Sequence record: MF459647.1
Strand: one strand, 5' to 3'
Length of the DNA: 64,000 nucleotides
Part shown: piece after piece, positions 1-64,000 of the stretch
How the letters are laid out: the number at the start of each line of letters is the position of its first letter
Numbering within the stretch: position 1 is the stretch's first letter
Position numbers and translations under genes: made by a program
Notes under the pieces: generated by a model
The model's input: only the letters and a program-made list of their open reading frames with translations
Told to the model about the DNA's origin: nothing
Databases searched by the model: none

Positions 1-426
1 TGGTCGGGTTACAGTGATTACAACATCCGTTTGAATCCGCTTATCATCACCGATATTCTGAAACAAACGCGTCTGTTGGTCGGTCAGGACTTCCGAGCAT
101 TCTTGATGGCAAACTACAACCGCGGTATCGGTTCCCAAGCGGGCCTGGTGCGTGAAGTAGTGAACTATCTGTCAGGTCAGGTGGGTTATCGTTCGGTGAA
201 CACCGCGATTGTGATTGAAGAGAACAAAATCAAGTCCTACGACAAGTTCGAAAACTGGGGCGCGAAAACCATCTCGGCTAATCACATGGATACCGTAGGG
301 TTGAGTCAGTTGGATAAAGTCAACGACTACGACTTCTACCGTCTCTGTGCAGGTCTGTCACCGGAACTGCTGGCCCGTATGTTTTTAGTTATCGGCGGGG
401 AGAACATCGATGTCGGACGTAAATGA
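1..426 (+). CDS. Hypothetical protein, 5'-truncated
   Basis: Frame of track ORF 31..426 is open back to base 1. Its stop overlaps the start of the next gene. Confidence 0.7.
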   Translation, partial: WSGYSDYNIRLNPLIITDILKQTRLLVGQDFRAFLMANYNRGIGSQAGLVREVVNYLSGQVGYRSVNTAIVIEENKIKSYDKFENWGAKTISANHMDTVGLSQLDKVNDYDFYRLCAGLSPELLARMFLVIGGENIDVGRK

Positions 427-1705
427 TTTATCCGCGCAGATGGCCGCTATTAACGTTGTGGCCTCTACCGAGCTGGTAGAAAAGGTAAGCGACACGCACG
501 ACCTGGCCCGTCTTCAGAACAAACTGAACGAAAGCCGTAACCGTGCTGAAACCGTTCGTTCGCTGTTGGTGAATACCCAACCGCATGAGCTGACCGTTGA
601 AGCCGCGAACTACATCGACAACCAGCTCAGTTCTATTGGGGCGCTACAGGTGGACGGTACTACCGTTCAGGGCGTGGAGTCACTGGGTTACACCCTGATG
701 CCACGTCAGTTCCTGGAAACGCGCCTGGCGGGCTGTGAGGGCTTCCTGTCGAGCTGGGGTGCTAAGACCACCTTTATTGCTAAGCAAATCGCTGCGGCAT
801 TTAAAGATGCCTGGGTTCTGCTGCGTGAAAGCAACGACAGCCTACTAAGCCGTTTGGATGCGCTGGACAAAGACATACAGCAAGCCGGGACTTTCCCGGA
901 AGGCACCTCTGAGATTCTCATCGGGTTCCGTCTGTATAACCTGTTCCAGATTAATCACGAAGTAAAGGAAGACTGGATTAACCAGTTGAACAAAGTTAGC
1001 AAGACCATCAACGGCCTGTCGTCTAACTACTACGTGATGTCCAAAAACAACCTCAACAGCACGCTGAGCTATTTTGGTGGTTTCCCTAAGTTAGACGAAG
1101 CGAAAGCCACTGAACGCTACCTGATGCTACCTGCGTCGATTCCGAGCGTACGCTTTAAAGAGTGTACTATCGCCGACCGCACGTGGCCGCAGAAAGGCAT
1201 TGCTGCGTTCCGCAGTGTGGAAATGATGGGCGGGCGTTTCTTTATGGATACCCGTACCCTGGACCGTAACCTGTCGCCGAAGATTCCGGAAGACGTTAAC
1301 CAGTACCTGGTTGGGTATTTGGAAAACGACCGGACGTTCTTTAACAACAAGCCTGAGAAAGAGTATAACGATCTCAAAGAAACCGTGAAGACCTTGGGGT
1401 CTGAACAAATCAAACAGATCGTGAAGCTGGCCCGTACCCTGTTAAAAGACTGGGAAAAGGTGTACATCGACGGCGAGAAGCACAAGCTGGTTGATAAAGA
1501 CTACGAAGGCATCATGAAAGAGTTGCTGGACGCAGAGTGGAATGACGACCTGCGTTACTACGTGTTCAACGCCTTTAACGGCCTGGTCACGAAGAACCAG
1601 CAGGAATTGATTGAGCTGCGGGCGAAGGTGAATACCTACCTGGTGTTCTTAATCAACGGCATCATTGAGATTTGCTACACGTCGATTGAACTCAATCAGG
1701 AGTAA
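410..1705 (+). CDS. Head (inner/ejection-type) protein paralog with propeptide
   Basis: GGAG RBS. N-terminal region has QGVE-S and AGCE-GFL motifs. First member of the tandem head-protein array. Confidence 0.65.
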   Translation: MSDVNDLSAQMAAINVVASTELVEKVSDTHDLARLQNKLNESRNRAETVRSLLVNTQPHELTVEAANYIDNQLSSIGALQVDGTTVQGVESLGYTLMPRQFLETRLAGCEGFLSSWGAKTTFIAKQIAAAFKDAWVLLRESNDSLLSRLDALDKDIQQAGTFPEGTSEILIGFRLYNLFQINHEVKEDWINQLNKVSKTINGLSSNYYVMSKNNLNSTLSYFGGFPKLDEAKATERYLMLPASIPSVRFKECTIADRTWPQKGIAAFRSVEMMGGRFFMDTRTLDRNLSPKIPEDVNQYLVGYLENDRTFFNNKPEKEYNDLKETVKTLGSEQIKQIVKLARTLLKDWEKVYIDGEKHKLVDKDYEGIMKELLDAEWNDDLRYYVFNAFNGLVTKNQQELIELRAKVNTYLVFLINGIIEICYTSIELNQE

Positions 1706-1708
1706 GTT

Positions 1709-2749
1709 ATGACGCCGTCTGTGTTGATGTCCTATCGGGCAGGATTAGAAGAACATATCTCGTTACGAGAAAGCCATCAACAACTGATTGAGCTGGGTAA
1801 AATCCTGGACATGGACTTAAGCGCTGTGTCCGGGAATGAGGAGTTTGCAGACGACGCCAAAGAAGCGTTAAAAAGCGGTTTCATCTCGTTAGGTCAAGGT
1901 GTGCTATCCGCTAGTAAGTGGGTTGGGGGTCAAGCACTCGACCTGTTTACGAAAAGCATCTCCTCTGCCGGTTCTCAGTTGATGAAGGTCTTTGAAAGCA
2001 ACGAAGGTCTGATTCGGAAAATCCGAAACGCCGCGTCCGAACCGTCTTACTCGTTTAGTCTCTCCGTGGCACAGGTTGGGAACTTGACCTCAACCGGCCA
2101 CTGGAAAGATTTCGAGCATGACATGGATACGCTGTTGGCTACTCTGGAATCCACGTGGAAACACAGCAAGGATGTAAACGAGTATCTCAATAAACAGTTG
2201 GTGTGTGCCCGTAAACTGAAAGGTGCCAAAAGTAACGACGTTTTATTAAAGGTGATGGATGAGTTCGATGACATCACCTATCCCAAATGGAACCTTCCGG
2301 AACGCAATGGAAATACTATGTTGCTTTCTGACGTCTTACCGGAAGGTAAAGTCTTTAAATGTAATTACGACGCAAATGCCGGTAAAGTAGAATATTCTAT
2401 GTCCGGTGATAAACCTGCGGGCGAAAGCAGTGATATTGAATTGTCTAAATCTGAACTGGGTACTATCCTCAGCAAACTGGACAAGGTCAATGCGTTGCAT
2501 AAAGCCATGAAGCAAGCCTACGACAGTTATCTGAGCTTTATCAAAGACTGGGGGTCTATGGTTAAATCCGTGGATTCTGGTCTCGGTGAAGCAGAGGGAC
2601 TGAGTGGACATGTGGTTGGGGAAGCTGAAAAGCTGTTGGGTGGTGATGCCAAGGCATTATCATTCTATAGCGGGTTTTGCCCACGAGTGGTCAACTACAC
2701 TGACAAGTACATTCATGGTGTGCTTGGTGTACTCGCTAAAGTAATTTAA
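1709..2749 (+). CDS. Head (inner/ejection-type) protein paralog
   Basis: AGLE-E and SGNE-EF motifs in the first 50 aa, then an amphipathic helix. Lies within the array. Confidence 0.6.
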   Translation: MTPSVLMSYRAGLEEHISLRESHQQLIELGKILDMDLSAVSGNEEFADDAKEALKSGFISLGQGVLSASKWVGGQALDLFTKSISSAGSQLMKVFESNEGLIRKIRNAASEPSYSFSLSVAQVGNLTSTGHWKDFEHDMDTLLATLESTWKHSKDVNEYLNKQLVCARKLKGAKSNDVLLKVMDEFDDITYPKWNLPERNGNTMLLSDVLPEGKVFKCNYDANAGKVEYSMSGDKPAGESSDIELSKSELGTILSKLDKVNALHKAMKQAYDSYLSFIKDWGSMVKSVDSGLGEAEGLSGHVVGEAEKLLGGDAKALSFYSGFCPRVVNYTDKYIHGVLGVLAKVI

Positions 2750-2785
2750 TTAAATTCACTTTTGAAATTTCAAAGGAACAAGAAC

Positions 2786-4033
2786 ATGTCTTTAGATCTT
2801 CTGAATATGTACAAAGGCGCTGAAGAGCTGGACCTGGAAAACCAGGTTACTGAAACGGCTGAAGACGTTGCTGAAGAAGTGGCTCGCGCTGAAGTGGCTG
2901 AAGCGACTGTTGAGATCCAGGAGCAGGGTGAGCAAGTTGCCCAGCTGGTTGAAACTGTTCAAGACCTGGAAGAGCAGGTTGAAGAGCTGGAAGAAACCGT
3001 TGAAGGTCTGGAAGGCCTGCTGCGCTCTGGTAACTTCAACGCCGGCGCATTCGCGAACATGTACAACCGTGCTGCAAAACTGTCTGCCAATCTCGGCGGC
3101 CGTGCAACTGCGCGTATGGGTGCAGAATCTTTCTCTGACGCAGCGACCGCTCAGGTAATGGCGCGCGACGGCATGGAAGGTTTCATGGATAAAGTCAAGG
3201 GCTGGGGTAAAACCGCCATTGAATTCATCAAAAACATCTTCAACGCCGTGATCTCTTTCTTCGTCGGTATCTTCAACAAAGTTGAAGGCCTGCAGCGTCG
3301 CCACGATGCGCTGGTTAAGCGTGTTGATGCCGCTGAGAAAGTGAAAGACAAAATCAAGCTGGGCGGCTGGAACGTTTGGATCGACTACGAGAAAAACGGC
3401 GCGTCTGAATCTAAAGCTAACAAGCTGGGCGACGCAGTTACCAAACTGGTTGCTTACTGCGACGTAGCTAAGAAAGTTGAAAGCGCTAACATCGGTGCAT
3501 TCAACTCTGCGTACACCGCCCTGGTTAACGCGCTGAAATCTGGCACTTCTGGCGGTAAAGAAGTGAAAGAAGGCAGCAAGAAGAAAGTGATGCAAGAAAT
3601 CGGCGGTATCCGCGTTCTGTTCACTTACGAAGCTGAATCTGTTGATAAAGCAGAAGACGCTCCGAAAGCTGCTAAAGCGCTGAAACTGATGGTTGGTAAA
3701 GCGCCGGAAGCCAAGAAACTGACTACCGGTGAAGTTGCTGCTAAAGCTGACAAATCTGCGCTGAAAACCGCGCTGGGTGAAGTTGCTGGTTCTATCTCTG
3801 GTCTGCGTCAGGGCAAAGCCGATCGTGCATTCTCTGCTGCTGAGCGCGACCGCGTGATCGCTTCTCTGAACACCGTGAAAGCGGCTAACGACGAAGAAGC
3901 GAAAGAGCGTAAAGGTCAGGTTGCAATCGTGCGTGCCGTTTACTCTTCTGGCGCAAGCATCCTGAAAACTCTGGCTCAGGCCGAAACCAGCGCCGCTGAT
4001 GCTCTGCTGAGCTGCGTAGCTGCACACGTGTAA
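2786..4033 (+). CDS. Abundant head/inner-body protein (phiKZ gp93-type ejection family)
   Basis: AAGGA RBS before ATG 2786. Very acidic coiled-coil propeptide with KGAE, EGLE, MGAE and DGME-GF motifs. Ala/Lys-rich mature part. Strong high-expression codon bias. Followed by a terminator. Confidence 0.75.
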   Translation: MSLDLLNMYKGAEELDLENQVTETAEDVAEEVARAEVAEATVEIQEQGEQVAQLVETVQDLEEQVEELEETVEGLEGLLRSGNFNAGAFANMYNRAAKLSANLGGRATARMGAESFSDAATAQVMARDGMEGFMDKVKGWGKTAIEFIKNIFNAVISFFVGIFNKVEGLQRRHDALVKRVDAAEKVKDKIKLGGWNVWIDYEKNGASESKANKLGDAVTKLVAYCDVAKKVESANIGAFNSAYTALVNALKSGTSGGKEVKEGSKKKVMQEIGGIRVLFTYEAESVDKAEDAPKAAKALKLMVGKAPEAKKLTTGEVAAKADKSALKTALGEVAGSISGLRQGKADRAFSAAERDRVIASLNTVKAANDEEAKERKGQVAIVRAVYSSGASILKTLAQAETSAADALLSCVAAHV

Positions 4034-4062
4034 GTAATCCCGCCGGGATTGTTACTATAACA

Positions 4063-4094
4063 GGCCAGGTGAGCGAAAGCTCACCTGGTCTTTT
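4063..4094 (+). terminator. Intrinsic terminator, 12-bp stem, GAAA tetraloop, U-tract
   Basis: GGCCAGGTGAGC-GAAA-GCTCACCTGGTC-TTTT downstream of the stop at 4033. Confidence 0.85.
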
Positions 4095-4122
4095 ATATGC
4101 CTATTTTTATTTCGAGGTTTTT

Positions 4123-5223
4123 ATGTATCCGACAGTGGTGGATGAAAAGCTTGTCCTTAGCCCAACCACAGCACAGTCCTATGAGAGTGCACCGGATGGC
4201 TATGATGCGATGTTGTCTGATGAAACCGAGACGGCGTTACGTAAAGAGAAGGAAACCCGTAAGGATGACGTAGACGGGTCTGAGTCTCTCTATCACAGTT
4301 TATCACGCTTAGTGTTACCGAAACCTTCTCTGGAGACCGTCGAGGGCTCAGAGGGCGTTCTGGGGACAATTAAAGGTGGTCTGTCTCGTTTGTGGAAATG
4401 GCTTAAGGAATTCCTGGGCTGGTTACGCAACATGATCTTTGGTCGTAAGGCACGGGTCAATCGTCAAGTTGAGGATTTGGCACAGCTGATTAAAACCGGT
4501 ACGCTGAAACCCAAAGCCGTGTACCCGCACTCTATTGTTCCGTTGTGCCCTATTCAACGGGGTAAGCTGGGGGAGGTCCCGGGCAACCTGGAATGGTTGA
4601 AAGCGGAACAGAAACGCGTTCACGATTTTGTGAATACCGCTAAGGTCATTGTGAAGACCGCGGCTAAACAACTCAAGGAATGGGAACCGCTCTTCCGTAA
4701 AGTAGCTGACGGTAAAGAGGTGGATCTGGCTGCGTTCACGAAACCGGCGGTGTTAGGAGTCGCACTCTGGGGACCCCTTAAGTTACCGATTAAGCAACAG
4801 GACCCATACGACGAAATCCTGCATTACGAAGGTGCTATCTTTGGGTCGTATGAAGCCAATATCTCCGTCGTTGGGAATGCGATGGTATTTAGTGTCTCCA
4901 AGTATAACGGTTACACGGGTAAACAAGAGTTCTCTACTTCCCCCAGTACGGCAAAAGATATCTTCACGGAAAACGAAAGCCTGGGTAGCGCACTGGACAG
5001 TTTAAGCAGTGAGTGTGAAGACACCCTGAAGTCGGCTATCAAAGTGCTGGAGCGTGCTATTAACAGTATCCCCATGCAGTCCCGTGTTGGTCAGATAAAA
5101 GAAGCGACCCGTTTCATCAATTCTTATATTTCTGTGGTGAGTCGTTTCATGTCTTACTCAACGATTGATGTGCTGAAGATTCAAGAGTATATCAACCGTA
5201 CCTTGTTGTCTGCTTATAAATAA
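4123..5223 (+). CDS. Head protein paralog
   Basis: GAGG RBS before ATG 4123. DGSE-SL and EGSE-GVLGTIKGGLSRLWKWLKEFLGWLRNMIFG match the array motif. Confidence 0.65.
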   Translation: MYPTVVDEKLVLSPTTAQSYESAPDGYDAMLSDETETALRKEKETRKDDVDGSESLYHSLSRLVLPKPSLETVEGSEGVLGTIKGGLSRLWKWLKEFLGWLRNMIFGRKARVNRQVEDLAQLIKTGTLKPKAVYPHSIVPLCPIQRGKLGEVPGNLEWLKAEQKRVHDFVNTAKVIVKTAAKQLKEWEPLFRKVADGKEVDLAAFTKPAVLGVALWGPLKLPIKQQDPYDEILHYEGAIFGSYEANISVVGNAMVFSVSKYNGYTGKQEFSTSPSTAKDIFTENESLGSALDSLSSECEDTLKSAIKVLERAINSIPMQSRVGQIKEATRFINSYISVVSRFMSYSTIDVLKIQEYINRTLLSAYK

Positions 5224-5232
5224 GGAGGTCAC

Positions 5233-5727
5233 ATGCGTGTGGCTATCATGAATACCGCGGCAATCATCAATAACACGTTGAGCGCCGATAAACAGGAAGG
5301 GTTTAACCCCAACCTGTTATCACTGATGAACGTCAGTGAGAAGCTGTTCAAAATCGAATCGCCTTCTACTAATACCCATGCGCTGTTGGTAGAGAAGATT
5401 GATTTGGGAGAGCTGTTCTGCAATACCCCTATCGATTTACGTGGTCTGACTTTCACCGATTCCCCGGCAGTTGATTTGACGGGATGGACCCAGTCTCTGA
5501 ACGTCGATATCTTCCAAAACCTGCCTAAGTTGGATAACGAAGAGTGGGAGTATATTGCGGATGAAGATGTGTTAGGTAAGCATTTCTTAAACGCAATTCG
5601 TCTTACTGGTTTGGTTACCTTATCTCGCACTGAAGTATCGTTGTCTGTGTTGGATAACGTCATGACGATTGAGGCCGACAACGCCATGCTGTACAAGGGA
5701 AAGGTAGACGTTCTGCTGCCTGAATAA
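5233..5727 (+). CDS. Hypothetical, probably virion-associated
   Basis: AGGAGG RBS. Terminal motif ADNAMLYKGKVDV resembles that of 9222..9947. Confidence 0.6.
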   Translation: MRVAIMNTAAIINNTLSADKQEGFNPNLLSLMNVSEKLFKIESPSTNTHALLVEKIDLGELFCNTPIDLRGLTFTDSPAVDLTGWTQSLNVDIFQNLPKLDNEEWEYIADEDVLGKHFLNAIRLTGLVTLSRTEVSLSVLDNVMTIEADNAMLYKGKVDVLLPE

Positions 5728-5798
5728 TCTTATGTTTGTTGTATCCTTGGCCAAGGATATTTATCTTTTATCAACAATAAAAACCACGGGAATTTAAG

Positions 5799-6704
5799 AT
5801 GGACGAGACCATTGACAATTTTGATGTAATCGAAGATGCACCTATTGAAGCAGAGTTTGCAGGCGAACATGCCGAAACGCTGGTTGATGGGATGCTCGAT
5901 ACCATCCAGGGGAACGAATCTTTCCACGGCGGCCTGACTCGCGCTCAGGAATACCTGAAAGCTGTAATGGAAACAGACGGCGTAAGCTTCTACGCAGTTC
6001 ATGGCACTGAAGGTGTGATGGACAAAATTAAAGCTGGCGCACAGAAAGCCTGGGAAGCAATTAAACGGGCGTTTAAAGCTATCTGGTCTTTCTTCTTCGA
6101 TAAGAAGATTGAACGCCAGGCGAAGACTATCTTCGATACTGCAAAAGAGTATCGTCAGACTGCTGAAGAAAAGATGAAAGGTTATAAAGGCGACGTTAAC
6201 GCCGAAGCGCTGAAAAAGCGCATGACCATGATCGAAAACGTCGAGAAAATGCTCGACGAGAAATCTGACGCGGCGACAAAGAAAGCGCTGGAAGAAATGC
6301 CGAAAGATTTCGCGATTCACAAGCCGTATGTCGACATGATGAAAGACGCGGCAAAAGAAATCCGTGAAACCTACGGTCTGATGGATATCATCAAAGCGAT
6401 CCACAAACCGGCCGACGTCTCTACTGCGGTAACCAAACTGGAAGAAGTAGCGAACAAAATCGTTAAGCACCAGGAAAAGGTTCGCAATGTGAAGAGTCAG
6501 ATCGACTCTGCGCTTAATGAAATGGAACGCGCTGCGGCTGCTCCGTCGCCGGATAAGAAACATATCGAAGGTAACCTGAAGATTCTGAAGTGCTGCGCTG
6601 CGATCTTCCAGGACTACATCACTGCTATCCAGAAGAAGATGAACCTGGTCAGTAAGCTGATGAGCTCCATCGACCGCCTGTTTGCTAAACCTGCTCAAGC
6701 TTAA
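5799..6704 (+). CDS. Head protein paralog (helical, K/A/E-rich)
   Basis: QGNE-SF and HGTE-GVMDKIKAGAQKAWEAIKRAFKAIWSFFF. Propeptide shared with the next two genes. Confidence 0.7.
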   Translation: MDETIDNFDVIEDAPIEAEFAGEHAETLVDGMLDTIQGNESFHGGLTRAQEYLKAVMETDGVSFYAVHGTEGVMDKIKAGAQKAWEAIKRAFKAIWSFFFDKKIERQAKTIFDTAKEYRQTAEEKMKGYKGDVNAEALKKRMTMIENVEKMLDEKSDAATKKALEEMPKDFAIHKPYVDMMKDAAKEIRETYGLMDIIKAIHKPADVSTAVTKLEEVANKIVKHQEKVRNVKSQIDSALNEMERAAAAPSPDKKHIEGNLKILKCCAAIFQDYITAIQKKMNLVSKLMSSIDRLFAKPAQA

Positions 6705-6714
6705 GGAAAAGACA

Positions 6715-7788
6715 ATGTCTGAGATTGTAGTTGAAACGATTGAAGAAATCGAAGCAGCACACCCTCTGGTTGATTTCAGCCCGGAACTGGAAGCGGTATC
6801 CGAACATGCTGAAACTGTTATCCAGGGGACACTGGATACCCTGGACGGTACCGAAGGTTACGGCCTGACCGATGCTCAACGTTATCTGAATTCCGTGCTT
6901 TATGCCGCGGGTGAAGTTCCGGCTCACGTTGCCGGTAACGAAGGTGTGTTGTCTACCATTAAAGGTTGGGCGACCAAAGCTATCGACGCGATTAAGCGCG
7001 CGTTTAAAGCGATCTGGGATTACCTGTTCGGTAAGAAAGACGTAGAAGAAGAAGTTAAGCTGCTGCGTAATGACGTGAAGGTCACTGTTGAAAAGGTTAA
7101 CACCTTTAAGCAGAAAGCCAAGTCATCTTCTGAAGGCACTTCCGGTAACGTCGTTATCGCACTGGCCAACAACTACTCTCGTGCTGCGAGCGAAGTGAAA
7201 GCCACTGATCCGGCGTTGGCTAAGCAGTACGAAACTGCGGCCGAACAGCTGAAAGAAAACCCGGTTATCACCAGCATGTCCGACAAACGCATTGTGCTGG
7301 ACGAAAAGCTTTATAAGAAAATTAAAGCTATCGCCGCTGCCGCCGATGCGCATGTTAAGAAATGCACAGATGATTTCCTGGATCTTCGTGGTGAAATCCA
7401 CGATCAGGCTAACCTGTCTGAAATCAGTGTTTCTCTGTCGCCTAAATCTCTGCATAAGCTGATGAGCTCGGTCGACGGTATCCATGGTGTTGATGACATC
7501 ACCAAAGCGCTGTCGTCCCTTGACGCTGAAATTTCTGGTTGGGCACTCAACAACACCCTGACGTCCATGAAACGTATTCGCACTAAAGTCGAAGCGAAGA
7601 TCAAACGCTTCGAAAGTGAGATGAGCTCTCAGGACGCACAGGAGCAGAAAGCCATGCGTAACGATATTGGCGATTTCCAGCTGATTGTTCGTATGTGTAA
7701 AACGGTGATCAGTCGTATGGAAGCTCAGCTCAACGCAGCTAAACGCATCGCAAAAATGCTGCCGAAGTTACATCGTCTGCCTGCGTAA
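6715..7788 (+). CDS. Head protein paralog
   Basis: AAGGA RBS before ATG 6715. DGTE-GY and AGNE-GVLSTIKGWATKAIDAIKRAFKAIWDYLFG. Confidence 0.7.
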   Translation: MSEIVVETIEEIEAAHPLVDFSPELEAVSEHAETVIQGTLDTLDGTEGYGLTDAQRYLNSVLYAAGEVPAHVAGNEGVLSTIKGWATKAIDAIKRAFKAIWDYLFGKKDVEEEVKLLRNDVKVTVEKVNTFKQKAKSSSEGTSGNVVIALANNYSRAASEVKATDPALAKQYETAAEQLKENPVITSMSDKRIVLDEKLYKKIKAIAAAADAHVKKCTDDFLDLRGEIHDQANLSEISVSLSPKSLHKLMSSVDGIHGVDDITKALSSLDAEISGWALNNTLTSMKRIRTKVEAKIKRFESEMSSQDAQEQKAMRNDIGDFQLIVRMCKTVISRMEAQLNAAKRIAKMLPKLHRLPA

Positions 7789-7797
7789 GGAGGGACA

Positions 7798-9225
7798 ATG
7801 TCCACTGCAAAAGACTTGCACCTGTTAAGTCTTCTGTATGGGGCTCCCGCCGAACAAATCGAAGAAATCCTCACAGGCTCTGGGTGCGCTGCGCTCAGAG
7901 CCGCTTTACAGGAACAAGACCTGTTAGATTTGTTAGCGGCTCCCCGTGAAGATTTGTGCAAAGCCATTCGTTCTATTCTCAAGCTGTATCTCGAGCGGTC
8001 ACAAGACCATCGGTATGAGCAAATGAGTGTGAGCGAACCTGTGGGGGCGTTACTGGAAGAAATCCGTACCGCAACCAATAACGTCAACGACCCACCTTTA
8101 CCGAGTCTGCAAACAGTTGCCCGTGGCCTCATCGGTCAAGGTAAGCTGCCTAATGATTCTGAAAGCACACGTCCGGTCGAAGAACTGATCGACGTGCTGC
8201 AGAAATTCATTAACTGGGGATTAGATACCGTAAGTGATGAAGCTGTACAGAGTCCTTACCCGCTTCCTCGGTTAGTGCACGTTATTGTGTTTTTGGATGA
8301 CGTCATGGTGATGTTGAACACCTATCTTACGTGTAAAGACAACCCTGATTATTCAGAAACCGAACTGATAAAAGAGAGTTTACCCATGAGTGAAACTATT
8401 CTGCTGGATCTGCCGGATGATGCATACGGCAACGTAGAAGAACAACTCGACCACGCCACCACCATTGTGGACGGTATGGAAGGTTTCCTGTTAAACGACT
8501 CGCCACGCGACCTGAGCTATGCTCAGCAGTACGTACACGGCGTGCTGTATGCCAACGGTGCTATTCCGCAGATGCGTGAAGGTAACGAAGGCAAGATCAT
8601 GGACACCATCAAGAAGTCTGCCCAGAAAGTATGGGACACCTTGATGAGCGCCCTGAAAGCCATCAAAGATTTCTTCTTCGGTAAAGCCGATAAAGAAACC
8701 CAACAGGCTGCCCTGGCCATCGCTGATAAAAACAAAGCGACCCTAAGTGCCACTGACGACAAAAGTGCCGAAATCAAAGACACCGCGAAAGCCGGCCTGT
8801 TGAAACTGGCAGAAGCGTCTGATGAAAGCGGCGAGTTCAAGGCTGCAGCAGAAGGTCTGAACACCGTGTCTGATGCACCGTCTACGCTGGACAAGCTGAA
8901 GAACCTGATGAACAAACAGGTCTCTTCCGGCGGTAACCTGCGTAAGCTGTACGAAGCAGCAGAGAAAAAGGTGCAGGACCTGAAAGCCCTTATCTCTAAA
9001 GCCGACAGTGTGGCTGACGACGATAAAGAAGGCGCGGCAGCAGCGAAGCAAGAGCTGCAGGCTGGCATGACCGAAGCCAAAGAAGCGCTGACCGAAGCGA
9101 AGAAAGAAATGGGCCTCCACAAGAAGTTCATGAACGGTCTTCGCAAAGCCATGATCAACATCACCATGGCCATCTTCATGCACGGCAAGAACGTCGCTGA
9201 AGAAGTGAAAGAGGCGAACGCATGA
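7798..9225 (+). CDS. Head protein paralog with an extra N-terminal domain (possible internal start at 8386)
   Basis: AAGGAGG RBS. From M197 onward it aligns with the two preceding paralogs (DGME-GF, LSYAQQYV, EGNE-GKIMDTIKK). Confidence 0.65.
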   Translation: MSTAKDLHLLSLLYGAPAEQIEEILTGSGCAALRAALQEQDLLDLLAAPREDLCKAIRSILKLYLERSQDHRYEQMSVSEPVGALLEEIRTATNNVNDPPLPSLQTVARGLIGQGKLPNDSESTRPVEELIDVLQKFINWGLDTVSDEAVQSPYPLPRLVHVIVFLDDVMVMLNTYLTCKDNPDYSETELIKESLPMSETILLDLPDDAYGNVEEQLDHATTIVDGMEGFLLNDSPRDLSYAQQYVHGVLYANGAIPQMREGNEGKIMDTIKKSAQKVWDTLMSALKAIKDFFFGKADKETQQAALAIADKNKATLSATDDKSAEIKDTAKAGLLKLAEASDESGEFKAAAEGLNTVSDAPSTLDKLKNLMNKQVSSGGNLRKLYEAAEKKVQDLKALISKADSVADDDKEGAAAAKQELQAGMTEAKEALTEAKKEMGLHKKFMNGLRKAMINITMAIFMHGKNVAEEVKEANA

Positions 9226-9947
9226 AAAATATCCACCCCCGTGTCGTAGAGTTGTTGTCCAAGCAATTGCCGGCAACCGCACAAATTACGGGGGCAGTTT
9301 CGGTATCGGAAACTGAGTCGACCATCCTGGTGAAAATCAGTGGGGTAAAGAACCAGTTTAACTTACCGAAAACGGATATTGGAAATCGCTACCCGCATCG
9401 TGCCACTACCCTCACGGTTAGTCGGATGTGTACCTATCGTGACGCTATTCAAAAGCTGAGCGATCGTGACCGTCTGTTCCTGCTTGGGGGTGTGGATTAC
9501 GACAACGCTACCACACGTTTAGAGTTTGATGAAAACGGCAGGGGCGAAATTGCCCTGGCAATCTTGGACGACAGCATCATCTACACCGGAGCCATTAAGG
9601 TTAACCTGGTGTTAGCAGAGAAAGCGCTGACAACCAATGCCGAGCCGTTTACCTTACCATTAAGCTATGAGCGTGTAGCCCTGGCGTTAGTCCGTAAGGT
9701 GTTTACGGTAAAAGGCAATGTCTTTACCGGTAATCAACTCACCAAAGCATTTTGTCAAGCAGTTGTGTCGCACCTGACCTCATTCGGCTTTCCTTTATAC
9801 AAGGATGCGCTGGAACAGATGCAGCAGGGTGAAGTGCTTTCGGTTCACAACGACGGCGTTAGCGATATTCTCACGCTCCGTACTCTGAGTGGGATTTGTT
9901 ACCTGATACGGTTCAAAACTCACGCTGAGGATGCTCCGGTATTGTAA
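9222..9947 (+). CDS. Hypothetical, probably virion-associated
   Basis: ATGA overlap with the previous gene. Contains a DSIIYTGAIKV motif. Confidence 0.6.
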   Translation: MKNIHPRVVELLSKQLPATAQITGAVSVSETESTILVKISGVKNQFNLPKTDIGNRYPHRATTLTVSRMCTYRDAIQKLSDRDRLFLLGGVDYDNATTRLEFDENGRGEIALAILDDSIIYTGAIKVNLVLAEKALTTNAEPFTLPLSYERVALALVRKVFTVKGNVFTGNQLTKAFCQAVVSHLTSFGFPLYKDALEQMQQGEVLSVHNDGVSDILTLRTLSGICYLIRFKTHAEDAPVL

Positions 9948-9953
9948 TCCTTC

Positions 9954-9979
9954 CCCTACTGCCTTTCGGGGCAGTAGGG
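9954..9979 (+). terminator. Terminator-like hairpin with UUCG loop
   Basis: CCCTACTGCCT-TTCG-GGGCAGTAGGG right after the stop at 9947. Confidence 0.75.
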
Positions 9980-10019
9980 TGGGAAATTTTATAGTTCGCA
10001 CAACATAAGGGTTGCTATA

Positions 10020-11510
10020 ATGTTAAAAACATTTGTACAAGCCGGCGAGATTTACCGTAACAGTACCCGACCAGCTATCTACGATTCGCTGAAGAGTATG
10101 TTAAAGTTTTACGGTTTGGATTCAGCAGCCGAAGTCTTCTACAACGGGGAGAACGAAATTGCCAAGCTGGTAGGCAGTAACGCTACCGACAATTTACGTA
10201 CCGATATCTACACTGACGGATTGTTCCGTAACAAAATCTTTATTGTTCCTACAGTGGAACCCAGCCCGTTTAACAGTGGGTATGCCAACAGTCGTCGTGC
10301 CTTAACTGAACGTCCCGTCTGGCAGGACGAAGACCTGGGGATTATGGTTGTCCCGTCCTTTGAAGGTCGTCGTATTACTGTTGAGGTGAATGCCCACTTC
10401 AATGACCGTAATAAAGCCCAGGAGTTCGTGAACACCATTAACTACCGTCAGGCTAATCAGATTGCAGACATGGCGTTCAGTGCCTATATTCACCTTCCAG
10501 TGAACACCGGCATTCTGGCCTTCCTGGAGCACGCTCACGACTTGCTGGTAAAGAATGACCCTACCGCCGAGCCTGATTGTCCTACGTGGTTTGGAGCACG
10601 TTGTAAAGCCCCTATGACCACTGCCACCAACGCCGCAGGCAATAACGCGGAAATGTTGGTACCGATGCGTATTGATAACCTGGGGGTGCAGTTTGAAGAG
10701 CCACGTATCCGGCTTGCGCAGAAGGCGCAACTGGTGGGTAAATACGAAGTCGCGTTAACCTACTTCTTTTATTTCCAGGAGTTCATTGGTTGGGACGTTG
10801 AGTATCCGTTGAACATCTATCAGGATGAGATTGACGCTCAGTACATCCCGGCTATTAATGAACAGTACGAACGTGGGTTCACTAACCGCAGCAATATTGA
10901 GCTGGCGTTTGCCAATCAGTTGACACCGTACAACCGGTCAGAACACTCACCGTATTTCCTGTGTCTGCCTAAACATGACCCGTTCCGGAAAGAATACCAG
11001 AACTGGATGGTGCCGGTATTCCAGGTGCGGTTAGCGGTAGCCGATGTTGAGCAACAGGAGCTGGCCGCATTATCTGATATTCCAGATATCGAATGGAACG
11101 ACACGGTAATGAAGTACATGCTGCGTCGTCATGCGAAAGCGTTCTCTCACCACGACACACCTTTCTTGTTCTCAGCGTACAGCGGTGACCTTCAGGTCTT
11201 GCCGGTTCAGTTAATGATGAACGAAACCGGGTCCACATTCCTGACACGTCCCCCCACCATGAAGAATACCTACCGACTGATGTTGGATGTTGACATGGCG
11301 ATCCGTGACTACAGTCAGGACTTCTGGGATGACCTCATGAAGCACCCGGAAGACTGGGGTATCCTACCCGGTATCTTCCCGTGGTATGACTGGACGGACT
11401 GGGACAAGAAATTCCCTCAATGCATCGATGACATTAATATCGGTGGTGACTTTATTCCGAAATGGGACCGTCTGATGTCGTGGATGGGTCTTATTGCTTA
11501 CCGAGGATAG
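10020..11510 (+). CDS. Conserved virion structural protein (neck/tail block)
   Basis: 496-aa ORF. First gene of a tightly coupled four-gene operon, in the position of the conserved phiKZ-like virion block. Confidence 0.55.
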   Translation: MLKTFVQAGEIYRNSTRPAIYDSLKSMLKFYGLDSAAEVFYNGENEIAKLVGSNATDNLRTDIYTDGLFRNKIFIVPTVEPSPFNSGYANSRRALTERPVWQDEDLGIMVVPSFEGRRITVEVNAHFNDRNKAQEFVNTINYRQANQIADMAFSAYIHLPVNTGILAFLEHAHDLLVKNDPTAEPDCPTWFGARCKAPMTTATNAAGNNAEMLVPMRIDNLGVQFEEPRIRLAQKAQLVGKYEVALTYFFYFQEFIGWDVEYPLNIYQDEIDAQYIPAINEQYERGFTNRSNIELAFANQLTPYNRSEHSPYFLCLPKHDPFRKEYQNWMVPVFQVRLAVADVEQQELAALSDIPDIEWNDTVMKYMLRRHAKAFSHHDTPFLFSAYSGDLQVLPVQLMMNETGSTFLTRPPTMKNTYRLMLDVDMAIRDYSQDFWDDLMKHPEDWGILPGIFPWYDWTDWDKKFPQCIDDINIGGDFIPKWDRLMSWMGLIAYRG

Positions 11511-11514
11511 TGCT

Positions 11515-12801
11515 ATGCCATTAGCCATTACTCCTGTAGGACAAATTAAGGACGTCCCTGCAGAAGCCCCCAAGATTTATAACGAGCGTTATAAGCACTC
11601 CATCGTTGACTCCGCGTACCAACCTGAAACCAGCCTGCTGTCAATGGTGGACGGTGCACCGCGTATGGTGGAGTTCTACCATCAGTTCCTGGGACAGACC
11701 GAAGAGCCGTTACCGTTCCAACCGGAAGGCATGGCGCTCTACCAGTCCTACACCCGTATTAAACGGATGATCATCAAACAGGAAGGTGACGGTGCGTATA
11801 ACTACGACCCAGATACCGGACAGTCGGCAAAAGAGTATAACGGTTACGTTATCTTTGACCTGACCCCTATCCGTGGCGATGTGTTTATTGCGGACATCGG
11901 TGACGGGAACGCCGGGCTCTTTGTGTTAACCGAACAACCAGAGATTCGCAACTTCACCGCCAACAAAGTTTATTACATCACTTACAAGCTGGTCAGCTTC
12001 CTGACTGAACAGATGTTTGATGCACTGAATAAACGCGTAGTGAAAGAACTGGTCTATTCCAAAGACTCGGCGATGAACGGCGGTAACGCAGTTATTTCGG
12101 AAGGGGCTTACGACGACCAGAAGAACCTGGTAAAGTGGTTGATTACCATTACCGGGCACCTGTACCGTAACTTCTACTGGAATCCAGAGAAAACCTTTGC
12201 GTTGATTACCCAGGGTGAGCAGAAAGTCTACGACCAGTATTTGGTGGAGTTCCTGTGCGCGGTAACGCCGCCTGAGCTACGACAGGGGTATCCGTTCATC
12301 AATCGCCTGTCAACGCAGTACGGTGGGCGTGAAGTGGGTTATCACGGGTCTCTGAGTATCTGGGACGTATTGCTGCGTGGTGACTTCCATTTACTGGGTC
12401 AGTGCAGTAACCGCATCGGGATTGTGGACGTTAACCGTCTGTACGCTACTCGAGCCTACGGCACTATCCGTAACAGCAAGTTTGACCAGGTGCTGGTAAC
12501 GGACCCGGAAAACTACGGCAACATGCAGCCGTACTTCAACATGGACGGCTACCCGATTCTGACTTATGACGCTGATCGGTCCACGACCTACATGTTCACG
12601 GCAGAATTTTATAAAGGTCAAGCGAGCACGGAAATCGAACACCTGGTGTTGGACATTCTGCGCGACCGCGTAATTGACCGCAAACGACTGTTGAAGTATT
12701 GCGATACGTATTTCAACCTTACTCGTTGGGAACAGCTCTATTACGGAGCGATTCTCATCTTACTGATTCAGGCTACACGTAAAGTAGACGTCGGAGTGTA
12801 A
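11515..12801 (+). CDS. Conserved virion structural protein (neck/tail block)
   Basis: GAGG RBS before ATG 11515. Coupled to both neighbours. Confidence 0.55.
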   Translation: MPLAITPVGQIKDVPAEAPKIYNERYKHSIVDSAYQPETSLLSMVDGAPRMVEFYHQFLGQTEEPLPFQPEGMALYQSYTRIKRMIIKQEGDGAYNYDPDTGQSAKEYNGYVIFDLTPIRGDVFIADIGDGNAGLFVLTEQPEIRNFTANKVYYITYKLVSFLTEQMFDALNKRVVKELVYSKDSAMNGGNAVISEGAYDDQKNLVKWLITITGHLYRNFYWNPEKTFALITQGEQKVYDQYLVEFLCAVTPPELRQGYPFINRLSTQYGGREVGYHGSLSIWDVLLRGDFHLLGQCSNRIGIVDVNRLYATRAYGTIRNSKFDQVLVTDPENYGNMQPYFNMDGYPILTYDADRSTTYMFTAEFYKGQASTEIEHLVLDILRDRVIDRKRLLKYCDTYFNLTRWEQLYYGAILILLIQATRKVDVGV

Positions 12802-12802
12802 A

Positions 12803-13510
12803 ATGCTGATAGCTCGCTATAACCACATTCGTGGACGATTAACCGCGCTACACGATATGATTCAACACAAGCAGTTCTCGGTATGGGTTGCGCCTGTTAT
12901 GTTCATGGATTTGGAAGAGCTACGGCACCGTCCGACTTTCCAGCGTGAAGACCACGTCGCAGACCATCAGTTCTACGAAACCCCTCAGATGCGTTCCATG
13001 ACCGTATCACAGCTGGTTGAGATTCTGCCAAACATGAATACCCCTAATGACATCGGGTACTGTCGTCCTAACGAAGACATTCCGCTGTTGTATGAGGGGA
13101 TTCAGGAATACATCATGCTGTGGTGCGAAATCATCAAGGACGTACCTGAGGTGCCGTTCCCGCCGTTAGACGAACTCTACCTGCTGGAGAGCTTTGCTTA
13201 CACACTGTTCCCGGCGTACCGTTCGATTAAGCCCTACCTGGACGATAAAGAGCGTCAAGAGCAGAACGGCATCAATGCCCGCATGTCTGAAATGGGTCTG
13301 GCAAGCTTCATGGGGCTGTTCAAGCAGGAACGCTTTGGGGCCAAGATGGCAGACGGTCAGCTTAGCTTTGTCTCTTATCTTGACATGCTGAAGCAATCCA
13401 TGAACTGGACGGAGTCAGCAGGACAGACGGGGGTGAAATCTGCTACCGACAGTTTGCTGGCACAGGACAACAGCGACATCGGCATGGCCGCTTGGTTTAT
13501 GATGAAATAA
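12803..13510 (+). CDS. Hypothetical protein
   Basis: 235-aa ORF whose start directly follows the upstream stop (TAAAATG). Confidence 0.7.
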   Translation: MLIARYNHIRGRLTALHDMIQHKQFSVWVAPVMFMDLEELRHRPTFQREDHVADHQFYETPQMRSMTVSQLVEILPNMNTPNDIGYCRPNEDIPLLYEGIQEYIMLWCEIIKDVPEVPFPPLDELYLLESFAYTLFPAYRSIKPYLDDKERQEQNGINARMSEMGLASFMGLFKQERFGAKMADGQLSFVSYLDMLKQSMNWTESAGQTGVKSATDSLLAQDNSDIGMAAWFMMK

Positions 13511-13519
13511 GGATAATCC

Positions 13520-14854
13520 ATGCAATTTCCTAAACCGATAAGAAACCTACTTGAACAAGCCAAACGCACCAGTCAAGTGGGTCAGGTTCGGGTGGTACGG
13601 TTAAAGGCCACGCTGATCACACCTACCCAACACATTGACTTGATTATTCCTACGGGGTTCTCCAAGTACAGTAACTTTGTGTCGGCTAACAGTGATGACG
13701 CTCGTATCAAAGGGCACCTGCAACCGGGGGCGTACTTTAATAGCGTGTTGCCTCACAAAGACAATCTGTTGATTGAAGTGTTGGAACAGGAAGGATTGCG
13801 TCAGACAGCCACCACATACCGTTGTGTGCCGTTGGGAGATGGTAACCCCAGTCAAGCAGGTCAGCACAGCTCTATGGCCAATCTGGATGCGTTAAACAAC
13901 CGTAACGTGATTGAGGTTGAGTTCCAGTTACTGGACCCCGGCTTTGATCTGTTAAAGAACGTGCCGGTTGACCGCATTCTGTTAATGGGGCGACTGGATG
14001 ATACCCTGCACAGTTTGCTCACGGAGTTTGGTGAGAAGCTGGGACTGACAGGACCCAATGCGTTTCGTGGGGTGAACATTGAAAAGCCTATCGACAACGA
14101 ACAGGTCATGTCGCAGATTGTCATTCCTCAGGGTACACGATTAATCAAGCTGGCCGAGTTCCTGCAAAACGACGACCAGTACGGCATCTATTCCAAAGGG
14201 ATGGGAAGCTTCTACCGGAAGGGCATGTGGTACATTTATACCTTGTATCGGTTAGGACGTTATAAGACCGCCTCCAAGGTACTGGACGTATACCGCTTGC
14301 CTCAGGACTCCATTCCAACGTTAGACGTTACCTATTACCAGAACGACCGGGTGATTACGGTAATGTCTACAGGAGAAGGTTCTCAGGTCGACCGTCGCGA
14401 TATCCGTCGTCAGAACAAAGGTACTGGTACCCGTGTGATTAACCCGGATGCCTTAGCAGGGGAAGCCGGTAATTACTACGGTAAAGGAGGCGCACTCACT
14501 ACCCGTCAGGATAGCTTGTCAGAGTTCCGTACGTCACAGCGTGCTAACGACAATGACTTCGTGCCTCTTAACCCTACCCCGAGTTCTAACATCTGGAAGT
14601 ACATGTCAGAGAACGCTCGTAACGATGGCATGGTGGTTACGGTGGAATGGCATAACTCCAACACGGACTTAATCACGCCCGGTATGCCGTGTCGGTACTT
14701 CTACATGGAAGGGGATGTGGTGAAGTCGAAAGAGGGAACGGTCTTGGAGGTTCGTCGAGACATGATGGCAGATACCTCTAACACCCGAGCTACCTTCAGA
14801 GAACGAGGGCAGTTACACCTGTTCTTGTTAGACGATGATGAGATGATCCAATAA
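13520..14854 (+). CDS. Putative baseplate hub-like virion protein
   Basis: AAGGA RBS. 444 aa. The C-terminal stretch (VEWHNSNTDLITPGMPCRY...GTVLEV) resembles contractile-tail hub proteins. Assignment is from recall only. Confidence 0.45.
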   Translation: MQFPKPIRNLLEQAKRTSQVGQVRVVRLKATLITPTQHIDLIIPTGFSKYSNFVSANSDDARIKGHLQPGAYFNSVLPHKDNLLIEVLEQEGLRQTATTYRCVPLGDGNPSQAGQHSSMANLDALNNRNVIEVEFQLLDPGFDLLKNVPVDRILLMGRLDDTLHSLLTEFGEKLGLTGPNAFRGVNIEKPIDNEQVMSQIVIPQGTRLIKLAEFLQNDDQYGIYSKGMGSFYRKGMWYIYTLYRLGRYKTASKVLDVYRLPQDSIPTLDVTYYQNDRVITVMSTGEGSQVDRRDIRRQNKGTGTRVINPDALAGEAGNYYGKGGALTTRQDSLSEFRTSQRANDNDFVPLNPTPSSNIWKYMSENARNDGMVVTVEWHNSNTDLITPGMPCRYFYMEGDVVKSKEGTVLEVRRDMMADTSNTRATFRERGQLHLFLLDDDEMIQ

Positions 14855-15007
14855 GTTTTTATTTTAAAGCTATTATATTAACTTATACTTATTATCCTAG
14901 TCTATCGTCAGAGGGTTGACTAAATTAATAGTAATACGAAGTATTACATCCTTATAGGTAATAGCTCATAACAGCTATTACCGGTTGTCTTTACTTCCTT
15001 ATTCTTT

Positions 15008-15032
15008 CCCTCCTCTCGTGAGAGAGTGAGGG
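15008..15032 (+). terminator. Hairpin with GTGA (GNRA) loop
   Basis: CCCTC-CTCTC-GTGA-GAGAG-T-GAGGG in an AT-rich intergenic region. Confidence 0.5.
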
Positions 15033-15053
15033 GAGGTTATTATATTATAACAA

Positions 15054-15079
15054 TTTTCGTCTCTACATTACTTAGGTGA
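15054..15079 (+). promoter_or_regulatory. Conserved 26-bp motif copy 1 (putative early promoter)
   Basis: TTTTCGTCTCTACATTACTTAGGTGA aligns without gaps to five other intergenic copies. Confidence 0.65.
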
Positions 15080-15151
15080 TCTGTGTAATAAACAAAACCT
15101 TTGTCAGACCGGCTTAGGTTATTTCTTTTTAAGGTTAAGAGGAAAGATACC

Positions 15152-15499
15152 ATGACGATTAGAAAATGGCTCTCAGTAGCGCTGATAGCGTTTATGACGA
15201 TGTTTTGTATAAATGCGTCTGCTGAACAAAACACTGCGCCTGTAGATGTCCGCTTTGGTCATCAAACCGATCCGATAAGCGGCATGCAATATACAGTCGC
15301 TTACGTCACTGCGGTTAGCGATGATGTCGTACTCACCGGCATTCGCGTTAACCGAGGTAACTGCCGAGAAAGCGTCGGCAATCCCGCTGTACCAGTGTCC
15401 ATCTATTTTGGACAAACCGTCAAGTACCTGTATATGAAGTGTAACCGCATCATAGAAGCCGAATTACGTACGAACCATGGCGACTGGGTATTTAAGTAA
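15152..15499 (+). CDS. Small secreted/periplasmic protein with Sec signal peptide
   Basis: GAGGA RBS. MTIRKWLSVALIAFMTMFCINASA-E signal (A-S-A site). Two Cys in the mature beta-rich part (VNRGNC...KC). Confidence 0.7.
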   Translation: MTIRKWLSVALIAFMTMFCINASAEQNTAPVDVRFGHQTDPISGMQYTVAYVTAVSDDVVLTGIRVNRGNCRESVGNPAVPVSIYFGQTVKYLYMKCNRIIEAELRTNHGDWVFK

Positions 15500-15521
15500 C
15501 ACAATCAGTTAAGGAGACACA

Positions 15522-16040
15522 ATGGAGAACCAAGCGTTTTTAGACAAGTTCAATACTGTCGAAGATTTGCTGTCTACGGGTGATATGCTGCTTTACAAGT
15601 CTACGGACTGGGATTTAGCAGTAAAGACCCTACACGCCGCTGTCGTTCAACGTGTGGCCGCAGAACCTGATTTTGAAGTATGGGTCCCGTTACGCTATTG
15701 GCAATACGCAAAAAGCAAAGACCGGGCCGCTGGGTTATACATTGAAGTGTTTGATGTGTACATCAGCAACAAGGGACGCGTTTATAACCTGAATGGTAAC
15801 GACGGTAGTGAGCCGCATTTTGGTACCGAAGATAGCAACGGGTATAAAACGTTCTCTGTAACGGTAGATGAGAAGTCGAAGAGTCTGATGGTGGAACGTG
15901 CGGTCGCCTGCTGTTTCCTACCGATACCGGATGACTTAGCGACACACAAAATCATCGACCTGGAAGTGGGGCATCGTGATGAGGATCGTGCTAATAACGA
16001 TGTCATGAACCTGTTCTGGAAATTAACCAAAACCATGTAA
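15522..16040 (+). CDS. HNH-like protein, C-terminally truncated nuclease motif
   Basis: AAGGAG RBS. YISNKGRV...NGY...VERAVACCF...VGHRDEDRANNDVMNLFW, then a stop shortly after. Confidence 0.6.
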   Translation: MENQAFLDKFNTVEDLLSTGDMLLYKSTDWDLAVKTLHAAVVQRVAAEPDFEVWVPLRYWQYAKSKDRAAGLYIEVFDVYISNKGRVYNLNGNDGSEPHFGTEDSNGYKTFSVTVDEKSKSLMVERAVACCFLPIPDDLATHKIIDLEVGHRDEDRANNDVMNLFWKLTKTM

Positions 16041-16046
16041 CCACTA

Positions 16047-16074
16047 CCCTACCTTCCCAATCGGGAAGGTAGGG
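16047..16074. terminator. Bidirectional terminator between convergent genes
   Basis: CCCTACCTTCCC-AATC-GGGAAGGTAGGG. Confidence 0.8.
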
Positions 16075-16094
16075 ATTTCTCTTATGTTTATTTT

Positions 16095-17645
16095 TTATGC
16101 AGCTTCTCTGCTAAAATCATCCCAATCCGGAATTGAATTGCCGTTTTCATCAAGTCGGTGTTTCAAGCTCTTACGGTACGCTGGCTTACCGTTTATGTCG
16201 TGCACCAATCCCTTCTCTGGATCCAAGTCGTAAATACCAAAGCGGTCTTTCGGATCACACCCTTCCCCACGCTGCTTCCCTATTGAGAATGTCCAATAGT
16301 TCTTCAAGTCCGTCTTCGCCACGTGTATGGTGATTTCCACATCCACTTCGTTCGTTAACTTGGTTGAGGTTTCTGTCATGGACTTACCGGCCACTTCACG
16401 ACCAAAGTACACTTCAGACTCATCATCCGATTCACGCAGAATCTTCTTCGCTTCTGGACTCAACTGGTGAGGCGTCACGAAACAGATACCACGCGCCATG
16501 GTGAACGACCGCACCTTACGATAAAGCATCTGTAGCTTATCGCCTTTGGTGTCCCCGGTCATGCCTTCCAGTTCCATCATTGCCAGGTAGTCGTACGCCA
16601 GCAGAATGACTTCGTGACCTTTGAGTTCCAGCTTACGGATACGGTCACAGAACTTGTAGAAGTTATCTTTGTTGGGTTCAATCTGGTTGATGATTAAACA
16701 CCAGCCGTTCTTCTTGAAGCCATTAACGATGGTGTTAATGATTTCTTCGGCGGTACAGGTCATGAAGTCTTTCAACTCACCTGTCTCGGCCACACAGAAC
16801 AGTTTAAACATACGAACAATGATGAGGTCGAGGCTATCCTCAGCAGAGTCCAATACCACCGTTGGGATTTTAGACTTATCACGCAACAGGGGTTTGTTGT
16901 ACAGACCCACAGACGCTAACACATGACCCAGGGTAAACGATTTACCACGGTTGGTCAGGGCGTTAAACAGATAGAACTTAGCACGACGTAAACCCCCGTC
17001 CGGTTCCAGTGCTTTGTTCAAGCCCTGCATACCTAACTTAAGGATACCGTCCAAACTGGCTTCGGACTTCGCCTGACTGATAACCGACTCAAAGCTTTTC
17101 GGATCATCAGAGGTGACTGTCCCCACAACTTCGGTTTGTTTATCTTCGTTGAAGTTGTCGTTAATCTTTTCTTGAATCAGGTCCGACAGTTTAATCCAGT
17201 CTTCCTTCTTGAACTTCTTCACATCACCAAAGTGAAACTCTTTGATGGTCTTCTTGAAGTTCTTGCTGAAACTGCTGTCGGTGGCATTACGACGAATTTC
17301 TTTGATGTGCTTATAGATAATCTGACGGATACGTTCTTCGGACGCCACGTCTTCTAAGCCCAATTCAATCGATGTTTTCAATTCAGGTGCGTTGGCAGTG
17401 AAATCCATCACACGCTGCATTAACATTGATTTTATGATTGGCTCATCATCGGGCTGTTCCAGAATCCAGTCTATCGTCGCACGGATATCTTCCTCGGTCT
17501 TTTTATCTTGTATAAAAACTTCTGAACTGGAGATGGGTACGGTTTGTAAGAGATCCAACAGTTCATTTAACAGCGTCTTATCATTGATTCTTTTTACTTG
17601 GTAGATTGCTGTTAAGATTTTCACCAAGATGAGAAGATTACTCAT
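16095..17645 (-). CDS. dnaB: DnaB-like replicative helicase
   Basis: Walker A-like ALTNRGKS, SAED, YDYLAMM and FVTPHQLS motifs of SF4 helicases. Position next to the MCP as in phiKZ-like phages. Confidence 0.85.
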   Translation of the reverse strand: MSNLLILVKILTAIYQVKRINDKTLLNELLDLLQTVPISSSEVFIQDKKTEEDIRATIDWILEQPDDEPIIKSMLMQRVMDFTANAPELKTSIELGLEDVASEERIRQIIYKHIKEIRRNATDSSFSKNFKKTIKEFHFGDVKKFKKEDWIKLSDLIQEKINDNFNEDKQTEVVGTVTSDDPKSFESVISQAKSEASLDGILKLGMQGLNKALEPDGGLRRAKFYLFNALTNRGKSFTLGHVLASVGLYNKPLLRDKSKIPTVVLDSAEDSLDLIIVRMFKLFCVAETGELKDFMTCTAEEIINTIVNGFKKNGWCLIINQIEPNKDNFYKFCDRIRKLELKGHEVILLAYDYLAMMELEGMTGDTKGDKLQMLYRKVRSFTMARGICFVTPHQLSPEAKKILRESDDESEVYFGREVAGKSMTETSTKLTNEVDVEITIHVAKTDLKNYWTFSIGKQRGEGCDPKDRFGIYDLDPEKGLVHDINGKPAYRKSLKHRLDENGNSIPDWDDFSREAA

Positions 17646-17669
17646 TAGTTAACTCCAGGTGTAATAGAC

Positions 17670-18215
17670 ATGAAATTCGTTATTAGCCAGAACAATAAGA
17701 AGTCGGTATGGTTCTTGACCAAAGGTATGGTCGATGCGCTGAAAAGTGTAAGTATAGAATTTGACCAGTTAGACCAACTTCCGAAATTTACGGAGCATCT
17801 CACTCCCAGTGAGATTGCCAACATCCTTAAGCTACAAGATATTATAGCTGGTAAGTTCGGCGTGCCCATTCTGCCGCCAGTGCTCGATAATGTGGACGCT
17901 GTCAACAAATTACTTATCGAGAGAGCATTAAATACAGTGAGCAGTGAAGATTTACAACAACACTTCAGTGCACACAACAAATTCTATGTTCATACAACAC
18001 AAAACGGTTTCGTGCTGTGCTTGGCGAACAAAGATGAAACTGGGAGTATGCCCGGCTGGGAACCATTGGCGGCCGATACACTGGTTCCTGCCCTGCTGGA
18101 AGGACTCTATAAGAAATTTGGCTACAATGAGGTTCATTTCAAAGAAGTGACAAAAGCTTCAGTGAACGAGTTCTCATTAGCTAATATCTTTAATCTGATG
18201 GCTATTACTAACTAA
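17670..18215 (+). CDS. Hypothetical protein upstream of the major capsid gene
   Basis: 181-aa ORF with AGGTG RBS, divergent from dnaB. Confidence 0.7.
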   Translation: MKFVISQNNKKSVWFLTKGMVDALKSVSIEFDQLDQLPKFTEHLTPSEIANILKLQDIIAGKFGVPILPPVLDNVDAVNKLLIERALNTVSSEDLQQHFSAHNKFYVHTTQNGFVLCLANKDETGSMPGWEPLAADTLVPALLEGLYKKFGYNEVHFKEVTKASVNEFSLANIFNLMAITN

Positions 18216-18289
18216 GCCCGTTAGCAGTAGCGATATCATTTTATGTGCGCAAGCGCGAACAAATATATTTGTTTAAAGGAATTTAAGAA

Positions 18290-20473
18290 ATGGCTAAACT
18301 TATTACCGGTAAAGTGAATGGCGGAGCTAACCTCTTCCACGCTATTCGCTCCTCTCTTTCTCAGGGAACTCTGGGCACCATCCAGGGCACTGAAGGTTAC
18401 GGTAGCTTCGCTTCTGCACTGGATATGGTTTCCGGTCAAGAAGGCGCTGCGCTGAAATCTCAACTGTCCCAACTGAACGCGTCTAACTTCGACGCTTTCG
18501 CAGGCGCACTGCGCCGTAAAGGTACTCCGGCGAGTACTGAAGTCGAATTCCGTGATGCAATCGCTAACTTTAGCGCGCTGGCCGGTAACGAAGGCTTCTC
18601 TCTGCAGAACGAAAAAGGTTCCGAGCAGGACATCAAAGCTGTCAACCTGACTCTGAACGCCCAATCTCACCGTCAGACTGCCGCCGCTGAAGCGCTGTTC
18701 AAAACCATCACCGTTAACTACGAAGACGATGGCGCTGAGCTGGTTGTTCGTGCTGCTGGTCTGGGTAACTACGTTTACGGCGCGTCTGCATGGCAGTCCG
18801 CTTCTGAGCTGCGTCCGATCTTCGGTCTGCTGCGTACCGGCGAAATGTTCAAAGATGAAGTCCTGGCTCTGTATCCGGTCTACCCGACTGATGCCAACGA
18901 CGACAACCGCGAGCTGTTCGCTGAAGCTTCCTTCACTCCGGTGAAAGACGCAACCTATCCGCAGGGTGATGCCTACGGCCGCCAGGGTCACAAAACCCAG
19001 CAGCTGAAAGTGCCGGTTGTGGTTCCTAACCTGCTGGGTCTGTGCCAGGCTCCGGGTCAGCGCGCGTGGACTTCCACCGACGAGATCGAATCTAACTCCA
19101 TCACTGTACGTCAGGTTGGCGTGACTGCGAAAATCGGCGCTGCCGGTAGCACCACCGATGCTAACTTCTTCATCAACACCGGCTCCATGTCCAACAACAC
19201 CTTCGGTCCGCTGTCCACTGGTCAGTCTTCCGACGATCGTGGTCTGAACGCTCACATCCGTGATCTGCCAGCCTTCTCTGTTGTTGACAAAGACGGTAAC
19301 CCGGTTGGCGAAACTCTGTTCGCAGACTGGAAAGCTGCTGGGTACGAGCCGATGCTGACTCTGACCCTGGGCGGTAACTTCCAGCGCCAGACCAACGAAC
19401 TGCGTCTGAACCCGGGTTCTGTGACCATCACCGCTCTGCGTGATATCCCGACCGGTAACGTCATCAGCATCGGTAAAGCCGACGCGACTACCAAGCCGCT
19501 GTTCAAACGTCTGACCGCGGGTGTTGTAGCTTCTGCACTCCTGACCTTCAACGTCAGCAACACCTCTAACGGCAACTTCGGTTACCGCATCGAAGTTTAC
19601 GATGCGCGTAAACACCTGTCCGTTCGCCGTCGCTCTCCGGTATCTGTTAAGTACCCGGTCAGCAAAGATGACGTCAACTCTGAATCCCTGGATTACGCAA
19701 TCCAGCAGATGTCTGTTGTCATCAACAACCAGTGCTCCAAAGACGCGTTCGATGAAGCTGAAAAGCACCTCGAGTACATCACCAGCATCAACAACACGCC
19801 GGTCGTAGGTAACCACCAGGGTTCCAACATCCTGCCTGGCCAGCATTTCGTCACTGCAACTGCCGTTAATCGTAAGCTGAAACTGGCTGACGTAGTTTCT
19901 GCTGTTGGCAACAACGAAATCTTCGATGCGGTTTGTGCAGCTATCATCAACGAAGTGGCAGACATCACTGCTGCGCTGAACACCAAATCCGGCCTGGCAG
20001 CGATTTCCGAATACGGCAACGTTGACAAACTGGACTGGACCGTGGTCACTCACCAGAACCTGGCTCGTTTCTTCATCCGTTCTGGCGACGCGCGCACCAT
20101 CGGTGGTTGGGATTCCATCAAAGTTGAAGCGACTAACTTCGACTCCATGATCGGTAAAATCCTGATCGTTCCGCGTAACACCTCCAACGACGATTCCATC
20201 AACCCGCTCGGCGGCATTGGTGTGAACATCTCTAAAGAGAACATCGTTGTTCAGGGTAACGTGACTCGTGACCAGCAGGACTTCGGCGTCGTGATGACCA
20301 TGCCGACCTACCGCCACTGGCCAATCTGCCCGGTAATCGGTTCTCTGATTATCGAAGATGCCGATAAACTGCTGACCGACGAAGGTCTGATTTCTCAGCT
20401 GGCTAAACTGCGCGTGCAGGTTGCTAACGCTGCTGACATCGGCACCGGTGCAGGTACTGACCCAAACGCTTAA
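18290..20473 (+). CDS. Major capsid protein precursor
   Basis: 727 aa with extreme high-expression codon bias and AAGGA RBS. Propeptide carries GTE/GQE/GNE motifs. Size and position between dnaB and the RNAP gene match phiKZ gp120 / SPN3US gp75. Confidence 0.85.
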   Translation: MAKLITGKVNGGANLFHAIRSSLSQGTLGTIQGTEGYGSFASALDMVSGQEGAALKSQLSQLNASNFDAFAGALRRKGTPASTEVEFRDAIANFSALAGNEGFSLQNEKGSEQDIKAVNLTLNAQSHRQTAAAEALFKTITVNYEDDGAELVVRAAGLGNYVYGASAWQSASELRPIFGLLRTGEMFKDEVLALYPVYPTDANDDNRELFAEASFTPVKDATYPQGDAYGRQGHKTQQLKVPVVVPNLLGLCQAPGQRAWTSTDEIESNSITVRQVGVTAKIGAAGSTTDANFFINTGSMSNNTFGPLSTGQSSDDRGLNAHIRDLPAFSVVDKDGNPVGETLFADWKAAGYEPMLTLTLGGNFQRQTNELRLNPGSVTITALRDIPTGNVISIGKADATTKPLFKRLTAGVVASALLTFNVSNTSNGNFGYRIEVYDARKHLSVRRRSPVSVKYPVSKDDVNSESLDYAIQQMSVVINNQCSKDAFDEAEKHLEYITSINNTPVVGNHQGSNILPGQHFVTATAVNRKLKLADVVSAVGNNEIFDAVCAAIINEVADITAALNTKSGLAAISEYGNVDKLDWTVVTHQNLARFFIRSGDARTIGGWDSIKVEATNFDSMIGKILIVPRNTSNDDSINPLGGIGVNISKENIVVQGNVTRDQQDFGVVMTMPTYRHWPICPVIGSLIIEDADKLLTDEGLISQLAKLRVQVANAADIGTGAGTDPNA

Positions 20474-20556
20474 TCCCTTCAACCAACTACGGTCGTCTGG
20501 GTTAAACTCAGGTTAGTACCGGTTGAAGGGACTTCCCGCGTTTGATAAGTGATATC

Positions 20557-20591
20557 CTCTACCCCCTCCCTTAACGGGGAGGTGGGTAGGG
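20557..20591 (+). terminator. Terminator-like hairpin after the MCP gene
   Basis: CTACCCCCTCCCT-TAAC-GGGGAGGTGGGTAG followed by TTTATT. Confidence 0.7.
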
Positions 20592-20622
20592 TTTATTACG
20601 CAACTTTACTTTCCACAATATA

Positions 20623-20648
20623 TTTTTAAACCTACATTATTAGAGAGA
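20623..20648 (+). promoter_or_regulatory. Conserved 26-bp motif copy 2 (putative early promoter)
   Basis: TTTTTAAACCTACATTATTAGAGAGA upstream of the operon containing the nvRNAP subunit. Confidence 0.65.
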
Positions 20649-20709
20649 CTAACCCAATTATTGTTTAGCAATCAGTAGGCCACTGGTTGTTCTTTTGAGG
20701 TACCTCTCT

Positions 20710-21840
20710 ATGACATTAGATCATAATGACCACACTAACCCTATTTTCAGTTGGGTGGTGGTAAACAAAACCAATGAAAGCTTGTCGGCAAAATCTCGGG
20801 GTGGGTTTGAATACATCATTCCGTCGATTAACCGTGAGCGTGTAGTACACGATGGTGAAGTGAAGCTTATCGTGGAGTACAAGAATGTCTACATTGACCG
20901 GATAGCCTTCAACAAGTCTCAAGCATGCACCAAGCTGGACAAAACGTTGATTGACTTACTGGAAGCTCGCCGTCAAGTCATGCTCAATAATGAGTACCTT
21001 AACCGCAGCATGGTACAAACCATCAGCGTTGGGGTTATCCTCAAGACGGACCATGTCGAAAACGACGACGGTGTACACAGTGACATCTTGGGTGTAAGCT
21101 TCTTCATGGACAACAACCTGTCTCGTCAAACCTCTGTGGGTATTCCGAAAGGCACCCCCACCTCCATCAACAACAAACTGATGTGGGAAGAGAATTACGA
21201 GGGTGTGTTGCCGGATGCATCTGAATCAGTACGGGAACGCTGTATGACCGCAGAAACGCGTTTAACAGTGTTATATAACGACCCAACCAATATATTTAGT
21301 GGACTGTGGATGAACATACTGGGACAAGCCCGGTTAATCAATCGTACCCGTACCACAGACATCCAGCCAGGGCTGTATATCACCTACCGCTCTGGGTTAA
21401 GTAATAATGAACTGATTGAACGATACTATAGTTTCGACCAGCTTAATGACAAAGCTTTGGAAGAAATGGGAATCTTTCTCAGCAAAGAAGAAGCACAGAA
21501 AGGGGGTAATACTGAACGGTATTTACAAGCAGAAGCGACAATCAAATCGCTCAGTCAAAACATTGTTGGCTACCGTAAAGAAATCGCACAGCTTAATGAT
21601 AAAAACAGCAATTTAACAAAAGACCTTAATAAAGAGGAAACCACCAACCTGAGATTAGCAGCTGAAATTGCTTTCCTGAAACAGGATTCTCGATTAAAGG
21701 ACCGAGAACAGAAAATAGCGATAGAGACTATCAAAGGAGCAAACAAGCCGAACAACACGGCGAGCTTTGTTGATATCTGTAAGGGAGTCGGCCTGTTAAC
21801 CACAGCGGGGGTAACTGTTTATAAAGTATTCGCTACGTAA
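20710..21840 (+). CDS. Conserved hypothetical protein with C-terminal coiled coil and hydrophobic tail
   Basis: GAGG RBS before ATG 20710. Heptad region IKSLSQNIVGYRKEIAQLNDKNSNL. C-terminal GVGLLTTAGVTVYKVFAT. Confidence 0.7.
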   Translation: MTLDHNDHTNPIFSWVVVNKTNESLSAKSRGGFEYIIPSINRERVVHDGEVKLIVEYKNVYIDRIAFNKSQACTKLDKTLIDLLEARRQVMLNNEYLNRSMVQTISVGVILKTDHVENDDGVHSDILGVSFFMDNNLSRQTSVGIPKGTPTSINNKLMWEENYEGVLPDASESVRERCMTAETRLTVLYNDPTNIFSGLWMNILGQARLINRTRTTDIQPGLYITYRSGLSNNELIERYYSFDQLNDKALEEMGIFLSKEEAQKGGNTERYLQAEATIKSLSQNIVGYRKEIAQLNDKNSNLTKDLNKEETTNLRLAAEIAFLKQDSRLKDREQKIAIETIKGANKPNNTASFVDICKGVGLLTTAGVTVYKVFAT

Positions 21841-21858
21841 AAGTCGGAGATCCCATCG

Positions 21859-23514
21859 ATGGACCCAAAACTCTGGTCTCGTGTTGATACGAGCATGCCG
21901 CGATTTAATCCTGTAATCACGTCCGGGTTTCATCAGAAAGAGTGTGAGAATGGTGTGCACTTCTATGATTATTGCTTGCGTTTGATCTTTAAGAACATCG
22001 AACGTAAAGGGGTATTCTTTAAAGGGGTAACCCGTGTGCCACCAAAAGAGTTCGTGGAGTACCTGCAACGAACCAGTCACAAAGTCGCGGAAATTCATAA
22101 AGAGACACTGTATCCGGTGCGTCTCAACTTTGAATATCGTGACAAAGCCGGTCGTATTGTTCCGCTGAACCCTGTGTACATGATGCTGCCTTATTGTGAT
22201 ATTTACGGGGATACATACCTGCGTAACACACAGTACAGCTTCCAGGTGGTCTTAGCAGAACGCGGCCTGCCCGTTACTAAAGAAGAAGCTATCTTCGTGA
22301 AAGTGCTGGGTTTCAAATTCAAAATTGGAACTGAGTACTTCAAGTATGACCGCATCTTCAACGAAACGTCGAACAACATGGCAAGAACGCTGGACATCAA
22401 CTTACCGTCCAACCGTTTCTACAGTCCGTCTGAAGCACGCAAGATCAAAGACAACAAAACTCCCATTCCTTTATTGGCATGGTACGTATTTGCTGAAATG
22501 GGCTTTTCCAAGGCCATGGAGCAGTACGGTGAGTGTGAGTATGAGATCGGTGCACCAGAAGCCATTACGGATGAGTGTAAAGCTGATAGCCGCTGGGAAA
22601 TTATTACGCGCAGTAGCAGTACTAATACCAAGCGTCTGGGCGAATTCATTCCGCATGACTTAGCCATCGGCGTTCGTAACAAGAATGAACGACGTAAAGA
22701 ACTTTCCATTATGGGATTACAGTATGCCACCGCGCTGCTGTACGTCATTGACTGCTTGCCGTCGTATTTCGACATTGAGCGCATTGACGATCCTGATTAT
22801 TGGAAGCTGATTATTGGCCGGTGTTCGGTAAAACCTGGAGACAGCAACGAGTACATCATGCGCTTGATGCATGAGCACTTTGACTCCATGGACGAATACC
22901 TCGACGAGGATTCCATTAAGAAGTTTGCTAGTCAGTCTATCGTGGTCTCTAACATGTTCGATTTGTTCAACTACATCATTGCTAACCGCAGTGAGATTGT
23001 TCAAACAACTGATAGAGCTTCAATGTTCCATAAGGAAATTGCGAGCCTGGAGTTCGTCCTTGATAAACTGATCACTGCAGCAAACCAATTCAGACACGAC
23101 ATCAAAAATAACTCCGAACTGAGCCTCAATAAGGTTAACCGCCTCCTGACATCCAACTTCCGTATTAAAGAGATCGACAACGCCCGTACAGCGAACTTGA
23201 TCCAGGAAGCAACGCCGACCGACAATCCATTTGTCGATTACATGTTGGGTTGTATGCCGCAACACAAGGTCTACACCAATGGCATGAAAGGGAAAGGTAA
23301 TAAAGATTTTGATCCAAACGATTCAGCGACAATTACCCACGCATCACTCGCGTTTGTTAACAGCTTCCAACGTGTAACCAAACCCGGGCCGGATACGAGG
23401 GACTTCCTGAATCCGTGCGTGTTTTTGGTGAATGATCGCTTTACCGCTCTGAACCCTGAGCGCCGCGAGCTGTATGAAGCCACAGACAAGCGCCTTAAAA
23501 ATAGAGAGAGTTAA
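21859..23514 (+). CDS. Non-virion RNA polymerase beta-like subunit, N-terminal part (phiKZ gp123-like)
   Basis: 551 aa. The N-terminus (MDPKLW...MPRFNPVITSG) and C-terminus (ITHASLA...PGPDTRDFLNP) resemble phiKZ gp123 as I recall it. Syntenic position. Confidence 0.8.
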   Translation: MDPKLWSRVDTSMPRFNPVITSGFHQKECENGVHFYDYCLRLIFKNIERKGVFFKGVTRVPPKEFVEYLQRTSHKVAEIHKETLYPVRLNFEYRDKAGRIVPLNPVYMMLPYCDIYGDTYLRNTQYSFQVVLAERGLPVTKEEAIFVKVLGFKFKIGTEYFKYDRIFNETSNNMARTLDINLPSNRFYSPSEARKIKDNKTPIPLLAWYVFAEMGFSKAMEQYGECEYEIGAPEAITDECKADSRWEIITRSSSTNTKRLGEFIPHDLAIGVRNKNERRKELSIMGLQYATALLYVIDCLPSYFDIERIDDPDYWKLIIGRCSVKPGDSNEYIMRLMHEHFDSMDEYLDEDSIKKFASQSIVVSNMFDLFNYIIANRSEIVQTTDRASMFHKEIASLEFVLDKLITAANQFRHDIKNNSELSLNKVNRLLTSNFRIKEIDNARTANLIQEATPTDNPFVDYMLGCMPQHKVYTNGMKGKGNKDFDPNDSATITHASLAFVNSFQRVTKPGPDTRDFLNPCVFLVNDRFTALNPERRELYEATDKRLKNRES

Positions 23515-23516
23515 TA

Positions 23517-26057
23517 ATGTCTTCTATGATCACACCACGCAACGTCAGCGTACCCGGCGTGCAAGTTCCAGCCATGGATCCTAATGCCGGGGGACAGCGT
23601 ATGTTGATGCCCGGTAGTCAGACCCAACAACCTCAAGACCCTCTGTATGCGCTACGCAACATGTTCTCGAGTTCGTCGGGAGCTGGGGCGGTAACTGGTG
23701 TAGACTGGGGGCGTTATGACAGTCCGGGTTACGATGATCCCGCTCTCCGTGAAATCATCGCCAGCGGTAGCAGCATTGATGAGAACAGTACGCAGTATTA
23801 CATCTCCCGTATAGCGCATGCGATGGGTGCATTCGTGCAGCAGGTTTCGATGCGCAACGGGCTGTTTTATCAGTGGTACATGCAAACCGTCGAAACGTTC
23901 AAGCTGGACGAGCAGGGCAACCGTTGTCCAATAGCTGAACAGTTCGTTGAGTTCTTCAAGAAGCGCCCAGAAATCACTGTAATCGTTGCTCGCAACGCCG
24001 CGGTTATGTTTGGGTACGAAGGTATCTCCCGCATGAAACAACGCAATGTCGATGCTCTGGATGCTCGTGAGTATGGTCAGTGTGTGGAAGTGGGGGTACG
24101 GTTTATCCTGTTCTTGGAAATGATCTCGTGGTTAACCAAAACGGCTCAGGGTCAGTCACTGGCTCAGAACCTACCACCTTCTTTCCGGGCCCGTGTTGAT
24201 AAACTCGATCCGTATAAGGAGTTCGCGCAAACTGTTTTTATGCAGTTCAACTTGCCGTTCCCTTATGAAAACCTGATCTTCGAAGTTAAGACGCCGGTAG
24301 CATCAGGCTATCAGTTTGCTCAGGTTCCGGCCATGTATGAATCCGACTACGGGTTCACCACTGCTCCCGCTCCAGCGGCGCAAGTGCGTCAGATTAATGA
24401 CGGGTACGGTAACAGCATTACCATGGAAGAAACGGCGCGTCTGCAGTCCCTGTGCTACAAACTGCATTTCCGTTCTCACCAGGAAGTCCTGAACTTCGAG
24501 AATCAAATCCAACGTCGTATCAACCCACTGAACCCGCAAGACGTTCAGATGGCAATTGCGACCCGTAACCAACATTTATCTCAGGAGGACCAAGTAACGT
24601 CTCCGTACGCCTCTGCGCCTCAACGCGATGCATTTACCGACATGTATGCGATTCAGGACCTGCGCTCTGACTTTGCCAATATCACCGTTCAGAACCGTGA
24701 TGCCTTTGACTGGCGAGCTCAGTTTGTCTTTACGGGACAACCTAATAAATACCTAATTAAGGATGAAGTTTGGCAACACATTAAGCGCGCGTTGCGCAAA
24801 GCTGACCCCAAAGAGATTGAAGAATCCATGTGGGGTGCGTACTGTTACCGAGTAGTTGTAGTCGATTTGCAGTATCCCGACAAAGATGGTTACCATTCGT
24901 ATCTCGTCAGAGATAAGGCACGGAGGTTTACCCAGATGCAAACTTTCACCGACCCGGCGAAGTGCTTACCGGAACTTGAAGCAGATGACAACGGCAACGT
25001 TGTTGTAGCAAACACCGTCAAAGTAAACGACATCATTCCGGAGAATGATCTGTCGTCGTTCATTATCCCGGCCAACGAAGTCAAAACCCTGGAAGGCACG
25101 GTACCGGTTATCGTGAACACCGATCCAGTGGCCAGTAATAATCACCACAGCATCAAGCAGACTATCGCAGCCATCAACGGCCGTCTGACCAATCCGCTTG
25201 AGCAACTCAACGCAACGTCTATGGATGTCGCCGCGCTGGAAGAATTCCACTGCAGCAACGAATCCACCAAGGCGCGCCTGTTAGAGCTGTTGCCGTTCCT
25301 GTTTGACGACAACTACTTTGATCTGGTAGCGATGTCTTATGCAGAAGCTATCGAGTATATCGAGAAGACGCTGCGTTACGAAAACATCGAAGAAGAAGTT
25401 TCGCGCTTTATCCGTTTCAAGCTGACCCAGGACTTCAACAACTTCCTGGTTAACGGCGTTGGGTTTAACCCGGTCCCGGGCGGAGAGAACCATCTCTCCA
25501 GTTCAGATATTCTTTCCGACATCCACGAGGTGCTGGAGCTGTTTGAGCGTAATGACAAATCGCTCTACGAGTATCTGACCAACAAGAAATACCGCTCGTC
25601 GCTGCTGCGCAAAATGTGCATGTTCACAGTCGACGAAGTGGAGTACGAAGAAGTGGAAGTGATCGAAACCGATGAAGAGTCGGGCAAAGAAGTCAAAGTC
25701 ATGAAATCTATGCCGGTCAAACTTCCGCCGGTGGAACAGCTGAAGCTGGATACCACACTCAACGTGTGTAACCGCATTCACTTTACCACCATTAACCGTA
25801 CGCCGAGCCCAATGTGGCAAGAGCATGCAACGGTGACCATCAAGCGTTCGAACTTCCCGGAAATCTTTGCCATGGTAGAAGATGGCTTTAAGCAGACCTA
25901 CGGAGACGACGCGGAGTTCCAGGAGCTGGATAAAGTTGTGCGCTTTGCTCACGACGACAACTACTGGTTGTTCACCACGTCGGTTTACGACAAGAACGTT
26001 GCGCTGCTTCGCCACATGCCGCAGGACTCTGACCTGTTCATGTTGGAATTCAATTAA
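23517..26057 (+). CDS. Large conserved hypothetical protein
   Basis: 846 aa, coupled to the RNAP gene. Q/P-rich N-terminus and an acidic loop near the C-terminus. Confidence 0.75.
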   Translation: MSSMITPRNVSVPGVQVPAMDPNAGGQRMLMPGSQTQQPQDPLYALRNMFSSSSGAGAVTGVDWGRYDSPGYDDPALREIIASGSSIDENSTQYYISRIAHAMGAFVQQVSMRNGLFYQWYMQTVETFKLDEQGNRCPIAEQFVEFFKKRPEITVIVARNAAVMFGYEGISRMKQRNVDALDAREYGQCVEVGVRFILFLEMISWLTKTAQGQSLAQNLPPSFRARVDKLDPYKEFAQTVFMQFNLPFPYENLIFEVKTPVASGYQFAQVPAMYESDYGFTTAPAPAAQVRQINDGYGNSITMEETARLQSLCYKLHFRSHQEVLNFENQIQRRINPLNPQDVQMAIATRNQHLSQEDQVTSPYASAPQRDAFTDMYAIQDLRSDFANITVQNRDAFDWRAQFVFTGQPNKYLIKDEVWQHIKRALRKADPKEIEESMWGAYCYRVVVVDLQYPDKDGYHSYLVRDKARRFTQMQTFTDPAKCLPELEADDNGNVVVANTVKVNDIIPENDLSSFIIPANEVKTLEGTVPVIVNTDPVASNNHHSIKQTIAAINGRLTNPLEQLNATSMDVAALEEFHCSNESTKARLLELLPFLFDDNYFDLVAMSYAEAIEYIEKTLRYENIEEEVSRFIRFKLTQDFNNFLVNGVGFNPVPGGENHLSSSDILSDIHEVLELFERNDKSLYEYLTNKKYRSSLLRKMCMFTVDEVEYEEVEVIETDEESGKEVKVMKSMPVKLPPVEQLKLDTTLNVCNRIHFTTINRTPSPMWQEHATVTIKRSNFPEIFAMVEDGFKQTYGDDAEFQELDKVVRFAHDDNYWLFTTSVYDKNVALLRHMPQDSDLFMLEFN

Positions 26058-26068
26058 TTGAAAACCAT

Positions 26069-26100
26069 TACTCCTACCTCCTTAACGGGAGGTAGGAGTA
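26069..26100 (+). terminator. Terminator-like hairpin
   Basis: TACTCCTACCTCC-TTAAC-GGGAGGTAGGAGTA, then an AT/T-rich run. Confidence 0.8.
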
Positions 26101-26128
26101 TATTACTTTATTTTTTAAGTTACAGTTC

Positions 26129-26154
26129 ATTTCAAGTCTATATAACTTGGGTGA
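26129..26154 (+). promoter_or_regulatory. Conserved 26-bp motif copy 3 (putative early promoter)
   Basis: ATTTCAAGTCTATATAACTTGGGTGA, followed by the inverted repeat GAATAA...TTATTC. Confidence 0.6.
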
Positions 26155-26221
26155 ATAAATGAATAAGAAATTCATTATTCTTAACCTAACATAACCACAT
26201 TTAAATTAATGAGGAACTACC

Positions 26222-26593
26222 ATGACTACTTCTAACAACAACAACTCTTACAACAACACTGCTGACCGTGACTTCATGAACAGCAACAATTCTGGCTATG
26301 CACGTATCGCTGGCTTCGGTGGCGTTGCTCTGGCAGCTGGCCTGGGTATCTATGGCGGTAAAGACGTGGCAAGCGTAGTAATTGGCGCTGGCGTTGGCGG
26401 TGCTTACGCTTACCTGGTAGGCGGCATGGCTGATGGTATCGCACCATTTGCAGGTAAAGGCGGTCGCGTCTGCCTGGCTACTTTAGTAGCTGCTGGCGGC
26501 TTCGCACTGACAGCTGACATGATTCGCATGTGCGAACAGCTGACTACTGATGTAACCGGTAACGAAGGCGTTGCTGCTGACCCGCTGTTCTAA
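26222..26593 (+). CDS. Small glycine-zipper membrane protein
   Basis: GAGGA RBS. Asn-rich N-terminus, then three Gly/Ala-rich hydrophobic segments with GxxxG patterns. High-expression codon usage. Monocistronic. Confidence 0.75.
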   Translation: MTTSNNNNSYNNTADRDFMNSNNSGYARIAGFGGVALAAGLGIYGGKDVASVVIGAGVGGAYAYLVGGMADGIAPFAGKGGRVCLATLVAAGGFALTADMIRMCEQLTTDVTGNEGVAADPLF

Positions 26594-26599
26594 TACAGA

Positions 26600-26629
26600 A
26601 CTCCTGCTACCCTCATGGGTAGCAGGAGT
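26600..26629. terminator. Bidirectional terminator between convergent genes
   Basis: ACTCCTGCTACCC-TCAT-GGGTAGCAGGAGT. Confidence 0.8.
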
Positions 26630-26660
26630 AATCTGGTTAACTACTTATTTTTTTTTTCAC

Positions 26661-29657
26661 TTAGCCGAACGGGTTGTCTTTATTGTCAGAAGGTTTGTTC
26701 GCATCTGAGTCGGTATCAGTTGCGTTGAGATCAAGGTCTTCAGGTTTAACCTCATCATCTTCTGTCTCTTTAGGAACTTCATCCGGATCAGTAACCTCAT
26801 CATCATCAACATTCAGTGCGGTGATATCGCCGGTTTCGTCAGCCCCTGGAGTAAACGGATTGTCATCCACTTCAGTGACTTCTTCGGTACCTGGTTCTGT
26901 CAGCGGAGTTTCTTCTTCCTCCTCCACACCAAAGGCTTTGTTGATTTTCTCACCCATGGTCTTGTACTTCTTATCCGCCTTGGCTTGATCCATCATGAAG
27001 AGCGACAGGAATTCTGCCACGTTACCACGCATGAAGCTCACCGAGTTGACCAGAGAAGCAATACCGCCGTTCTTACCTTCACCCACAATCTCGTCAAACG
27101 GCATCGGCAGGTTATAGCGTTTGAAGGCTTCCATGTAGAACACGGATTTAACAATCGCTTTAATCTCTTCTTCATTGTACAGTTCAGAATCGATACCCAT
27201 AACCGCCAACAGGTTCTTCATGATACCCAGGTGACCAGACATCTCTTCCCAACGTTCCACCAGGTCTTTCACAGCGTCCAGGCTGTCACGCAGCTTGTTG
27301 GTTGTTTCGGTACTGGTAGGGCGAGGGAACTCACAGTAGACGTTGTTAATGAAGTCCGTGAGAATAAGCTGAATCTTCTGTGCATCGTTAGAACCTGGAA
27401 TGTCTTCCCCTGAATCAGGTTTCCAGAGTTTCTTGTTATCGGCAATGGCTTTGATTAAGCGCATCATTAACGGTTGGTTAACTTCAGCATGCTTACGCTG
27501 GAAGTCAATCAAGCCTTCTGCAAACAACTCCTGCCAGTTCACAACCTGATTAAGAATCATCTGGTGTTCAGCCAGTGCCTCAATCTGGAAGTTGTTCTGG
27601 TCATCACTGACGTCCAACCAGGAACGTGGTAAGGAGAAGTAGTTTGCGATGTCGTTCATGACCTTCTGACGACTCTGGTCATCAACCGGTTTAAAGTTCC
27701 CTTTGTCCATCTGCGACATTTCAATTTCCGGTGCCGCGATGTTCGGGTTCTCACCTGGGTTGATTTTCACCGTCAGGGATTGTTCACGCAAAGCATCAAC
27801 AATCTGAGGAACAGACAACTGTGCTGTGGCCAGGATACCATGCAAACGCGGGTTAGCACGGAAATAGGTTTGGCGGGCCATGGCAATGTGAGACATCGGG
27901 TCAGTATCTTCTTTCTCGACGTTCACGGTCATTAAGGTATGCGGTTGTGCGCCCTCAATGTTAGCCAGGGCATCAGCCAAGTCATACGCTGCCAGACGAG
28001 CAATGTGCATTTTCGCCATCTGGGTCAGGGATTGACCAGTACCTAAACGGTTGTTGGTCTTGAATGTCATGTAGGTCATGCATTCACCCGGAACATAGAG
28101 ACAACGCACAGCCTGACGACGGAACATACGAGCCAGGAAGATTTTGTTGGTCTCTTCATCCAAGCTGACGCTGATGCTGTCGGCTTTACCTGAGATAGCC
28201 GCACCCAGGAAACGTTTGATGATGCTAGAGCGTGCCATGTCGGCAAATTCACTCATGTCAAAATCACACGCTTTCCCTTCTTGGACTTTACGCAAGCTGG
28301 AAATGAGATGGTTATCACTACCAATCTTGTTCTTGTCACCAATAGACCCACCTGATTTCGACGACTGGTAGTATTCGTAATCGTTGGTGTTCTTCAGGAA
28401 GTTCCCTTCATCGTCTAACAGTACGATGTAGTCCAGGCGCTCTGCACTGTTACCGTTGTAGTGAATAGGAATCACTGCTTCACTCGGTACATGCCAGGTA
28501 ATGCCTTGACCGTATGGGGCAACGCTCAACTGGTCCGGAGTTTTGATGTGCTGAACTTGTTGATAAGCCGGATTACGACGCGGGAAGATATCAGACTGCA
28601 ATGCTTCTTCCTGGGCCATGGACATGTTCTGGGTCGTGGCTTTTGGATTGGCAGGTTCGCCTTTCTTCGGAGCCTTCTCCTTCTTGTCCTTTTTATCCTT
28701 CTTATCTTTCTCGTCCTTGTTATCGTCCTCTTCGCCATCCTCGAGGTTGTCTTTACCACCCAGGGCGCTTTTGATTAAGGAGTCATACCCTTCGGCACCG
28801 GTAACCTCATTAATGTCACGCTGACGATTGCTTTCGCTAATCTTCTGCAAGAACAGTACCGCTGGGTTATCCGTGATGGTGATCATGTCAAAGACTTTCT
28901 GATCATCAGCATTTTCAAACTGGAACAGCGGGAACTCTTCTTCATTAATAGTCACACCGCGAGAGAACAAACTCTCAATCCCTGTTACCGTTTGAGTGGT
29001 AGCTTTCGGGTTACGGATGTATTTACCCAGGTTACGAACCAGGTAACGGTTATCCTTCTTAACGAAGTGTTTACCGATTTCTGTCTGAAGGTTTGACATG
29101 AAATCTTCGTTACCGGCAACCGTCTTCATCTGGCTACCGTTAATCAAGTAATCCAGCGTCGGACGCGAAAGGTTAAGCAAAGCGTAACTTCCCGTATTCC
29201 ACAGGATGTCGTTAAGCATTTTCCTTAACTGGCGCTCGATTTTATAGTCGTTGGTGAAATAACCATCCCAGATTTTGAGCAATTCTGAGTGAAGTTTATC
29301 GTTACGCAATTGGCTGTTTTGCGTGTTGTACGTTAGGATTTTGTCCTGCTGGCCATTTGGGTACAACATCAGCGTAGACCAGATAATCTCTGCTTTATCA
29401 ATGTACGGGGTAATTTGACGCAGGTCAGTCACGGCATTGATATTGTTTGAAATGATGTTACTCAGTCTTTCTAATTTTTGAGTATTAATGACATTATCAG
29501 GATTGAGCTCATTTCGTTCTGGACTGGTGCCGTTCTTAGGGACGGCATTACGCAAAGTGTTTGCAACCATCGGATTAACGTTGCTTAATTGACCACGAAG
29601 CTTGGTAAAATCAACTTCTTGATTTCCCTTAGTGGTGGCCCTCGAAAATCTTGACAT
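26661..29657 (-). CDS. Putative portal protein (phiKZ gp129 / SPN3US gp81-like)
   Basis: 998 aa with GAGG RBS, divergent from a baseplate gene as in the family gene order. G-x-E motifs and a long acidic C-terminal tail. Confidence 0.65.
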   Translation of the reverse strand: MSRFSRATTKGNQEVDFTKLRGQLSNVNPMVANTLRNAVPKNGTSPERNELNPDNVINTQKLERLSNIISNNINAVTDLRQITPYIDKAEIIWSTLMLYPNGQQDKILTYNTQNSQLRNDKLHSELLKIWDGYFTNDYKIERQLRKMLNDILWNTGSYALLNLSRPTLDYLINGSQMKTVAGNEDFMSNLQTEIGKHFVKKDNRYLVRNLGKYIRNPKATTQTVTGIESLFSRGVTINEEEFPLFQFENADDQKVFDMITITDNPAVLFLQKISESNRQRDINEVTGAEGYDSLIKSALGGKDNLEDGEEDDNKDEKDKKDKKDKKEKAPKKGEPANPKATTQNMSMAQEEALQSDIFPRRNPAYQQVQHIKTPDQLSVAPYGQGITWHVPSEAVIPIHYNGNSAERLDYIVLLDDEGNFLKNTNDYEYYQSSKSGGSIGDKNKIGSDNHLISSLRKVQEGKACDFDMSEFADMARSSIIKRFLGAAISGKADSISVSLDEETNKIFLARMFRRQAVRCLYVPGECMTYMTFKTNNRLGTGQSLTQMAKMHIARLAAYDLADALANIEGAQPHTLMTVNVEKEDTDPMSHIAMARQTYFRANPRLHGILATAQLSVPQIVDALREQSLTVKINPGENPNIAAPEIEMSQMDKGNFKPVDDQSRQKVMNDIANYFSLPRSWLDVSDDQNNFQIEALAEHQMILNQVVNWQELFAEGLIDFQRKHAEVNQPLMMRLIKAIADNKKLWKPDSGEDIPGSNDAQKIQLILTDFINNVYCEFPRPTSTETTNKLRDSLDAVKDLVERWEEMSGHLGIMKNLLAVMGIDSELYNEEEIKAIVKSVFYMEAFKRYNLPMPFDEIVGEGKNGGIASLVNSVSFMRGNVAEFLSLFMMDQAKADKKYKTMGEKINKAFGVEEEEETPLTEPGTEEVTEVDDNPFTPGADETGDITALNVDDDEVTDPDEVPKETEDDEVKPEDLDLNATDTDSDANKPSDNKDNPFG

Positions 29658-29677
29658 GTTAACCTCGTGAGAATAGC

Positions 29678-31972
29678 ATGGAAAATATTGAATTAAATGC
29701 CTATATAGCGAATGTGTTTCGTTTGGCGCGCACGATGGTCATTAAGATTGAGGCCATAGCTAAACGCGATAACAAACTGCTAAAAGCCGCCGGGTACGAG
29801 GTTCTCAATGATAAACGCACGTGGCGTTATTACATGAACCTTAACGGCGAGTATCATCCCACTGATGACCAAATGAAGGTAGTCAGTATTGATACCGGCG
29901 AAGAAATTGTCTTTAATAAAGCCAATTTAGAAATCCACATGGCGACGTACCGAGAGTATTCGCTGGGTGGTTATTGGTTTAACCGACTCACTGAGCGGTA
30001 TCCCCACCAAACTGATTTGATTAAAGGCATTCTGTCCCCTATCCCCTATGAGGAGACGATAGCGGCAGACGACTATAAGATTCTGCGTTACAACAGCACC
30101 TTGGTGTCCTGGAACGAAGATCAGTTGATTCCTGCCCTGCAGCGCTGGATTGACAGCGAGGTAGCGCAGACCTTTAAGAACGATTACATGATTACGGATA
30201 ACCTGATGTTACCAACTATGGTAATGAACCTCTATGCAGGGGTGATTCAGGCTATTCACACTATTCGCTTTGAAGCCATTGGCACCCGTTATGCTCACGA
30301 GTTCTATATTTGGAGTCACATCGATTCGTTCGGTAACTTCTCCAAGTACAAGGGTTCGTTGAATGCATTCCAAACCATGTGGCTTTACCGTAACATTGGT
30401 TGGATACAAAACAACGCCGGCCGGAAGTACACGTTCGATAAGCTGTTGCAAAACCTGTTAACCGAACGCAGTATCCCGTTGGCCAAGTATGACATGGTGC
30501 TCAACACCGCACAGCAGATTAAGGATGTCTCTCCTGATCCGCAGTACCGTCATCTGTATCTCAACCTGCACGACGATTACGGCTCAACCCCAACGTACAT
30601 TACCACCGAGCAGCTTCTTGAAAAGGAACGTGGACTGGCCCGTGACAACGGCGACTTCATGGATACCTATTATGAAGACGCGGTAGATAAAGGCAAGTTC
30701 AGTCTCTACTCTGAGCTTCCGACCAAAGTGTTAGAATCGGCCATGCGGGACTTTACCAACCGTCACGCAGATACCTTGATGACCGTGGTGTATAACCACT
30801 GGGTGTACCTGGCTGGTAACAATATCTTTAATGCGACCATTCTGCTCACGGACCCCAAGACCAGTAAACAGTATCGTGTATCCTCTGCTGAAGCTTATCA
30901 ATTATGGAACTACATGATTGCCAAAGCCAAAGGCAAGGAATTGGTTGAAGTGCCGCTGGTGTATTACCACCGCGTGGCCAAGCTCAACATTCCGTCACAG
31001 GATTTACTGTTGTCATTGGGAAGCGATCGGTACCTGGACAAAAAGCTGGTCAATGATATTCGACGGCTGGGTGTAACTTATAGTCGTATCGTGTCTTCCG
31101 AAGCGTTACTGAATATCTCGAAAGAGGTGTACTGGAAGATGTGGGAACACAAGAAACTGTATTCCCAGTTCTACGACTTGAACAAACGTGCGCGTGTTAA
31201 GAATGCTTGTGACACGATGTACGAAAGCGGTTACATCAAACTAACGAATTATACCAGTTACCGCACGCTGATGGAAAAGTATGAGCTGGACTTCTCCGAG
31301 TACAGTGAAGAAGAGCTGCGTAACTTTGCCTGGGATATCTTCCAACGGGTAACAGGCTGGGATTTAAACTCGAACCCGTCCTTGCGTTTGATTCAAAGCG
31401 ACCTGATTGACTTAATGATGGACTTGTCCTCATACACCATTCAGATTGTGAAGACCATGGACGATGGGGCTGAGGTTATTGAACTCCCTAACGAACCGTT
31501 TATCGGAGACAGTCTTGGGGTGGGGTTAGGGAATAACTTGACACCTGATTTCTCGGGATGCATCTTAAACCCAGTGGCGGCTATCTTGCCACGTAACACC
31601 CTGACCGCTGAAATGGTGTTACAGGATAAAACTGTACCCAAGATAGCGATGTCCTCAAAGGGTCACATTGTTCTTGAACCAGAACAGCCGTTGAAACGGG
31701 TTGACACCGGAACTGATGTCAGTGAAGCGATTCGTCTCTTTACTCCGACATACATAACCCTGTTGCCTGATGAACATCCGCTGCCGGATCCGAATGCATT
31801 CCATATTCCGGACACCGACTACGGTTCCCTGTTCACCAACGGAACTAACCCTATCCCTGGCGACACCTCAGTGCTGAGAACCAAAGACCTGGGTGACATT
31901 ACCAGCAAACAAACTCCATCGGAAATTGTTTTGAGTTCAGCTAACTTAGGGACTCTGCCTTCAACTGACTAG
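29678..31972 (+). CDS. Baseplate/virion structural protein (phiKZ gp128-like)
   Basis: 764 aa. KRTWRYYMNLNGEYHPTD and EFYIWSHIDS motifs recalled from this jumbo-phage family. Synteny. Confidence 0.6.
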   Translation: MENIELNAYIANVFRLARTMVIKIEAIAKRDNKLLKAAGYEVLNDKRTWRYYMNLNGEYHPTDDQMKVVSIDTGEEIVFNKANLEIHMATYREYSLGGYWFNRLTERYPHQTDLIKGILSPIPYEETIAADDYKILRYNSTLVSWNEDQLIPALQRWIDSEVAQTFKNDYMITDNLMLPTMVMNLYAGVIQAIHTIRFEAIGTRYAHEFYIWSHIDSFGNFSKYKGSLNAFQTMWLYRNIGWIQNNAGRKYTFDKLLQNLLTERSIPLAKYDMVLNTAQQIKDVSPDPQYRHLYLNLHDDYGSTPTYITTEQLLEKERGLARDNGDFMDTYYEDAVDKGKFSLYSELPTKVLESAMRDFTNRHADTLMTVVYNHWVYLAGNNIFNATILLTDPKTSKQYRVSSAEAYQLWNYMIAKAKGKELVEVPLVYYHRVAKLNIPSQDLLLSLGSDRYLDKKLVNDIRRLGVTYSRIVSSEALLNISKEVYWKMWEHKKLYSQFYDLNKRARVKNACDTMYESGYIKLTNYTSYRTLMEKYELDFSEYSEEELRNFAWDIFQRVTGWDLNSNPSLRLIQSDLIDLMMDLSSYTIQIVKTMDDGAEVIELPNEPFIGDSLGVGLGNNLTPDFSGCILNPVAAILPRNTLTAEMVLQDKTVPKIAMSSKGHIVLEPEQPLKRVDTGTDVSEAIRLFTPTYITLLPDEHPLPDPNAFHIPDTDYGSLFTNGTNPIPGDTSVLRTKDLGDITSKQTPSEIVLSSANLGTLPSTD

Positions 31973-31987
31973 CATTTATATACAGGA

Positions 31988-32407
31988 ATGACGATGAACG
32001 GGAACTACATTTCTTTAGATGTTGCAAAGGAAGAATATTGCATGCATCATCAATTGGTTGATCGCCGTGAGATTGACCAAGTTTCTTTACGGTGTATTGG
32101 ACGTAACGAAAACCATGAGTATGTCTTTTCCGTGAAGTCACCTTTTAAAGGCCGGTTAGTAGACAGCATCTGGAATTTAGAACGACACGACGGTACACGA
32201 GTAATGGGACTGCAAGAGCTTACGCTGCCACGCAGTGAACGTCAGCCCACGAAGCATGCTGTGTGTTATCGCTTCCGTCAGGTCACCGGGTTACCCATGC
32301 AGGAAAGCGACATTGGGAAACTGGTAATAAAGGAAGACACCATTGAAGTCATCTTCCACCCGGATTCTATGACCTTTAAAAATTACTTAACCATTAAACG
32401 TATTTAA
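31988..32407 (+). CDS. Hypothetical protein
   Basis: 139-aa ORF in the operon (alternative ATG at 31994). Confidence 0.65.
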   Translation: MTMNGNYISLDVAKEEYCMHHQLVDRREIDQVSLRCIGRNENHEYVFSVKSPFKGRLVDSIWNLERHDGTRVMGLQELTLPRSERQPTKHAVCYRFRQVTGLPMQESDIGKLVIKEDTIEVIFHPDSMTFKNYLTIKRI

Positions 32408-32418
32408 GGAGATGTGTC

Positions 32419-33366
32419 GTGGCCTTATCGACAAGTCAACAACAAGACCAGGACCGTTCGGAAATCCCTACACAGACCACCACCAATACTCTGTTAGGTA
32501 ACCTCATTAATAAAGCGTGCGTCACCAATCAGAAGATTGATATACCGGAGTTCACCACGTTGAACGAAGTGTATAAGGTGCGTGCGTCTGAATCGATCGG
32601 GGAAAAGAACGGTCGTGATTTCGAACTGAAATACTTCACGCTCGGCGTGCGTGGTTCTGACACCATCGGTAAAGATGCCAATGGGGTAGACATCCGTCGG
32701 GTTCTGCAACACCAACCTATCGATGGCAACGTATTCGTTCCTATCCCGCTGTGTGTGCGTCCGGTCTCTAACGACCTGGATAACTTGAAGCGTGCTAAGC
32801 TGCGCTGCCGTGAAGTGCGTACCATCAACGGCGTACAGTATGCGATCTACTGGGCCGGTCTGATTAAGTTCGACCGCTACGATCCGCAGCTGCTGAAAAT
32901 CTACAAAGACCCGGTGTCCGGGGCAGAAGATGTGAAGAAATACATCCCAAGCTCTGATAACCTGCGTCCGGTACCGGTTGAGCTGACCAGCTCTAACACA
33001 GTCCCTATCAGCAACACCTACGTGAACGGTTCGGCTATTCTCAACTGCACGCTGTCTGCTGACGAAATCGAAGAGGTGAAAAACGCCTGCCGTATCGTGT
33101 ACAACGATGCCGGTTATGCTGCACCTAACGAAATCGCCGTGGCTTACGGGATTGACAGCACCACCGACGGTGATATCGGCGGCGGTAAGTTCATTCGCTA
33201 TACCGAAGCCCTGAGCCTGGTTATCGGTCACTTCATTACTGAACGTTCGGCCCGTGAAGCAAACAACAACCGTGAAATCAGCCTGGTGTTTGACCACGGT
33301 GCATCTGAACCGATGCTGCTGCACACGGTTGCGTCTACCACTGCTAATGCGAGCACGAACCCATGA
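32419..33366 (+). CDS. Virion structural protein (baseplate block)
   Basis: AAGGAG RBS with GTG start. High-expression codon bias. Conserved-looking motifs HQPIDG...PIPL..RP...DL and EIAVAYG. Confidence 0.6.
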   Translation: MALSTSQQQDQDRSEIPTQTTTNTLLGNLINKACVTNQKIDIPEFTTLNEVYKVRASESIGEKNGRDFELKYFTLGVRGSDTIGKDANGVDIRRVLQHQPIDGNVFVPIPLCVRPVSNDLDNLKRAKLRCREVRTINGVQYAIYWAGLIKFDRYDPQLLKIYKDPVSGAEDVKKYIPSSDNLRPVPVELTSSNTVPISNTYVNGSAILNCTLSADEIEEVKNACRIVYNDAGYAAPNEIAVAYGIDSTTDGDIGGGKFIRYTEALSLVIGHFITERSAREANNNREISLVFDHGASEPMLLHTVASTTANASTNP

Positions 33367-34025
33367 CAGAAAAATCAGTGAATCCTTTTTCAGGGTTATC
33401 TGACAATCTGCATGTGCCGTTAACCATTGGCATGTCCATGGAAGACGCGGTGAAAATCTTTAGCGCGTTTTATCTCGTGAAGGTAGATACCTCGCGCTTT
33501 AAATCATCGCAGGCATTTGTCAGTTCGTCTGGGTACATCACCCTGGAACTGCTTGATAAAACCTCAGGGGAAGTGGTGTACACGTTTGTTAACCGCATGC
33601 AGGTTATCAAAGACGAGACGCCAGTTCCTGTTCATAATCCGGCCTTTGAATTTACTAATCCACTTGAGCTCTCGACGCCAGACGTAAACTGGTTGACAGG
33701 TCCGGTGACCATTACCCATCTGCAAGAGATGGATTTTCTAAAGGACGCACTCGTAAATCAACCACAGGCTATTGGCAATTTAACCAACCCATTGCCATTC
33801 CAGCTCTCGACCCTGTTAAACAACTACGGGGTTGTAGGCCGTTGGGTAAGTGGTACGTTGGGCGAACTTTGCACAGGTGGTTTCACCTTGCTCTATTACG
33901 GAGCAGGCAAAGATGCACCCCCAGAGTACCTGGTTGGGGAGACGGTCGACACTGTGGTCCTGATTGCGATTAATCAGGGTAGTCGACAAGGTGTCTTATG
34001 TTTACAATACCTCAAGGCTCGGTAG
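33363..34025 (+). CDS. Hypothetical, probably virion-associated
   Basis: ATGA overlap. C-terminal GFTLLYYG...G.LCLQY pattern. Confidence 0.6.
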   Translation: MTEKSVNPFSGLSDNLHVPLTIGMSMEDAVKIFSAFYLVKVDTSRFKSSQAFVSSSGYITLELLDKTSGEVVYTFVNRMQVIKDETPVPVHNPAFEFTNPLELSTPDVNWLTGPVTITHLQEMDFLKDALVNQPQAIGNLTNPLPFQLSTLLNNYGVVGRWVSGTLGELCTGGFTLLYYGAGKDAPPEYLVGETVDTVVLIAINQGSRQGVLCLQYLKAR

Positions 34026-34624
34026 CGCCAAAAGGAGAAGGGGTTGTCCGGGTAATTGGGACGGACCCCTCTACTACCAACATGGGTGTGACGGTCATTG
34101 ACATCAACGTCATGAAGCGTGAGAAGTTTACCTTACGCTACGTCAACACCATTTTCGGGGACAAGGTTCTGCACAGTATTCCGATGCAGTTTAACGACTT
34201 AGCGGATACTGGCGTATTAGCACGCAGCTACGGGCTCTCACGAGCCTTTAGAGAGCTTGTAGAACTGTATGAACCTGACACTGGCATCTGTGAAGATAAC
34301 TTCTTAGGTGTCTCTGCAGGGACCTTTAAACAGCTGATACAAGCTGTATCACTTTACCGAGAAGCCGCGAACGGGCCTAACTTCCCTATCCACTTCTCGT
34401 ACGTGTTGCCTAACCTCGCCAAAGCCATTGTCGGGGCTAACTTCCGGGGCACCAAAAAGGAAGACGTTATTGAAGGGATTCAAAAGTACGATTGGCTTGA
34501 TGTCGGTGAGTGGGACTTGACGAAACTCGATGAGCACTCTGCGGACTCAATGGCCATCACGTTATATCGTTGCGAACAAATTGCAATGCATTTTGGGGTT
34601 TTTAAAGATGACACAGCAAAGTAA
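33998..34624 (+). CDS. ruvC: RuvC-like Holliday junction resolvase
   Basis: VIGTDPSTTNMG (Asp), ICEDNF (Glu), K...G...TKKEDV and DEHSADSMAI give the RuvC acidic catalytic set. Confidence 0.85.
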   Translation: MFTIPQGSVAPKGEGVVRVIGTDPSTTNMGVTVIDINVMKREKFTLRYVNTIFGDKVLHSIPMQFNDLADTGVLARSYGLSRAFRELVELYEPDTGICEDNFLGVSAGTFKQLIQAVSLYREAANGPNFPIHFSYVLPNLAKAIVGANFRGTKKEDVIEGIQKYDWLDVGEWDLTKLDEHSADSMAITLYRCEQIAMHFGVFKDDTAK

Positions 34625-35003
34625 TGGGAACGAGGGGAACACCTCACCTGTTACTGAGGAATCAGATGTGTTAAATCATGACCAGGGATTGGAGCGTAAC
34701 CTATTTGGGAAATGGACCATCCGGTTACGCAATTTGGGTGGGATTGTCGCCACTATTACAGTGTGCGCCATGGCAGTGCTGAACGGTTATACAACTCATG
34801 TGTCTGTGAGCTCGAAAATCGGGTGGCCTAGTGAACTCACGATGTTTATCATGAACATCGGTCCGATTGTGGTGGCGTTTACGTTCATGAACGCGAACAA
34901 AACCATCTCGACCATCATGCAGTTTAAGTCTGTGGCTGAGAAGCTGCGTACGAAGGCAGCAGACGTGATTCGACCTACCAAAGATGATGCACCACCTCAG
35001 TAG
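34608..35003 (+). CDS. Holin candidate (two transmembrane segments)
   Basis: 131 aa from ATG 34608. Hydrophobic segments LGGIVATITVCAMAVLNGY and LTMFIMNIGPIVVAFTFM. Charged C-tail. Adjacent to the spanin genes. Confidence 0.45.
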   Translation: MTQQSNGNEGNTSPVTEESDVLNHDQGLERNLFGKWTIRLRNLGGIVATITVCAMAVLNGYTTHVSVSSKIGWPSELTMFIMNIGPIVVAFTFMNANKTISTIMQFKSVAEKLRTKAADVIRPTKDDAPPQ

Positions 35004-35018
35004 CAAAAAAAAGCATAA

Positions 35019-35054
35019 TAATACGCTCTGGAGGGTTTCCTCCAGAGCGTATTA
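35019..35054. terminator. Bidirectional terminator, 16-bp stem
   Basis: TAATACGCTCTGGAGG-GTTT-CCTCCAGAGCGTATTA between convergent genes, with an A-run on the left. Confidence 0.85.
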
Positions 35055-35070
35055 GTTTATGGTGTTACAT

Positions 35071-35511
35071 TTATTTTAAGTCACCAATGCCTTGTACTAC
35101 AGCATCAATATTGTCGATTAACCCATTGATAGTGACTTGTCCGGCGTAGATTTTATCGTTTGCCTCGTCCAGCATCTTGGATGTACCAATCAATCTTAGT
35201 CGGGTCAAATGATAACAATACTTGAAGTCCTCCGCCGTCATGCAATCGTTCTCCAAAAGAAACTTCGCCAACTCGGGCGACAAGCGCGTCGGTGCGACAG
35301 GATTGGGGTTCTTAAGAGGAGGGATTACCTGAGTTAATCCTTCTTTGGCATGCAGCAAGCTGTCGCGATAACTATTTATCTTTACTTGCTGCGCCTGCGC
35401 CAGTAGGTACGTGTCGGCTTCCTTCATTGACGGTCTGTCGCTGCACGCCGACAGCAGCATCGCCAACAGTAGCGTTACCGTTGTACTTACCATATTTCTG
35501 TTCAAGAGCAT
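35071..35511 (-). CDS. o-spanin (Rz1-like outer-membrane lipoprotein)
   Basis: GGGAG RBS before ATG 35511. Signal MLLNRNMVSTTVTLLLAMLLSA-C with lipobox. Pro-rich segment. Starts inside the i-spanin gene in the +1 frame. Confidence 0.8.
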   Translation of the reverse strand: MLLNRNMVSTTVTLLLAMLLSACSDRPSMKEADTYLLAQAQQVKINSYRDSLLHAKEGLTQVIPPLKNPNPVAPTRLSPELAKFLLENDCMTAEDFKYCYHLTRLRLIGTSKMLDEANDKIYAGQVTINGLIDNIDAVVQGIGDLK

Positions 35512-35788
35512 CGTAATCTTTCTCCCGACTGTCTTTCCGATCACTGAGTTGCTGTTCCAGGAGGGTGTTACGTTTCTCCTGGGCCAAACTTGCACGTTCG
35601 ATGTTGTTACCTACACGCTCCATTTGATTGGCTACGTTTTGGAGCGTATCCAACGTCTTCTCACTGACCGAACTCTGTTTCGGGAACATCCAGCTAAGCA
35701 GCACGATACACAATATGATCATGAGCAGAACCAGTGTAGTGACCCCTCTGAGTTTGTCAGAGAATAATGCGTCCTTGAATTCAGACAT
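35372..35788 (-). CDS. i-spanin (Rz-like inner-membrane protein)
   Basis: Single N-terminal TM helix (VTTLVLLMIILCIVLLSWMF) followed by a coiled coil. Overlaps the lipoprotein gene. Confidence 0.8.
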   Translation of the reverse strand: MSEFKDALFSDKLRGVTTLVLLMIILCIVLLSWMFPKQSSVSEKTLDTLQNVANQMERVGNNIERASLAQEKRNTLLEQQLSDRKDSREKDYDALEQKYGKYNGNATVGDAAVGVQRQTVNEGSRHVPTGAGAASKDK

Positions 35789-35791
35789 AAG

Positions 35792-37033
35792 CTATGCCTC
35801 TTGTATGATACTTCGGATTTTTAACAAATACCCCCGGTGAAGAACACTGGGGCGCTTACGATTGGTAAAGCCATGGTACAGTTGAGCACCGTTGCCTTCA
35901 CCCGTCGTTTTATTGAGATACAGCCGGTTGACACCGAGGTCTATATCTAATAAACGTCGATTAATAATCTTGCGTGTGTAGTATTTTGGTAATAATCCGT
36001 TAGACACCATCAGAGGCAAATTTTGAGTCTCATGGGTGTGGAACGTAAACGGAAAGCGATATGTTTCCAGCGGCAACACTTCAACAGAGAGGTTGGGGTT
36101 ATCCAACACAATCAAGAAACTACTCGGGTCAGTCAGCAGGGTAGTAAAGAACATTTCAGTGAAGAAGAAATCCTTACCCACAACCTGCCGTTCGAGATCG
36201 ATCACCGATGACAAATCGATGTAGTTCTTGCTGTCGAAGATGCGGCTAAACCAATCCACATAATCGATACGTATGGCGATGGAGTTTGCGCCCGTGACCT
36301 CAATGACGTCACTCATGTAAAGGCGGCCTCCGATACTCATCCACACGGTCTTGTCCGTTAACGGAGTTTGGGTCTTTAAATGTAAGAACCCGTAAGTGTC
36401 GTGATCTTCAAACTCAACCTGTTCCTCTTTAATGGGATAAGTGTTGAGCGTACTTATAGTGTTAAAGTTCAAACAGGTAACGTGAATGTTGTCGTACACC
36501 CGGAAATGTTTCCCGGCGTTTAACAGAAACAAATCATTGTCTCTGGCGATGGCACGACACAGGTGACCGTTCACGGTCCACAGAGCACGTTCCTGCAGCG
36601 CTTGATAGTCGACCAAGGTATTGTCGGTCTTGCGCACACGAATGTCATTAGCACTGCTTGTGGTCAACGTATCTTGACGGTCGTCGCTGATACGAATGTC
36701 GCCAGGCAGCAAGCTAAACCACCGGTATTGAATGTCTTCACAGGTAACATACCGGTATTCATTACCTGGAAGGGTATTACTGGTTTTCAGGGGGACGTTA
36801 GCTTTGGTGTCTAACCACGCCTGAATGGTAAGTTCATTACTAATCAGCTCGTTACGGTAATCGTTCAGCAAATCGATGCTGACCTGCTGATTGTAAACCC
36901 CATCCAGCACCACAATAATGAGTTGGCGGAAGTGAATGGGAATGTTCTTTAGTGCGATGCGACTGATGTCCAGTAGCTGTTGTCCCTCGGGACCAGTGGA
37001 GTAGACTCCGACTGCGCGCTGGTAAGTGTACAT
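35792..37033 (-). CDS. Conserved virion structural protein
   Basis: 413 aa with GAGGG RBS. L.TVNG..H/C and KTVWMSIGGRLY motifs recalled from phiKZ-like virion proteins. Confidence 0.55.
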   Translation of the reverse strand: MYTYQRAVGVYSTGPEGQQLLDISRIALKNIPIHFRQLIIVVLDGVYNQQVSIDLLNDYRNELISNELTIQAWLDTKANVPLKTSNTLPGNEYRYVTCEDIQYRWFSLLPGDIRISDDRQDTLTTSSANDIRVRKTDNTLVDYQALQERALWTVNGHLCRAIARDNDLFLLNAGKHFRVYDNIHVTCLNFNTISTLNTYPIKEEQVEFEDHDTYGFLHLKTQTPLTDKTVWMSIGGRLYMSDVIEVTGANSIAIRIDYVDWFSRIFDSKNYIDLSSVIDLERQVVGKDFFFTEMFFTTLLTDPSSFLIVLDNPNLSVEVLPLETYRFPFTFHTHETQNLPLMVSNGLLPKYYTRKIINRRLLDIDLGVNRLYLNKTTGEGNGAQLYHGFTNRKRPSVLHRGYLLKIRSIIQEA

Positions 37034-37129
37034 ACTAGACCCTCTGTTGAATTTTATAGAGTTCTAAACTCAAGCTATAACATCTCTGGCCAGAGCTGTT
37101 TTTCCACTTCAAAGATATAGGTAAATGCC

Positions 37130-37867
37130 ATGGCACAACCAGCCTATCCCTGGAACCCGTTTCAGGATTTGATCGATTCAAACATTGCCGGGGAAATTAT
37201 CAAGCCCGCCACTGAAAATAACCGCATGGAATTTGTGCCTCGCGCGGCACCGTTCTTTGCTAAAGACTTTAAGCTCTACAAACAGGGCAGTAACACCCCG
37301 TTAGTGTTTGGACAGGACTACGTCTTTGCTCATCCGTTTGACGTCTTCATTGATACCTACAAACGCAACGTGTTTGGCTCGGTGGTTTTGCTGAAGAAAG
37401 TCACCGGGGCACTGTACGCTGACTACGGCACTATCGGTACGCCGTTTGTGCTGGATGACGTGGCGTTCGCAACTCTGGTTGCTAACATCATGAACAGTCC
37501 GCGTCAGGTGGATTGGTCTAACCTGTCCAATGTCCCGACGGAGTTCCCGTCTGACCCCCATCCGCATCCGATGGTGCAAACCTACGATTACTACGACATG
37601 ATGGTCATGCTGCGTAGCTTAATCAATGCCATCTCCTACACCAGTAATGGCCAGACCATTCAGGGTCTGTTGGAAGAGCATATCGGTAAGCGCCTGATTG
37701 AAGCCCACAAAGCAGACAACAGCGATCTGGGTATGGACCTGGTAGAGAACGCCGGGTTAGCATCGTCGGCTGACCTTGATGGCAACAGTGCCAACAGCAT
37801 TATGACCGTGGCGACCTTTAAAGAAGGGCTGCGTAAGTTCTCTGCGGGTCAGTTGAATATCGACTAA
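37130..37867 (+). CDS. Short tail-fibre/baseplate paralog (N-terminal module only)
   Basis: Shares P..APFF...LY, W.N....P..F...H.H and H......LG..LV.N modules with the following genes. Confidence 0.65.
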   Translation: MAQPAYPWNPFQDLIDSNIAGEIIKPATENNRMEFVPRAAPFFAKDFKLYKQGSNTPLVFGQDYVFAHPFDVFIDTYKRNVFGSVVLLKKVTGALYADYGTIGTPFVLDDVAFATLVANIMNSPRQVDWSNLSNVPTEFPSDPHPHPMVQTYDYYDMMVMLRSLINAISYTSNGQTIQGLLEEHIGKRLIEAHKADNSDLGMDLVENAGLASSADLDGNSANSIMTVATFKEGLRKFSAGQLNID

Positions 37868-37879
37868 TAGAGGTTGACC

Positions 37880-40800
37880 ATGAATTTCCCCATTGTACAA
37901 CAATATAAGTTTGATATTGATGGGACCAACCCTGAGAACAAAATCACTGACGAACCCATCAAAACCCCAGCCGGTATTTGGAACCGCATTATTGTTCCGG
38001 TAAACGGTCCGTTCTTTGTTGACACCCTGGTGCTGACACTGCCTAACGGTAAACCGCTGGTAGAAGAGGTTGATTATCGCATCTTCCGTATGATGGGGAA
38101 ACTGTCGGAGTTCTGTGCCAGGGATGTGGCCTGCATCATTGAACTGATTAAGCCGGAAATTACTGACGTCTTTGCTACCTACCATACCGTAGGGGAAACC
38201 ACCCTGTTTGACCGCAGCATGCTGCTATTGATTATGGACGCCGTCAATGACGACCGTCCGGTGTGGTGGGAGAACGTCCTGAACAAACCGGTGGCTTTCC
38301 CGCCGATTCTGCACGGTCACAGTTTGATTTATGAAATGGTGGCCTTCCAGGACATGGTGTCGATGATCGACGAGTTGTTGGATTTCCTCAACGACGGACA
38401 CCGTGATTTGCTGGAGCTCAAAATCGACCACCTGAGCACGCTGATTGATTGGTACATCAGCCTGTATACCCAAACCCTGACGAAGTACCTGGAGCGTCAT
38501 GAAGCGTCTTACAACGCCCATGGGTTAACAGCTGCACAGGCCGGTGCCGATTTAATCGACAACTTCCCAACGGCTACCTTAACCCAATCGTTACAGGGTG
38601 AACGGTCTGACCTGGTCATTAAACCAGCGGGATTAAAAGCACTGATGCAGGAGTACGGTTACAACAGTGACTTCTTCCTGGAAACCAACATCATTCCGCT
38701 TTCCCGTTACGGTGCGCGTAGCTTCATCCCGCCTTCTATTGACGGTAACTTCGAAGGTCTGGGGGCGGAAGTTGAAACCACCGGTATCTGCATGGAATCC
38801 GACGGGTCATTGAGTATCTTGAGCAACCACTGGGATGGACGTACCGAAGGCTTGTACTTTAGCACCTGTCCAAACTATCAGGTAAAGGTGGAACGTATCT
38901 TCACCGGCTTTAAATACACACATCAGAAAATCATTGCCAACGGTCAGGAAGTCACCCGTGTTATTGGTGGCACTAACCATGAAGTGATTATGGTGGGGCG
39001 TCCAGGTACACCGAACTGGTTTGTGGGGTTAAGTAAAGGTACGTTGAACCCGTCGAAGCATATTCTCTCTAAAGTGAATATGAAACCGATTAACGATGCC
39101 ATTGGTAACCCTAACGGCCAGAACTACAACAGCCACGATAAGCTGTCTGTGCACCTCATGGGGAATTGGGTTTACCTTATCCAGACTTACAGTGGTCCGT
39201 TAGGCGAAAACGGCAGCAAGCGGCTTTTCCGGGTTCCTCGTGCATCGGTAGAAGCAGGTCTTGATGTAACGCCTACACCGATTAAAATCACGTACAAGAA
39301 CTGGGACGGTAAACAGTACAACAGTGTTGATGAGTTCATCTGGGGTTCTCCAACGTTCGACAGTAACAATGCCGCAACGCGTTACCTGTTTAACTTTAAC
39401 CCAGCTGTTCCGACTGCCACTACGGGTGGACTGTACCGTGCTGCAGTTACCCTTTCCTGTGCCATTCCGAACAAAGCCAACACCTATGTGCTGAAGTTCA
39501 TGAGTCACTTTTGGATTCCGTATATTGCCGGTAACGTCTCCACCGCTATCGATTGCTCTCCAGAACTGGTATACGAATTTAATCCGGACACCGGGGTAAT
39601 GACGTTAATCAGTAAGAGCGATGAACCCGGTGTTGTGGACATGACGAAAGGCAACGTTTCAGTCAACACCCTTAACGAAAACTCCAACGGGTTAATCGTT
39701 GCTAACTGGTCTCGTCAGGCTGCAGTGGTGTTGCCCAATGGCGATGTGGTGTTTGGGGGGAGTTCACTTTATTCGTACCCGCACTACCTCTACATTTACA
39801 AAACCGGCCAACGTACACCGTATGAAACCATGAAGCTATGGTGGTCACGTCGTAACTTCCCGGCGTCGGGATATGCAAGTGCGACTGAAATACCGGTGTC
39901 ACCTATTGTGAGCGGCATTCAACAGATTGGGGTGACGTACGACAATGAAGGTGAGTTCTACACAGCCTATCCGCAAAACGCATTGAATACCAAGTACCTG
40001 TACCACCGTACGGTTACCGGTGACTATGCCAAACGCGAAGGGGTCAACAACCTGATCTATCCGAACTACTACTCTCGCCCAGTGGGTGGTGTGGTTAAAC
40101 GGATCATGGCGATGTGTAACACTCCCCGCATCAATATCACCGGCACGGCTACCCAGATTTCCAAATATGGATTGAACCTGGGATGGACTGGATTTGGTAT
40201 GGGTCCTGAGGAACGTTTCTGGCGTCGTACCCAGAACTCGAACTGGACACCGGGAACGAACGATAATGACATCATGCTGGTCACGGCACACAACAAGCGT
40301 GACAACGGCGACGGTACCATATCGTTGATTCCAACCAAACAGGTGCTCTGGCCTGCGGCCATTGTCAATCAGTTAAAGAACCTGATTCCTGCAGCGTACC
40401 GCAGCTCTCCGGATATCGCAGTCAGTATCATTGACTTCAGTGATGGTCCGGAAGGTAAGTTCGGCAGCTTCCCGGCAATCGTCCAGATTTATTATGTGGA
40501 CGTTTCTCGTGCTATGGCACGTCAGATGTTCTTAACCGTTCGTCCGACGTACAGTGCGCCGTCAGGGATTCGCCGTACGGTAACAGGTTACACCATTCTG
40601 GGGTCATTGGACGTTGACGTCATGGGCAGCCAAACCGACGTCTCAACGTGGCAACCGTATTTTGTGGGTGGGGTAAACGGTAGTGTAGCGAAAGCCGATA
40701 TCTACCTGAATGATGACGGCACCATGGAAGTGGACATTTGTTCAGGGGTCGCGTCACAGCATGCTGGTAACAACAGTATGGCGTGTGCACGTTTCACCAT

Positions 40801-41380
40801 TAACAAGTCCACGGGTCAGTTGGTTGGCGGTATTCCGTATAACTATCAGGAAGCTATGCAGTCTGGTCGTCATGCGGTACCGAAGGTTGGGATTGGACAG
40901 AACGTGTTCTGGGGAACCGGCAGTGGCGGGTCTGCGTTGATTAACGGTGCAGGCGGTAACTACTACATGCTGGCATCATGTTATCCAGAATCCGGATGGG
41001 TGGTCTACTTCCAGAAAGCTCAGGAAGTGGTGTTTAACGGCACGTCGTATACTCTGCCGCAAGGTACCATTGACTTGCGTGATATTGAGCCGAGCCCTGG
41101 GAATAAAACTTTCTACCTTTACTGTGAGGTGAAAGAGAACAAGGCCGCGTATCAAATCAGTACGCAGAAGCTGGAAGATACACCGTTCCACATGTGGATT
41201 GGTATTATCCGTACCAACGAGAAACAAATCCTCACCATTGATCGTTTCAACGTCTTTACCTTGAACGGTCAGCGTGTGTCGGAGACACGTCGTGGTTCTG
41301 CACTGCCAGCCTCTTCTGGTGCAATTAACAGTCTGGGTCAGATTCCGTGGCTGAAACCTTCTGAGATTATTCAGGGTTAA
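37880..41380 (+). CDS. Large tail fibre/baseplate-appendage paralog 1
   Basis: GAGG RBS before ATG 37880. N- and C-terminal blocks align with 41444..44962. Beta-rich variable middle. Confidence 0.7.
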   Translation: MNFPIVQQYKFDIDGTNPENKITDEPIKTPAGIWNRIIVPVNGPFFVDTLVLTLPNGKPLVEEVDYRIFRMMGKLSEFCARDVACIIELIKPEITDVFATYHTVGETTLFDRSMLLLIMDAVNDDRPVWWENVLNKPVAFPPILHGHSLIYEMVAFQDMVSMIDELLDFLNDGHRDLLELKIDHLSTLIDWYISLYTQTLTKYLERHEASYNAHGLTAAQAGADLIDNFPTATLTQSLQGERSDLVIKPAGLKALMQEYGYNSDFFLETNIIPLSRYGARSFIPPSIDGNFEGLGAEVETTGICMESDGSLSILSNHWDGRTEGLYFSTCPNYQVKVERIFTGFKYTHQKIIANGQEVTRVIGGTNHEVIMVGRPGTPNWFVGLSKGTLNPSKHILSKVNMKPINDAIGNPNGQNYNSHDKLSVHLMGNWVYLIQTYSGPLGENGSKRLFRVPRASVEAGLDVTPTPIKITYKNWDGKQYNSVDEFIWGSPTFDSNNAATRYLFNFNPAVPTATTGGLYRAAVTLSCAIPNKANTYVLKFMSHFWIPYIAGNVSTAIDCSPELVYEFNPDTGVMTLISKSDEPGVVDMTKGNVSVNTLNENSNGLIVANWSRQAAVVLPNGDVVFGGSSLYSYPHYLYIYKTGQRTPYETMKLWWSRRNFPASGYASATEIPVSPIVSGIQQIGVTYDNEGEFYTAYPQNALNTKYLYHRTVTGDYAKREGVNNLIYPNYYSRPVGGVVKRIMAMCNTPRINITGTATQISKYGLNLGWTGFGMGPEERFWRRTQNSNWTPGTNDNDIMLVTAHNKRDNGDGTISLIPTKQVLWPAAIVNQLKNLIPAAYRSSPDIAVSIIDFSDGPEGKFGSFPAIVQIYYVDVSRAMARQMFLTVRPTYSAPSGIRRTVTGYTILGSLDVDVMGSQTDVSTWQPYFVGGVNGSVAKADIYLNDDGTMEVDICSGVASQHAGNNSMACARFTINKSTGQLVGGIPYNYQEAMQSGRHAVPKVGIGQNVFWGTGSGGSALINGAGGNYYMLASCYPESGWVVYFQKAQEVVFNGTSYTLPQGTIDLRDIEPSPGNKTFYLYCEVKENKAAYQISTQKLEDTPFHMWIGIIRTNEKQILTIDRFNVFTLNGQRVSETRRGSALPASSGAINSLGQIPWLKPSEIIQG

Positions 41381-41394
41381 TGTTCACTAATTAA

Positions 41395-41425
41395 AGTCCG
41401 GGGGAGGTCACCCTCCCCTGGCTTT
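41395..41425 (+). terminator. Terminator-like hairpin
   Basis: CCGGGGGAGG-TCAC-CCTCCCCTGG followed by CTTT. Confidence 0.6.
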
Positions 41426-41443
41426 CTAAAAGAGAATAAAGAG

Positions 41444-44400
41444 ATGGATGATTTACGTGTCCTCGATTTCGACGTTTTGGGAACGAATCCTAAAAACTAT
41501 ATCCGAGACGAGACGATACCGTTAACGGACAAAACCTGCCCTTGGGTGATTCCTAACGGTGCGCCGTTCTTCGGAACTGATGTAGAGCTGTATGACGAAC
41601 GTGGTGCTTTGATCCCACCTCGTTTATACTCTTTTGTGGCTGACTTTATCCCGTTCTCTGAACTCACTGGCAAAGCCGTTTGGTCTTTTATTGAACTGGA
41701 CGAATCGATTCGCGAGAAGAATGCCTTTATTACGGTAAACTACCGCAGTATCGGGGCGTACTTTGTTCCGCGTAACCAGTTGGAAGATTGGTTAGAGAAA
41801 ATCAAAACGGGGATTATCCCGGTGGGTTGGGAGAAGGTCTACGGTCTGCCGTTAACCTATAACCCAAGCTGGCACATTCACAGCGCCATCACAGAGATCG
41901 GTGACTGGTATGAGCTGACCTGGTTCTTTGAAGCGTTAACCAACATCCGGTTAACCCGTGACCCGCAGTTGGACATCAACATCAATGCGGTGGTGGACAC
42001 GGCGTATAAGGACATGTTGCGAATCAAGGACGCACAGCTTCAACGGCTGGTTGACCACGATCACAATTACCATGACCCGCACGGTACCGATAAGTCACAC
42101 CTGCAACTGGGTAACCGTGATAACTATCGGGTAGCGACCGCAGCGGAAGAAGCTGACGGTAAACGCAACGATGTATTGAGTACCCCACGTGGTGCACGCC
42201 TCAAAATCCAGTCGTTGATTCCGGACACTGAAAAGCTGATGCAGAACGGGGTATTGCCTATCAGTCTGTTGGGTGGGGGTGACTTTATTCCTCCAACGAT
42301 TGACGGGTCCTTTGAGGGTATCGGCAGCGACAGTGAGTCCACGGGGTTCTGTTTAGAGAACAACGGCCGTCTGATGCTGTTAACGCGTCATTTCGATGGG
42401 CGCAACGCTGGGCTGTTCTTCTCGTTCGTGGATAACTACAAAGCCACCCCTAACGCCAACACCATTATCTTTACCGGGTACAAATATGCTAACCAGTATA
42501 TCTCGGCAGATGGTGTGGAAGCCGACTGCATTATCGCAGGGAGTAACCACAAGGTCCTGATGGTTGGTAAGAAGGGAACCGCGAACTGGTATCTGTGCTT
42601 AACCAACGGCACGTTTAACCCATCATCGCATTCCTTTATTAAGGTTGACATGACCAACGTCAACCTGAAGGCGTTTAACAGCCCGAATAACCCGACGTAC
42701 TACAGTGATTCAGAAGCCACCGTCCACAAAATCGGTGATTGGATTTACCTGATTCAAAGTACAGGCATTAATGGTAACGGTCCGAGCGGCACACAGTACT
42801 TCTTCCGTATCCGTGTGTCGGATGTGTTGGCGGGGAACAATGCCAGCTGGGAACACGTTAAACTGACTTATGTCGATTATGATGGTGTGCAGCGTGTGAG
42901 CTTTGATTATTATCAGATGCTGACGCAGCAAAAGGACGCACAGGGAAGAACCACCAAGGCAGGGTATTACTACAACCCACCTACGGATACTTACAGTGGC
43001 TTCTACCGTAAGTTTGTGGCGTATTCCGGTGAACACCCAACGGACAAGAACCGTGGCAGTATTCACATGATCGGTCACACTTACCTGACGTTACGTTTAA
43101 ACAACAACACGTACACGACAGGGCCAGATGTGGACGTGGCGTATGACTTTAACCCAAACACCGGTAACATGGTACTTCAGGATAAAGCACCGCTCTGCAC
43201 CATTGACGAAAACAACGTGGTGCGTGACATGAACGGTAAGGTCATGGGGAGTCCGTGTCCTTTCGGTTCTGATATGACGTTCAGTTCTGGTAACTCGGCA
43301 TCTGTGGTGTTACCGAATGGTGATTCACTTAACTCCAACGGCCCAGATTCGGCGAAAACGTATCCACGTAACTTTGTGGTGATGACGTCACCTACTCTTA
43401 CCAATGAGTGGGAAATGACACGTCGCTCACTGTATGCCATCGGGAACCTGGCAGCCACCTTCCGTTATCGTCAGCATTCGGTTATTGCCGGTCCGTTAAA
43501 GAACAACGTTTATCCTGGTTGTATTTGTTATGCTTCTGACGGTGAGGTCTTTACCGCACTGAACCAGAACGACAACAGCCGTGGGATGTTCTTTAAGAAA
43601 GTATCGGGACCGTATCAGTTACGCGACGAAGTCAAGATGAAGAACTACCCGAATGCGGTTTCTCGTCCTCTGACCAACGAAGTGTATAAGGCCAACCTTC
43701 CGGCACACCTGACCAACATCAATATGACTGGTACTGCAGCGCAACTTAGCTCAGCAGGTCGTGAGATGGGTGACCATGGGATGAGCGTAGGAAAGTTCAT
43801 TAACATGGTGTTGCAAGGGAATGACGGGAAGTTTAACGGTAGCTTTGACGGCATTGAACTGTGCTGGCCGAAGACCTTTACCCGTAAGCTGAATCAGGAC
43901 CTTACCGCGGACTACACTGCTACTCGTTATTACGGTATCCGTCCGGCGACGCTGCAAAGCCTGTACAATGCCAACACTCCTGGCGGTATTGGTGACAAGG
44001 CATGCAGTATTGCAATGTTCCCTGCTGAGAACGGTCCGATGTTTAATGGCATCGCTATCGGCATGATGTCGTTCGTGTACTACGTTGGTAACTCTACTCT
44101 TCGTGTTCGTTTGGTGACCTTTAAAGCCACCATTGAAGCGGCGAACGCTGCACACCCTAACGTTGACCTCATTACCAATTTCCAGGTACTGGCTACGCAG
44201 GATGGTGTTGCAAACTCAGCCGTTCTCGATGACAGATGGAGCATGAGCGTTCAGTATGGTACCATGGTTCCTACCTTACAGTGTTATCGTAACGGTGGGG
44301 TGATGGATTTCTACTGGTATATCGGGTTCCAGCTCTTTGTTGCAGGTAACACCAATATCGCAGTCTGTGCCGGAACCGTTAACCTGACATCGGGGGCTAT

Positions 44401-44962
44401 CAGTAATTACCAGCCAGCAACCGCAAACTGGTTACCTGATGGCAGTACTCAACAGGCTGTACCGAACGTCGGGTTGTGTTTAAACGTGTTCGTAAACAAC
44501 GGCAGCAGCCCAAGTGCGCAGGTAGCACAAACTGTGGATGGAAGTCGAACCTTTGTATTGGCCTCGACCTATCCGTCTCCGTTGTGGTCCGTGTTCTTTA
44601 AAGAAGGGACACGTGCACTGATTAACGGCACGAAGTACATGTTGCCAATTGGGGTTGTGGACTTACGGGACATTGACCCGTCACCTGCCAACAAAACGTT
44701 CTACATTTATGTGGGGGTAGATGAGAACGGAGCGAAATACCTGATTACCAAAAACCGCCTGCGTCACAACAACTTCTTGTTGCCGGCTGCTACCGTGGTG
44801 TGTGGTGAGAAACAGGTAATTCGTATTGACACCCGTCAGCCGTTCTTAATCGGGGATTACATCCTGACGTCAGGCCGTGAAGGCGGAACCATTCCTGTGT
44901 CTACTGGTCTGCCAATGGATGAAGGTAGCTTCCGTTATATCTACAACTCGGACCTGATTTAA
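41444..44962 (+). CDS. Large tail fibre/baseplate-appendage paralog 2
   Basis: FIPPTIDGSFEGIG vs FIPPSIDGNFEGLG, and DLRDIDPSPANKTFYIY vs DLRDIEPSPGNKTFYLY, compared with paralog 1. Confidence 0.7.
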   Translation: MDDLRVLDFDVLGTNPKNYIRDETIPLTDKTCPWVIPNGAPFFGTDVELYDERGALIPPRLYSFVADFIPFSELTGKAVWSFIELDESIREKNAFITVNYRSIGAYFVPRNQLEDWLEKIKTGIIPVGWEKVYGLPLTYNPSWHIHSAITEIGDWYELTWFFEALTNIRLTRDPQLDININAVVDTAYKDMLRIKDAQLQRLVDHDHNYHDPHGTDKSHLQLGNRDNYRVATAAEEADGKRNDVLSTPRGARLKIQSLIPDTEKLMQNGVLPISLLGGGDFIPPTIDGSFEGIGSDSESTGFCLENNGRLMLLTRHFDGRNAGLFFSFVDNYKATPNANTIIFTGYKYANQYISADGVEADCIIAGSNHKVLMVGKKGTANWYLCLTNGTFNPSSHSFIKVDMTNVNLKAFNSPNNPTYYSDSEATVHKIGDWIYLIQSTGINGNGPSGTQYFFRIRVSDVLAGNNASWEHVKLTYVDYDGVQRVSFDYYQMLTQQKDAQGRTTKAGYYYNPPTDTYSGFYRKFVAYSGEHPTDKNRGSIHMIGHTYLTLRLNNNTYTTGPDVDVAYDFNPNTGNMVLQDKAPLCTIDENNVVRDMNGKVMGSPCPFGSDMTFSSGNSASVVLPNGDSLNSNGPDSAKTYPRNFVVMTSPTLTNEWEMTRRSLYAIGNLAATFRYRQHSVIAGPLKNNVYPGCICYASDGEVFTALNQNDNSRGMFFKKVSGPYQLRDEVKMKNYPNAVSRPLTNEVYKANLPAHLTNINMTGTAAQLSSAGREMGDHGMSVGKFINMVLQGNDGKFNGSFDGIELCWPKTFTRKLNQDLTADYTATRYYGIRPATLQSLYNANTPGGIGDKACSIAMFPAENGPMFNGIAIGMMSFVYYVGNSTLRVRLVTFKATIEAANAAHPNVDLITNFQVLATQDGVANSAVLDDRWSMSVQYGTMVPTLQCYRNGGVMDFYWYIGFQLFVAGNTNIAVCAGTVNLTSGAISNYQPATANWLPDGSTQQAVPNVGLCLNVFVNNGSSPSAQVAQTVDGSRTFVLASTYPSPLWSVFFKEGTRALINGTKYMLPIGVVDLRDIDPSPANKTFYIYVGVDENGAKYLITKNRLRHNNFLLPAATVVCGEKQVIRIDTRQPFLIGDYILTSGREGGTIPVSTGLPMDEGSFRYIYNSDLI

Positions 44963-45010
44963 CTTTTATGGCCCACGCAGTCAGTGGGCCTGTTTCATGA
45001 GGAGTTACGC

Positions 45011-48000
45011 GTGATTATTATCGAGCGTTGGAAAGAACCTCCCGTTCTCGACACCCCCGAGCCGAAGTTTGGTGAGGTGATACGCAGCCTTAACGATTTG
45101 TTGTTTTTAGCCGAACAGCAAACCCAACAGTTTAATGCCAGCACCACCGCTAAGCTCGACACCATTAAAACCAAACTGACCCGTTTCAGTGTGGACCTGC
45201 CTGCACGTATTGATGTTCACTTGAACGGTAAAGGTGCGATGCACGGTGAAACCAAAAACACCATCGGGTTAAGTAAAGTCGACAACTTCCGTACAGCGAC
45301 GCTGACAGAACAACGCGACATGGTGGATGTGGATGCCCTGTGTACTCCAGCCGGTGTACAGGCCGCTGTAGACAAGAACAATTCGTTCCGTCAAGAAGAC
45401 TACCAAAAGAACGACCTGTTCCCATTTGGCAGTATTCATACCCCTGACCTGTACCCGCGTGTTTCCACCAACTGGAAGAACGTACCTTACTTCCAAAACG
45501 ATTACTGTACGTTGGGTTATCAAAACGACCGTGTCATTGTTTCCCCTAAACAAGACGCCAGCAAATACAGTGGGTTCACTGGTTTTGTATCAGACTCCTT
45601 GCAAGCAGCCTCGATGATGTTGCTGAACGAGCAGTCGGATATGGCGATGAGTTACCTGGGTGAAGGATGGGGAATGCGTGGAGCCCAGACGTCGGATAAC
45701 AAGGTTGCTGTGTTCCGTCCGCTGGCTAACCTGAAGAAATTCAACTACCCCAGTCAGATGAACCTGCCGGGCAGTAAAGCCTATATCCTGTGGGATGAAT
45801 ACATCACTGATTTGGTGCAAGGCTTCGCGGTGAGTGTGGATGTGTCCGGTAGCACGATCTCTGTGTACCATGACGTGTTTAAAGCACTTAACCCTACCAC
45901 TGACCCTACGTTAACTTCCGCGGTCTCCTTGGGGCTCTTAACGTCCTTAACGTGGATTGGTGGGTTGGACTTGGTACCGGTACGCGGCAGTCACGCCTAC
46001 AACCTGTACAACTTCATTGATGCAGACCCAGGTGTCACCATTGCGGTAAACCCAGCGGCGCGTATTAAAGTCAGTCCGACCTTGATCTGGGCAGTGCAGG
46101 ACAAAGAGATTTACGTCCACATTGCTGTGCCGGTTATTGTTGCGGCCAACGGTAAATCCAAAGAGTATGTTCTGCGGTTTACGGAAAGCTGGAACGTGGC
46201 AGGAATCAACAACGGGTCGCAAATCTCGACTACGCAGTTAGGGGTCTTAACCAAAGACTACGTTAACGCCAATCTGGAAATCCGTGACACACCCAAATGG
46301 ATGATGCCGTGTGACTGGACTGATGCACTTAACCCAGTAGGGTTGCCGGGTGTCTTCCTGAAATCTGGGTACGTTATTCAGGCACGTTCAACGAAATACG
46401 GTATTAAGGTCAAGTACTCGACCACGCCACTGAAATCCAGCCTGGAATGGATTAACGGTTACAAGACCGCGAAGAAACCGTCGTCTGCAGTAACCCGTAC
46501 CTTCTCTCCGGGTCGTTACCTGTCCTTTGGGGAAATCCCAGAACGTATCCTGCCGATGGATGTGTCTAACGGAGTTACTCGTTACCTGTCTTATCAAGAC
46601 ATTAACAAGAAGCACGGCTACGGTTGGACAGAACACACCTGGTTTAGCGACAAGGTGATGAAAGCAGGCAGTCCGGTGAACACCCACAGTGCGTTGTCTC
46701 CGGATAACTCCATTGTGTATGAGTTCAGTAATGACTTCAACAAATCCCTGGTAATCAAAGCCGGTAAAAATGGCGGGATTGCGACCAGTGGCATGGCCTT
46801 TACCTTCGCCAATGATTTTGTTGGCAAAGACGGGTTCAGCTACCAGAGCGGGATTGTGAAACCAGGGGTTGACGTGGCATTGGGTAAACCCATTATCGCG
46901 GCAATGCAGACCCATGGCCTGAAGATACTGAAACGCGCTGCAGCGCAATACGGTACCGGTTACGATGCGCGTAAATCTGAGCTGACTAACCAAGTCTACT
47001 GTTTCGACAACAGCAAAATCCTCGTGATTATCAGCGACGGTCTTGCTTACGCCGAAGCCGGCCTCTTTACCTACCGTATTGAAAACGGGGTATTGAACGC
47101 AGAGATTCCATTAACGGATGACCAGTTCTTCCGTATTACCGACAGCACCAAGCGACCGAGTTTGTTAAGTCGTACCAGTGCTACCGGTGATGGGGTCAAC
47201 CACCTGTTTGCGGATCTGCTCATTTATCAGGAAGATGATGACACGTTCCATGTCGGTGTACCGCGTGCCTTTGGTCATGTGTTTGGTGACCTGACGTTCT
47301 CTATCACCAACTACCGTACCAAACCGGCCTTCACGCCTCGTATCACGAACCCAGCGCGTCTGTACAGCAATGATTCGCCGATTGATGTGGTGGAAGAGCT
47401 CTATCCTCAGGTACTGGCTACAACCTTTGGTCTGTTCTCTTTCCAACCAAGCATTACGTCGGCGGTGCAAACACGTCTGCAGCAAGCAGGTGGGTCATTT
47501 ACCATGGATCCTTATCTGCCTCCAGATGCGTATTACTGTATCGTGCCAAGCGGGACCCGTTGTATTCTGGGTGGTCGTTCAGTTACTCTGGAACGCAGCT
47601 ACTACCTGCCGTTTGATGGGACCGACAATACGCACTTCTATCTGACCCGTAACGGTGACGATGTGCTGTTGGAGAAATCCATTGGGCTCATGGAACCGAG
47701 TAACAGTTCGGTGTTGTACGCGTACTACCATCCTGGTGAGCTGACTATCGTACCGTCGTATATCGTGTTGGATGACCACGTGCTGAGTTATGCTCGTCGT
47801 GGTTCGGCTATCCCTGTAACAATGGATACTGGCACGGCAATTGGTAGCAACGTGTTCTTCCGTCGTGGTGACGTTAACTACGTGGATGTTCCGGTTGCAC
47901 AGTTCGAGATGTTGGCGGACTACCATTACCGAGGCGAAGTATCGTTGCTGAACGGTAACATGACATTACGCTTGAGCTCAACGGTGGATAACGGCACAGG

Positions 48001-48313
48001 GACTGAGATTGATCTGATTACAGGTCAAACATGGACACCGGGTGTGCGTTATACCGGACCGGGTGGTAGCGAAGCAGGATGGAATACTTTGAATTCCTGG
48101 TCGAAGGTAATGCCTGGATTGGCTATCCCGAATATCCGGAACGCGAAGTCTGCATCGGTGCGTGTGGTGCCTGTTCGTGGTCGTCAAGGTGATGTAGCAG
48201 TGTTGCAGCAACCAACCGCAGCAAACAACTGGACGTTCATTACTGGTGGAACTGACTTACCGGGTGGAAGTGACAACTACATCTGGCAGGTTTATTTAAC
48301 CGTTAACTGGTAA
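45011..48313 (+). CDS. Large tail fibre/baseplate-appendage paralog 3 with extra C-terminal domain
   Basis: GAGGAG RBS before GTG 45011. HGETKNTIGLSKVDNFRTAT module. Degenerate copy of the shared C-terminal block, then about 130 extra aa. Confidence 0.65.
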   Translation: MIIIERWKEPPVLDTPEPKFGEVIRSLNDLLFLAEQQTQQFNASTTAKLDTIKTKLTRFSVDLPARIDVHLNGKGAMHGETKNTIGLSKVDNFRTATLTEQRDMVDVDALCTPAGVQAAVDKNNSFRQEDYQKNDLFPFGSIHTPDLYPRVSTNWKNVPYFQNDYCTLGYQNDRVIVSPKQDASKYSGFTGFVSDSLQAASMMLLNEQSDMAMSYLGEGWGMRGAQTSDNKVAVFRPLANLKKFNYPSQMNLPGSKAYILWDEYITDLVQGFAVSVDVSGSTISVYHDVFKALNPTTDPTLTSAVSLGLLTSLTWIGGLDLVPVRGSHAYNLYNFIDADPGVTIAVNPAARIKVSPTLIWAVQDKEIYVHIAVPVIVAANGKSKEYVLRFTESWNVAGINNGSQISTTQLGVLTKDYVNANLEIRDTPKWMMPCDWTDALNPVGLPGVFLKSGYVIQARSTKYGIKVKYSTTPLKSSLEWINGYKTAKKPSSAVTRTFSPGRYLSFGEIPERILPMDVSNGVTRYLSYQDINKKHGYGWTEHTWFSDKVMKAGSPVNTHSALSPDNSIVYEFSNDFNKSLVIKAGKNGGIATSGMAFTFANDFVGKDGFSYQSGIVKPGVDVALGKPIIAAMQTHGLKILKRAAAQYGTGYDARKSELTNQVYCFDNSKILVIISDGLAYAEAGLFTYRIENGVLNAEIPLTDDQFFRITDSTKRPSLLSRTSATGDGVNHLFADLLIYQEDDDTFHVGVPRAFGHVFGDLTFSITNYRTKPAFTPRITNPARLYSNDSPIDVVEELYPQVLATTFGLFSFQPSITSAVQTRLQQAGGSFTMDPYLPPDAYYCIVPSGTRCILGGRSVTLERSYYLPFDGTDNTHFYLTRNGDDVLLEKSIGLMEPSNSSVLYAYYHPGELTIVPSYIVLDDHVLSYARRGSAIPVTMDTGTAIGSNVFFRRGDVNYVDVPVAQFEMLADYHYRGEVSLLNGNMTLRLSSTVDNGTGTEIDLITGQTWTPGVRYTGPGGSEAGWNTLNSWSKVMPGLAIPNIRNAKSASVRVVPVRGRQGDVAVLQQPTAANNWTFITGGTDLPGGSDNYIWQVYLTVNW

Positions 48314-48319
48314 CAGACT

Positions 48320-48351
48320 CTACTACTCTCTCCGCAAGGAGAGAGTAGTAG
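48320..48351. terminator. Bidirectional terminator, GCAA tetraloop
   Basis: CTACTACTCTCTCC-GCAA-GGAGAGAGTAGTAG between convergent genes. Confidence 0.85.
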
Positions 48352-48361
48352 TTTATTCGTA

Positions 48362-49345
48362 TTATACTGGTCCGCCGGATTTATCGCTACCAGACTTAAC
48401 TCCGGTAGTAAGGTGATTGTTCAGACTAACATTAGAACGCACATCCGAAGCAGAGTAAATCTCTTCTGTGGATTTAATCCCACCTTTCTGGTCAATATTG
48501 CCGGTTAAGTCAATATCACCTTTCCAAGTTGTTTTCGGACAGTCAACATTCCAGGAGCTGGAGATTTGGAACTGGGTGTTCTTGGCCTGTACCTGCCACG
48601 TATCACACTGGATGTTTAACTTCTTGGTCAACAGGTTAATCTCTTTATCGGCGTTGAGATTAATCTTGTCCTTGGTGTACGCAGTCAGTACCTGCTTGTT
48701 GATGTTGAACACACTGCCGTCGGCGTTGGTATACGTCAGGCTACGTTCAATGTCATCCAGCACCAGATAACTCTTCTCTTTACCCCCCACCATAATCTTC
48801 CCGGCCATGGCATCGATCATGACTTCAAAGACGGTCTTCTCCTGGTTCTTCTGCGAGGTACGGAACGAGACCTTACCGGTGTGGGTAGAAATCATGAAGG
48901 TGTAGAAGTTATCAATATTGAAATCTTCTTTATCCGGGTCGGTGATGTTCTCATCGGTTGCCGGACTGGCACTCCACCCATACATAACCGTTTCCAGACG
49001 CATGGTCTTGGCGTTCATTCCCCAGGTGGTCCAGTAGTACTTCTTCTGACCGGTTACCTGGTAGATGCTTACCTCAGAGCCCTCACGTACATCGGGAGAT
49101 GACAGGCGGTTCGAGTCACCCATGGACTTCCAGAAAGCCGGCACGGCGTTACTCATTAAAACTTTACTGTTAACTGTATTACCTTGAGCATCCAAACTTT
49201 GTTTTTCTTGTTGCTCTGCGGTGGCTTCAACTTTACCATCCGCCATCGGGAACTTGCTGGGCAGGTAGACCATGATTTGGTCAGTGTTGGTGTTTTTGTT
49301 AGCCGCCACTATACCTGTCCCTAAGAATTGAATCATACTGCTCAT
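48362..49345 (-). CDS. Baseplate central spike protein (gp5/gpV-type)
   Basis: OB-fold-like N-terminus (PDVREGSEVSIYQ). Beta-helix-like repeats (INLNADKEINL..KLNIQC). Apex SLNNHLTTGVKSGSDKSGGPV. Divergent from sbcC as in phiKZ. Confidence 0.75.
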   Translation of the reverse strand: MSSMIQFLGTGIVAANKNTNTDQIMVYLPSKFPMADGKVEATAEQQEKQSLDAQGNTVNSKVLMSNAVPAFWKSMGDSNRLSSPDVREGSEVSIYQVTGQKKYYWTTWGMNAKTMRLETVMYGWSASPATDENITDPDKEDFNIDNFYTFMISTHTGKVSFRTSQKNQEKTVFEVMIDAMAGKIMVGGKEKSYLVLDDIERSLTYTNADGSVFNINKQVLTAYTKDKINLNADKEINLLTKKLNIQCDTWQVQAKNTQFQISSSWNVDCPKTTWKGDIDLTGNIDQKGGIKSTEEIYSASDVRSNVSLNNHLTTGVKSGSDKSGGPV

Positions 49346-49423
49346 ACGAATATCCCTAGGAATAATAAAAATAAACTAGCAAGCCATCTTATCATGGGCC
49401 ACTAAACTATAAGATTTCGTATC

Positions 49424-51883
49424 ATGATACTGAAACTCATCCTGGAAAACTACGTTCCATTAGCAACAAGCGGCATTAACAAAATCGAGCTTGACGTAAA
49501 CCACATCGTCAACTTGTTAATCAGTGTCAACGGCTCCGGTAAAACCAGTATTCTCAAAGAGATGAATCCACTGCCTCCGGACAACGCCAACTACAAAACA
49601 GGCGGCCGTAAATACATCTCGATAATGCACAACCAAAAACACTTTGTGCTGGATTCATATACCCACAAAGGTAACGGTCACAGCTTCAAGGTTGATAACA
49701 AAGAGATGAACGAAGGCGGCACGCTCACCGTTCAAAAGAACCTGGTGTTACAGTTCTTTAATCTCGACAACAACCTGAACAAAGTGTTGAGTGGGTTAAA
49801 AGTACCTGACCAACTCAGTGCCATGTCAACGTTACGCCGTAAAGAAGTCTTTATGCGTATCTACCCCAACAACACGGACTATGCGGTTGGGGTGTACAAC
49901 AAGTTAAAGGATGAACGCAACAGCTTAAAGGGTGCGATTAAGAATCAGGTTACTCGTTACGCCGAAGAGAACCGGAAACTGGAAACCCTGAGTGGGATGA
50001 CCATTGGGGAACTCGAAGACCAGGTAAAATACATCGAAGAAGAGCTCAAGCACGCGCTGCTGTTACGTGGCCAGTTAGAGAACGCTGAGATGGACCCGGA
50101 GATGCGTAGCAAGTATGACCAATTCAGTCGCCTGGTTGACAGCTTAACGTTGAACGTGGCGAAAGCCACCTCCATGAGTCACGAAGAGCTGTTACGTGAA
50201 GCGGCGCGGTTAGAGAACATGTTGGACTTTAACCTCAAGCACGCTGAGAAGTACACCACGTTGATTAACGAGTACACCAAGAACTTGTCAGGGTTAAGCT
50301 TAGAAGAGCAAGACCCGAAGAAGTTCAAGGACCAGCTCGAAATCATCAGTGATGAGTTGGTGCGGTTGAATGAGTCAGTTATTCAACATGGTGAGACGCT
50401 GAAAGCTTTCCCTATCTTTAATGACGGGGAAATGTACGAAGAGTTAACGGTGATTGCCGAAGACTTTACCAGCTACCTGCACCGTATTACGTTAGCCAGC
50501 TCACCCGAGTTAACCAGCGGTCAGTATAAGCAGTGGTTAGCAGAAGTCGAACAGATGAGTAACACCATTCGGTTACGTAAACAAGAACGTCAGCAGATTG
50601 CGCATCAGTTAAAGCACATGCAGCAGGCCGACGTGATTGAGTGCCCAGAGTGTACGCATAAGTTCAAACAAGGCATTACCCCGCAGGATATTGTTCGTGT
50701 GGAGCAGGGATTGATAGCCGCCGATAAGTTCATCGAATCTCAGGAAGCCAAGTTAGTGAGTTTGCAGAAGCAGATTGACAACGACGCCGACTGGTATTAC
50801 AGCATGAACCAACTCGCTAGCTTTGTGCGGGAAAACCAGCACGTTCGTGTACTGTCTACGTTGATGCGTGAATACAACCTGGGTAAAGATCCAACCGAAC
50901 GGTTGATTAACGGCCTCAGGATGCACTGTAATCGCGTTAAACTTATCAAACGTAGAAACGCCTTGATGGAAGAGGAAAGCGTCTTAAAAGGGCGTATACA
51001 AATCCTCGAAAACAATAATATGAGTCAGGCGCTGGAACAAATCCGGTGGGCCGAAGGGCAATTAGCTGACTTTAATCAGGGTATTCTGTTATACAGAGGG
51101 AAGTTGAAGGACGTTAATCGCGAACTTGAACTGATTCGTCGCCACGAAATTGATTTGGAAACACTGCTGTTCTTACGGGAAGAACTCTACTCAGGTTTTG
51201 TTAACCGAGCACGGGCTGAACTCCGTAACACAGTAGACAACATCATTACCACGCTGGGTCCACGTAAAGACCGTCACCTGGCCGACATTATTCGCACACG
51301 TTCTTTGAGTTCTGTTGTGGCTTCTATTGATGAAGATATTCAACGCTTAAAGAAACGATTAGTTATCGTTGAAACAGCCATGGATGGGTTGTGTCCGAAT
51401 AAAGGGTTAATTGGTAAACTGATGTCCGATTTCATTCAGGCCGTCTGTGGTAACATGAACGCCATCATCAAAGACGTTTGGAACGAACGCCTGCTTATTA
51501 AACCTTGCACGAAGGAGAATGGAGATTTAACGTATAAGTTCCCGGTGATAAACGGTGAAGATTCGGTTAACTCGGACATTGTTGATTGTTCGGCTGGCGA
51601 AAGTGAAATCATTAACTTTGCTTTCCGCTACGTCATGTTGCAATATCACGCTGACTATCCAATGTTCATGGATGAAGTCGGGGTATACTTCGACGAAATT
51701 AACCGCGGCCGTTTCTTTAACTTCATCAAGAACTATGCGTTGAGTGGCGACTGCACACAGATGTTTATGATCTCCCACTACGTTAACCAGTACGGCATAT
51801 TCAAAGACGCAAACATCATTGCGCTGAAGTACGACGGGTTGACGATTAATGGGGAAGTGAACAAGCATTCTGTCATACACTAA
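49424..51883 (+). CDS. sbcC: SbcC/Rad50-like ABC ATPase
   Basis: Walker A NGSGKTS, long coiled coils, CPEC zinc hook, signature CSAGE, Walker B FMDEVG, ISH motif. Confidence 0.9.
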   Translation: MILKLILENYVPLATSGINKIELDVNHIVNLLISVNGSGKTSILKEMNPLPPDNANYKTGGRKYISIMHNQKHFVLDSYTHKGNGHSFKVDNKEMNEGGTLTVQKNLVLQFFNLDNNLNKVLSGLKVPDQLSAMSTLRRKEVFMRIYPNNTDYAVGVYNKLKDERNSLKGAIKNQVTRYAEENRKLETLSGMTIGELEDQVKYIEEELKHALLLRGQLENAEMDPEMRSKYDQFSRLVDSLTLNVAKATSMSHEELLREAARLENMLDFNLKHAEKYTTLINEYTKNLSGLSLEEQDPKKFKDQLEIISDELVRLNESVIQHGETLKAFPIFNDGEMYEELTVIAEDFTSYLHRITLASSPELTSGQYKQWLAEVEQMSNTIRLRKQERQQIAHQLKHMQQADVIECPECTHKFKQGITPQDIVRVEQGLIAADKFIESQEAKLVSLQKQIDNDADWYYSMNQLASFVRENQHVRVLSTLMREYNLGKDPTERLINGLRMHCNRVKLIKRRNALMEEESVLKGRIQILENNNMSQALEQIRWAEGQLADFNQGILLYRGKLKDVNRELELIRRHEIDLETLLFLREELYSGFVNRARAELRNTVDNIITTLGPRKDRHLADIIRTRSLSSVVASIDEDIQRLKKRLVIVETAMDGLCPNKGLIGKLMSDFIQAVCGNMNAIIKDVWNERLLIKPCTKENGDLTYKFPVINGEDSVNSDIVDCSAGESEIINFAFRYVMLQYHADYPMFMDEVGVYFDEINRGRFFNFIKNYALSGDCTQMFMISHYVNQYGIFKDANIIALKYDGLTINGEVNKHSVIH

Positions 51884-51890
51884 CAATAGT

Positions 51891-51916
51891 TTTTCAGACC
51901 TACATTATTAGGCTGA
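51891..51916 (+). promoter_or_regulatory. Conserved 26-bp motif copy 4 (putative early promoter)
   Basis: TTTTCAGACCTACATTATTAGGCTGA upstream of the transglycosylase gene. Confidence 0.65.
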
Positions 51917-51988
51917 TAGAGGCAAGATTTAAGTGCAATATCCGAAGCAGTCTTGCCTCTAAAAACAAAATAGAGGAAACACCGTATC

Positions 51989-52687
51989 ATGTTCAAGTCA
52001 ATTCTTATCACTTTAGGGGTCGTTTTCAGCTTGATGGGCGCGCCAGCACTGGCTAGCACAAGCACGGCACACCCAGCCGAAATTAAAGGGTTCAATAAAC
52101 TCAAGGACTACATATTCGAGGCAGAACAAAAAACGGGGACGTCAGCCGAGTTGCTTACGGCCTTGTTAAGTGTCGAATCCACCATGGGACACAATACTGT
52201 TAACCGTCACAGCAGTGCGCGTGGGGTGATGCAGTATACCAGTAAAACCTGGCGGGCGGATTTAAAGAAGTACCATAAACAGTTGGGGTTATCAGCCAAT
52301 GCCTCTGTCACTAATCCACGTGCCGCTATTCTGGTCACGGCAGCAGCATTAGCCGATAATAAAGTTTACCTACAACGTAAAACAGGCAGAACCATCTCGA
52401 ACGGTGATTTATACATGTCCCATTTTGTTGGCCTAGGCGGTGCGGAGAAAATCCTACGAGGAGAATCTACCACTCGCGTGTCCAAACTGGTTACTGTACA
52501 CAGTAAGAATGGAAAGCGTTACCACGTCAAAGGTAAGGTTGCCACGGTCGCTCAATTCCGGGCAAAGATGAATACCTTAATTAAGAACGAGACACGTAAA
52601 TACGCCGTGGCTCTGGATCAAAGTCGAATGGATAACTTGATGACTGCTTTGAGTAACAACAAATCTTACACAGTGGCTTCACTGTAA
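51989..52687 (+). CDS. Lytic transglycosylase (SLT-like, endolysin candidate) with Sec signal peptide
   Basis: GAGGA RBS. Signal MFKSILITLGVVFSLMGAPALA-S. SVES catalytic Glu, SSARGVMQY, LYMSHFVG motifs. Confidence 0.85.
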   Translation: MFKSILITLGVVFSLMGAPALASTSTAHPAEIKGFNKLKDYIFEAEQKTGTSAELLTALLSVESTMGHNTVNRHSSARGVMQYTSKTWRADLKKYHKQLGLSANASVTNPRAAILVTAAALADNKVYLQRKTGRTISNGDLYMSHFVGLGGAEKILRGESTTRVSKLVTVHSKNGKRYHVKGKVATVAQFRAKMNTLIKNETRKYAVALDQSRMDNLMTALSNNKSYTVASL

Positions 52688-52805
52688 TTTGTTACCACGC
52701 GGTTTCATAGTTATGAGGATAATGTACTTGAAATAACTAACTGTAGTAGACGATAAAATCAGGGGTCGATTCTACATGAGTTGTTCTAGTCGAATGAGGT
52801 TAATT

Positions 52806-53063
52806 ATGACTAAGCAAATTGTTAAAGCAACTGTAGTGGATGACGTTCTGGTTCCCAACCCCAATGGTGAAACTGAAGTCATCGTAGATATTGAACAAAA
52901 CGCCGGTGATTGCAAAACTGCTACCCTGTCTTTCTGGGGTAACATCCAAGGGGTCGTCAGCTATGACGAAACCGGTGAACGTGTGGTTAGCCATATGGCA
53001 CTGGGAATGGGCGACACTGCGAATATTGCATCGTCCATTGAAAACATTGCCAATGTAATTTAA
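52806..53063 (+). CDS. Hypothetical protein
   Basis: GAGGT RBS before ATG 52806. 85 aa. Followed by a terminator. Confidence 0.7.
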   Translation: MTKQIVKATVVDDVLVPNPNGETEVIVDIEQNAGDCKTATLSFWGNIQGVVSYDETGERVVSHMALGMGDTANIASSIENIANVI

Positions 53064-53070
53064 TCACGTC

Positions 53071-53106
53071 AGGTACTCTCTAGGGCTTGTCCCTAGAGAG
53101 TAACCT
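53071..53106 (+). terminator. Terminator-like hairpin
   Basis: ACTCTCTAGGG-CTTGT-CCCTAGAGAGT with AGGT/ACCT extension. Confidence 0.75.
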
Positions 53107-53135
53107 TTATTATGCTTTTTTGAAGGATTGCTTTT

Positions 53136-53627
53136 ATGCTGTTACTTAAAGATATCCGCGAATTAGATGAAGTGCGTTTCCCGTCGAGCATTAACCACTC
53201 GTATAAATGGTGTCTTTTACCTTATCAAAGCGGTAACGACAGCAATGACCTGCTGTTGATGTTAATCCGTGAACCGATTCGTTTACCTTTGCCGCCGAAG
53301 TTTGGCTACTACAATAACTGGGATATGCCGGAAGTTGAAACGGAAACCATTGAGTGTATCAGCCTCAGTCGTGCCGGTCAACTTTGGAGTGCAGAAGTCG
53401 GGACCGACGGTACCAAGACCGTGGCGGACTTCGTAACCTGGCTTATTGCCATCATGGTGGTGAAGATCAAGAACATGCTGTTGGAAGTCGATATCGAAGA
53501 CGAGAAGATTTATCCGTTTGCTCGAGGATTTGTGGATGCACATTCACAAGACCAGGGACTCCACGCCATTGCTAACGTGCTGACCAACAACTTTAGTCAG
53601 CTGTACTATTTTTCCAATACACACTGA
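53136..53627 (+). CDS. Hypothetical protein
   Basis: AAGGA RBS. 163 aa. Confidence 0.7.
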   Translation: MLLLKDIRELDEVRFPSSINHSYKWCLLPYQSGNDSNDLLLMLIREPIRLPLPPKFGYYNNWDMPEVETETIECISLSRAGQLWSAEVGTDGTKTVADFVTWLIAIMVVKIKNMLLEVDIEDEKIYPFARGFVDAHSQDQGLHAIANVLTNNFSQLYYFSNTH

Positions 53628-53637
53628 GATTACCGTA

Positions 53638-54315
53638 ATGAGCTTTGTATTAAACTTAGACATGGACGACGTTGTTACCGACACCAACACTTTAATGGTA
53701 AGCGACTTAATCACCATTCTCAAAGACTACGATCATCCTGCAGCGGAATACTTATTGCACCATTTAATTATTCACGACGACCTCCATACTCTAGCGTTTC
53801 AAGAAAGGTTGCGTAAGCACGCGCCAGAGTTGGGAACGTTGTTGGATACCGTTATCAAAACGGCTATCATGGACAAAGGGTGTTACATGACCCGTGTCAA
53901 ACCCAACTACGCCGTGGTGGACTACATCCGGACCACCTTAGCCAAAGCGGTAGAGACTGGTCGCATTGAACTGGCGGTGACAACCCACCGTGGGTTCCAT
54001 GTGGATGCCACGGACCTGACCAAGGCGTGGTTACGGGAACAGAAGGTTGAGCATCTGATTAACGATTTCAACGTCCTGGATTACCGCACCATTCCCAACA
54101 AATTGATTTACCTGCGCGAGCGCTACGGCGATAACTTCCTGCTGGTTGACGACAACCCTATCGCAGGAACAGAACTGCTGCCGCACCACAAAGAGTTGGT
54201 GATTTACACCAATGGGCGGAAACACCTCAGTCGGTACACCAATCAAGCCATTGTCAATAACGTTGCTGAACTCCATGCGCACCTTATTGAACTGGGTGTG
54301 ATTGGTTACTATTAA
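53638..54315 (+). CDS. HAD-superfamily phosphatase (5'-nucleotidase-like)
   Basis: Motif I LDMDDVV, motif II TTHRG, motif III/IV NKL...LLVDDNP. Confidence 0.75.
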   Translation: MSFVLNLDMDDVVTDTNTLMVSDLITILKDYDHPAAEYLLHHLIIHDDLHTLAFQERLRKHAPELGTLLDTVIKTAIMDKGCYMTRVKPNYAVVDYIRTTLAKAVETGRIELAVTTHRGFHVDATDLTKAWLREQKVEHLINDFNVLDYRTIPNKLIYLRERYGDNFLLVDDNPIAGTELLPHHKELVIYTNGRKHLSRYTNQAIVNNVAELHAHLIELGVIGYY

Positions 54316-54323
54316 GGAAACCC

Positions 54324-56255
54324 ATGAAAGCCATTAACCAAGACATACTCGAACAAATGCAAACGTTGCATGAGCAGATTGCTCATTATAACCACCTGCA
54401 TTTCGTTGAGAACAAGTCCGAAATCAGCGATGAAGAGTTTGATGCGTTAATGCGAGAACTCAACACCCTGAAGGCAACCAACCCCAAAGAAGCCCGGGAG
54501 TTGGAAAAGAAGTCGGCGGTGATTCCGTTGTCCGGTGGCGGGACGGAATTAGAACTGGCACGACTGGAAGAGAAGATGTTGTCACTCAATAAGGTGTATA
54601 ACCAAGGTGAGTTAGACATCTTTATGAAACAGCAGCCTGAGGGTGCAACGTTTAGCTATGAGTACAAGCTGGACGGCCTGGCATTAGAACTCAACTACGT
54701 GAACGGGGTGTTAAAGGAAATCCTGACGCGCTATGACGGTTCTAACGGTGAGTTGGTTACCCACGCCCTACCGTTGTTCAACAACATCCCGCTGGAAGTA
54801 CCAGAGTGGCGTGATGTCCCGAGTCGTCGTGTGCGGGGAGAAGGCTACATTAATTATGCTAACTTTGCCCGCTACAATGAAGTGTCAACGCTGCCTGCCA
54901 AGAATACCCGTAACTCGGTAGCCGGTTGGGTACGTGCTTTACCACAGAACCAGAACCCCCTGGCAAAAGGACTGCTGAGCTTTAACACGTATTGGTGTGA
55001 TGCCGACTTCGGTAAACTCACCTACGACGAAGTCATGGACGAACTGGTTAAGCTGGGCTTTGAGCGTGCACCGAAGATTACCGAGCTCTACATTGAAAAC
55101 AATGTGCGTAGTACGGTCGTGCCGGTGGATGGGGTAGTTATCAAAGTCAACGAGTTAGCGCTGCAGAAGAAGCAAGGTAACCGAAGCAACAGTCCCCGCT
55201 GGGCCATTGCATATAAGTTCCCTGCTGAAACCGCTGAAACCCGTTTGACCGATGTGGTATGGCAAGTGGGACGTACCGGAGCCGTAACCCCGGTGATTCA
55301 ATATTCACCAATCATGCTGATGGGGGCAGAGTGTTCACGTGCTACGATCCATAATTATCGCCGTTTTATTAACCACGGTTTGCGTATCGGTAGCCGTGTG
55401 CTTATCTCTCGCAATGGTGACGTGATTCCTCACTTAGCCAAGGTGATTGATAACGGCAACGGGAAAATCATTCACGCCCCTAAAGCCTGTCCGAGTTGTG
55501 GAGCCTTACTCTCTTATGAAGGAGAGAACGACGAAGCGATTCACTTACGTTGTAATAACGTCGCCAGCTGTCCTGCACAGTTAGCCCAGCGTTGTTATAA
55601 CCTGGTAGATAAGGATGGGTTGGATATCGACGGGATTGGCCTGGTAACGATTACCAAATGGATTGAAGAAGGGCTAGTGAAAAACCCGGCCGATATCTTC
55701 CGGTTACCTGAGTCTGCTACTAACCCCGGTATCTATACTCGTATCCATGCTGCCCGTCAGGTACCGCTGAACAAGTTCATTAAAGCACTGAGCTTGCCGA
55801 GCGTGGGTGTAGTGACCGCAATGAACATTGCCAAAGCGGTAGGGGATTATGAATTACCGTACTTCCTGACGCAGGTAGAACTGTTAGCGGCTATCCCTGA
55901 CATTGGCCCGGGTACGGCTATGGAAATCGCCAACGCTGCCCAAGACCCAGAGTTCGTGAAGCTACTGACTCGGTTATTGGAAGAGGTGTCGCTGATTCCA
56001 CCTAAGGTTGAAGTTTACACCTGTAAGGCTGCCATCAGTGGGTCAACGTCGATGCCGCGGTCTGAACTGGAGGATATCTTCCGGGAAAGCGGTATTGAGA
56101 TTACCAACAAGGTAACCAAGGATTGTAAGGTCATGTTGGTGGGACAACGACCCAGTAATCCGAAAGTTGCCAAAGCCAACAAGTTTGGTTTACCTGTTAT
56201 CGATGTGGTATCGGTTCCTGATATCCAGGCATTAATTGAGAGGATTTTAGCATGA
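54324..56255 (+). CDS. ligA: NAD+-dependent DNA ligase
   Basis: ISDEEFD Ia domain, MLSL, EYKLDG adenylation motif, DGVVIK, PRWAIAYKF, WQVGRTG, RNGDVIP, C4 zinc finger, HhH, BRCT. Confidence 0.95.
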   Translation: MKAINQDILEQMQTLHEQIAHYNHLHFVENKSEISDEEFDALMRELNTLKATNPKEARELEKKSAVIPLSGGGTELELARLEEKMLSLNKVYNQGELDIFMKQQPEGATFSYEYKLDGLALELNYVNGVLKEILTRYDGSNGELVTHALPLFNNIPLEVPEWRDVPSRRVRGEGYINYANFARYNEVSTLPAKNTRNSVAGWVRALPQNQNPLAKGLLSFNTYWCDADFGKLTYDEVMDELVKLGFERAPKITELYIENNVRSTVVPVDGVVIKVNELALQKKQGNRSNSPRWAIAYKFPAETAETRLTDVVWQVGRTGAVTPVIQYSPIMLMGAECSRATIHNYRRFINHGLRIGSRVLISRNGDVIPHLAKVIDNGNGKIIHAPKACPSCGALLSYEGENDEAIHLRCNNVASCPAQLAQRCYNLVDKDGLDIDGIGLVTITKWIEEGLVKNPADIFRLPESATNPGIYTRIHAARQVPLNKFIKALSLPSVGVVTAMNIAKAVGDYELPYFLTQVELLAAIPDIGPGTAMEIANAAQDPEFVKLLTRLLEEVSLIPPKVEVYTCKAAISGSTSMPRSELEDIFRESGIEITNKVTKDCKVMLVGQRPSNPKVAKANKFGLPVIDVVSVPDIQALIERILA

Positions 56256-56575
56256 TGATTCGCAATGGTTATATCGTTCACCTGATTAACCAAAAGGGTT
56301 CCGCCGCCGAGCTGGAAAAGGTGTTGCCGGACAATGTGAAGGTTAACGTGATAGAGATTGGGGAACGTCGCCTGCAGCTGATGATTCCGGATAGCACTAC
56401 GTTTACCGAGCAGTTGGGTAACAGTTTGGTGGCTACTGGACCGTTCCAGGTGTCGCAGATGATCTCCGCAAAGGGTGAACTGTATGTCTACTACACCAAA
56501 GACGACTTCCGCAGTCAGGTGAAAGAAGATAACCAGCGTCTGGCCGGCGATCTGTTTAACCCTGGACGTCATTAA
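56252..56575 (+). CDS. Hypothetical protein
   Basis: ATGA overlap with ligA. GAGG RBS. Confidence 0.7.
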   Translation: MMIRNGYIVHLINQKGSAAELEKVLPDNVKVNVIEIGERRLQLMIPDSTTFTEQLGNSLVATGPFQVSQMISAKGELYVYYTKDDFRSQVKEDNQRLAGDLFNPGRH

Positions 56576-56781
56576 TGGAAAAGACCAATGTGAAACATGT
56601 TGCATTGGTCGGTCCTCCCTTGACCACTACCCTCGTGAGTATGGCACTGGGAGGACAATCCAGTCCGGCGAATTTTGTCTATCAATCCCTGCCCGAGAAC
56701 CCACCACGTTTTCAAGGGCGGGAAGTTATCACCTCAGCAAAGGGTAACATGTACCCGGCCGCTAAAACTCGACGTAAATAA
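56575..56781 (+). CDS. Small hypothetical protein
   Basis: TAATG coupling. Fills the gap exactly. Confidence 0.55.
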   Translation: MEKTNVKHVALVGPPLTTTLVSMALGGQSSPANFVYQSLPENPPRFQGREVITSAKGNMYPAAKTRRK

Positions 56782-56790
56782 GGATAGAAA

Positions 56791-58311
56791 ATGGCAGATA
56801 AGAAAAAGAAACTTGCTCCGGTCACCAGTAATTTGAAAGAGGACGTAGATGCGGCAATCAATGAAGCCGCTGCAGAGATCGTCGCCGAGTCGATTACCCA
56901 GAAAGCTATCGCTGCGGTAATGGACAAATCTGATGAGGTCATTGCCAACACCGTGACCGATGTACTTGAAATCGTGGAAGAAGACGAAACCACAGGTTCT
57001 GTTCGTGGTCGTCTTAAGAAGAAGTACACCGAACCGAAAGGGCTGGCAAACGGCCGTCTGCAATTAGACACCGGTTCAGGCGAACTCAGCGTACAGCGCG
57101 ACAAAGTAAAAGACGTGCTGGAAACCTACCCGCTGGTATCTATCTACGGTGTGGAGCTGAAGCCGGTGGGTGAAAAGCTGTCGTTTGGTGAAGTCATCGG
57201 TTATGACTCTGTCCTCGGCAACTATACTCGCAACCAGCACCGCATGGTGCGTTATCTCCCGGTAGGCGGCGGAAGCAAATTCCACCATTTCGCCTTTGTG
57301 CTGAATGGTACTACCACACACCTGTTCATTACTGATGGTTCGTCCTACGTCGTTAATGACAAAAACAACACCTACTACTACGCTCGCAATAAGGGCACCA
57401 TTGCGGCGGCCATCATCGTTAACAGCAAACTCACCAACGTGTTGCTGGAAGGCGGTAGCATGACCTACAACGCCATCATTGACGAAACCACACTGAACGA
57501 CTCCATTGTGGTAACGCTCGATAAAGAAGAGATGGCCCGCAATCACGTGGCCGGCAACGATGGCATGTACCGTCGTGGACATCAGTATTTCGACATCCAC
57601 GGCACCGACAATCAAATGACCACGGTTGATGAGTGTCACCTGACGCGTACAGATGTGGTTAACTGCCAGATTACTAAGGTGAACGCCACTCAGACCAATA
57701 TGGCCAACACGGTAATCCGCAATAACAAGCAAACCTGCCTGATCGACACCACCATCGGTAACAGCGTAATTGACGGCGCGTTCTATTTTGAAGCACGTCG
57801 TTCGTCGCTGGCCGTTAGCATCAACGCAACCCATCGCGTTGAACTCAGCAATGTGCGTCTCTACGGTGGTAACTTCCACCATATACCGTATGAAATACAG
57901 GTTGAGTCGCCGTTTGGTATCACGAAGATCTCCTGGATGGACGATACCAAAGTTCGCATGTTGACCAGCAAAGACGGTGTCGTGCTGGAGATTCCACAGA
58001 ACAACGTGGAGAGCTACGCCGATCGCTTCCTGTTCATTCCTTACGATCAGCCGGAACAATCGCATGCTCAGCTTCGTGGTTGGCAACCGCCGCATGTTGA
58101 ACAACTGATCACCGAACATATGCGCTTCTACCGTAACGGCAAGCGTTTGCCAAAACCAGACCTGATTCAGCAAAGCTTCTTAACGTATCTGATCGATACC
58201 GTTAACAGCCGCCTTAAAGTGCTGAGCCTGCTGGAAGCGGTGAAACATAACCGCCACACGGTTGCCCCAGGGTTAAACCGAGGTGACCACGACGACTACC
58301 TGCCGTTCTAA
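56791..58311 (+). CDS. Hypothetical protein with beta-solenoid-like central region
   Basis: AAGGA RBS. 506 aa. N/T/V/I-rich pseudo-repeats (TRTDVVNCQITKVNATQTNMANTVIRNN...DTTIGNSVI). Confidence 0.7.
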   Translation: MADKKKKLAPVTSNLKEDVDAAINEAAAEIVAESITQKAIAAVMDKSDEVIANTVTDVLEIVEEDETTGSVRGRLKKKYTEPKGLANGRLQLDTGSGELSVQRDKVKDVLETYPLVSIYGVELKPVGEKLSFGEVIGYDSVLGNYTRNQHRMVRYLPVGGGSKFHHFAFVLNGTTTHLFITDGSSYVVNDKNNTYYYARNKGTIAAAIIVNSKLTNVLLEGGSMTYNAIIDETTLNDSIVVTLDKEEMARNHVAGNDGMYRRGHQYFDIHGTDNQMTTVDECHLTRTDVVNCQITKVNATQTNMANTVIRNNKQTCLIDTTIGNSVIDGAFYFEARRSSLAVSINATHRVELSNVRLYGGNFHHIPYEIQVESPFGITKISWMDDTKVRMLTSKDGVVLEIPQNNVESYADRFLFIPYDQPEQSHAQLRGWQPPHVEQLITEHMRFYRNGKRLPKPDLIQQSFLTYLIDTVNSRLKVLSLLEAVKHNRHTVAPGLNRGDHDDYLPF

Positions 58312-58322
58312 ACTGCGCTGAC

Positions 58323-58346
58323 CCAGTGGGGGTAATTCCCCACTGG
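58323..58346 (+). terminator. Hairpin (possible terminator or processing site)
   Basis: CCAGTGGGG-GTAATT-CCCCACTGG. Confidence 0.55.
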
Positions 58347-58383
58347 TGAGGTTATCTTTATGATAACCAAGAAGGAATGATTC

Positions 58384-58932
58384 ATGACCTGGCATAAAGG
58401 TAAAAACAAGAAACACTGGCACAAGAAACGAAAGCCCTCTCCCAAGCCGGAGTACCCGCCACCTAAACCGGGCGAAGTGTGGTACAACGTGCACACGGAC
58501 GGCAGTTCGTTAGGTAACCCCGGGCCGGGCGGTTACGGTTGTGTTGTGCGACTGGGAGACACCAAGCTCACGTTATCCAAAGGTTACCACCTGACTACCA
58601 ACAACCGCATGGAAATCATGGCCGTGATAGCAACGTTGGAAGAGTTCGGGCCTAATAAACGGTTTAATATCTTTCTCGATTCTCAATACACAATGGATGG
58701 TGCGACAGGGTGGATATTCGGCTGGAAGAAACGTAACTGGATGACGGGACAAGGTGAACCGGTTAAGAACAAGGACTTGTGGGAACAGCTGTACGACCTG
58801 CTCAAAGAGAATGAGGTCCGCTGGCACAAAGTCCCTGCTCACTCCGGGGTTCCTGATAACGAAGAAGCTGACCAATTGGCCAAAGCAGCCGCAGGCAGCG
58901 CGACGGATACCGATTACGGATACTTAAAGTAA
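58384..58932 (+). CDS. rnhA: Ribonuclease HI
   Basis: HTDGSSLGNPGPGGYG, TTNNRMEIMA, FLDSQY, VKNKDLW, WHKVPAHSGVPDNEEADQLA. Confidence 0.95.
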   Translation: MTWHKGKNKKHWHKKRKPSPKPEYPPPKPGEVWYNVHTDGSSLGNPGPGGYGCVVRLGDTKLTLSKGYHLTTNNRMEIMAVIATLEEFGPNKRFNIFLDSQYTMDGATGWIFGWKKRNWMTGQGEPVKNKDLWEQLYDLLKENEVRWHKVPAHSGVPDNEEADQLAKAAAGSATDTDYGYLK

Positions 58933-59026
58933 TCACCGTCGATACATTCTACAGGGGATATATTCCAATAAAGTCCCCTTTTATTTTTTGATTGTACACT
59001 TCAATTGTTTTCACAAAGGAAATACC

Positions 59027-59578
59027 ATGCAAACTCCTTCAATGTCTCTCGAGGGGAAAGAACTCGTTTTCAATTGGGAGCATGACGAGAAACCTGTGAG
59101 CTTCCGTGTCGAACAGGCTAAGTTCATTCAGCTCGTATGCAAAGCTTGCCGTACGCCGCTGCCGTTGGTGGATGTCTCTAAAGCCTATCAGTGCCAGTGT
59201 GGCGCTGAAATCCAACCGGACGGATTAAATCACCGTGCTGAAGATTATGGCCGGTGGGTAAGCTACCTTGGGACATGGCGTTGTAAAGACAACTACCAGA
59301 TTCTGCTGAAAGACGGACAGGTCATTGACTATGTCTATCCTAACGGCGGGAGCTGGTATCCGGTTACTGACGCCGCCCATAAAGCCGCCAAACCTGAAGG
59401 CCGTTACCTCGATGAAGAGGTGCTGGCTATTCGTCTGGTTCCGGACAACGAACTCAAGTCGCGTTTTGAGTTCACCGGTAAACAACGTCTTGAGCGTAAT
59501 GTCGATTACTTCGGTGACGCATTCCCTGCACAAGACCGGGTAATTAACCTGAACGGACAATACGGAATCTTAGTGTGA
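59027..59578 (+). CDS. Hypothetical zinc-ribbon protein
   Basis: AAGGA RBS before ATG 59027. CKAC...CQCG. Confidence 0.7.
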   Translation: MQTPSMSLEGKELVFNWEHDEKPVSFRVEQAKFIQLVCKACRTPLPLVDVSKAYQCQCGAEIQPDGLNHRAEDYGRWVSYLGTWRCKDNYQILLKDGQVIDYVYPNGGSWYPVTDAAHKAAKPEGRYLDEEVLAIRLVPDNELKSRFEFTGKQRLERNVDYFGDAFPAQDRVINLNGQYGILV

Positions 59579-59757
59579 CGTTAGAGCTCGACGTACTCGT
59601 CTTTATCTGGGTGTACGGGTGCTTGGGTGCAGCATTGATTAAGAAAATCAAATACGACCCGGGAACACCGTACTGGAAAATCTTTCTGATGTACGTGTCG
59701 TTACCGTTAACCTGTGTAGTGTGGGTTGGGGTACGATTGGTGCGTTGGATATTTTAA
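59575..59757 (+). CDS. Small two-TM membrane protein
   Basis: GTGA overlap. Two hydrophobic segments separated by KKIKYDPG. Confidence 0.6.
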   Translation: MTLELDVLVFIWVYGCLGAALIKKIKYDPGTPYWKIFLMYVSLPLTCVVWVGVRLVRWIF

Positions 59758-59766
59758 GAGGTAGCA

Positions 59767-60141
59767 GTGGAAAAGTATAAATACCTTTTGGGACAGACCT
59801 CGTCCCTGAATCAGGTGTTCGTGGTGTTGTCCTCAGCATCCACGTTCACGCACGCAGAACTGGCGTTTAAGTTGGGCATTACTGACATTGTGTCTCAAGG
59901 CGAGTTGCTCTCTACCGACCCGGCGTTTACGCTACCGGCCAGTGAAGCAGCACACCAGGGTGCAATTGATGCATTGCCGGACGATCGTTTCTTTACCGCG
60001 GATGTTCCTCATTTTAGTTTTGCTCACCACATCTATCTGAACGTGGCTGAAATCGACGAAGATGAGTTTCACTACCGTCTGAGAAACATGAGTTCGGCAA
60101 CGCTTCCAGAATCTGGCTTTACCTTTGCTTCACCTTTATAA
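59767..60141 (+). CDS. Hypothetical protein
   Basis: GAGGT RBS with GTG start. Followed by a terminator. Confidence 0.65.
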   Translation: MEKYKYLLGQTSSLNQVFVVLSSASTFTHAELAFKLGITDIVSQGELLSTDPAFTLPASEAAHQGAIDALPDDRFFTADVPHFSFAHHIYLNVAEIDEDEFHYRLRNMSSATLPESGFTFASPL

Positions 60142-60143
60142 CC

Positions 60144-60177
60144 TATTACCCTGCCTCCGTAAGGGGGTGGGGTAATA
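60144..60177 (+). terminator. Terminator-like hairpin, GTAA tetraloop
   Basis: TATTACCCTGCCTCC-GTAA-GGGGGTGGGGTAATA. Confidence 0.75.
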
Positions 60178-60227
60178 TAAAGTTTTACCTCCCTCTTTAT
60201 ATCTATGCGAAAAACAAGGAATACATC

Positions 60228-60494
60228 ATGAATAACGAAACCACCGCTGTAGACGTTCCCGCTCCATTAACCAAAGGTCAGCTGTTGGCCCGTCTTGACC
60301 GCTACGGTCCGGAATACTCTTTCCATAAAGACTTGGTCGCTATCGCCGATTTGGCTGATACGTTGTATACCCGCATGGCCATCAGCCGTAGCCGCCAGCA
60401 CAACATTCAGATTCGTGCGGCGCTGTCTAAATTAAGCGTGGCTGTCGATTGGACAGTTACCGTGTTGAAACAAGATATTGTAAGTTACGAATAA
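60228..60494 (+). CDS. Hypothetical protein
   Basis: AAGGA RBS. 88 aa. First gene of the sspB-folA-acb1 operon. Confidence 0.7.
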   Translation: MNNETTAVDVPAPLTKGQLLARLDRYGPEYSFHKDLVAIADLADTLYTRMAISRSRQHNIQIRAALSKLSVAVDWTVTVLKQDIVSYE

Positions 60495-60503
60495 GGACAC
60501 GTC

Positions 60504-60965
60504 ATGGAAAACGTATACTTGCCTGGATTGCGTAATGCCCTGATGCTGGCATTCATTGAAGAAGCCCGCAGTACCGGTAATCAGGTCTACCTGACGTTAA
60601 ACGCCCGTCGTTTAACTGACCCCGTATTAGCGCCGTACATCAAAGACGGTGTCTTGACCATGAACGTGGCCATTCGTGCTACACCGGGTTATGACGTCGA
60701 ACCCGAGTTCCTGATTCTGCATTCTTCCTTTAATGGAAAGAAAGCCCAGGTCTTTGCGTACTACGATGACGTGATGATGATTGTGGCTTATGACGAAACC
60801 CGTCAACCACGCGCCATGTTCCACATCACTGACCACCATCAGGTTTCTATTCAGATGGAGAATATCAACGCTGCAGCTTTTACGGAAACCAATCCGTTAG
60901 AAGCTGTAAACGAAGAAACTCCACCGCCAGCTAAAGAGCGTCCCAAACTCTCTGTAGTTAAATAA
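60504..60965 (+). CDS. sspB: SspB-like ClpXP adaptor
   Basis: YIKDGVLTMNVAIRAT...SFNG aligns with SspB YARDGQIVLNIAPRAV...RFGG. C-terminal RPKLSVVK matches the ClpX-binding RPALRVVK. Confidence 0.85.
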   Translation: MENVYLPGLRNALMLAFIEEARSTGNQVYLTLNARRLTDPVLAPYIKDGVLTMNVAIRATPGYDVEPEFLILHSSFNGKKAQVFAYYDDVMMIVAYDETRQPRAMFHITDHHQVSIQMENINAAAFTETNPLEAVNEETPPPAKERPKLSVVK

Positions 60966-60974
60966 GGGTGCCGT

Positions 60975-61319
60975 ATGCGTAAATGGTTTTCTGTATTAGG
61001 GCGCTACATTGCTGCCCAATACCAGCTTGGGTTAAAACGTATTCTTCTTAATCACCATATGCGTCGCCTCATTAAGAAAGAGGACCGCATTATTCAAGAG
61101 TTCGAAAGGGCGCTGACGGCACAAGGTAAAGCTTTGCGTAACCGGGGATATTTGTCCCGCCAAAGCCTGAAACACCTTACGCTCCATCTGGCAGATGAGC
61201 TGCACATGCAGAAGTGTCAGATTCGGAAAGTGACGGTAGAACTCATTGACGGTGATTTCTTTATTGATTTAGAGATCGCCACCCATAACCGAACCGTGAA
61301 ACGAATGGTCATCGTGTGA
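60975..61319 (+). CDS. Hypothetical basic protein
   Basis: 114-aa ORF tightly packed in the operon. Confidence 0.65.
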   Translation: MRKWFSVLGRYIAAQYQLGLKRILLNHHMRRLIKKEDRIIQEFERALTAQGKALRNRGYLSRQSLKHLTLHLADELHMQKCQIRKVTVELIDGDFFIDLEIATHNRTVKRMVIV

Positions 61320-61326
61320 GGACAAC

Positions 61327-61905
61327 ATGAAAGTATCCATGATTCTAGCTATGGACCGCAACTGTTTAATTGGGAAAGGCGACCAGCTTCCCTGGCGTCA
61401 CCCGGAAGACCTGTTGTGGTTCAAACAGCAAACCATCGACAAACCGATTCTCATGGGACGTACGACCTATGAAGGATTAGGGCGTCCATTACCAAACCGC
61501 CCCAACATCGTGCTGAGTCGTGCTGACACTAACTTAGTGGGTGATGTAGCACGGGTGCAGTCGTATGAAGACGCACACTACCTGGCTAAGCAGTTGGGTT
61601 ATGATGAGCTGATGATTATCGGCGGCAAGCAGGTGTATGAGTCACTGATTGACCATGCTGACTGTATCTACGTCACGGTCATCGATCACGACTACAACGG
61701 TGACGTCCATATGACCCATCCGTTGTTCGAAGCATTGGCTGGTCGGGACCTCTCTGAGAAGAACCCGGCCTTTACCAATCTCGGCTTTGATCGGTTGTTT
61801 ACTCGCGACGGTGACGTGAGACATGTGTGGGATGTCGAGGTGTTGAACCGTGTCCTTAGCAATGATGTTATGCTCAATTTTGTGAAGCTAACACGTTGCC
61901 ATTAA
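61327..61905 (+). CDS. folA: Dihydrofolate reductase
   Basis: IGKGDQLPW..PED...FK, ILMGRTTYE, RPLPNRPNIVLSR, IIGGKQVY. Confidence 0.95.
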   Translation: MKVSMILAMDRNCLIGKGDQLPWRHPEDLLWFKQQTIDKPILMGRTTYEGLGRPLPNRPNIVLSRADTNLVGDVARVQSYEDAHYLAKQLGYDELMIIGGKQVYESLIDHADCIYVTVIDHDYNGDVHMTHPLFEALAGRDLSEKNPAFTNLGFDRLFTRDGDVRHVWDVEVLNRVLSNDVMLNFVKLTRCH

Positions 61906-61914
61906 GGAAAGGAT

Positions 61915-62349
61915 ATGGGTCTGGGTTACATCGACGTTAAGCTCGATTCCAAGCAAGAAGATGACTTGATTCGGGACTTAACAACTTTAGGGATTAAAGC
62001 TCTACCAAAAGGGAAGTACCACTGTACTGTCATTTATGACAAACGTGAGGAACTTGATAAGCCGCTGTGCGACATCGACCCTGAGCAAGTCTTTGAAGCA
62101 CACGTCGTGGAGGTTAAACCACTCGGAGATGCCCTGGTCTTTACTATGACGTCTAAAGATATCTATGATGAATTTAGACGATTGCAGGAAGCCGGATATC
62201 AGCACAGTTTCCCTGAGCTGTTGGTTCACATGTCAATTTGCTACGACTTCAGTGCGTACGACAAGTTGAAGGTGGAACAGTTCATGGGCCGATGGATAGG
62301 CCGCAACATTCAGTTCTCTCGCGAATCGTTACAACCCGTTAAGTATTGA
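61915..62349 (+). CDS. acb1: Acb1-like 2H phosphodiesterase (anti-CBASS candidate)
   Basis: Two HxT/S motifs (KYHCTVIY, VHMSICY). End-to-end resemblance to T4 gp57B/Acb1 as recalled. Confidence 0.75.
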   Translation: MGLGYIDVKLDSKQEDDLIRDLTTLGIKALPKGKYHCTVIYDKREELDKPLCDIDPEQVFEAHVVEVKPLGDALVFTMTSKDIYDEFRRLQEAGYQHSFPELLVHMSICYDFSAYDKLKVEQFMGRWIGRNIQFSRESLQPVKY

Positions 62350-62354
62350 TGCTC

Positions 62355-62386
62355 CCCTGCCCTCGTCCTACGGGACGGGGGTGGGG
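62355..62386 (+). terminator. Terminator-like hairpin
   Basis: CCCTGCCCTCGTCC-TACG-GGACGGGGGTGGGG with G-U pairs. Confidence 0.7.
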
Positions 62387-62400
62387 TTAATCTATAAGAA

Positions 62401-62426
62401 ATTTCATCTCTAAATTATTATCGTGT
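62401..62426 (+). promoter_or_regulatory. Conserved 26-bp motif copy 5 (more diverged)
   Basis: ATTTCATCTCTAAATTATTATCGTGT. Confidence 0.5.
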
Positions 62427-62472
62427 ATGTAGACCACCTATATACACTTATCCAATCAAGAGGACACAAGTA

Positions 62473-63042
62473 ATGAAAAAGAAAGCGACACATAAATTCT
62501 TCCCTAACGGTAAACAAGTGGGTGAAACCGTTTCTGCGTGTTTAAACAACATGGTGTGGGTTGCTGGGAGTCACGGCGTATTACCGCCGAACATGAATGT
62601 CACTGCGCCGTTCATGCTTACCGCCACTGACCGCATGATGGTGAAGAACTCCGTGTGCAATATCTTGATCGACAATGAAGCCAGCTGGCAGTTAATTCTG
62701 GTGGCCGCTTTCGACAATGCCAAATCCCGCTCTTACGTAACGGCGGATATCCATTTGAATCAATGGACCTTGGCTGAAGTTGGGCAGAAGATTATGGAAA
62801 TCTGTGAAGTCACGGTTCGCAAGATGGAAGAGGTGTTCTACGGTGAAGGCGCGGTTAACCTAAACGATATTCACCACTATGGTTACATGCTGTCGCCTAC
62901 GCAGGGTCTGAATACTGACGTAGTCGAAGAGCGGTTAATCGATGCGTTACAAACGGGTAGCTTTGACCACTACGACTGGAAGTCCCGTCCGGTCATTACC
63001 CCCAAAGACTTTATTGACTCTATCGCGGCTGTGAAGATTTAA
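62473..63042 (+). CDS. Hypothetical protein
   Basis: GAGGA RBS. 189 aa. Confidence 0.75.
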   Translation: MKKKATHKFFPNGKQVGETVSACLNNMVWVAGSHGVLPPNMNVTAPFMLTATDRMMVKNSVCNILIDNEASWQLILVAAFDNAKSRSYVTADIHLNQWTLAEVGQKIMEICEVTVRKMEEVFYGEGAVNLNDIHHYGYMLSPTQGLNTDVVEERLIDALQTGSFDHYDWKSRPVITPKDFIDSIAAVKI

Positions 63043-63052
63043 GATATAGAAA

Positions 63053-63078
63053 TGTTCACGTCTATATAGTTAGGGTGA
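63053..63078 (+). promoter_or_regulatory. Conserved 26-bp motif copy 6 (putative early promoter)
   Basis: TGTTCACGTCTATATAGTTAGGGTGA, followed by GAATAA...TTATTC as in copy 3. Confidence 0.6.
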
Positions 63079-63143
63079 ATAAGTAATACATATTTATTCT
63101 TATAATAACGATATTGACAGTTAATCTACTGGAGATAAAAATC

Positions 63144-63215
63144 ATGGCAAAAGAAAGATTACCTGAGGTACTATTATGGATTACAACATTGAGGATATTT
63201 TACCAGAACGAGTGA
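63144..63215 (+). CDS. 23-aa upstream ORF overlapping the HNH gene start
   Basis: GGAG RBS, then ATG 63144. Reads MAKERLPEVLLWITTLRIFYQNE*. Confidence 0.3.
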   Translation: MAKERLPEVLLWITTLRIFYQNE

Positions 63216-64000
63216 AGAAAAGTTGGAATGCCTTTACCCCACAAGGTCGGGCTAAGACAAGACATGATCTAATGCTTGCTTATCCTGATGATGAGATTTG
63301 GGACTATCTGGAGTATTACCGATACAATCCTTACAATAAGGAAATGGTGAACTCTCACTTCATTGAAAGAACCATTCTTATCAGTAATAAAGGCAACATT
63401 AAACGAACGACAGGCGAAAAAGTTATTCCTTGGGTTACGACTCAAGGATACTTAATAGCTTGGGCCAGAGAACAGGAATTTAGATTCTTAGTTCATCGAG
63501 CGGTTTGTTTGATGTACAACGTCGTTCCGTTAAAAATATTTGAGATTGATTACGCTTGCCTTCAGGTAAACCATTTAGATGGCGACAAGAAAAATCCTGC
63601 CGCTCTTAATCTTGAATGGTCCACACCTAAACAGAACAACCAACACGCAGTTGAAACTGGGTTGAGGGCATATAAGACGGGAATTGATAATCATCGTTCG
63701 ATACCTGTTTTAGTAACTGTTAAAATCGAAGGCCAATATAAAGACTTTAAGTTTATCATTGCAGGTACATCCGAAAGCGATGAACTAAAGTTTAATAACA
63801 ATCATCTCAAATTCATCAATGTAAAAGACAAACTGGTCAAAGGCTGTTTATTTGAAATCGCCGATGATCTAGATATTGAACTTTACAGTAATCCGATTCC
63901 GGCTGAATTGATTCAACTCATCAGAAAGTACAAAGGTAGCAGTAAGGGTCTAATTATTGGAACCAACCTTAAAACTGGTGAGACTAAAACCTTTAATGGG
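63176..64000 (+). CDS. HNH homing endonuclease, 3'-truncated (absent from the ORF track)
   Basis: GAGGT RBS and ATG 63176, frame open to the window end. ILISNKGNI...QGY...LVHRAV...QVNHLDGDKKNPAALNLEWSTPKQNNQHA. AT-rich. Confidence 0.9.
   Translation, partial: MDYNIEDILPERVKKSWNAFTPQGRAKTRHDLMLAYPDDEIWDYLEYYRYNPYNKEMVNSHFIERTILISNKGNIKRTTGEKVIPWVTTQGYLIAWAREQEFRFLVHRAVCLMYNVVPLKIFEIDYACLQVNHLDGDKKNPAALNLEWSTPKQNNQHAVETGLRAYKTGIDNHRSIPVLVTVKIEGQYKDFKFIIAGTSESDELKFNNNHLKFINVKDKLVKGCLFEIADDLDIELYSNPIPAELIQLIRKYKGSSKGLIIGTNLKTGETKTFNG

What the first reader, a model, noticed from the sequence alone, without database searches (positions are those of the whole stretch)
2786..9225. Amphipathic W/F-rich helix unmasked by the last cleavage site in five head paralogs
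Seen: right after the last G-x-E, five proteins continue with a basic amphipathic helix ending in aromatic residues: GFMDKVKGWGKTAIEFIKNIFNAVISFF, GVLGTIKGGLSRLWKWLKEFLGWLRNMIFG, GVMDKIKAGAQKAWEAIKRAFKAIWSFFF, GVLSTIKGWATKAIDAIKRAFKAIWDYLFG and GKIMDTIKKSAQKVWDTLMSALKAIKDFFFG. The rest of the mature sequences have diverged. The helix resembles membrane-active cationic peptides and follows an acidic propeptide. Inference: a protease-armed membrane anchor that may act during ejection or formation of the early membrane-bound infection compartment.
Basis: partly seen in the sequence, partly recalled or inferred. Interest (0 to 1): 0.65.

Follow-up and report, generated by a model that had tools for sequence, protein, structure and literature searches.

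The report
Protease-exposed amphipathic helix, phage head proteins
A jumbo phage of the fire-blight bacterium packs its head with a family of proteins that, once trimmed by the head protease, all begin with the same greasy-on-one-side, positively charged helix. That helix could be the still-unknown handle by which these injected proteins grip the membrane vesicle formed at infection, but this is untested.

Summary
The window is Erwinia jumbo phage Joad (Chimalliviridae).

The feature is wider than reported:
- gp66 also has it, gp67 keeps only the cut site, and gp59 (outside the window) carries it too.
- All 150 best family representatives from a 1.8-billion-protein search have G-x-E followed by this helix.
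- It is the only stretch that still aligns between the gp71/72 and gp68/66 clades.
- It is usually the most amphipathic window of its protein, about five-fold enriched in F/W/Y, and follows an always-acidic propeptide.

Cleavage is inferred. Joad has a prohead-protease homologue, and mapped sites in SPN3US gp53/gp54/gp47 and phiKZ gp86 are each followed by a comparable W/F-rich or transmembrane helix.

The genes are phiKZ-type internal head/ejection proteins (PF12699), a known family with known processing.

The membrane-anchor idea fits the physical chemistry and the published link between this family and the early infection vesicle. It remains untested. The paper on phiKZ gp86 indicates the equivalent helix lies in a capsid-bound helical bundle in the virion.

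This scan noted the same feature before in Aeromonas phage D3 (s1-159875).

Verdict: real, family-wide, function open.

The parts
410..1705 (+). gp66, PF12699 internal head protein paralog. Junction G-C-E110|G. Weaker copy of the helix at nt 740-826.
   Evidence: Pfam PF12699 198.7 bits. Module HMM E 2.6e-16. Hydrophobic moment 0.38, rank 61/404. Wimley-White rank 2/403.
1709..2749 (+). gp67, PF12699 paralog. Junction S-N-E99|G kept, helix degenerate (nt 2006-2092).
   Evidence: Pfam PF12699 38.8 bits. Alignment A1 keeps the E-G column. No module HMM hit.
2786..4033 (+). gp68, the most abundant internal head protein. Candidate cuts at G-L-E76 and G-M-E131.
   Evidence: Pfam PF12699 171.3 bits, phrog_5750. 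Second most abundant protein in RisingSun lysate MS (PMC6034870).
3179..3265 (+). Post-junction amphipathic helix of gp68.
   Evidence: Hydrophobic moment 0.58, rank 2/388, charge +2, F/W/Y 21% against 4%.
4123..5223 (+). gp69 paralog (annotated GTG start at 4069; orthologs start at ATG 4123). Candidate cuts at G-S-E54 and G-S-E77.
   Evidence: PF12699 21.0 bits, below the 27-bit cut-off, with the match starting at the junction. Ortholog lengths.
4354..4440 (+). Post-junction amphipathic helix of gp69 (three Trp).
   Evidence: Hydrophobic moment 0.64, rank 1/339, charge +4. Wimley-White sum -4.6 kcal/mol, rank 1/338.
5233..5727 (+). gp70, a 164-aa ORF without the module that interrupts the array. 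Not part of the family.
   Evidence: phrog_27462 only. No HMM hit. Present at the same place in three related phages.
5799..6704 (+). gp71 paralog. Candidate cuts at G-N-E40 and G-T-E71.
   Evidence: AlphaFold2 model pLDDT 74, pTM 0.69. Both sites lie in loops between helices, the second in a stretch with pLDDT under 50. Helix at 73-100.
6012..6098 (+). Post-junction amphipathic helix of gp71.
   Evidence: Hydrophobic moment 0.57, rank 1/274, charge +4. Of the eight AF2 helices measured it has the most aromatics (6), the highest moment and the lowest Wimley-White sum.
6715..7788 (+). gp72 paralog (annotated TTG start at 6682; orthologs start at ATG 6715). Candidate cuts at G-T-E47 and G-N-E76.
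   Evidence: Orthologs are 347-357 aa. Alignment A1.
6943..7029 (+). Post-junction amphipathic helix of gp72.
   Evidence: Hydrophobic moment 0.58, rank 1/330, charge +3.
7798..9225 (+). gp73 paralog with a roughly 200-residue N-terminal extension. Candidate cuts at G-M-E228 and G-N-E264.
   Evidence: Alignment A1. Propeptide charge -26.
8590..8676 (+). Post-junction amphipathic helix of gp73.
   Evidence: Hydrophobic moment 0.58, rank 2/448, charge +3. Sub-threshold Pfam PF08102 match over 16 residues.

Best explanation
Shown or well supported:
- gp66-gp73 (except gp70) are tandem paralogs of the phiKZ-type internal head/ejection proteins.
- They share one conserved N-terminal module: an acidic propeptide of two short helices, two G-x-E sites in the loops between helices, and a roughly 29-residue helix that starts with Gly.
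- The helix has a 180-degree hydrophobic face. Aliphatic residues sit in its middle and F/W/Y at its edges. Lysines flank that face and acidic residues sit at the centre of the polar face.

Inferred by homology:
- The propeptide brings the precursor into the prohead.
- The S80-type prohead protease cuts after the Glu.
- The mature, mostly basic protein therefore begins with this helix.

Inferred, most likely mechanism (two states):
- In the DNA-filled head the hydrophobic face is sequestered by protein contacts, within the protein's own helical bundle or between copies, as the phiKZ gp86 structure suggests. The lysine face is then free to meet DNA.
- When the proteins are unfolded, pushed through the tail and released at the inner membrane, the freed helix lies in the membrane interface. 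This keeps the injected protein mass on the luminal face of the early infection (EPI) vesicle.

Identity of the genes and reality of the module: about 0.9. The full two-state mechanism including membrane binding: about 0.45.
For: Identity:
- Window is 100% identical to Joad. Genus is in Chimalliviridae.
- PF12699 passes threshold for gp66, 67 and 68.
- Gene order matches SPN3US gp48-54 and phiKZ gp87-97.
- MS detection in RisingSun.

Module:
- The E-G column is invariant in all 7 paralogs.
- The same module is present in phage EL, Aeromonas PS1 and Klebsiella phiKp_32.
- The search found 446 clusters at E<=0.001. All 150 best carry G-x-E plus the helix.
- In those 150, P1' is Gly in 82% and Ser in 17%, and the propeptide is always acidic (median charge -10).
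- The helix is the top hydrophobic-moment window of its protein in 78% and in the top 3 in 94%.
- Aromatics are 22% in the helix against 4.6% elsewhere.

Cleavage:
- Protease homologue in Joad (E 1.2e-11).
- Mapped sites in SPN3US gp53 (E125), gp54 (E124) and gp47 (E111), and phiKZ gp86 (S-Q-E), each precede a W/F-rich amphipathic or transmembrane helix.
- In the gp71 model both sites lie in loops between helices.

Membrane step:
- Helical-wheel layout of the 150 representatives, and a median Wimley-White interfacial sum of -2.3 kcal/mol against +7 to +11 for average windows of the Joad paralogs.
- SPN3US gp47 has a full transmembrane helix at the equivalent place, and its authors proposed membrane interaction.
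- phiKZ gp93 co-purifies with membrane proteins and co-localises with lipid-dye puncta.
- Goslar gp58 stays with the vesicle after the DNA has left.
Against: - No experiment shows lipid binding for any member.
- Residue-level conservation (F2, I6, G9, I17, I24, F28 at 69-86% identical, 95-99% hydrophobic at the five non-Gly positions) across otherwise unalignable proteins suggests a specific protein partner rather than lipid.
- The gp71 AlphaFold model has pTM 0.69 and whole-model bundle matches starting near residue 10. This indicates the helix is packed in one bundle together with the propeptide helices.
- For phiKZ gp86 the paper says the modelled part starts near its cut site and forms a helix bundle on the inner capsid face. 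Goslar gp65 carries the same motif at residues 118-153 and is a vertex-complex protein.
- Helices inserted into the luminal leaflet would oppose, not promote, inward budding. A curvature-driving role therefore has the wrong sign.
- Several phiKZ PF12699 genes tolerate transposon insertions, although redundancy could explain that.
Confidence: 0.45

Rival explanations
1. Purely an assembly and fold element. The helix is helix 1 of the mature helical bundle. Together with the propeptide it forms the common recognition unit for prohead incorporation and for docking of the prohead protease. It has no role at membranes.
For: - The module is conserved as one block spanning both sides of the cut.
- Conservation is at the level of residues.
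- It is the only stretch shared between clades, as expected if all paralogs must fit one partner.
- SPN3US gp243 is needed to load both PF12699 paralogs into the prohead.
- P1'/P2' are also Gly/Ser plus a hydrophobic residue at the first cut site.
- The gp86 post-cut region is modelled in a capsid-bound bundle.
- The AF2 model is a compact bundle.
Against: - A 180-degree hydrophobic arc with about 7 aromatics at its edges is more than I would expect bundle packing to need.
- The polar face is also conserved in charge type.
- At the same position SPN3US gp47 has a true transmembrane segment.
- The family is injected and stays with the vesicle.
Confidence: 0.35
2. A DNA-condensing or inner-body polymerisation helix. 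The lysine face binds packaged DNA and the hydrophobic face glues copies together into the internal protein mass of the head.
For: - Mature gp68, 69, 71 and 72 are net basic (+9 to +13 including the helix) once the acidic propeptide is removed.
- phiKZ gp93 co-pellets with phage DNA after capsid disruption.
- PF12699 proteins are present in hundreds to thousands of copies per head.
Against: - Goslar gp58 stays with the vesicle rather than following the DNA into the phage nucleus.
- Mature gp66, gp67 and gp73 are not basic.
- No ordered inner body was seen in the Goslar reconstructions, nor in a recent asymmetric phiKZ virion map cited there.
Confidence: 0.12
3. An antimicrobial-peptide-like pore former. 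The freed helices permeabilise a membrane, either the host inner membrane at entry or the EPI vesicle to let nucleotides in and mRNA out.
For: - Cationic, Trp/Phe-rich, highly amphipathic.
- Sub-threshold Pfam match of gp73 residues 265-280 to a scorpion antimicrobial peptide family.
- How transcripts and nucleotides cross the vesicle membrane is an open question.
Against: - The Pfam match is 18.2 bits against a 25-bit cut-off and covers only 16 residues.
- The helix is tethered to a 200-400-residue protein rather than released as a peptide.
- No leakage data exist.
- Uncontrolled pores would expose the DNA that the vesicle protects.
Confidence: 0.05

Closest known systems
phiKZ inner-body / ejection proteins gp92-97, gp162, gp163 (Pfam PF12699); Goslar gp53-58; SPN3US gp53 and gp54
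   Same: - Same gene neighbourhood.
- All-helical, high copy number in the head.
- Acidic N-terminal part removed at S/A/G-x-E by the prohead protease.
- In phiKZ gp93, gp95 and gp96 the most amphipathic 28-residue window starts within about 8 residues of such a site.
- In SPN3US gp53 and gp54 a W/F-rich helix follows the mapped maturation site directly (gp53) or after about 13 basic residues (gp54).
   Different: - The Joad/EL/Aeromonas/Vibrio-type members have a far more stereotyped, aromatic-rich helix starting with Gly-Phe. phiKZ gp93 has none of the W/F.
- Joad gp71-73 fall below Pfam detection.
- Seven paralogs here against two in SPN3US.
phiKZ gp86 / Goslar gp65 / SPN3US gp47 (Pfam PF25617, vertex-binding or essential ejection protein)
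   Same: - The same junction plus W/F-rich helix directly after the mapped cut.
- The N-terminal module weakly matches PF12699.
- Joad gp59 is the positional equivalent and carries the module.
   Different: - gp86 and gp65 are seen fixed under the capsid vertex, with the modelled gp86 bundle starting near the cut site.
- In SPN3US gp47 the helix has become a full predicted transmembrane segment.
- The C-terminal domains are different.
Adenovirus protein VI (from my own knowledge, not tested here)
   Same: - An internal capsid protein whose N-terminal propeptide binds the inner face of the major capsid protein.
- The viral maturation protease cuts it.
- The mature protein then starts with an amphipathic helix that attacks a membrane when released at entry.
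- phiKZ gp93 likewise leaves its N-terminal piece wedged under the capsid.
   Different: - No sequence or fold relationship.
- It lyses an endosome rather than associating with a vesicle made from the host inner membrane.
- Membrane activity is proven for protein VI and unproven here.
T4 internal proteins with capsid-targeting sequences
   Same: Small N-terminal targeting peptide removed after Glu by the prohead protease. The proteins are injected with the DNA (background in PMC5694885).
   Different: T4 propeptides are 10-20 residues long. No conserved amphipathic helix at the new N-terminus is described in that paper's account.
Class I viral fusion peptides such as influenza HA2 (from memory, a lead only)
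   Same: Cleavage creates a new N-terminal Gly followed by hydrophobic and aromatic residues.
   Different: Fusion peptides are shorter, Gly-rich and largely uncharged. There is no homology, and the comparison was not tested.

Membership tests
PF12699 phiKZ-like internal head proteins | Pfam HMM match above the gathering score (27 bits) | tested here: inconclusive
   gp66 198.7, gp68 171.3 and gp67 38.8 bits pass. gp69 reaches 21.0 bits and fails. gp71, gp72 and gp73 have no hit. These are tied to the family only through the junction plus helix (hhalign 92.6%) and weak PHROG cross-hits.
PF12699 phiKZ-like internal head proteins | Location in the conserved head-gene block downstream of the gp89-91 equivalents | tested here: met
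   Joad gp61(-) gp62(-) gp63 gp64 gp65 followed by the array mirrors SPN3US gp48-54 and phiKZ gp87-97 in order, strand and size.
PF12699 phiKZ-like internal head proteins | Virion-associated, abundant | not testable with these tools
   Published MS of RisingSun lysate detected gp68 (rank 2 after the capsid protein), gp72, gp73, gp71 and gp66 (PMC6034870). That was a crude lysate of the 95%-identical sister phage, not purified Joad virions.
PF12699 phiKZ-like internal head proteins | N-terminal processing by the S80-type prohead protease at S/A/G-x-E | not testable with these tools
   The motif is present in all seven paralogs (G-x-E in six, S-N-E in gp67) and in 150/150 relatives. A protease homologue is present. 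Mapped sites in relatives have the same motif followed by a comparable helix. No N-terminal peptide data exist for Joad or RisingSun; the paper's supplements hold none.
PF12699 phiKZ-like internal head proteins | All-alpha elongated helical bundle | tested here: met
   gp71 AlphaFold2 model: nine helices, pLDDT 74, pTM 0.69. Only generic helical-bundle matches, Z up to 9.4. The gp68 model was too poor to use (pLDDT 48).
Cationic antimicrobial peptides (e.g. Pfam PF08102) | Family HMM match above threshold | tested here: not met
   Only gp73 matched, at 18.2 bits against a 25-bit cut-off, over 16 residues.
Protease-unmasked viral membrane-active peptides (adenovirus protein VI type, a functional class) | Amphipathic helix at the N-terminus created by the maturation protease in an internal capsid protein | tested here: inconclusive
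   The helix and its position are confirmed. Cleavage is inferred by homology only.
Protease-unmasked viral membrane-active peptides (adenovirus protein VI type, a functional class) | Demonstrated membrane binding or lysis | not testable with these tools
   Needs liposome or cell assays. Computed interfacial free energies are favourable but prove nothing.

The most novel reading that the evidence does not exclude
The Gly-started W/F helix is the membrane-interaction element of the whole PF12699/PF25617 superfamily. Hundreds to thousands of copies are delivered through the tail. They coat the luminal face of the nascent EPI vesicle, tether the DNA-protein cargo to it, and possibly make it selectively leaky for nucleotides and transcripts. 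That would give the first molecular function to the most abundant injected proteins of nucleus-forming phages. It would also be a bacteriophage counterpart of adenovirus protein VI.
Probability: 0.2. Interest if true: 0.8.

Novelty: new member of a known kind. Interest (0 to 1): 0.5.

Why it matters
[quoted passage not shown] How the early infection vesicle is built and how it exchanges material also remains open.

This analysis isolates one short, extremely conserved, protease-exposed element that all these proteins share while everything else drifts. That gives experimenters a precise handle. It can be mutated, synthesised or swapped to separate the packaging role of the proteins from any membrane role.

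I found no paper in the searchable library that describes this helix. The idea of a membrane-interacting mature N-terminus was raised in 2017, but only for SPN3US gp47.

Tried and rejected
- Complex prediction (helix 72-102 against the rest of gp71) was unavailable. I have no test of whether the helix docks on its own bundle.
- The tools return no model coordinates, so burial of the helix in the gp71 model could not be measured.
- The gp68 fold was unusable (pLDDT 48).
- Foldseek against the PDB gave nothing at E<=0.001. VIA-align gave only generic helical bundles (designed bundles, BAR domains, pore-toxin and apolipoprotein-like folds) at Z<=9.4, below the noise level for helical proteins. 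I do not count these as evidence.
- PDB sequence searches gave only weak hits. Those to Goslar gp65 and phiKZ gp93 are visually convincing but not statistically significant.
- The search for related loci failed with the full-length alignment and found only 6 loci with the module.
- Word-based protein searches found only close relatives, so the exhaustive search was used.
- Thomas et al. 2012 (PMC3323674) is not held. phiKZ cleavage sites are therefore quoted second-hand from PMC5694885 and PMC11297242.
The Joad record was searched by handle instead.
- Sequencing-read tools were not used because they cannot show proteolysis.
- Rejected: membrane curvature generation by helix wedging as the driver of vesicle budding. 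The helices would sit in the concave leaflet, which gives the wrong sign.

Full report
WHAT THE WINDOW IS

The stretch 2700-9300 is 100% identical to Erwinia phage vB_EamM_Joad and 94.7% identical to its sister phage RisingSun. The genus Risingsunvirus belongs to the Chimalliviridae, the nucleus-forming jumbo phages.

The finding covers gp68, gp69, gp70, gp71, gp72 and gp73. No code other than table 11 was needed.

OBSERVATION

All five peptides stand in the ORF translations directly after a G-x-E.

- The 28 residues after the junction have a hydrophobic moment of 0.57-0.64. That ranks 1st or 2nd among all windows of the same protein, and at most 1 of 2000 shuffles reaches it.
- The helices carry +2 to +4. 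The propeptides carry -9 to -26.
- F/W/Y make up 7-21% of the helix against 3-9% of the rest; gp73 is the low case at 7% against 3%.
- An HMM of junction plus helix finds only these genes and gp66 in all six frames of the window.

Three corrections apply:

- The array has seven paralogs. gp66 has a weaker copy, and gp67 keeps the junction but has lost the helix.
- gp68 and gp69 each have one further G-x-E downstream.
- Cleavage in Joad itself is not shown.

HOW FAR IT REACHES

An eighth Joad protein carries the same module: gp59, outside the window and the positional equivalent of phiKZ gp86. Its junction is G-G-E91|G-F-V, and the helix there is again the most amphipathic window of the protein.

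tblastn with gp71 or gp68 reaches distant phages (EL, Aeromonas, Vibrio, Klebsiella). For most of the distant records only the stretch around the junction matches. Alignments with EL gp165, PS1 gp85 and phiKp_32 gp046 show the module intact.

A profile-profile comparison of the gp71/72 clade with the gp68/66 clade aligns 38 columns only, exactly junction plus helix (92.6%).

The exhaustive profile search found 446 clusters. Among the best 150, which share less than 50% identity with each other:

- all have Gly at P3 and Glu at P1;
- P1' is Gly in 82% and Ser in 17%;
- the propeptide is always acidic (median charge -10, median length 64);
- the helix is the top hydrophobic-moment window in 78% and in the top three in 94%;
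- aromatic content is 22% against 4.6% elsewhere.

IS IT CUT THERE?

- Joad encodes a homologue of the SPN3US prohead protease gp245 (E 1.2e-11).
- In SPN3US the mapped maturation sites of the two PF12699 paralogs (after E125 and E124) and of gp47 (after E111) are followed by, respectively, two W/F-rich amphipathic helices and a predicted transmembrane helix (PMC5694885; sequences read).
- phiKZ gp86 is cut at S-Q-E, and the next residues form a W/F-rich helix.
- In phiKZ gp93, gp95 and gp96 the most amphipathic window of the protein starts within about 8 residues of an S/A/G-x-E site.
- In the AlphaFold2 model of gp71 (pLDDT 74, pTM 0.69) both G-x-E sites lie in loops between helices. The second loop (residues 65-74) has pLDDT under 50. 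The helix spans 73-100.

Cleavage at the junction is therefore likely but inferred. The RisingSun paper gives no N-terminal peptides.

ANATOMY OF THE HELIX

On a helical wheel built from the 150 representatives:

- The hydrophobic arc spans about 60-240 degrees.
- Ile, Val and Ala sit in its middle, and F/W/Y are concentrated at both edges.
- Lysines occupy the flanks, and Asp/Glu sit at the centre of the polar face.
- Oppositely charged residues are spaced i to i+3/4 along the helix.

This is the layout I know from class-A amphipathic helices and interfacial peptides (my knowledge, not a test).

The Wimley-White interfacial sum is -2.3 kcal/mol at the family median, and -4.6 to +4.7 in Joad. 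Average windows of the Joad paralogs score +7 to +11. The helix is therefore physically competent to bind a membrane surface. The same features could also serve a large protein interface.

WHAT THE PROTEINS ARE

- gp66, gp67 and gp68 pass Pfam PF12699. gp69 falls just below the cut-off. gp71-73 are not detected.
- The gene order matches the internal-head clusters of SPN3US and phiKZ.
- RisingSun gp68 is the second most abundant protein in lysate MS, and gp66, 71, 72 and 73 were also detected.

From the literature:

- PF12699 proteins are present in hundreds to thousands of copies per head and are injected with the DNA. Their role is called a key unsolved mystery.
- phiKZ gp93 leaves its N-terminal piece bound under the capsid, while the helix-rich part is freed by the protease.
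- Injected gp93 co-purifies with membrane and lipid-metabolism proteins and co-localises with lipid-dye puncta.
- Goslar gp58 stays with the vesicle after the genome has moved to the phage nucleus.
- Single phiKZ paralogs tolerate insertions.

MECHANISM

I commit to a two-state reading (confidence about 0.45).

1. The propeptide loads the precursor into the prohead.
2. The protease cuts after Glu.
3. In the filled head the hydrophobic face is covered by protein contacts, while the lysine face can meet DNA.
4. After passage through the tail the freed helix lies in the interface of the inner-membrane-derived vesicle and keeps the protein cargo there.

Steps 1-2 rest on homology. Step 3 rests on the gp86 structure paper and the compact AF2 model. 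Step 4 is inference.

Main rival (0.35): the helix is only a fold and recognition element shared by all paralogs. This fits its residue-level conservation, its conservation as one block with the propeptide, and the dependence of SPN3US gp53/54 loading on gp243.

Lesser rivals are a DNA-binding or self-assembly helix (0.12) and an antimicrobial-peptide-like pore former (0.05). The Pfam match to a scorpion peptide family is sub-threshold.

I reject curvature generation by wedging, because the helices would sit in the concave, luminal leaflet.

COMPARISON AND NOVELTY

The genes are new members of a known family with known processing.

The specific element appears undescribed in the papers I could search. 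That element is a Gly-started, aromatic-edged, cationic helix that is the single conserved part of the PF12699 and PF25617 proteins. The closest published statement is the 2017 speculation that the transmembrane N-terminus of mature SPN3US gp47 meets the host membrane.

Functionally the nearest analogue I know is adenovirus protein VI (from memory, no homology).

This scan had already noted the same feature in Aeromonas phage D3 (s1-159875) and in another seven-member array (s1-415253). My results agree with that follow-up and add four things:

- the family-wide statistics;
- the link to mapped cleavage sites;
- the gp86/gp65/gp59 connection;
- the helical-wheel layout.

LIMITS

- No coordinates were available to measure burial.
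- The complex predictor was unavailable.
- The gp68 model failed.
- Fold searches were uninformative.
- The original phiKZ proteolysis paper is not held.

Noticed in passing
window 4069-4122 and 6682-6714: The annotated starts of gp69 (GTG 4069) and gp72 (TTG 6682) are probably too far upstream. Orthologs in three related phages begin at the ATGs at 4123 and 6715, and ortholog lengths are 366-370 and 347-357 aa.
   Followed up: partly
outside the window: MF459647.1 53610-55148 (L021:3111-4649): Joad gp59, the positional equivalent of phiKZ gp86, SPN3US gp47 and Goslar gp65, carries the same G-x-E plus Gly-Phe amphipathic helix module (junction after E91). So the module links the PF12699 and PF25617 families.
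   Followed up: partly
window 5233-5727: gp70, a 164-aa ORF with no module and no family other than phrog_27462, sits inside the paralog array. It is kept at the same spot and the same length in three related phages. Function unknown.
   Followed up: no
L013 (Logan SRR19636044 contig, 232.8 kb); P0002, P0012, P0018: RisingSun-like phage genomes of about 232 kb, with the whole paralog array at 47-85% protein identity, are deposited under Salmonella enterica assemblies and occur in a food metagenome. This suggests relatives that infect Salmonella or travel with it.
   Followed up: no
window 18290-20473 (gp83, major capsid protein): The cut-site part of the module HMM gives a weak match (E 0.89) at about residues 97-104 of the capsid protein. 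This is a possible maturation site of the capsid protein.
   Followed up: no
window 7798-8400: gp73 has an extra N-terminal region of roughly 200 residues ahead of the shared module (total propeptide charge -26). The other paralogs lack it.
   Followed up: no
L019 (phiKZ gp93, gp95, gp96): In phiKZ the most amphipathic 28-residue window of gp93, gp95 and gp96 also starts within about 8 residues of an S/A/G-x-E site (E156, E260, E65), but without the aromatic residues. The W/F-rich version marks the EL/RisingSun/Aeromonas/Vibrio-type members.
   Followed up: partly

Follow-up and report, generated by a model that had tools for sequence, protein, structure and literature searches.

The early promoters of phage phiKZ have been mapped by dRNA-seq, in which the early motif was assigned to the primary transcription start site of the chimallin gene PHIKZ054; about 32 such promoters exist, in which a T-rich element upstream of -19 accompanies an extended -10 box (PMC8244752). 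The nvRNAP genes of phiKZ belong to the early class, whose transcription is carried out by the virion RNAP (PMC7598289). Erwinia phage vB_EamM_Joad is a phiKZ-like nucleus-forming jumbo phage of a genus distant from phiKZ; its chimallin shares 25-48% identity with the chimallins of the other phages found, and phiKZ is not among the matches. The window analysed here is the 64,000-nucleotide stretch formed by bases 62001-126000 of the Joad genome. It contains six copies of a motif of 26-27 bp, with the consensus TTTTCAnnnCTAYATTAyTAnnGTGAAT (derived from 26 Joad sites):

15054..15080, + strand: motif copy heading gp79-gp80 (PWM 27.0 bits; core CTACATTA at about 15063, exact match 15062-15080)
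20623..20649, + strand: motif copy heading gp84-gp85-gp86 (PWM 31.3 bits)
26130..26156, + strand: motif copy heading gp87 (PWM 36.5 bits; core at 26138)
51890..51917, + strand: motif copy heading gp104-gp105 (PWM 34.2 bits; core at 51900)
62402..62427, + strand: motif copy heading gp121 (PWM 28.5 bits)
63053..63080, + strand: motif copy heading gp122, annotated as an HNH endonuclease (PWM 36.1 bits)

The genome as a whole has 26 copies, 20 of them outside the window. The three copies before gp79, gp87 and gp104, with cores 89, 84 and 89 nt before the respective ATG, are present where the first-pass annotation had placed them, and the motif occurs far more often than by chance. A degenerate-pattern scan of the window yielded 6 matches against 1.24 expected, and a PWM scan of the whole Joad genome at a cut-off of at least 19 bits yielded 26 matches, 8 of them outside the seed set, whereas each of 20 shuffled sequences gave 0 or 1 (mean about 0.1). 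The window copies before gp84, gp121 and gp122 had not been listed in that annotation.

The Joad motif and the phiKZ early promoters are nearly identical in sequence. In both phages a T-rich box is followed by a nTATATTACTAAGGTG-like core, the copy numbers are 28-32 in phiKZ and 26 in Joad, and copies lie upstream of the chimallin and nvRNAP genes. The region upstream of phiKZ chimallin reads TTTGAGATTTATATTACTAAATTGAAT, and a second phiKZ site, TTTCAGATTTATATTACTAAGGTGCAATAG, can be compared with TTTTAAACCTATATTACTAAGGTGCAATGG at Joad gp226. The two sets differ in that the core is often CTACATTA in Joad but TATATTAC in phiKZ, and in that the Joad promoters are predicted from sequence. In Joad the motif heads the chimallin gene gp28 (PHROG nuclear shell protein, E 2.5e-181), the PhuZ gene gp17 and the operons with all four nvRNAP core subunits, namely gp29 (PHIKZ055), gp43 (PHIKZ071), gp44 (PHIKZ074) and gp85 (PHIKZ123, matched in the phiKZ nvRNAP structure 7OGP with E 3.2e-16). 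In Miami, OBP and CF8, too, the motif precedes the chimallin gene. A second, predicted virion-type RNAP set, gp50, gp231 and gp232, matches PHROG RNAP beta families, and none of the genome PWM matches lies upstream of these genes. Because of its near-identity to the phiKZ sequence and the chimallin, PhuZ and nvRNAP operons that it heads, the motif very likely serves the virion RNAP as an early promoter, as had been suggested; where transcription starts in Joad, when, and by which polymerase, we infer from phiKZ.

Rather than being a phage promoter, the motif might be a repeat spread by mobile elements in the form of HNH homing endonuclease cassettes, or it might be a host sigma-70 promoter. 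HNH genes are indeed close to three copies (gp80, gp122 and, in the relative L020, an HNH insertion with a duplicated core), but no HNH gene lies near the majority of copies. With about 4 nt separating the TTTTCA box from the AT-rich core, the motif does not fit a sigma-70 promoter, and a sigma-70 scan flags none of the sites. Arguing against both possibilities are the orientation of the copies, since all 26 PWM matches are on the + strand, just upstream of genes and in the direction of the downstream gene, and the experimental mapping of the homologous phiKZ motif as a promoter. Both are considered exceedingly improbable. The likely interpretation is that the motif is the early promoter of Joad and RisingSun, the counterpart of that of phiKZ, and that gp79-gp80, gp87 and gp104-gp105 are ordinary members of the early class. 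According to this model, a multisubunit RNAP packaged in the virion would enter with the injected DNA and, ahead of all phage protein synthesis, start transcripts a few bases downstream of the AT-rich core. Some 26 promoters across the genome would drive the nuclear-shell gene, PhuZ, the nvRNAP subunits, many small function-unassigned genes and some HNH genes; gp79-gp80, gp87 and gp104-gp105 would be short, self-contained transcription units amid genes expressed later.

The first of these units is composed of the following elements:

15009..15036, + strand: terminator-like hairpin upstream of the gp79 promoter (11-pair stem, then a T-rich tail)
15152..15499, + strand: gp79, predicted small secreted protein (signal peptide, two conserved Cys, Ig-like beta-sandwich)
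15522..16040, + strand: gp80, HNH endonuclease, predicted to be co-transcribed with gp79 (phrog_17657, E 5e-83)
16047..16074, + strand: terminator-like hairpin ending the gp79-gp80 unit (12-pair stem, 8 GC pairs)

Since the sole terminators are those before the motif and after gp80, gp79 and gp80 are taken to form a single transcription unit. The signal peptides of gp79 and gp104 were identified by inspection and a Kyte-Doolittle scan, with a positive n-region, a hydrophobic h-region and an A-x-A cleavage motif as the defining features. That of gp79 has n, h and c regions and ends in ASA. In an alignment of the 16-member gp79 family (A2), C71 is invariant and C97 is present in at least 90% of the members. 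Signal peptide and cysteines agree with the earlier prediction of a Sec-exported disulfide protein. The AlphaFold model is all-beta (pLDDT 83.9). A Foldseek search of the PDB returned only generic Ig-like sandwiches, none better than E 0.068, and a Pfam search gave no match. gp79 belongs to a two-cysteine Ig-like family of predicted periplasmic proteins; it would reach the periplasm as a disulfide-bonded Ig-like protein.

The gp87 unit contains a single gene:

26069..26100, + strand: terminator-like hairpin between gp86 and the gp87 promoter (14-pair stem)
26222..26593, + strand: gp87, small Gly/Ala-rich helical protein, single-gene unit (Kyte-Doolittle, AlphaFold)
26600..26629: hairpin downstream of gp87

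Two borderline hydrophobic segments of gp87, at residues 49-67 and 83-101, have Kyte-Doolittle values of 1.64 and 1.83, and AlphaFold predicts three helices with low confidence (pLDDT 45). The protein had been described as a Gly-zipper membrane protein. A membrane location is plausible; the Pfam glycine-zipper families gave no match even at E values up to 10. Spacing of the GxxxG type was seen by eye only. gp87 is probably inserted into a membrane, to judge from these segments, and its destination would probably be the inner membrane. Only 5 relatives were found among 1.84 billion representative proteins.

The third unit encodes the predicted cell-wall enzyme:

51989..52687, + strand: gp104, predicted lytic transglycosylase with a Sec signal peptide (Pfam SLT, gp144-like catalytic domain)
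52776..53063, + strand: gp105, small conserved cytoplasmic protein after the SLT gene (phrog_16812, E 2e-43)
53074..53102: terminator after gp105

The proposal that gp104 is a Sec-exported lytic transglycosylase was supported, with activity and export as predictions, by a Pfam match to the SLT domain (PF01464; 34.6 bits against a curated cut-off of 21.3, E 1.6e-8) and by a signal peptide whose last residues are ALA. A cleavable signal peptide of the A-x-A type is present in 6/6 gp104 orthologs from GenBank, and the Glu of the catalytic Glu-Ser motif and the Ser before this Glu are invariant in seven orthologs. gp104 would be a soluble lytic transglycosylase of the periplasm. A small downstream gene is kept beside the SLT gene in five of the six GenBank orthologs, and gp105 follows it in Joad and five other phages (six-phage alignment A4); the true start of gp105 is probably 52806. 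No terminator was found upstream of gp104, and therefore read-through from gp103, perhaps later in infection, is also possible.

A check proposed with the first-pass annotation was whether orthologs keep the motif, and those of all three genes do, although not every gp104 ortholog. The core is identical upstream of gp87 in three relatives (L019, L020, L021) whose gp87 proteins are 78-88% identical, and the gp79 motif is conserved in the metagenomic relative L022. The motif precedes the SLT ortholog in 6 of 11 cases checked (Miami, Survivor, Yubaba, OBP, AhC3_1 and pEt-SU); no recognisable motif was seen upstream of the SLT gene in SPLA10 and the metagenomic loci L032, L033, L034 and L035.

Homology of gp104 to the phiKZ endolysin gp144 (PDB 3BKH/9XPS; E about 4e-10, with VES of gp104 aligned to IES of gp144) raises the question of whether gp104 is the lysis enzyme of the phage, an endolysin exported by Sec, building up in the periplasm and restrained until late in infection, rather than an early remodelling factor. 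In addition to the shared catalytic domain, several gp104 orthologs are annotated as endolysins, and read-through from gp103 could provide the later expression. However, gp104 has a Sec signal peptide where gp144 has an N-terminal peptidoglycan-binding domain, and it is headed by a predicted early promoter outside any lysis cassette. A PG_binding domain gave no Pfam match in gp104, and the modular architecture of phiKZ/EL-type endolysins is absent. OBP, whose gp104 ortholog is OBP_149, has another, characterised endolysin, gp279. In Joad the phiKZ/EL endolysin architecture is found in a separate protein with N-terminal peptidoglycan-binding repeats, gp233, the RisingSun counterpart of which was detected in lysates (PMC6034870). 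The signal peptides of gp104 and its orthologs are of the cleavable A-x-A type and not SAR-like, and holin or spanin genes are not evident beside gp104. A role as the lysis enzyme is therefore quite unlikely. Small Sec-exported SLT enzymes such as VirB1 and EtgA serve secretion, conjugation and flagellar systems by opening the cell wall locally without lysis. gp104 is likewise small and predicted to be a Sec-exported SLT enzyme, the comparison being one of shared SLT fold only; unlike VirB1 and EtgA, it is encoded by a phage and has no known partner machinery.

As the genes belong to the early promoter class, the products of gp79, gp87 and gp104 are probably early proteins bound for the envelope; their export and any role in the envelope we infer. 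Early transcription is no proof of early translation or export. The first-pass annotation had gone further and assigned the three genes to a dedicated envelope-remodelling regulon. This was not supported, because the motif is a general early promoter: it heads 26 units, and the first gene of most of these encodes a cytoplasmic or function-unassigned product. Among these first genes are some for replication and for transcription as well as those for a GroEL-like chaperonin and an HNH endonuclease. Envelope-directed products are encoded by 5/26 motif-headed first genes versus 13/219, a weak enrichment (Fisher p=0.03). Most predicted membrane or secreted proteins are encoded in a long block of small genes, gp123-gp193.

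Even without a regulon of their own, gp79, gp87 and gp104 could form a functionally linked set that acts soon after injection in envelope remodelling, envelope-stress control or superinfection exclusion. Early expression and an envelope destination are predicted for each of them, and first genes behind the motif are mildly enriched for envelope targeting. Sequence change is faster in gp79 and gp87 than in the genes around them (65% and 71% amino acid identity versus 77-82%) while their promoters are conserved, as would fit genes in conflict. An analogy is provided by imm and sp of T4, immediate-early superinfection-exclusion genes whose products act at the inner membrane (Imm) and, by means of a signal peptide, in the periplasm (Sp). 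gp79 and gp87 are also small, predicted to be early and envelope-directed, but no sequence or fold similarity to the T4 proteins was found for either, and family searches and the Foldseek search revealed no homology to Imm, Sp, Ivy, MliC or PliC. Further arguments against a linked set are the generic promoter, the many other early-region genes for membrane proteins or lipoproteins, the separation of the three genes, which are never adjacent, and their very unequal spread: gp104 turns up in many genera, the distribution of gp79 is patchy, and Risingsunvirus-like phages are the only known carriers of gp87. No functional link among them was found, and joint action is unlikely. The units also resemble the morons, or autonomous single-gene transcription units, described for phiKZ (PMC10914365), in that they are short, embedded among unrelated genes and equipped with their own promoter and terminator. 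Unlike morons, their base composition is not foreign (GC 0.47-0.54 versus 0.48), and gp104 is syntenic across genera and therefore not a recent insertion.

The published description of Joad and RisingSun reports no promoters (PMC6034870); these phages now gain a map of 26 predicted early promoters, by which early genes become predictable from sequence and several annotated gene starts are corrected. The proposed regulon is then simply the general early gene class, and distant nucleus-forming phages of Erwinia, Klebsiella, Pseudomonas and Aeromonas have conserved the early-promoter sequence known from phiKZ. The lead to follow is gp104, a predicted exported enzyme that cuts the cell wall and whose promoter is kept across several phage genera; the words peptidoglycan, periplasm and transglycosylase are absent from a 2025 review of nucleus-forming phages (PMC12908238). 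Tentatively, and with the odds against it, the RisingSun, Miami, OBP, Petsuvirus and Aeromonas-phage clades may share an early peptidoglycan-remodelling module made up of the early promoter, a Sec-exported gp144-like SLT enzyme and the small cytoplasmic partner gp105, to which gp79 and gp87 would be lineage-specific additions in Joad. If so, the fast-evolving periplasmic Ig-like gp79 and the membrane protein gp87 would join the same early envelope programme, and the shared SLT module would act on peptidoglycan within the first minutes of infection, where it might block superinfecting tails, repair or enlarge the entry site, or permit the cell to change shape around the phage nucleus.

Joad (Erwinia phage vB_EamM_Joad, MF459647.1) is a jumbo phage of 235 kb in the genus Risingsunvirus. 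Bases 14000-22000 of the window match its positions 76000-84000 with 100% identity, so that 62000 is added to a window coordinate to obtain the genome coordinate; in the same comparison RisingSun was nearly identical. Joad gp28 is a chimallin, as revealed by its match (E 2.5e-181) to the 'nuclear shell protein' family of PHROG; the tubulin gp17 is of the PhuZ type, and two multisubunit RNA polymerase (RNAP) gene sets are carried by the phage. Judged from these genes, Joad is phiKZ-like. A PDB sequence search yielded no matches for chimallin gp28, gp84, gp86, gp231 and gp232.

A repeated 26-27-bp element, the motif, had been placed by the first-pass annotation in front of the three genes gp79, gp87 and gp104. 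All three copies were confirmed, with their cores 84-89 nt upstream of the genes.

Motif copies upstream of the three genes (window coordinates)
15054-15080, + strand, core 89 nt upstream of gp79
26130-26156, + strand, core 84 nt upstream of gp87
51890-51917, + strand, core 89 nt upstream of gp104

Three further copies in the window are located upstream of gp84, gp121 and gp122. A PWM made from 18 copies, with which the genome was scanned piecewise at a threshold of at least 19 bits, identified 26 sites with the consensus TTTTCAnnnCTAYATTAyTAnnGTGAAT. Every site is on the + strand just upstream of a gene (26/26), and eight of them were outside the PWM seed set; in 20 shuffles, the shuffled sequence contained 0 or 1 site per shuffle. 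A sigma-70 reading was rejected: no more than ~4 nt separate the TTTTCA box from the AT-rich core, and a sigma-70 scan flagged 0 of the motif sites.

First genes behind the motif in the Joad genome
gp10, gp14, gp17, gp28, gp32, gp39, gp43, gp79, gp84, gp87, gp104, gp121, gp122
gp127, gp141, gp143, gp150, gp153, gp166, gp177, gp183, gp192, gp211, gp226, gp239, gp240

Early promoters of phiKZ are nearly identical to the Joad motif. Upstream of the phiKZ chimallin gene (PHIKZ054) the sequence reads TTTGAGATTTATATTACTAAATTGAAT, and a second phiKZ site, TTTCAGATTTATATTACTAAGGTGCAATAG, can be compared with TTTTAAACCTATATTACTAAGGTGCAATGG upstream of Joad gp226. The 32 early promoters determined in phiKZ by dRNA-seq combine an extended -10 box with a T-rich element located upstream of -19, and the primary TSS of PHIKZ054 was assigned the early motif (PMC8244752). 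The motif-headed units of Joad include chimallin gp28 with gp29 (homolog of PHIKZ055), gp43-gp44 (homologs of PHIKZ071 and PHIKZ074) and gp84-gp85-gp86, in which gp85 is the PHIKZ123 homolog. The placement of gp29, gp43, gp44 and gp85 means that all four core subunits of the non-virion RNAP (nvRNAP) are encoded in motif-headed units; in phiKZ the nvRNAP genes are early and transcribed by the injected virion RNAP (PMC7598289). The genome PWM scan revealed no motif copy upstream of the second RNAP set (gp50, gp231, gp232), which is expected since virion RNAP genes are made late. In Klebsiella phage Miami, Pseudomonas phage OBP and Aeromonas phage CF8, too, chimallin is preceded by this motif. 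These four lines of evidence point to the motif being an early promoter used by the virion RNAP; this inferred reading, which agrees with the earlier proposal of an early promoter, has good support. The motif belongs to the known phiKZ-type early promoters. Early motifs in jumbo phages were reportedly predicted by Lavysh et al. 2016. The paper describing RisingSun and Joad mentions one motif only, inside structural genes, and reports no promoters (PMC6034870).

The divergent spacer upstream of chimallin (Joad L003:21582-21815; L026, L027 and L028, the Miami, OBP and CF8 loci) contains a second conserved element, similar to CTATTATATGTAAA, which adjoins the divergent virion gene in 4/4 phages. 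The non-virion RNAP may use this element as a promoter, given that TATG, the core of phiKZ late promoters, occurs within it.

Several annotated gene starts look wrong (gp14, gp32, gp9, gp105). The GTG starts of gp14 (Joad genome 12288) and gp32 (26541) are the GTG of the GTGAAT box of the motif, a motif copy overlaps the annotated 33-aa ORF gp9 (Joad genome 9004-9105), and gp105 orthologs begin at an internal MTKQ, window position 52806, as compared with the annotated 52776. Behind the motif at gp10, gp28, gp87, gp121 and gp150, a hairpin has the conserved GTGAAT(AA) box as its 5' arm (z -1.8 to -5.1; window examples 26150-26185 and 62420-62450); other early 5'UTRs have no such hairpin, and z averages -0.6 across the 26. 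HNH endonuclease genes accompany motif copies: gp80 lies within the gp79 unit, gp122 (63053-64000) has its own copy, and in a metagenomic relative (L020:3031-3907) an HNH gene preceded by a second motif core is inserted between the gp86 and gp87 orthologs.

Order of elements in the three units (window coordinates)
gp79 unit: terminator 15009-15036, motif, gp79 (15152-15499, +), gp80 (15522-16040), terminator 16047-16074
gp87 unit (single gene): terminator 26069-26100, motif, gp87 (26222-26593, +), hairpin 26600-26629
gp104 unit: gp103 stop, motif, gp104 (51989-52687, +), gp105, terminator 53074-53102

The gp79 protein (115 aa) has a predicted signal peptide ending in ASA, and the following gene, gp80, encodes an HNH endonuclease. 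The gp79 family has 16 members, which come from Aeromonas, Klebsiella and Erwinia jumbo phages and a few bacterial records; in addition to a signal peptide or lipobox, they possess a VNRGNC motif and one further conserved Cys. The predicted signal peptide and the conserved cysteines agree with the earlier description of gp79 as an exported disulfide protein. Its AlphaFold model (pLDDT 83.9) predicts a small beta-sandwich, for which Foldseek against the PDB found generic Ig-like folds only (E at least 0.068). The reading of gp79 as an MliC/PliC- or Ivy-type lysozyme inhibitor was rejected, with neither a Pfam nor a fold match. A metagenomic gp79 ortholog, 66% identical, retains the motif and the gp78-gp79-gp80 order, and in CF8 the homolog occupies the second position in a motif-headed unit. 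A structured 3'UTR or a small RNA may lie in the 297-nt gp78-gp79 spacer (14855-15151), whose stretch 14880-15046 folds strongly (-54 kcal/mol, z -4.96); Rfam gave no match to the spacer or in a scan of the whole window.

In the gp87 protein (123 aa), an Asn-rich N-terminus precedes Gly/Ala-rich segments whose hydrophobicity is borderline. It falls into no Pfam family, and assignment to a glycine-zipper or TraT-like family was rejected because the matches were at noise level only. A search of 1.84 billion representative proteins found only 5 relatives, and the AlphaFold model suggests, with low confidence, three helices. Orthologs 78-97% identical to gp87 retain both synteny and the motif.

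The gp104 protein (232 aa) has a typical predicted cleavable signal peptide ending in ALA and matches the Pfam SLT domain, in accordance with its earlier designation as a Sec-exported lytic transglycosylase. In its catalytic domain gp104 shows homology to gp144, the phiKZ endolysin (PDB 3BKH, E ~4e-10), with the Glu-Ser motif aligned. It is probably not the main lysis enzyme, since there is a separate endolysin candidate, gp233 (Joad genome 219775-220647), whose RisingSun counterpart was detected in lysates by mass spectrometry (PMC6034870). Like the phiKZ and EL endolysins, gp233 contains N-terminal peptidoglycan-binding repeats, two in number, and is likely the actual endolysin; neither a holin nor a spanin gene was recognised adjoining it. 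The motif begins 6 nt past the gp103 stop codon with no terminator between them, so that gp104 may also be reached by read-through. In the gp104 leader (51918-51982), TCTTGCCTCT (51951-51960) can pair with AGAGGCAAGA (51918-51927) or, alternatively, with the Shine-Dalgarno region (51971-51982), which could constitute a translational switch; the Miami SLT leader instead has a hairpin and then a T-run.

Homologs of gp104 occur in 241 phage records. An IMG/VR scan for relatives revealed mostly SLT domains within large tail or virion proteins; only 7 loci encoded true orthologs, which are short and have a signal peptide. In Miami, Survivor, Yubaba, OBP and AhC3_1, which are Petsuvirus, Miamivirus and unclassified Aeromonas and Pantoea phages, the signal peptide of the ortholog is of the A-x-A type, a cognate early motif precedes the SLT gene by 60-90 nt, and a gp105-family small cytoplasmic ORF follows it. 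The gene is syntenic in Miami, in the order SbcC-like gene, small inserted ORF, SLT gene and small ORF, with a ligase further on, and the pEt-SU ortholog likewise has the motif upstream and a signal peptide. No transcriptome was found for any phage carrying a gp104 ortholog. In SPLA10 and at four metagenomic SLT loci, the latter inspected by eye, no such motif was recognisable upstream. Among the genomes compared, a predicted early exported SLT-gp105 module has been retained in several genera.

The first-pass annotation had proposed gp79, gp87 and gp104 as a candidate early envelope-remodelling regulon. A dedicated regulon is not supported: the promoter class, with its 26 sites, is generic, and the three genes are never adjacent and have very different phylogenetic distributions. 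Three independent early genes are the best description of them. A hydropathy scan predicted ~18 membrane or secreted proteins among the 245 genes, most of them in gp123-gp193, a long block of small genes. This block (Joad genome 126000-168000, + strand) holds 9/26 motif copies, and its predicted lipoproteins include the SPFH lipoprotein gp132 and the DUF1190 lipoprotein gp154. First genes behind the motif are envelope-directed in 5/26 cases (gp79, gp87, gp104, gp143, gp166) versus 13/219 of the others, a weak enrichment (Fisher's test, p=0.03) with a crude predictor underlying it. A foreign base composition of gp79, gp87 and gp104 was not seen. Both gp79 and gp87 diverge faster than their neighbouring genes, and the promoter-carrying spacers are more conserved (94% nt for 14855-15151 compared with the metagenomic relative L022, 88% nt for 26058-26221 compared with L019) than coding DNA (73-77%). 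Fast divergence of gp79 and gp87 with conserved promoters would fit the envelope roles proposed in the first-pass annotation, as would the early exported SLT-gp105 module that appears conserved across genera. One modest, testable lead comes from the conserved exported transglycosylase, which is predicted to be early.

Follow-up and report, generated by a model that had tools for sequence, protein, structure and literature searches.

The SspB family is represented in the Erwinia jumbo phage vB_EamM_Joad by a non-structural protein, which probably steers or blocks proteolysis by the host ClpXP, as it joins a diverged copy of SspB to a kept ClpX-docking tail. The reading that we prefer, with a probability of roughly 0.55, is that of a ClpX-tethered adaptor with a changed cargo specificity, delivering to ClpXP cargo other than ssrA or RseA. 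The SspB-like identity of this protein is not new, being already recorded in RefSeq, UniProt and PHROG 8945, and for gp039 of the related phage RAY an adaptor role has already been proposed in print. What is added here is a quantitative picture, in which a fixed tail and a freely varying linker accompany a core that appears re-specified yet under selection, together with the recurrence of an equivalent tail in RAY gp39 and phiKZ gp232, which sharpens the hypothesis into one that is testable in phiKZ, RAY and RisingSun-like phages.

Gene, fold and relatives

The window, meaning the whole stretch of 64,000 nucleotides that was analysed, derives from the Joad record MF459647.1; positions 58000-64000 are 100% identical to that record, and the sister phage RisingSun is 96.4% identical to the same segment. 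The features discussed are collected in Table 1. The Shine-Dalgarno-like motif of the SspB-like gene shares nucleotides with the stop codon of the 88-aa gene before it, and the encoded protein has the C-terminus ...PPPAKERPKLSVVK, ending in KERPKLSVVK. Regarding existing names, RisingSun gp117 is a 'stringent starvation protein Sspb-like' in RefSeq, the Joad protein is 'Stringent starvation protein B' in UniProt, and the phage family PHROG 8945 ('stringent starvation protein SspB-like') matches with an E-value of 8.8e-65 and 218 bits, aligning residues 1-153 with profile positions 3-149 of 149.

Table 1. Features around and within the SspB-like gene; positions are those of the window.
Feature	Position	Strand	Remarks
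88-aa ORF	60228-60494	+	Directly upstream of the SspB-like gene
Shine-Dalgarno-like AAGGA	60493-60497	+	6 nt before the SspB-like ATG; direct reading of the sequence
SspB-like CDS	60504-60965	+	153 aa + TAA, ATG start, intact ORF; corresponds to RisingSun gp117
SspB-type folded domain, residues 5-120	60516-60863	+	AF2, Foldseek, VIA-align, hhalign
Flexible linker, residues 121-143	60864-60932	+	pLDDT 53-55, no secondary structure
XB-like putative ClpX-docking tail, residues 144-153 (KERPKLSVVK)	60933-60962	+	Matches the bacterial consensus; 10/10 in relatives
114-aa ORF	60975-61319	+	Directly downstream; poorly conserved, 22-57% identity
Acb1-like 144-aa protein	61915-62349	+	Pfam Acb1 PF23474, E 2.4e-13, 50.5 bits, above cut-off
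HNH endonuclease ORF (Joad annotation)	63176-64000	+	ORF start 63176

The AF2 model, for which the alignment input was the 14 relatives obtained from an exhaustive profile search, has a mean pLDDT of 83, rising above 90 over residues 11-110. It begins with an N-terminal helix (residues 5-24), followed by a beta-sandwich, and carries an extra C-terminal strand (114-118) past the region aligned to the solved SspB structures. When this model was compared to the PDB with Foldseek, the top 14 matches were all SspB, and VIA-align superposed 102 of 106 residues on 1ou8_A with a Z of 12.9 and an rmsd of 2.3 A. The complexes of E. coli SspB follow with Z of 12.5-12.7 and the alphaproteobacterial orthologues with 9.6-10.1, the next family, Hfq/Sm-like, reaching only 4.5. 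A profile of the phage clade (A3) was also aligned with one of 14 bacterial SspBs (A4) by hhalign, giving a probability of 99.2% and an E-value of 2e-19 across 134 columns, the tail included.

The preliminary description had considered the SspB core recognisable but much diverged, and both halves of this statement are borne out. In the Pfam family PF04386 the Joad protein scores 25.4 bits (E 1.6e-5), below the curated cut-off of 27, and it lies far under the cut-offs of the NCBIfam SspB equivalogs, while the search of PDB SspB sequences with phmmer retrieves H. influenzae SspB at an E-value of 0.011. The relatives P0006, P0008 and P0011 of the same clade pass the Pfam SspB cut-off, with 30.5-34.6 bits. 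The homology of the Joad protein is therefore weak by single-sequence methods and firm by profile and structure (hhalign 99.2%, VIA-align Z 12.9). A Csm6 identity returned by PADLOC for the same protein (E 0.0025) was rejected as noise, with no domain passing.

The exhaustive profile search yielded only 14 representatives at an E-value of at most 1e-3 among 1.84 billion, and a word-indexed homologue search only two proteins, so the clade is small, without a large family to mine.

Linker, tail and core

The C-terminal part of the protein had been described beforehand as an acidic and proline-containing linker ending in RPKLSVVK, a conserved ClpX-docking tail, and this account holds in its details. 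The linker carries four Asp/Glu and four Pro with no Lys or Arg among its residues, thus being acidic and proline-rich. The tails of 30 gammaproteobacterial SspBs follow the pattern [RK]P.L.[VIL][VI]K, and RPKLSVVK stands at the exact C-terminus of the Joad protein, matching all four tail positions with a conservation of 80% or more (P159, L161, V164 and K165, in E. coli numbering). According to work attributed to the Sauer/Baker and Houry laboratories, L161 and V164 are reportedly the critical XB residues. Within the window, the pattern P.L.[VIL][VI]K occurs once only, at the SspB-like C-terminus, among 434 stop-to-stop frames of at least 50 aa comprising 51,340 residues, and hence chance does not account for the motif.

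Comparison within the clade separates the three parts of the protein. The tail is identical to that of Joad at 10/10 positions in both L006 and L008, while the core retains 82/120 residues in L006 and 40/120 (33%) in L008, and the linker falls from 12/23 in L006 to 4/23 in L008 and 2/23 in L126. Of the three parts, the tail is therefore the most constrained in the phage clade, much more strongly so than either the linker or the core. On the host side, the tail of Erwinia SspB, RGGRPALRVVK, is identical to that of E. coli SspB, and the Erwinia ClpX N-domain is identical to its E. coli counterpart at 58-59 of 60 positions, so the host has the docking surface that is used by the XB peptide in E. 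coli. Given the constraint on the tail and this conserved N-domain, the phage protein would, on good grounds, be expected to dock on host ClpX.

A separate observation concerns the number of host ClpX copies. The chromosome of Erwinia rhapontici (G002:C1:1151033-1153361; L122) has two ClpX-type zinc-finger matches 2.2 kb apart, in frames of 424-425 aa, and two such matches were likewise found in G003. They could possibly reflect either a clpX gene duplicated in tandem in Erwinia or an artefact of assembly; a duplication, if real, would bear on which ClpX the phage tail meets.

Regarding the core, SspB is found in 72 of the 81 genomes of a gammaproteobacterial sample, at 47-150 bits on the Pfam model, a tally that takes in the unpublished genome G042, the sequence of which was itself unused. 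When 30 bacterial SspBs were aligned with the phage proteins, bacterial conservation reached 80% or more at 37 positions of the core, of which the Joad protein keeps nine (L13, A16, V41, G49, N54, A59, F76, G78 and A95). The count rises to 10/37 if the AMF strand (104-106) is registered with the bacterial TMF (102-104), a register inferred from the range of the structural alignment and the predicted strands. Similarly, it keeps 6 of the 21 columns that are invariant in the alignment of 14 bacterial SspBs. The bacterial residues absent from Joad include P11, Y12, R15, W20, D23, N24, T27, P28, P42, N67, R75, P86, A89, Y94 and G99. The earlier view of a much diverged core is thus supported by both alignments, at positions conserved in bacteria.

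The closest phage relatives also share residues of their own, namely E20, R22, K27/R27, D39-P40 and K79, where bacteria have W20 at E20, T27 at K27 and variable residues at R22 and K79, and the Joad core retains N54, A59, F76 and G78 of the central strands. Taken together, the retained central strands and the residues proper to the clade would fit a binding scaffold that was kept, bearing a re-specified surface. Efficient delivery by SspB needs dimerisation, and in the dimerisation helix, predicted at residues 5-24, L13 and A16 are kept and the bacterial-invariant Y12, R15 and W20 are replaced, making the dimerisation of the Joad protein uncertain.

As previously described, high conservation in SspB is limited to the dimer interface and the ssrA-binding groove (PMC9963277), and consequently the losses in Joad must affect the interface, the groove or both. 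A diverged groove is therefore plausible as far as residue conservation can tell. Nevertheless, sequence divergence is by itself no proof of a changed specificity, because the Caulobacter SspB orthologue is equally distant from the Joad model (Z 9.6, 10% identity).

Gene neighbourhood and selection

The SspB-like gene belongs to a co-directional series in the order RNase H, three small ORFs, the 88-aa ORF, the SspB-like gene, the 114-aa ORF, DHFR and Acb1, with gaps of 9 nt on both sides of the SspB-like gene. This order is kept in metagenomic relatives, including a 235-kb contig; as all the syntenic contigs represent one phage lineage, the synteny is no independent evidence of a functional link. 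In L008, L127 and L128 the small gene upstream overlaps the start of the SspB-like gene. Conservation is higher in the 88-aa protein (47-84% identity) than in its SspB-like neighbour (31-69%). AF2 models the 88-aa protein as a confident helical hairpin (pLDDT 87), with no match among PDB structures (best E 2.2), Pfam or PADLOC. It is a candidate partner or cargo of the SspB-like protein. The 114-aa ORF is missing in the more distant relative L128, where DHFR comes directly after the SspB-like gene.

The Acb1-like gene is found two genes downstream of the SspB-like gene, a position kept in all relatives. Acb1 is an anti-CBASS 2H phosphodiesterase, and the RisingSun counterpart, gp120, is named 'RNA ligase' in RefSeq and PHROG. 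The occurrence of a counter-defence gene in the same block as the SspB-like gene is noteworthy. Further downstream, the similarity to RisingSun stops at about 63152, before the HNH ORF. Two extra Joad genes are mentioned in PMC6034870, and the HNH ORF, which is likely a homing-endonuclease insertion, is presumably one of them.

Between Joad and RisingSun the SspB-like gene differs by 18 synonymous and 2 non-synonymous changes, resulting in an NG86 dN/dS of 0.03; the value against L006 is 0.07, with dS near saturation. These ratios (0.03-0.07) indicate that the whole core is under strong purifying selection. In addition, four food-fermentation metatranscriptome runs of a single study provided contigs of close relatives that span the gene and show substitutions but no indels, although contigs from RNA libraries do not prove transcription of the SspB-like gene. 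Compared to positions 59500-62500 of the window, these runs (X3, X5, X6 and X7) contain close phage relatives at 90-99% identity, in at least two variants or strains, and P0008 lies on a 235-kb food-metagenome contig. The Joad-type lineage thus seems to be common in fermented-food or plant material. By mass spectrometry of the RisingSun lysate, gp117 is absent from the proteins detected (PMC6034870, Table 4), which is consistent with a non-virion protein and silent on expression.

Host proteolysis and known systems

Within the preferred adaptor reading, RPKLSVVK, carried on a flexible linker of about 23 residues, would dock on the zinc-binding N-domain of host ClpX in the same way as the tail of host SspB (RPALRVVK). 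The folded domain, which is probably dimeric, would then bind cargo other than the canonical ssrA and RseA peptides, and this cargo, once tethered to host ClpXP, would be degraded in the cytoplasm of the infected cell. The preliminary description had likewise proposed that host ClpXP may be redirected to new substrates. The analysis itself shows the fold, the homology, the tail motif, the purifying selection, the lack of a recognisable phage ClpX or ClpP and the matching docking surface of the host, and from these we infer the binding of the tail to ClpX, the dimerisation, the delivery of the cargo and its identity. The record of the sister phage yielded no ClpP, ClpX zinc finger or tmRNA in a search that also missed the SspB-like gene, for which reason these negatives are soft.

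The main rival is that the protein serves as a competitive blocker, or anti-adaptor, the tail occupying the ClpX N-domains with avidity from a dimeric core, so that host SspB and other N-domain-dependent adaptors or substrates would be displaced and selected phage or host proteins spared from ClpXP. In its favour, no part other than the tail stays constant within the clade and most bacterial-invariant residues of the core were lost, and competitive inhibition by a phage SspB has been proposed from docking models for phage pf16 (PMC5587285). However, the strong purifying selection on the whole core (dN/dS 0.03-0.07), the retained N54, A59, F76 and G78 and the clade-specific surface residues seem more than a dimerisation scaffold needs, leaving blocking as a less probable account. 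Less probable still is an adaptor like that of the host, where additional SspB activity would clear ssrA-tagged products or trigger the sigma-E response. The fold and the tail are intact, ssrA delivery is still performed by orthologues as divergent as Caulobacter SspB, and a near-canonical phage SspB does exist in Ralstonia phage FLC4-3B (115 bits), but only 6/21 invariant and 9-10/37 conserved positions are kept in Joad, with R75, N67, W20, Y12 and P28 all replaced, and the host already has an SspB of its own with the docking tail of the E. coli protein.

A function unrelated to ClpX, for which the SspB fold would have been recruited otherwise and the tail would be an inherited relic or bind another partner, seems very improbable. 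It could appeal to the fact that the fold belongs to a broad Sm-like class, with Hfq matches at a Z of about 4.5; however, a relic would not stay at 10/10 while the adjoining linker falls to 4/23, and the equivalent type of tail recurs in independent SspB-like proteins of jumbo phages. The changed-cargo adaptor can also be placed in a wider, tentative joint reading, where phiKZ-like nucleus-forming jumbo phages might possess SspB-fold degradation adaptors with a host-type tail and re-specified cargo sites, turning host ClpXP against cytoplasmic host proteins of defence or stress response. As part of the same possibility, the Joad/RisingSun clade, with its E20/R22/K27/K79 surface and its coupled 88-aa upstream gene, might be a specialised branch of these adaptors. 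Enterobacter phages close to RisingSun form a phage nucleus and have been placed in the Chimalliviridae (bioRxiv 10.1101/2024.10.29.620934).

SspB-like genes are not restricted to this clade. When E. coli SspB was used as query, they were found in 78 phage records, mostly of phiKZ-like Pseudomonas and RAY-like Erwinia phages, and a structure search of viral models returned SspB-like folds in PhiEaH1, Noxifer, Rebecca, PA7, 201phi2-1, PhiPA3 and others. The SspB-like tail of pEa_SNUABM_54 ends in SRPKLTIVK, and the protein of Ralstonia phage FLC4-3B mentioned above owes its 115 bits to the Pfam SspB model. In the literature search, mentions of the pf16 and RAY proteins were found, and no work on the function of a phage SspB-like protein came up. 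This agrees with the preliminary description, in which such genes were said to be annotated in some jumbo phages and uncharacterised, but the Joad protein itself already bore the SspB-like name and the adaptor idea had been published for RAY gp039.

Bacterial SspB (E. coli and H. influenzae; PF04386; 1ox9, 1ou8, 1yfn and 8et3) has the same plan of domain, linker and XB peptide, its structures superposing on the Joad model with Z of 12.5-12.9 at about 2.4 A. The differences are the sequence identity of about 20%, the Pfam score of 25 bits against 47-161, the linker of about 23 aa instead of about 45 aa, the extra C-terminal beta-strand of Joad that bacterial SspB lacks, and the location of the gene in a phage operon rather than in sspA-sspB.

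[quoted passage not shown] RAY is likewise a jumbo phage and infects the same host, and its gp039 combines an SspB-like domain with an XB-like tail, KKPTLTVVK, equivalent to that of Joad. In infected cells, a GFP fusion of this protein, which is annotated as SspB-like, localises to the cytoplasm (PMC10299810). Nevertheless, it represents a different SspB-like lineage; the genes of the RAY group were not found by tblastn with the Joad protein even at E-values up to 10, and E. coli SspB retrieves them at about 30% identity and an E-value of 1e-8. RAY gp039 also keeps canonical features such as T27-P28. Similarly, gp232 of Pseudomonas phage phiKZ possesses an N-terminal SspB-like domain (tblastn with E. 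coli SspB, E 4e-7) and ends in TPKLTVIKGGKK, where the near-terminal PKLTVIK resembles the Joad tail. It differs by its length of 302 aa, by a large insert between domain and tail, and by the GGKK that follows the motif, which is then not strictly C-terminal.

The SspB of Pseudomonas phage pf16, gp18, is also a phage-borne homologue, for which a role in modulating host ClpXP/RseA has been discussed (PMC5587285). Unlike the Joad protein, gp18 of this T4-like phage is near-canonical, its core sharing 53% identity with E. coli SspB, and it looks like something acquired recently from a host and not like an old phage lineage that has diverged.

Other phages also manipulate the ATP-dependent proteolysis of their hosts, as proposed here for the Joad protein: T4 PinA and T7 gp4.5 act against Lon and lambda RexB against ClpXP. 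Those proteins have unrelated folds and are inhibitors, not mimics of a host adaptor. If the tail does dock on ClpX, mimicry of a bacterial protease adaptor would for the first time be shown as the mode of action of viral proteins, namely the phage SspB-like proteins, and, should the wider reading be true, the SspB adaptors of jumbo phages would be the bacterial-virus counterpart of the viral ubiquitin-ligase adaptors.
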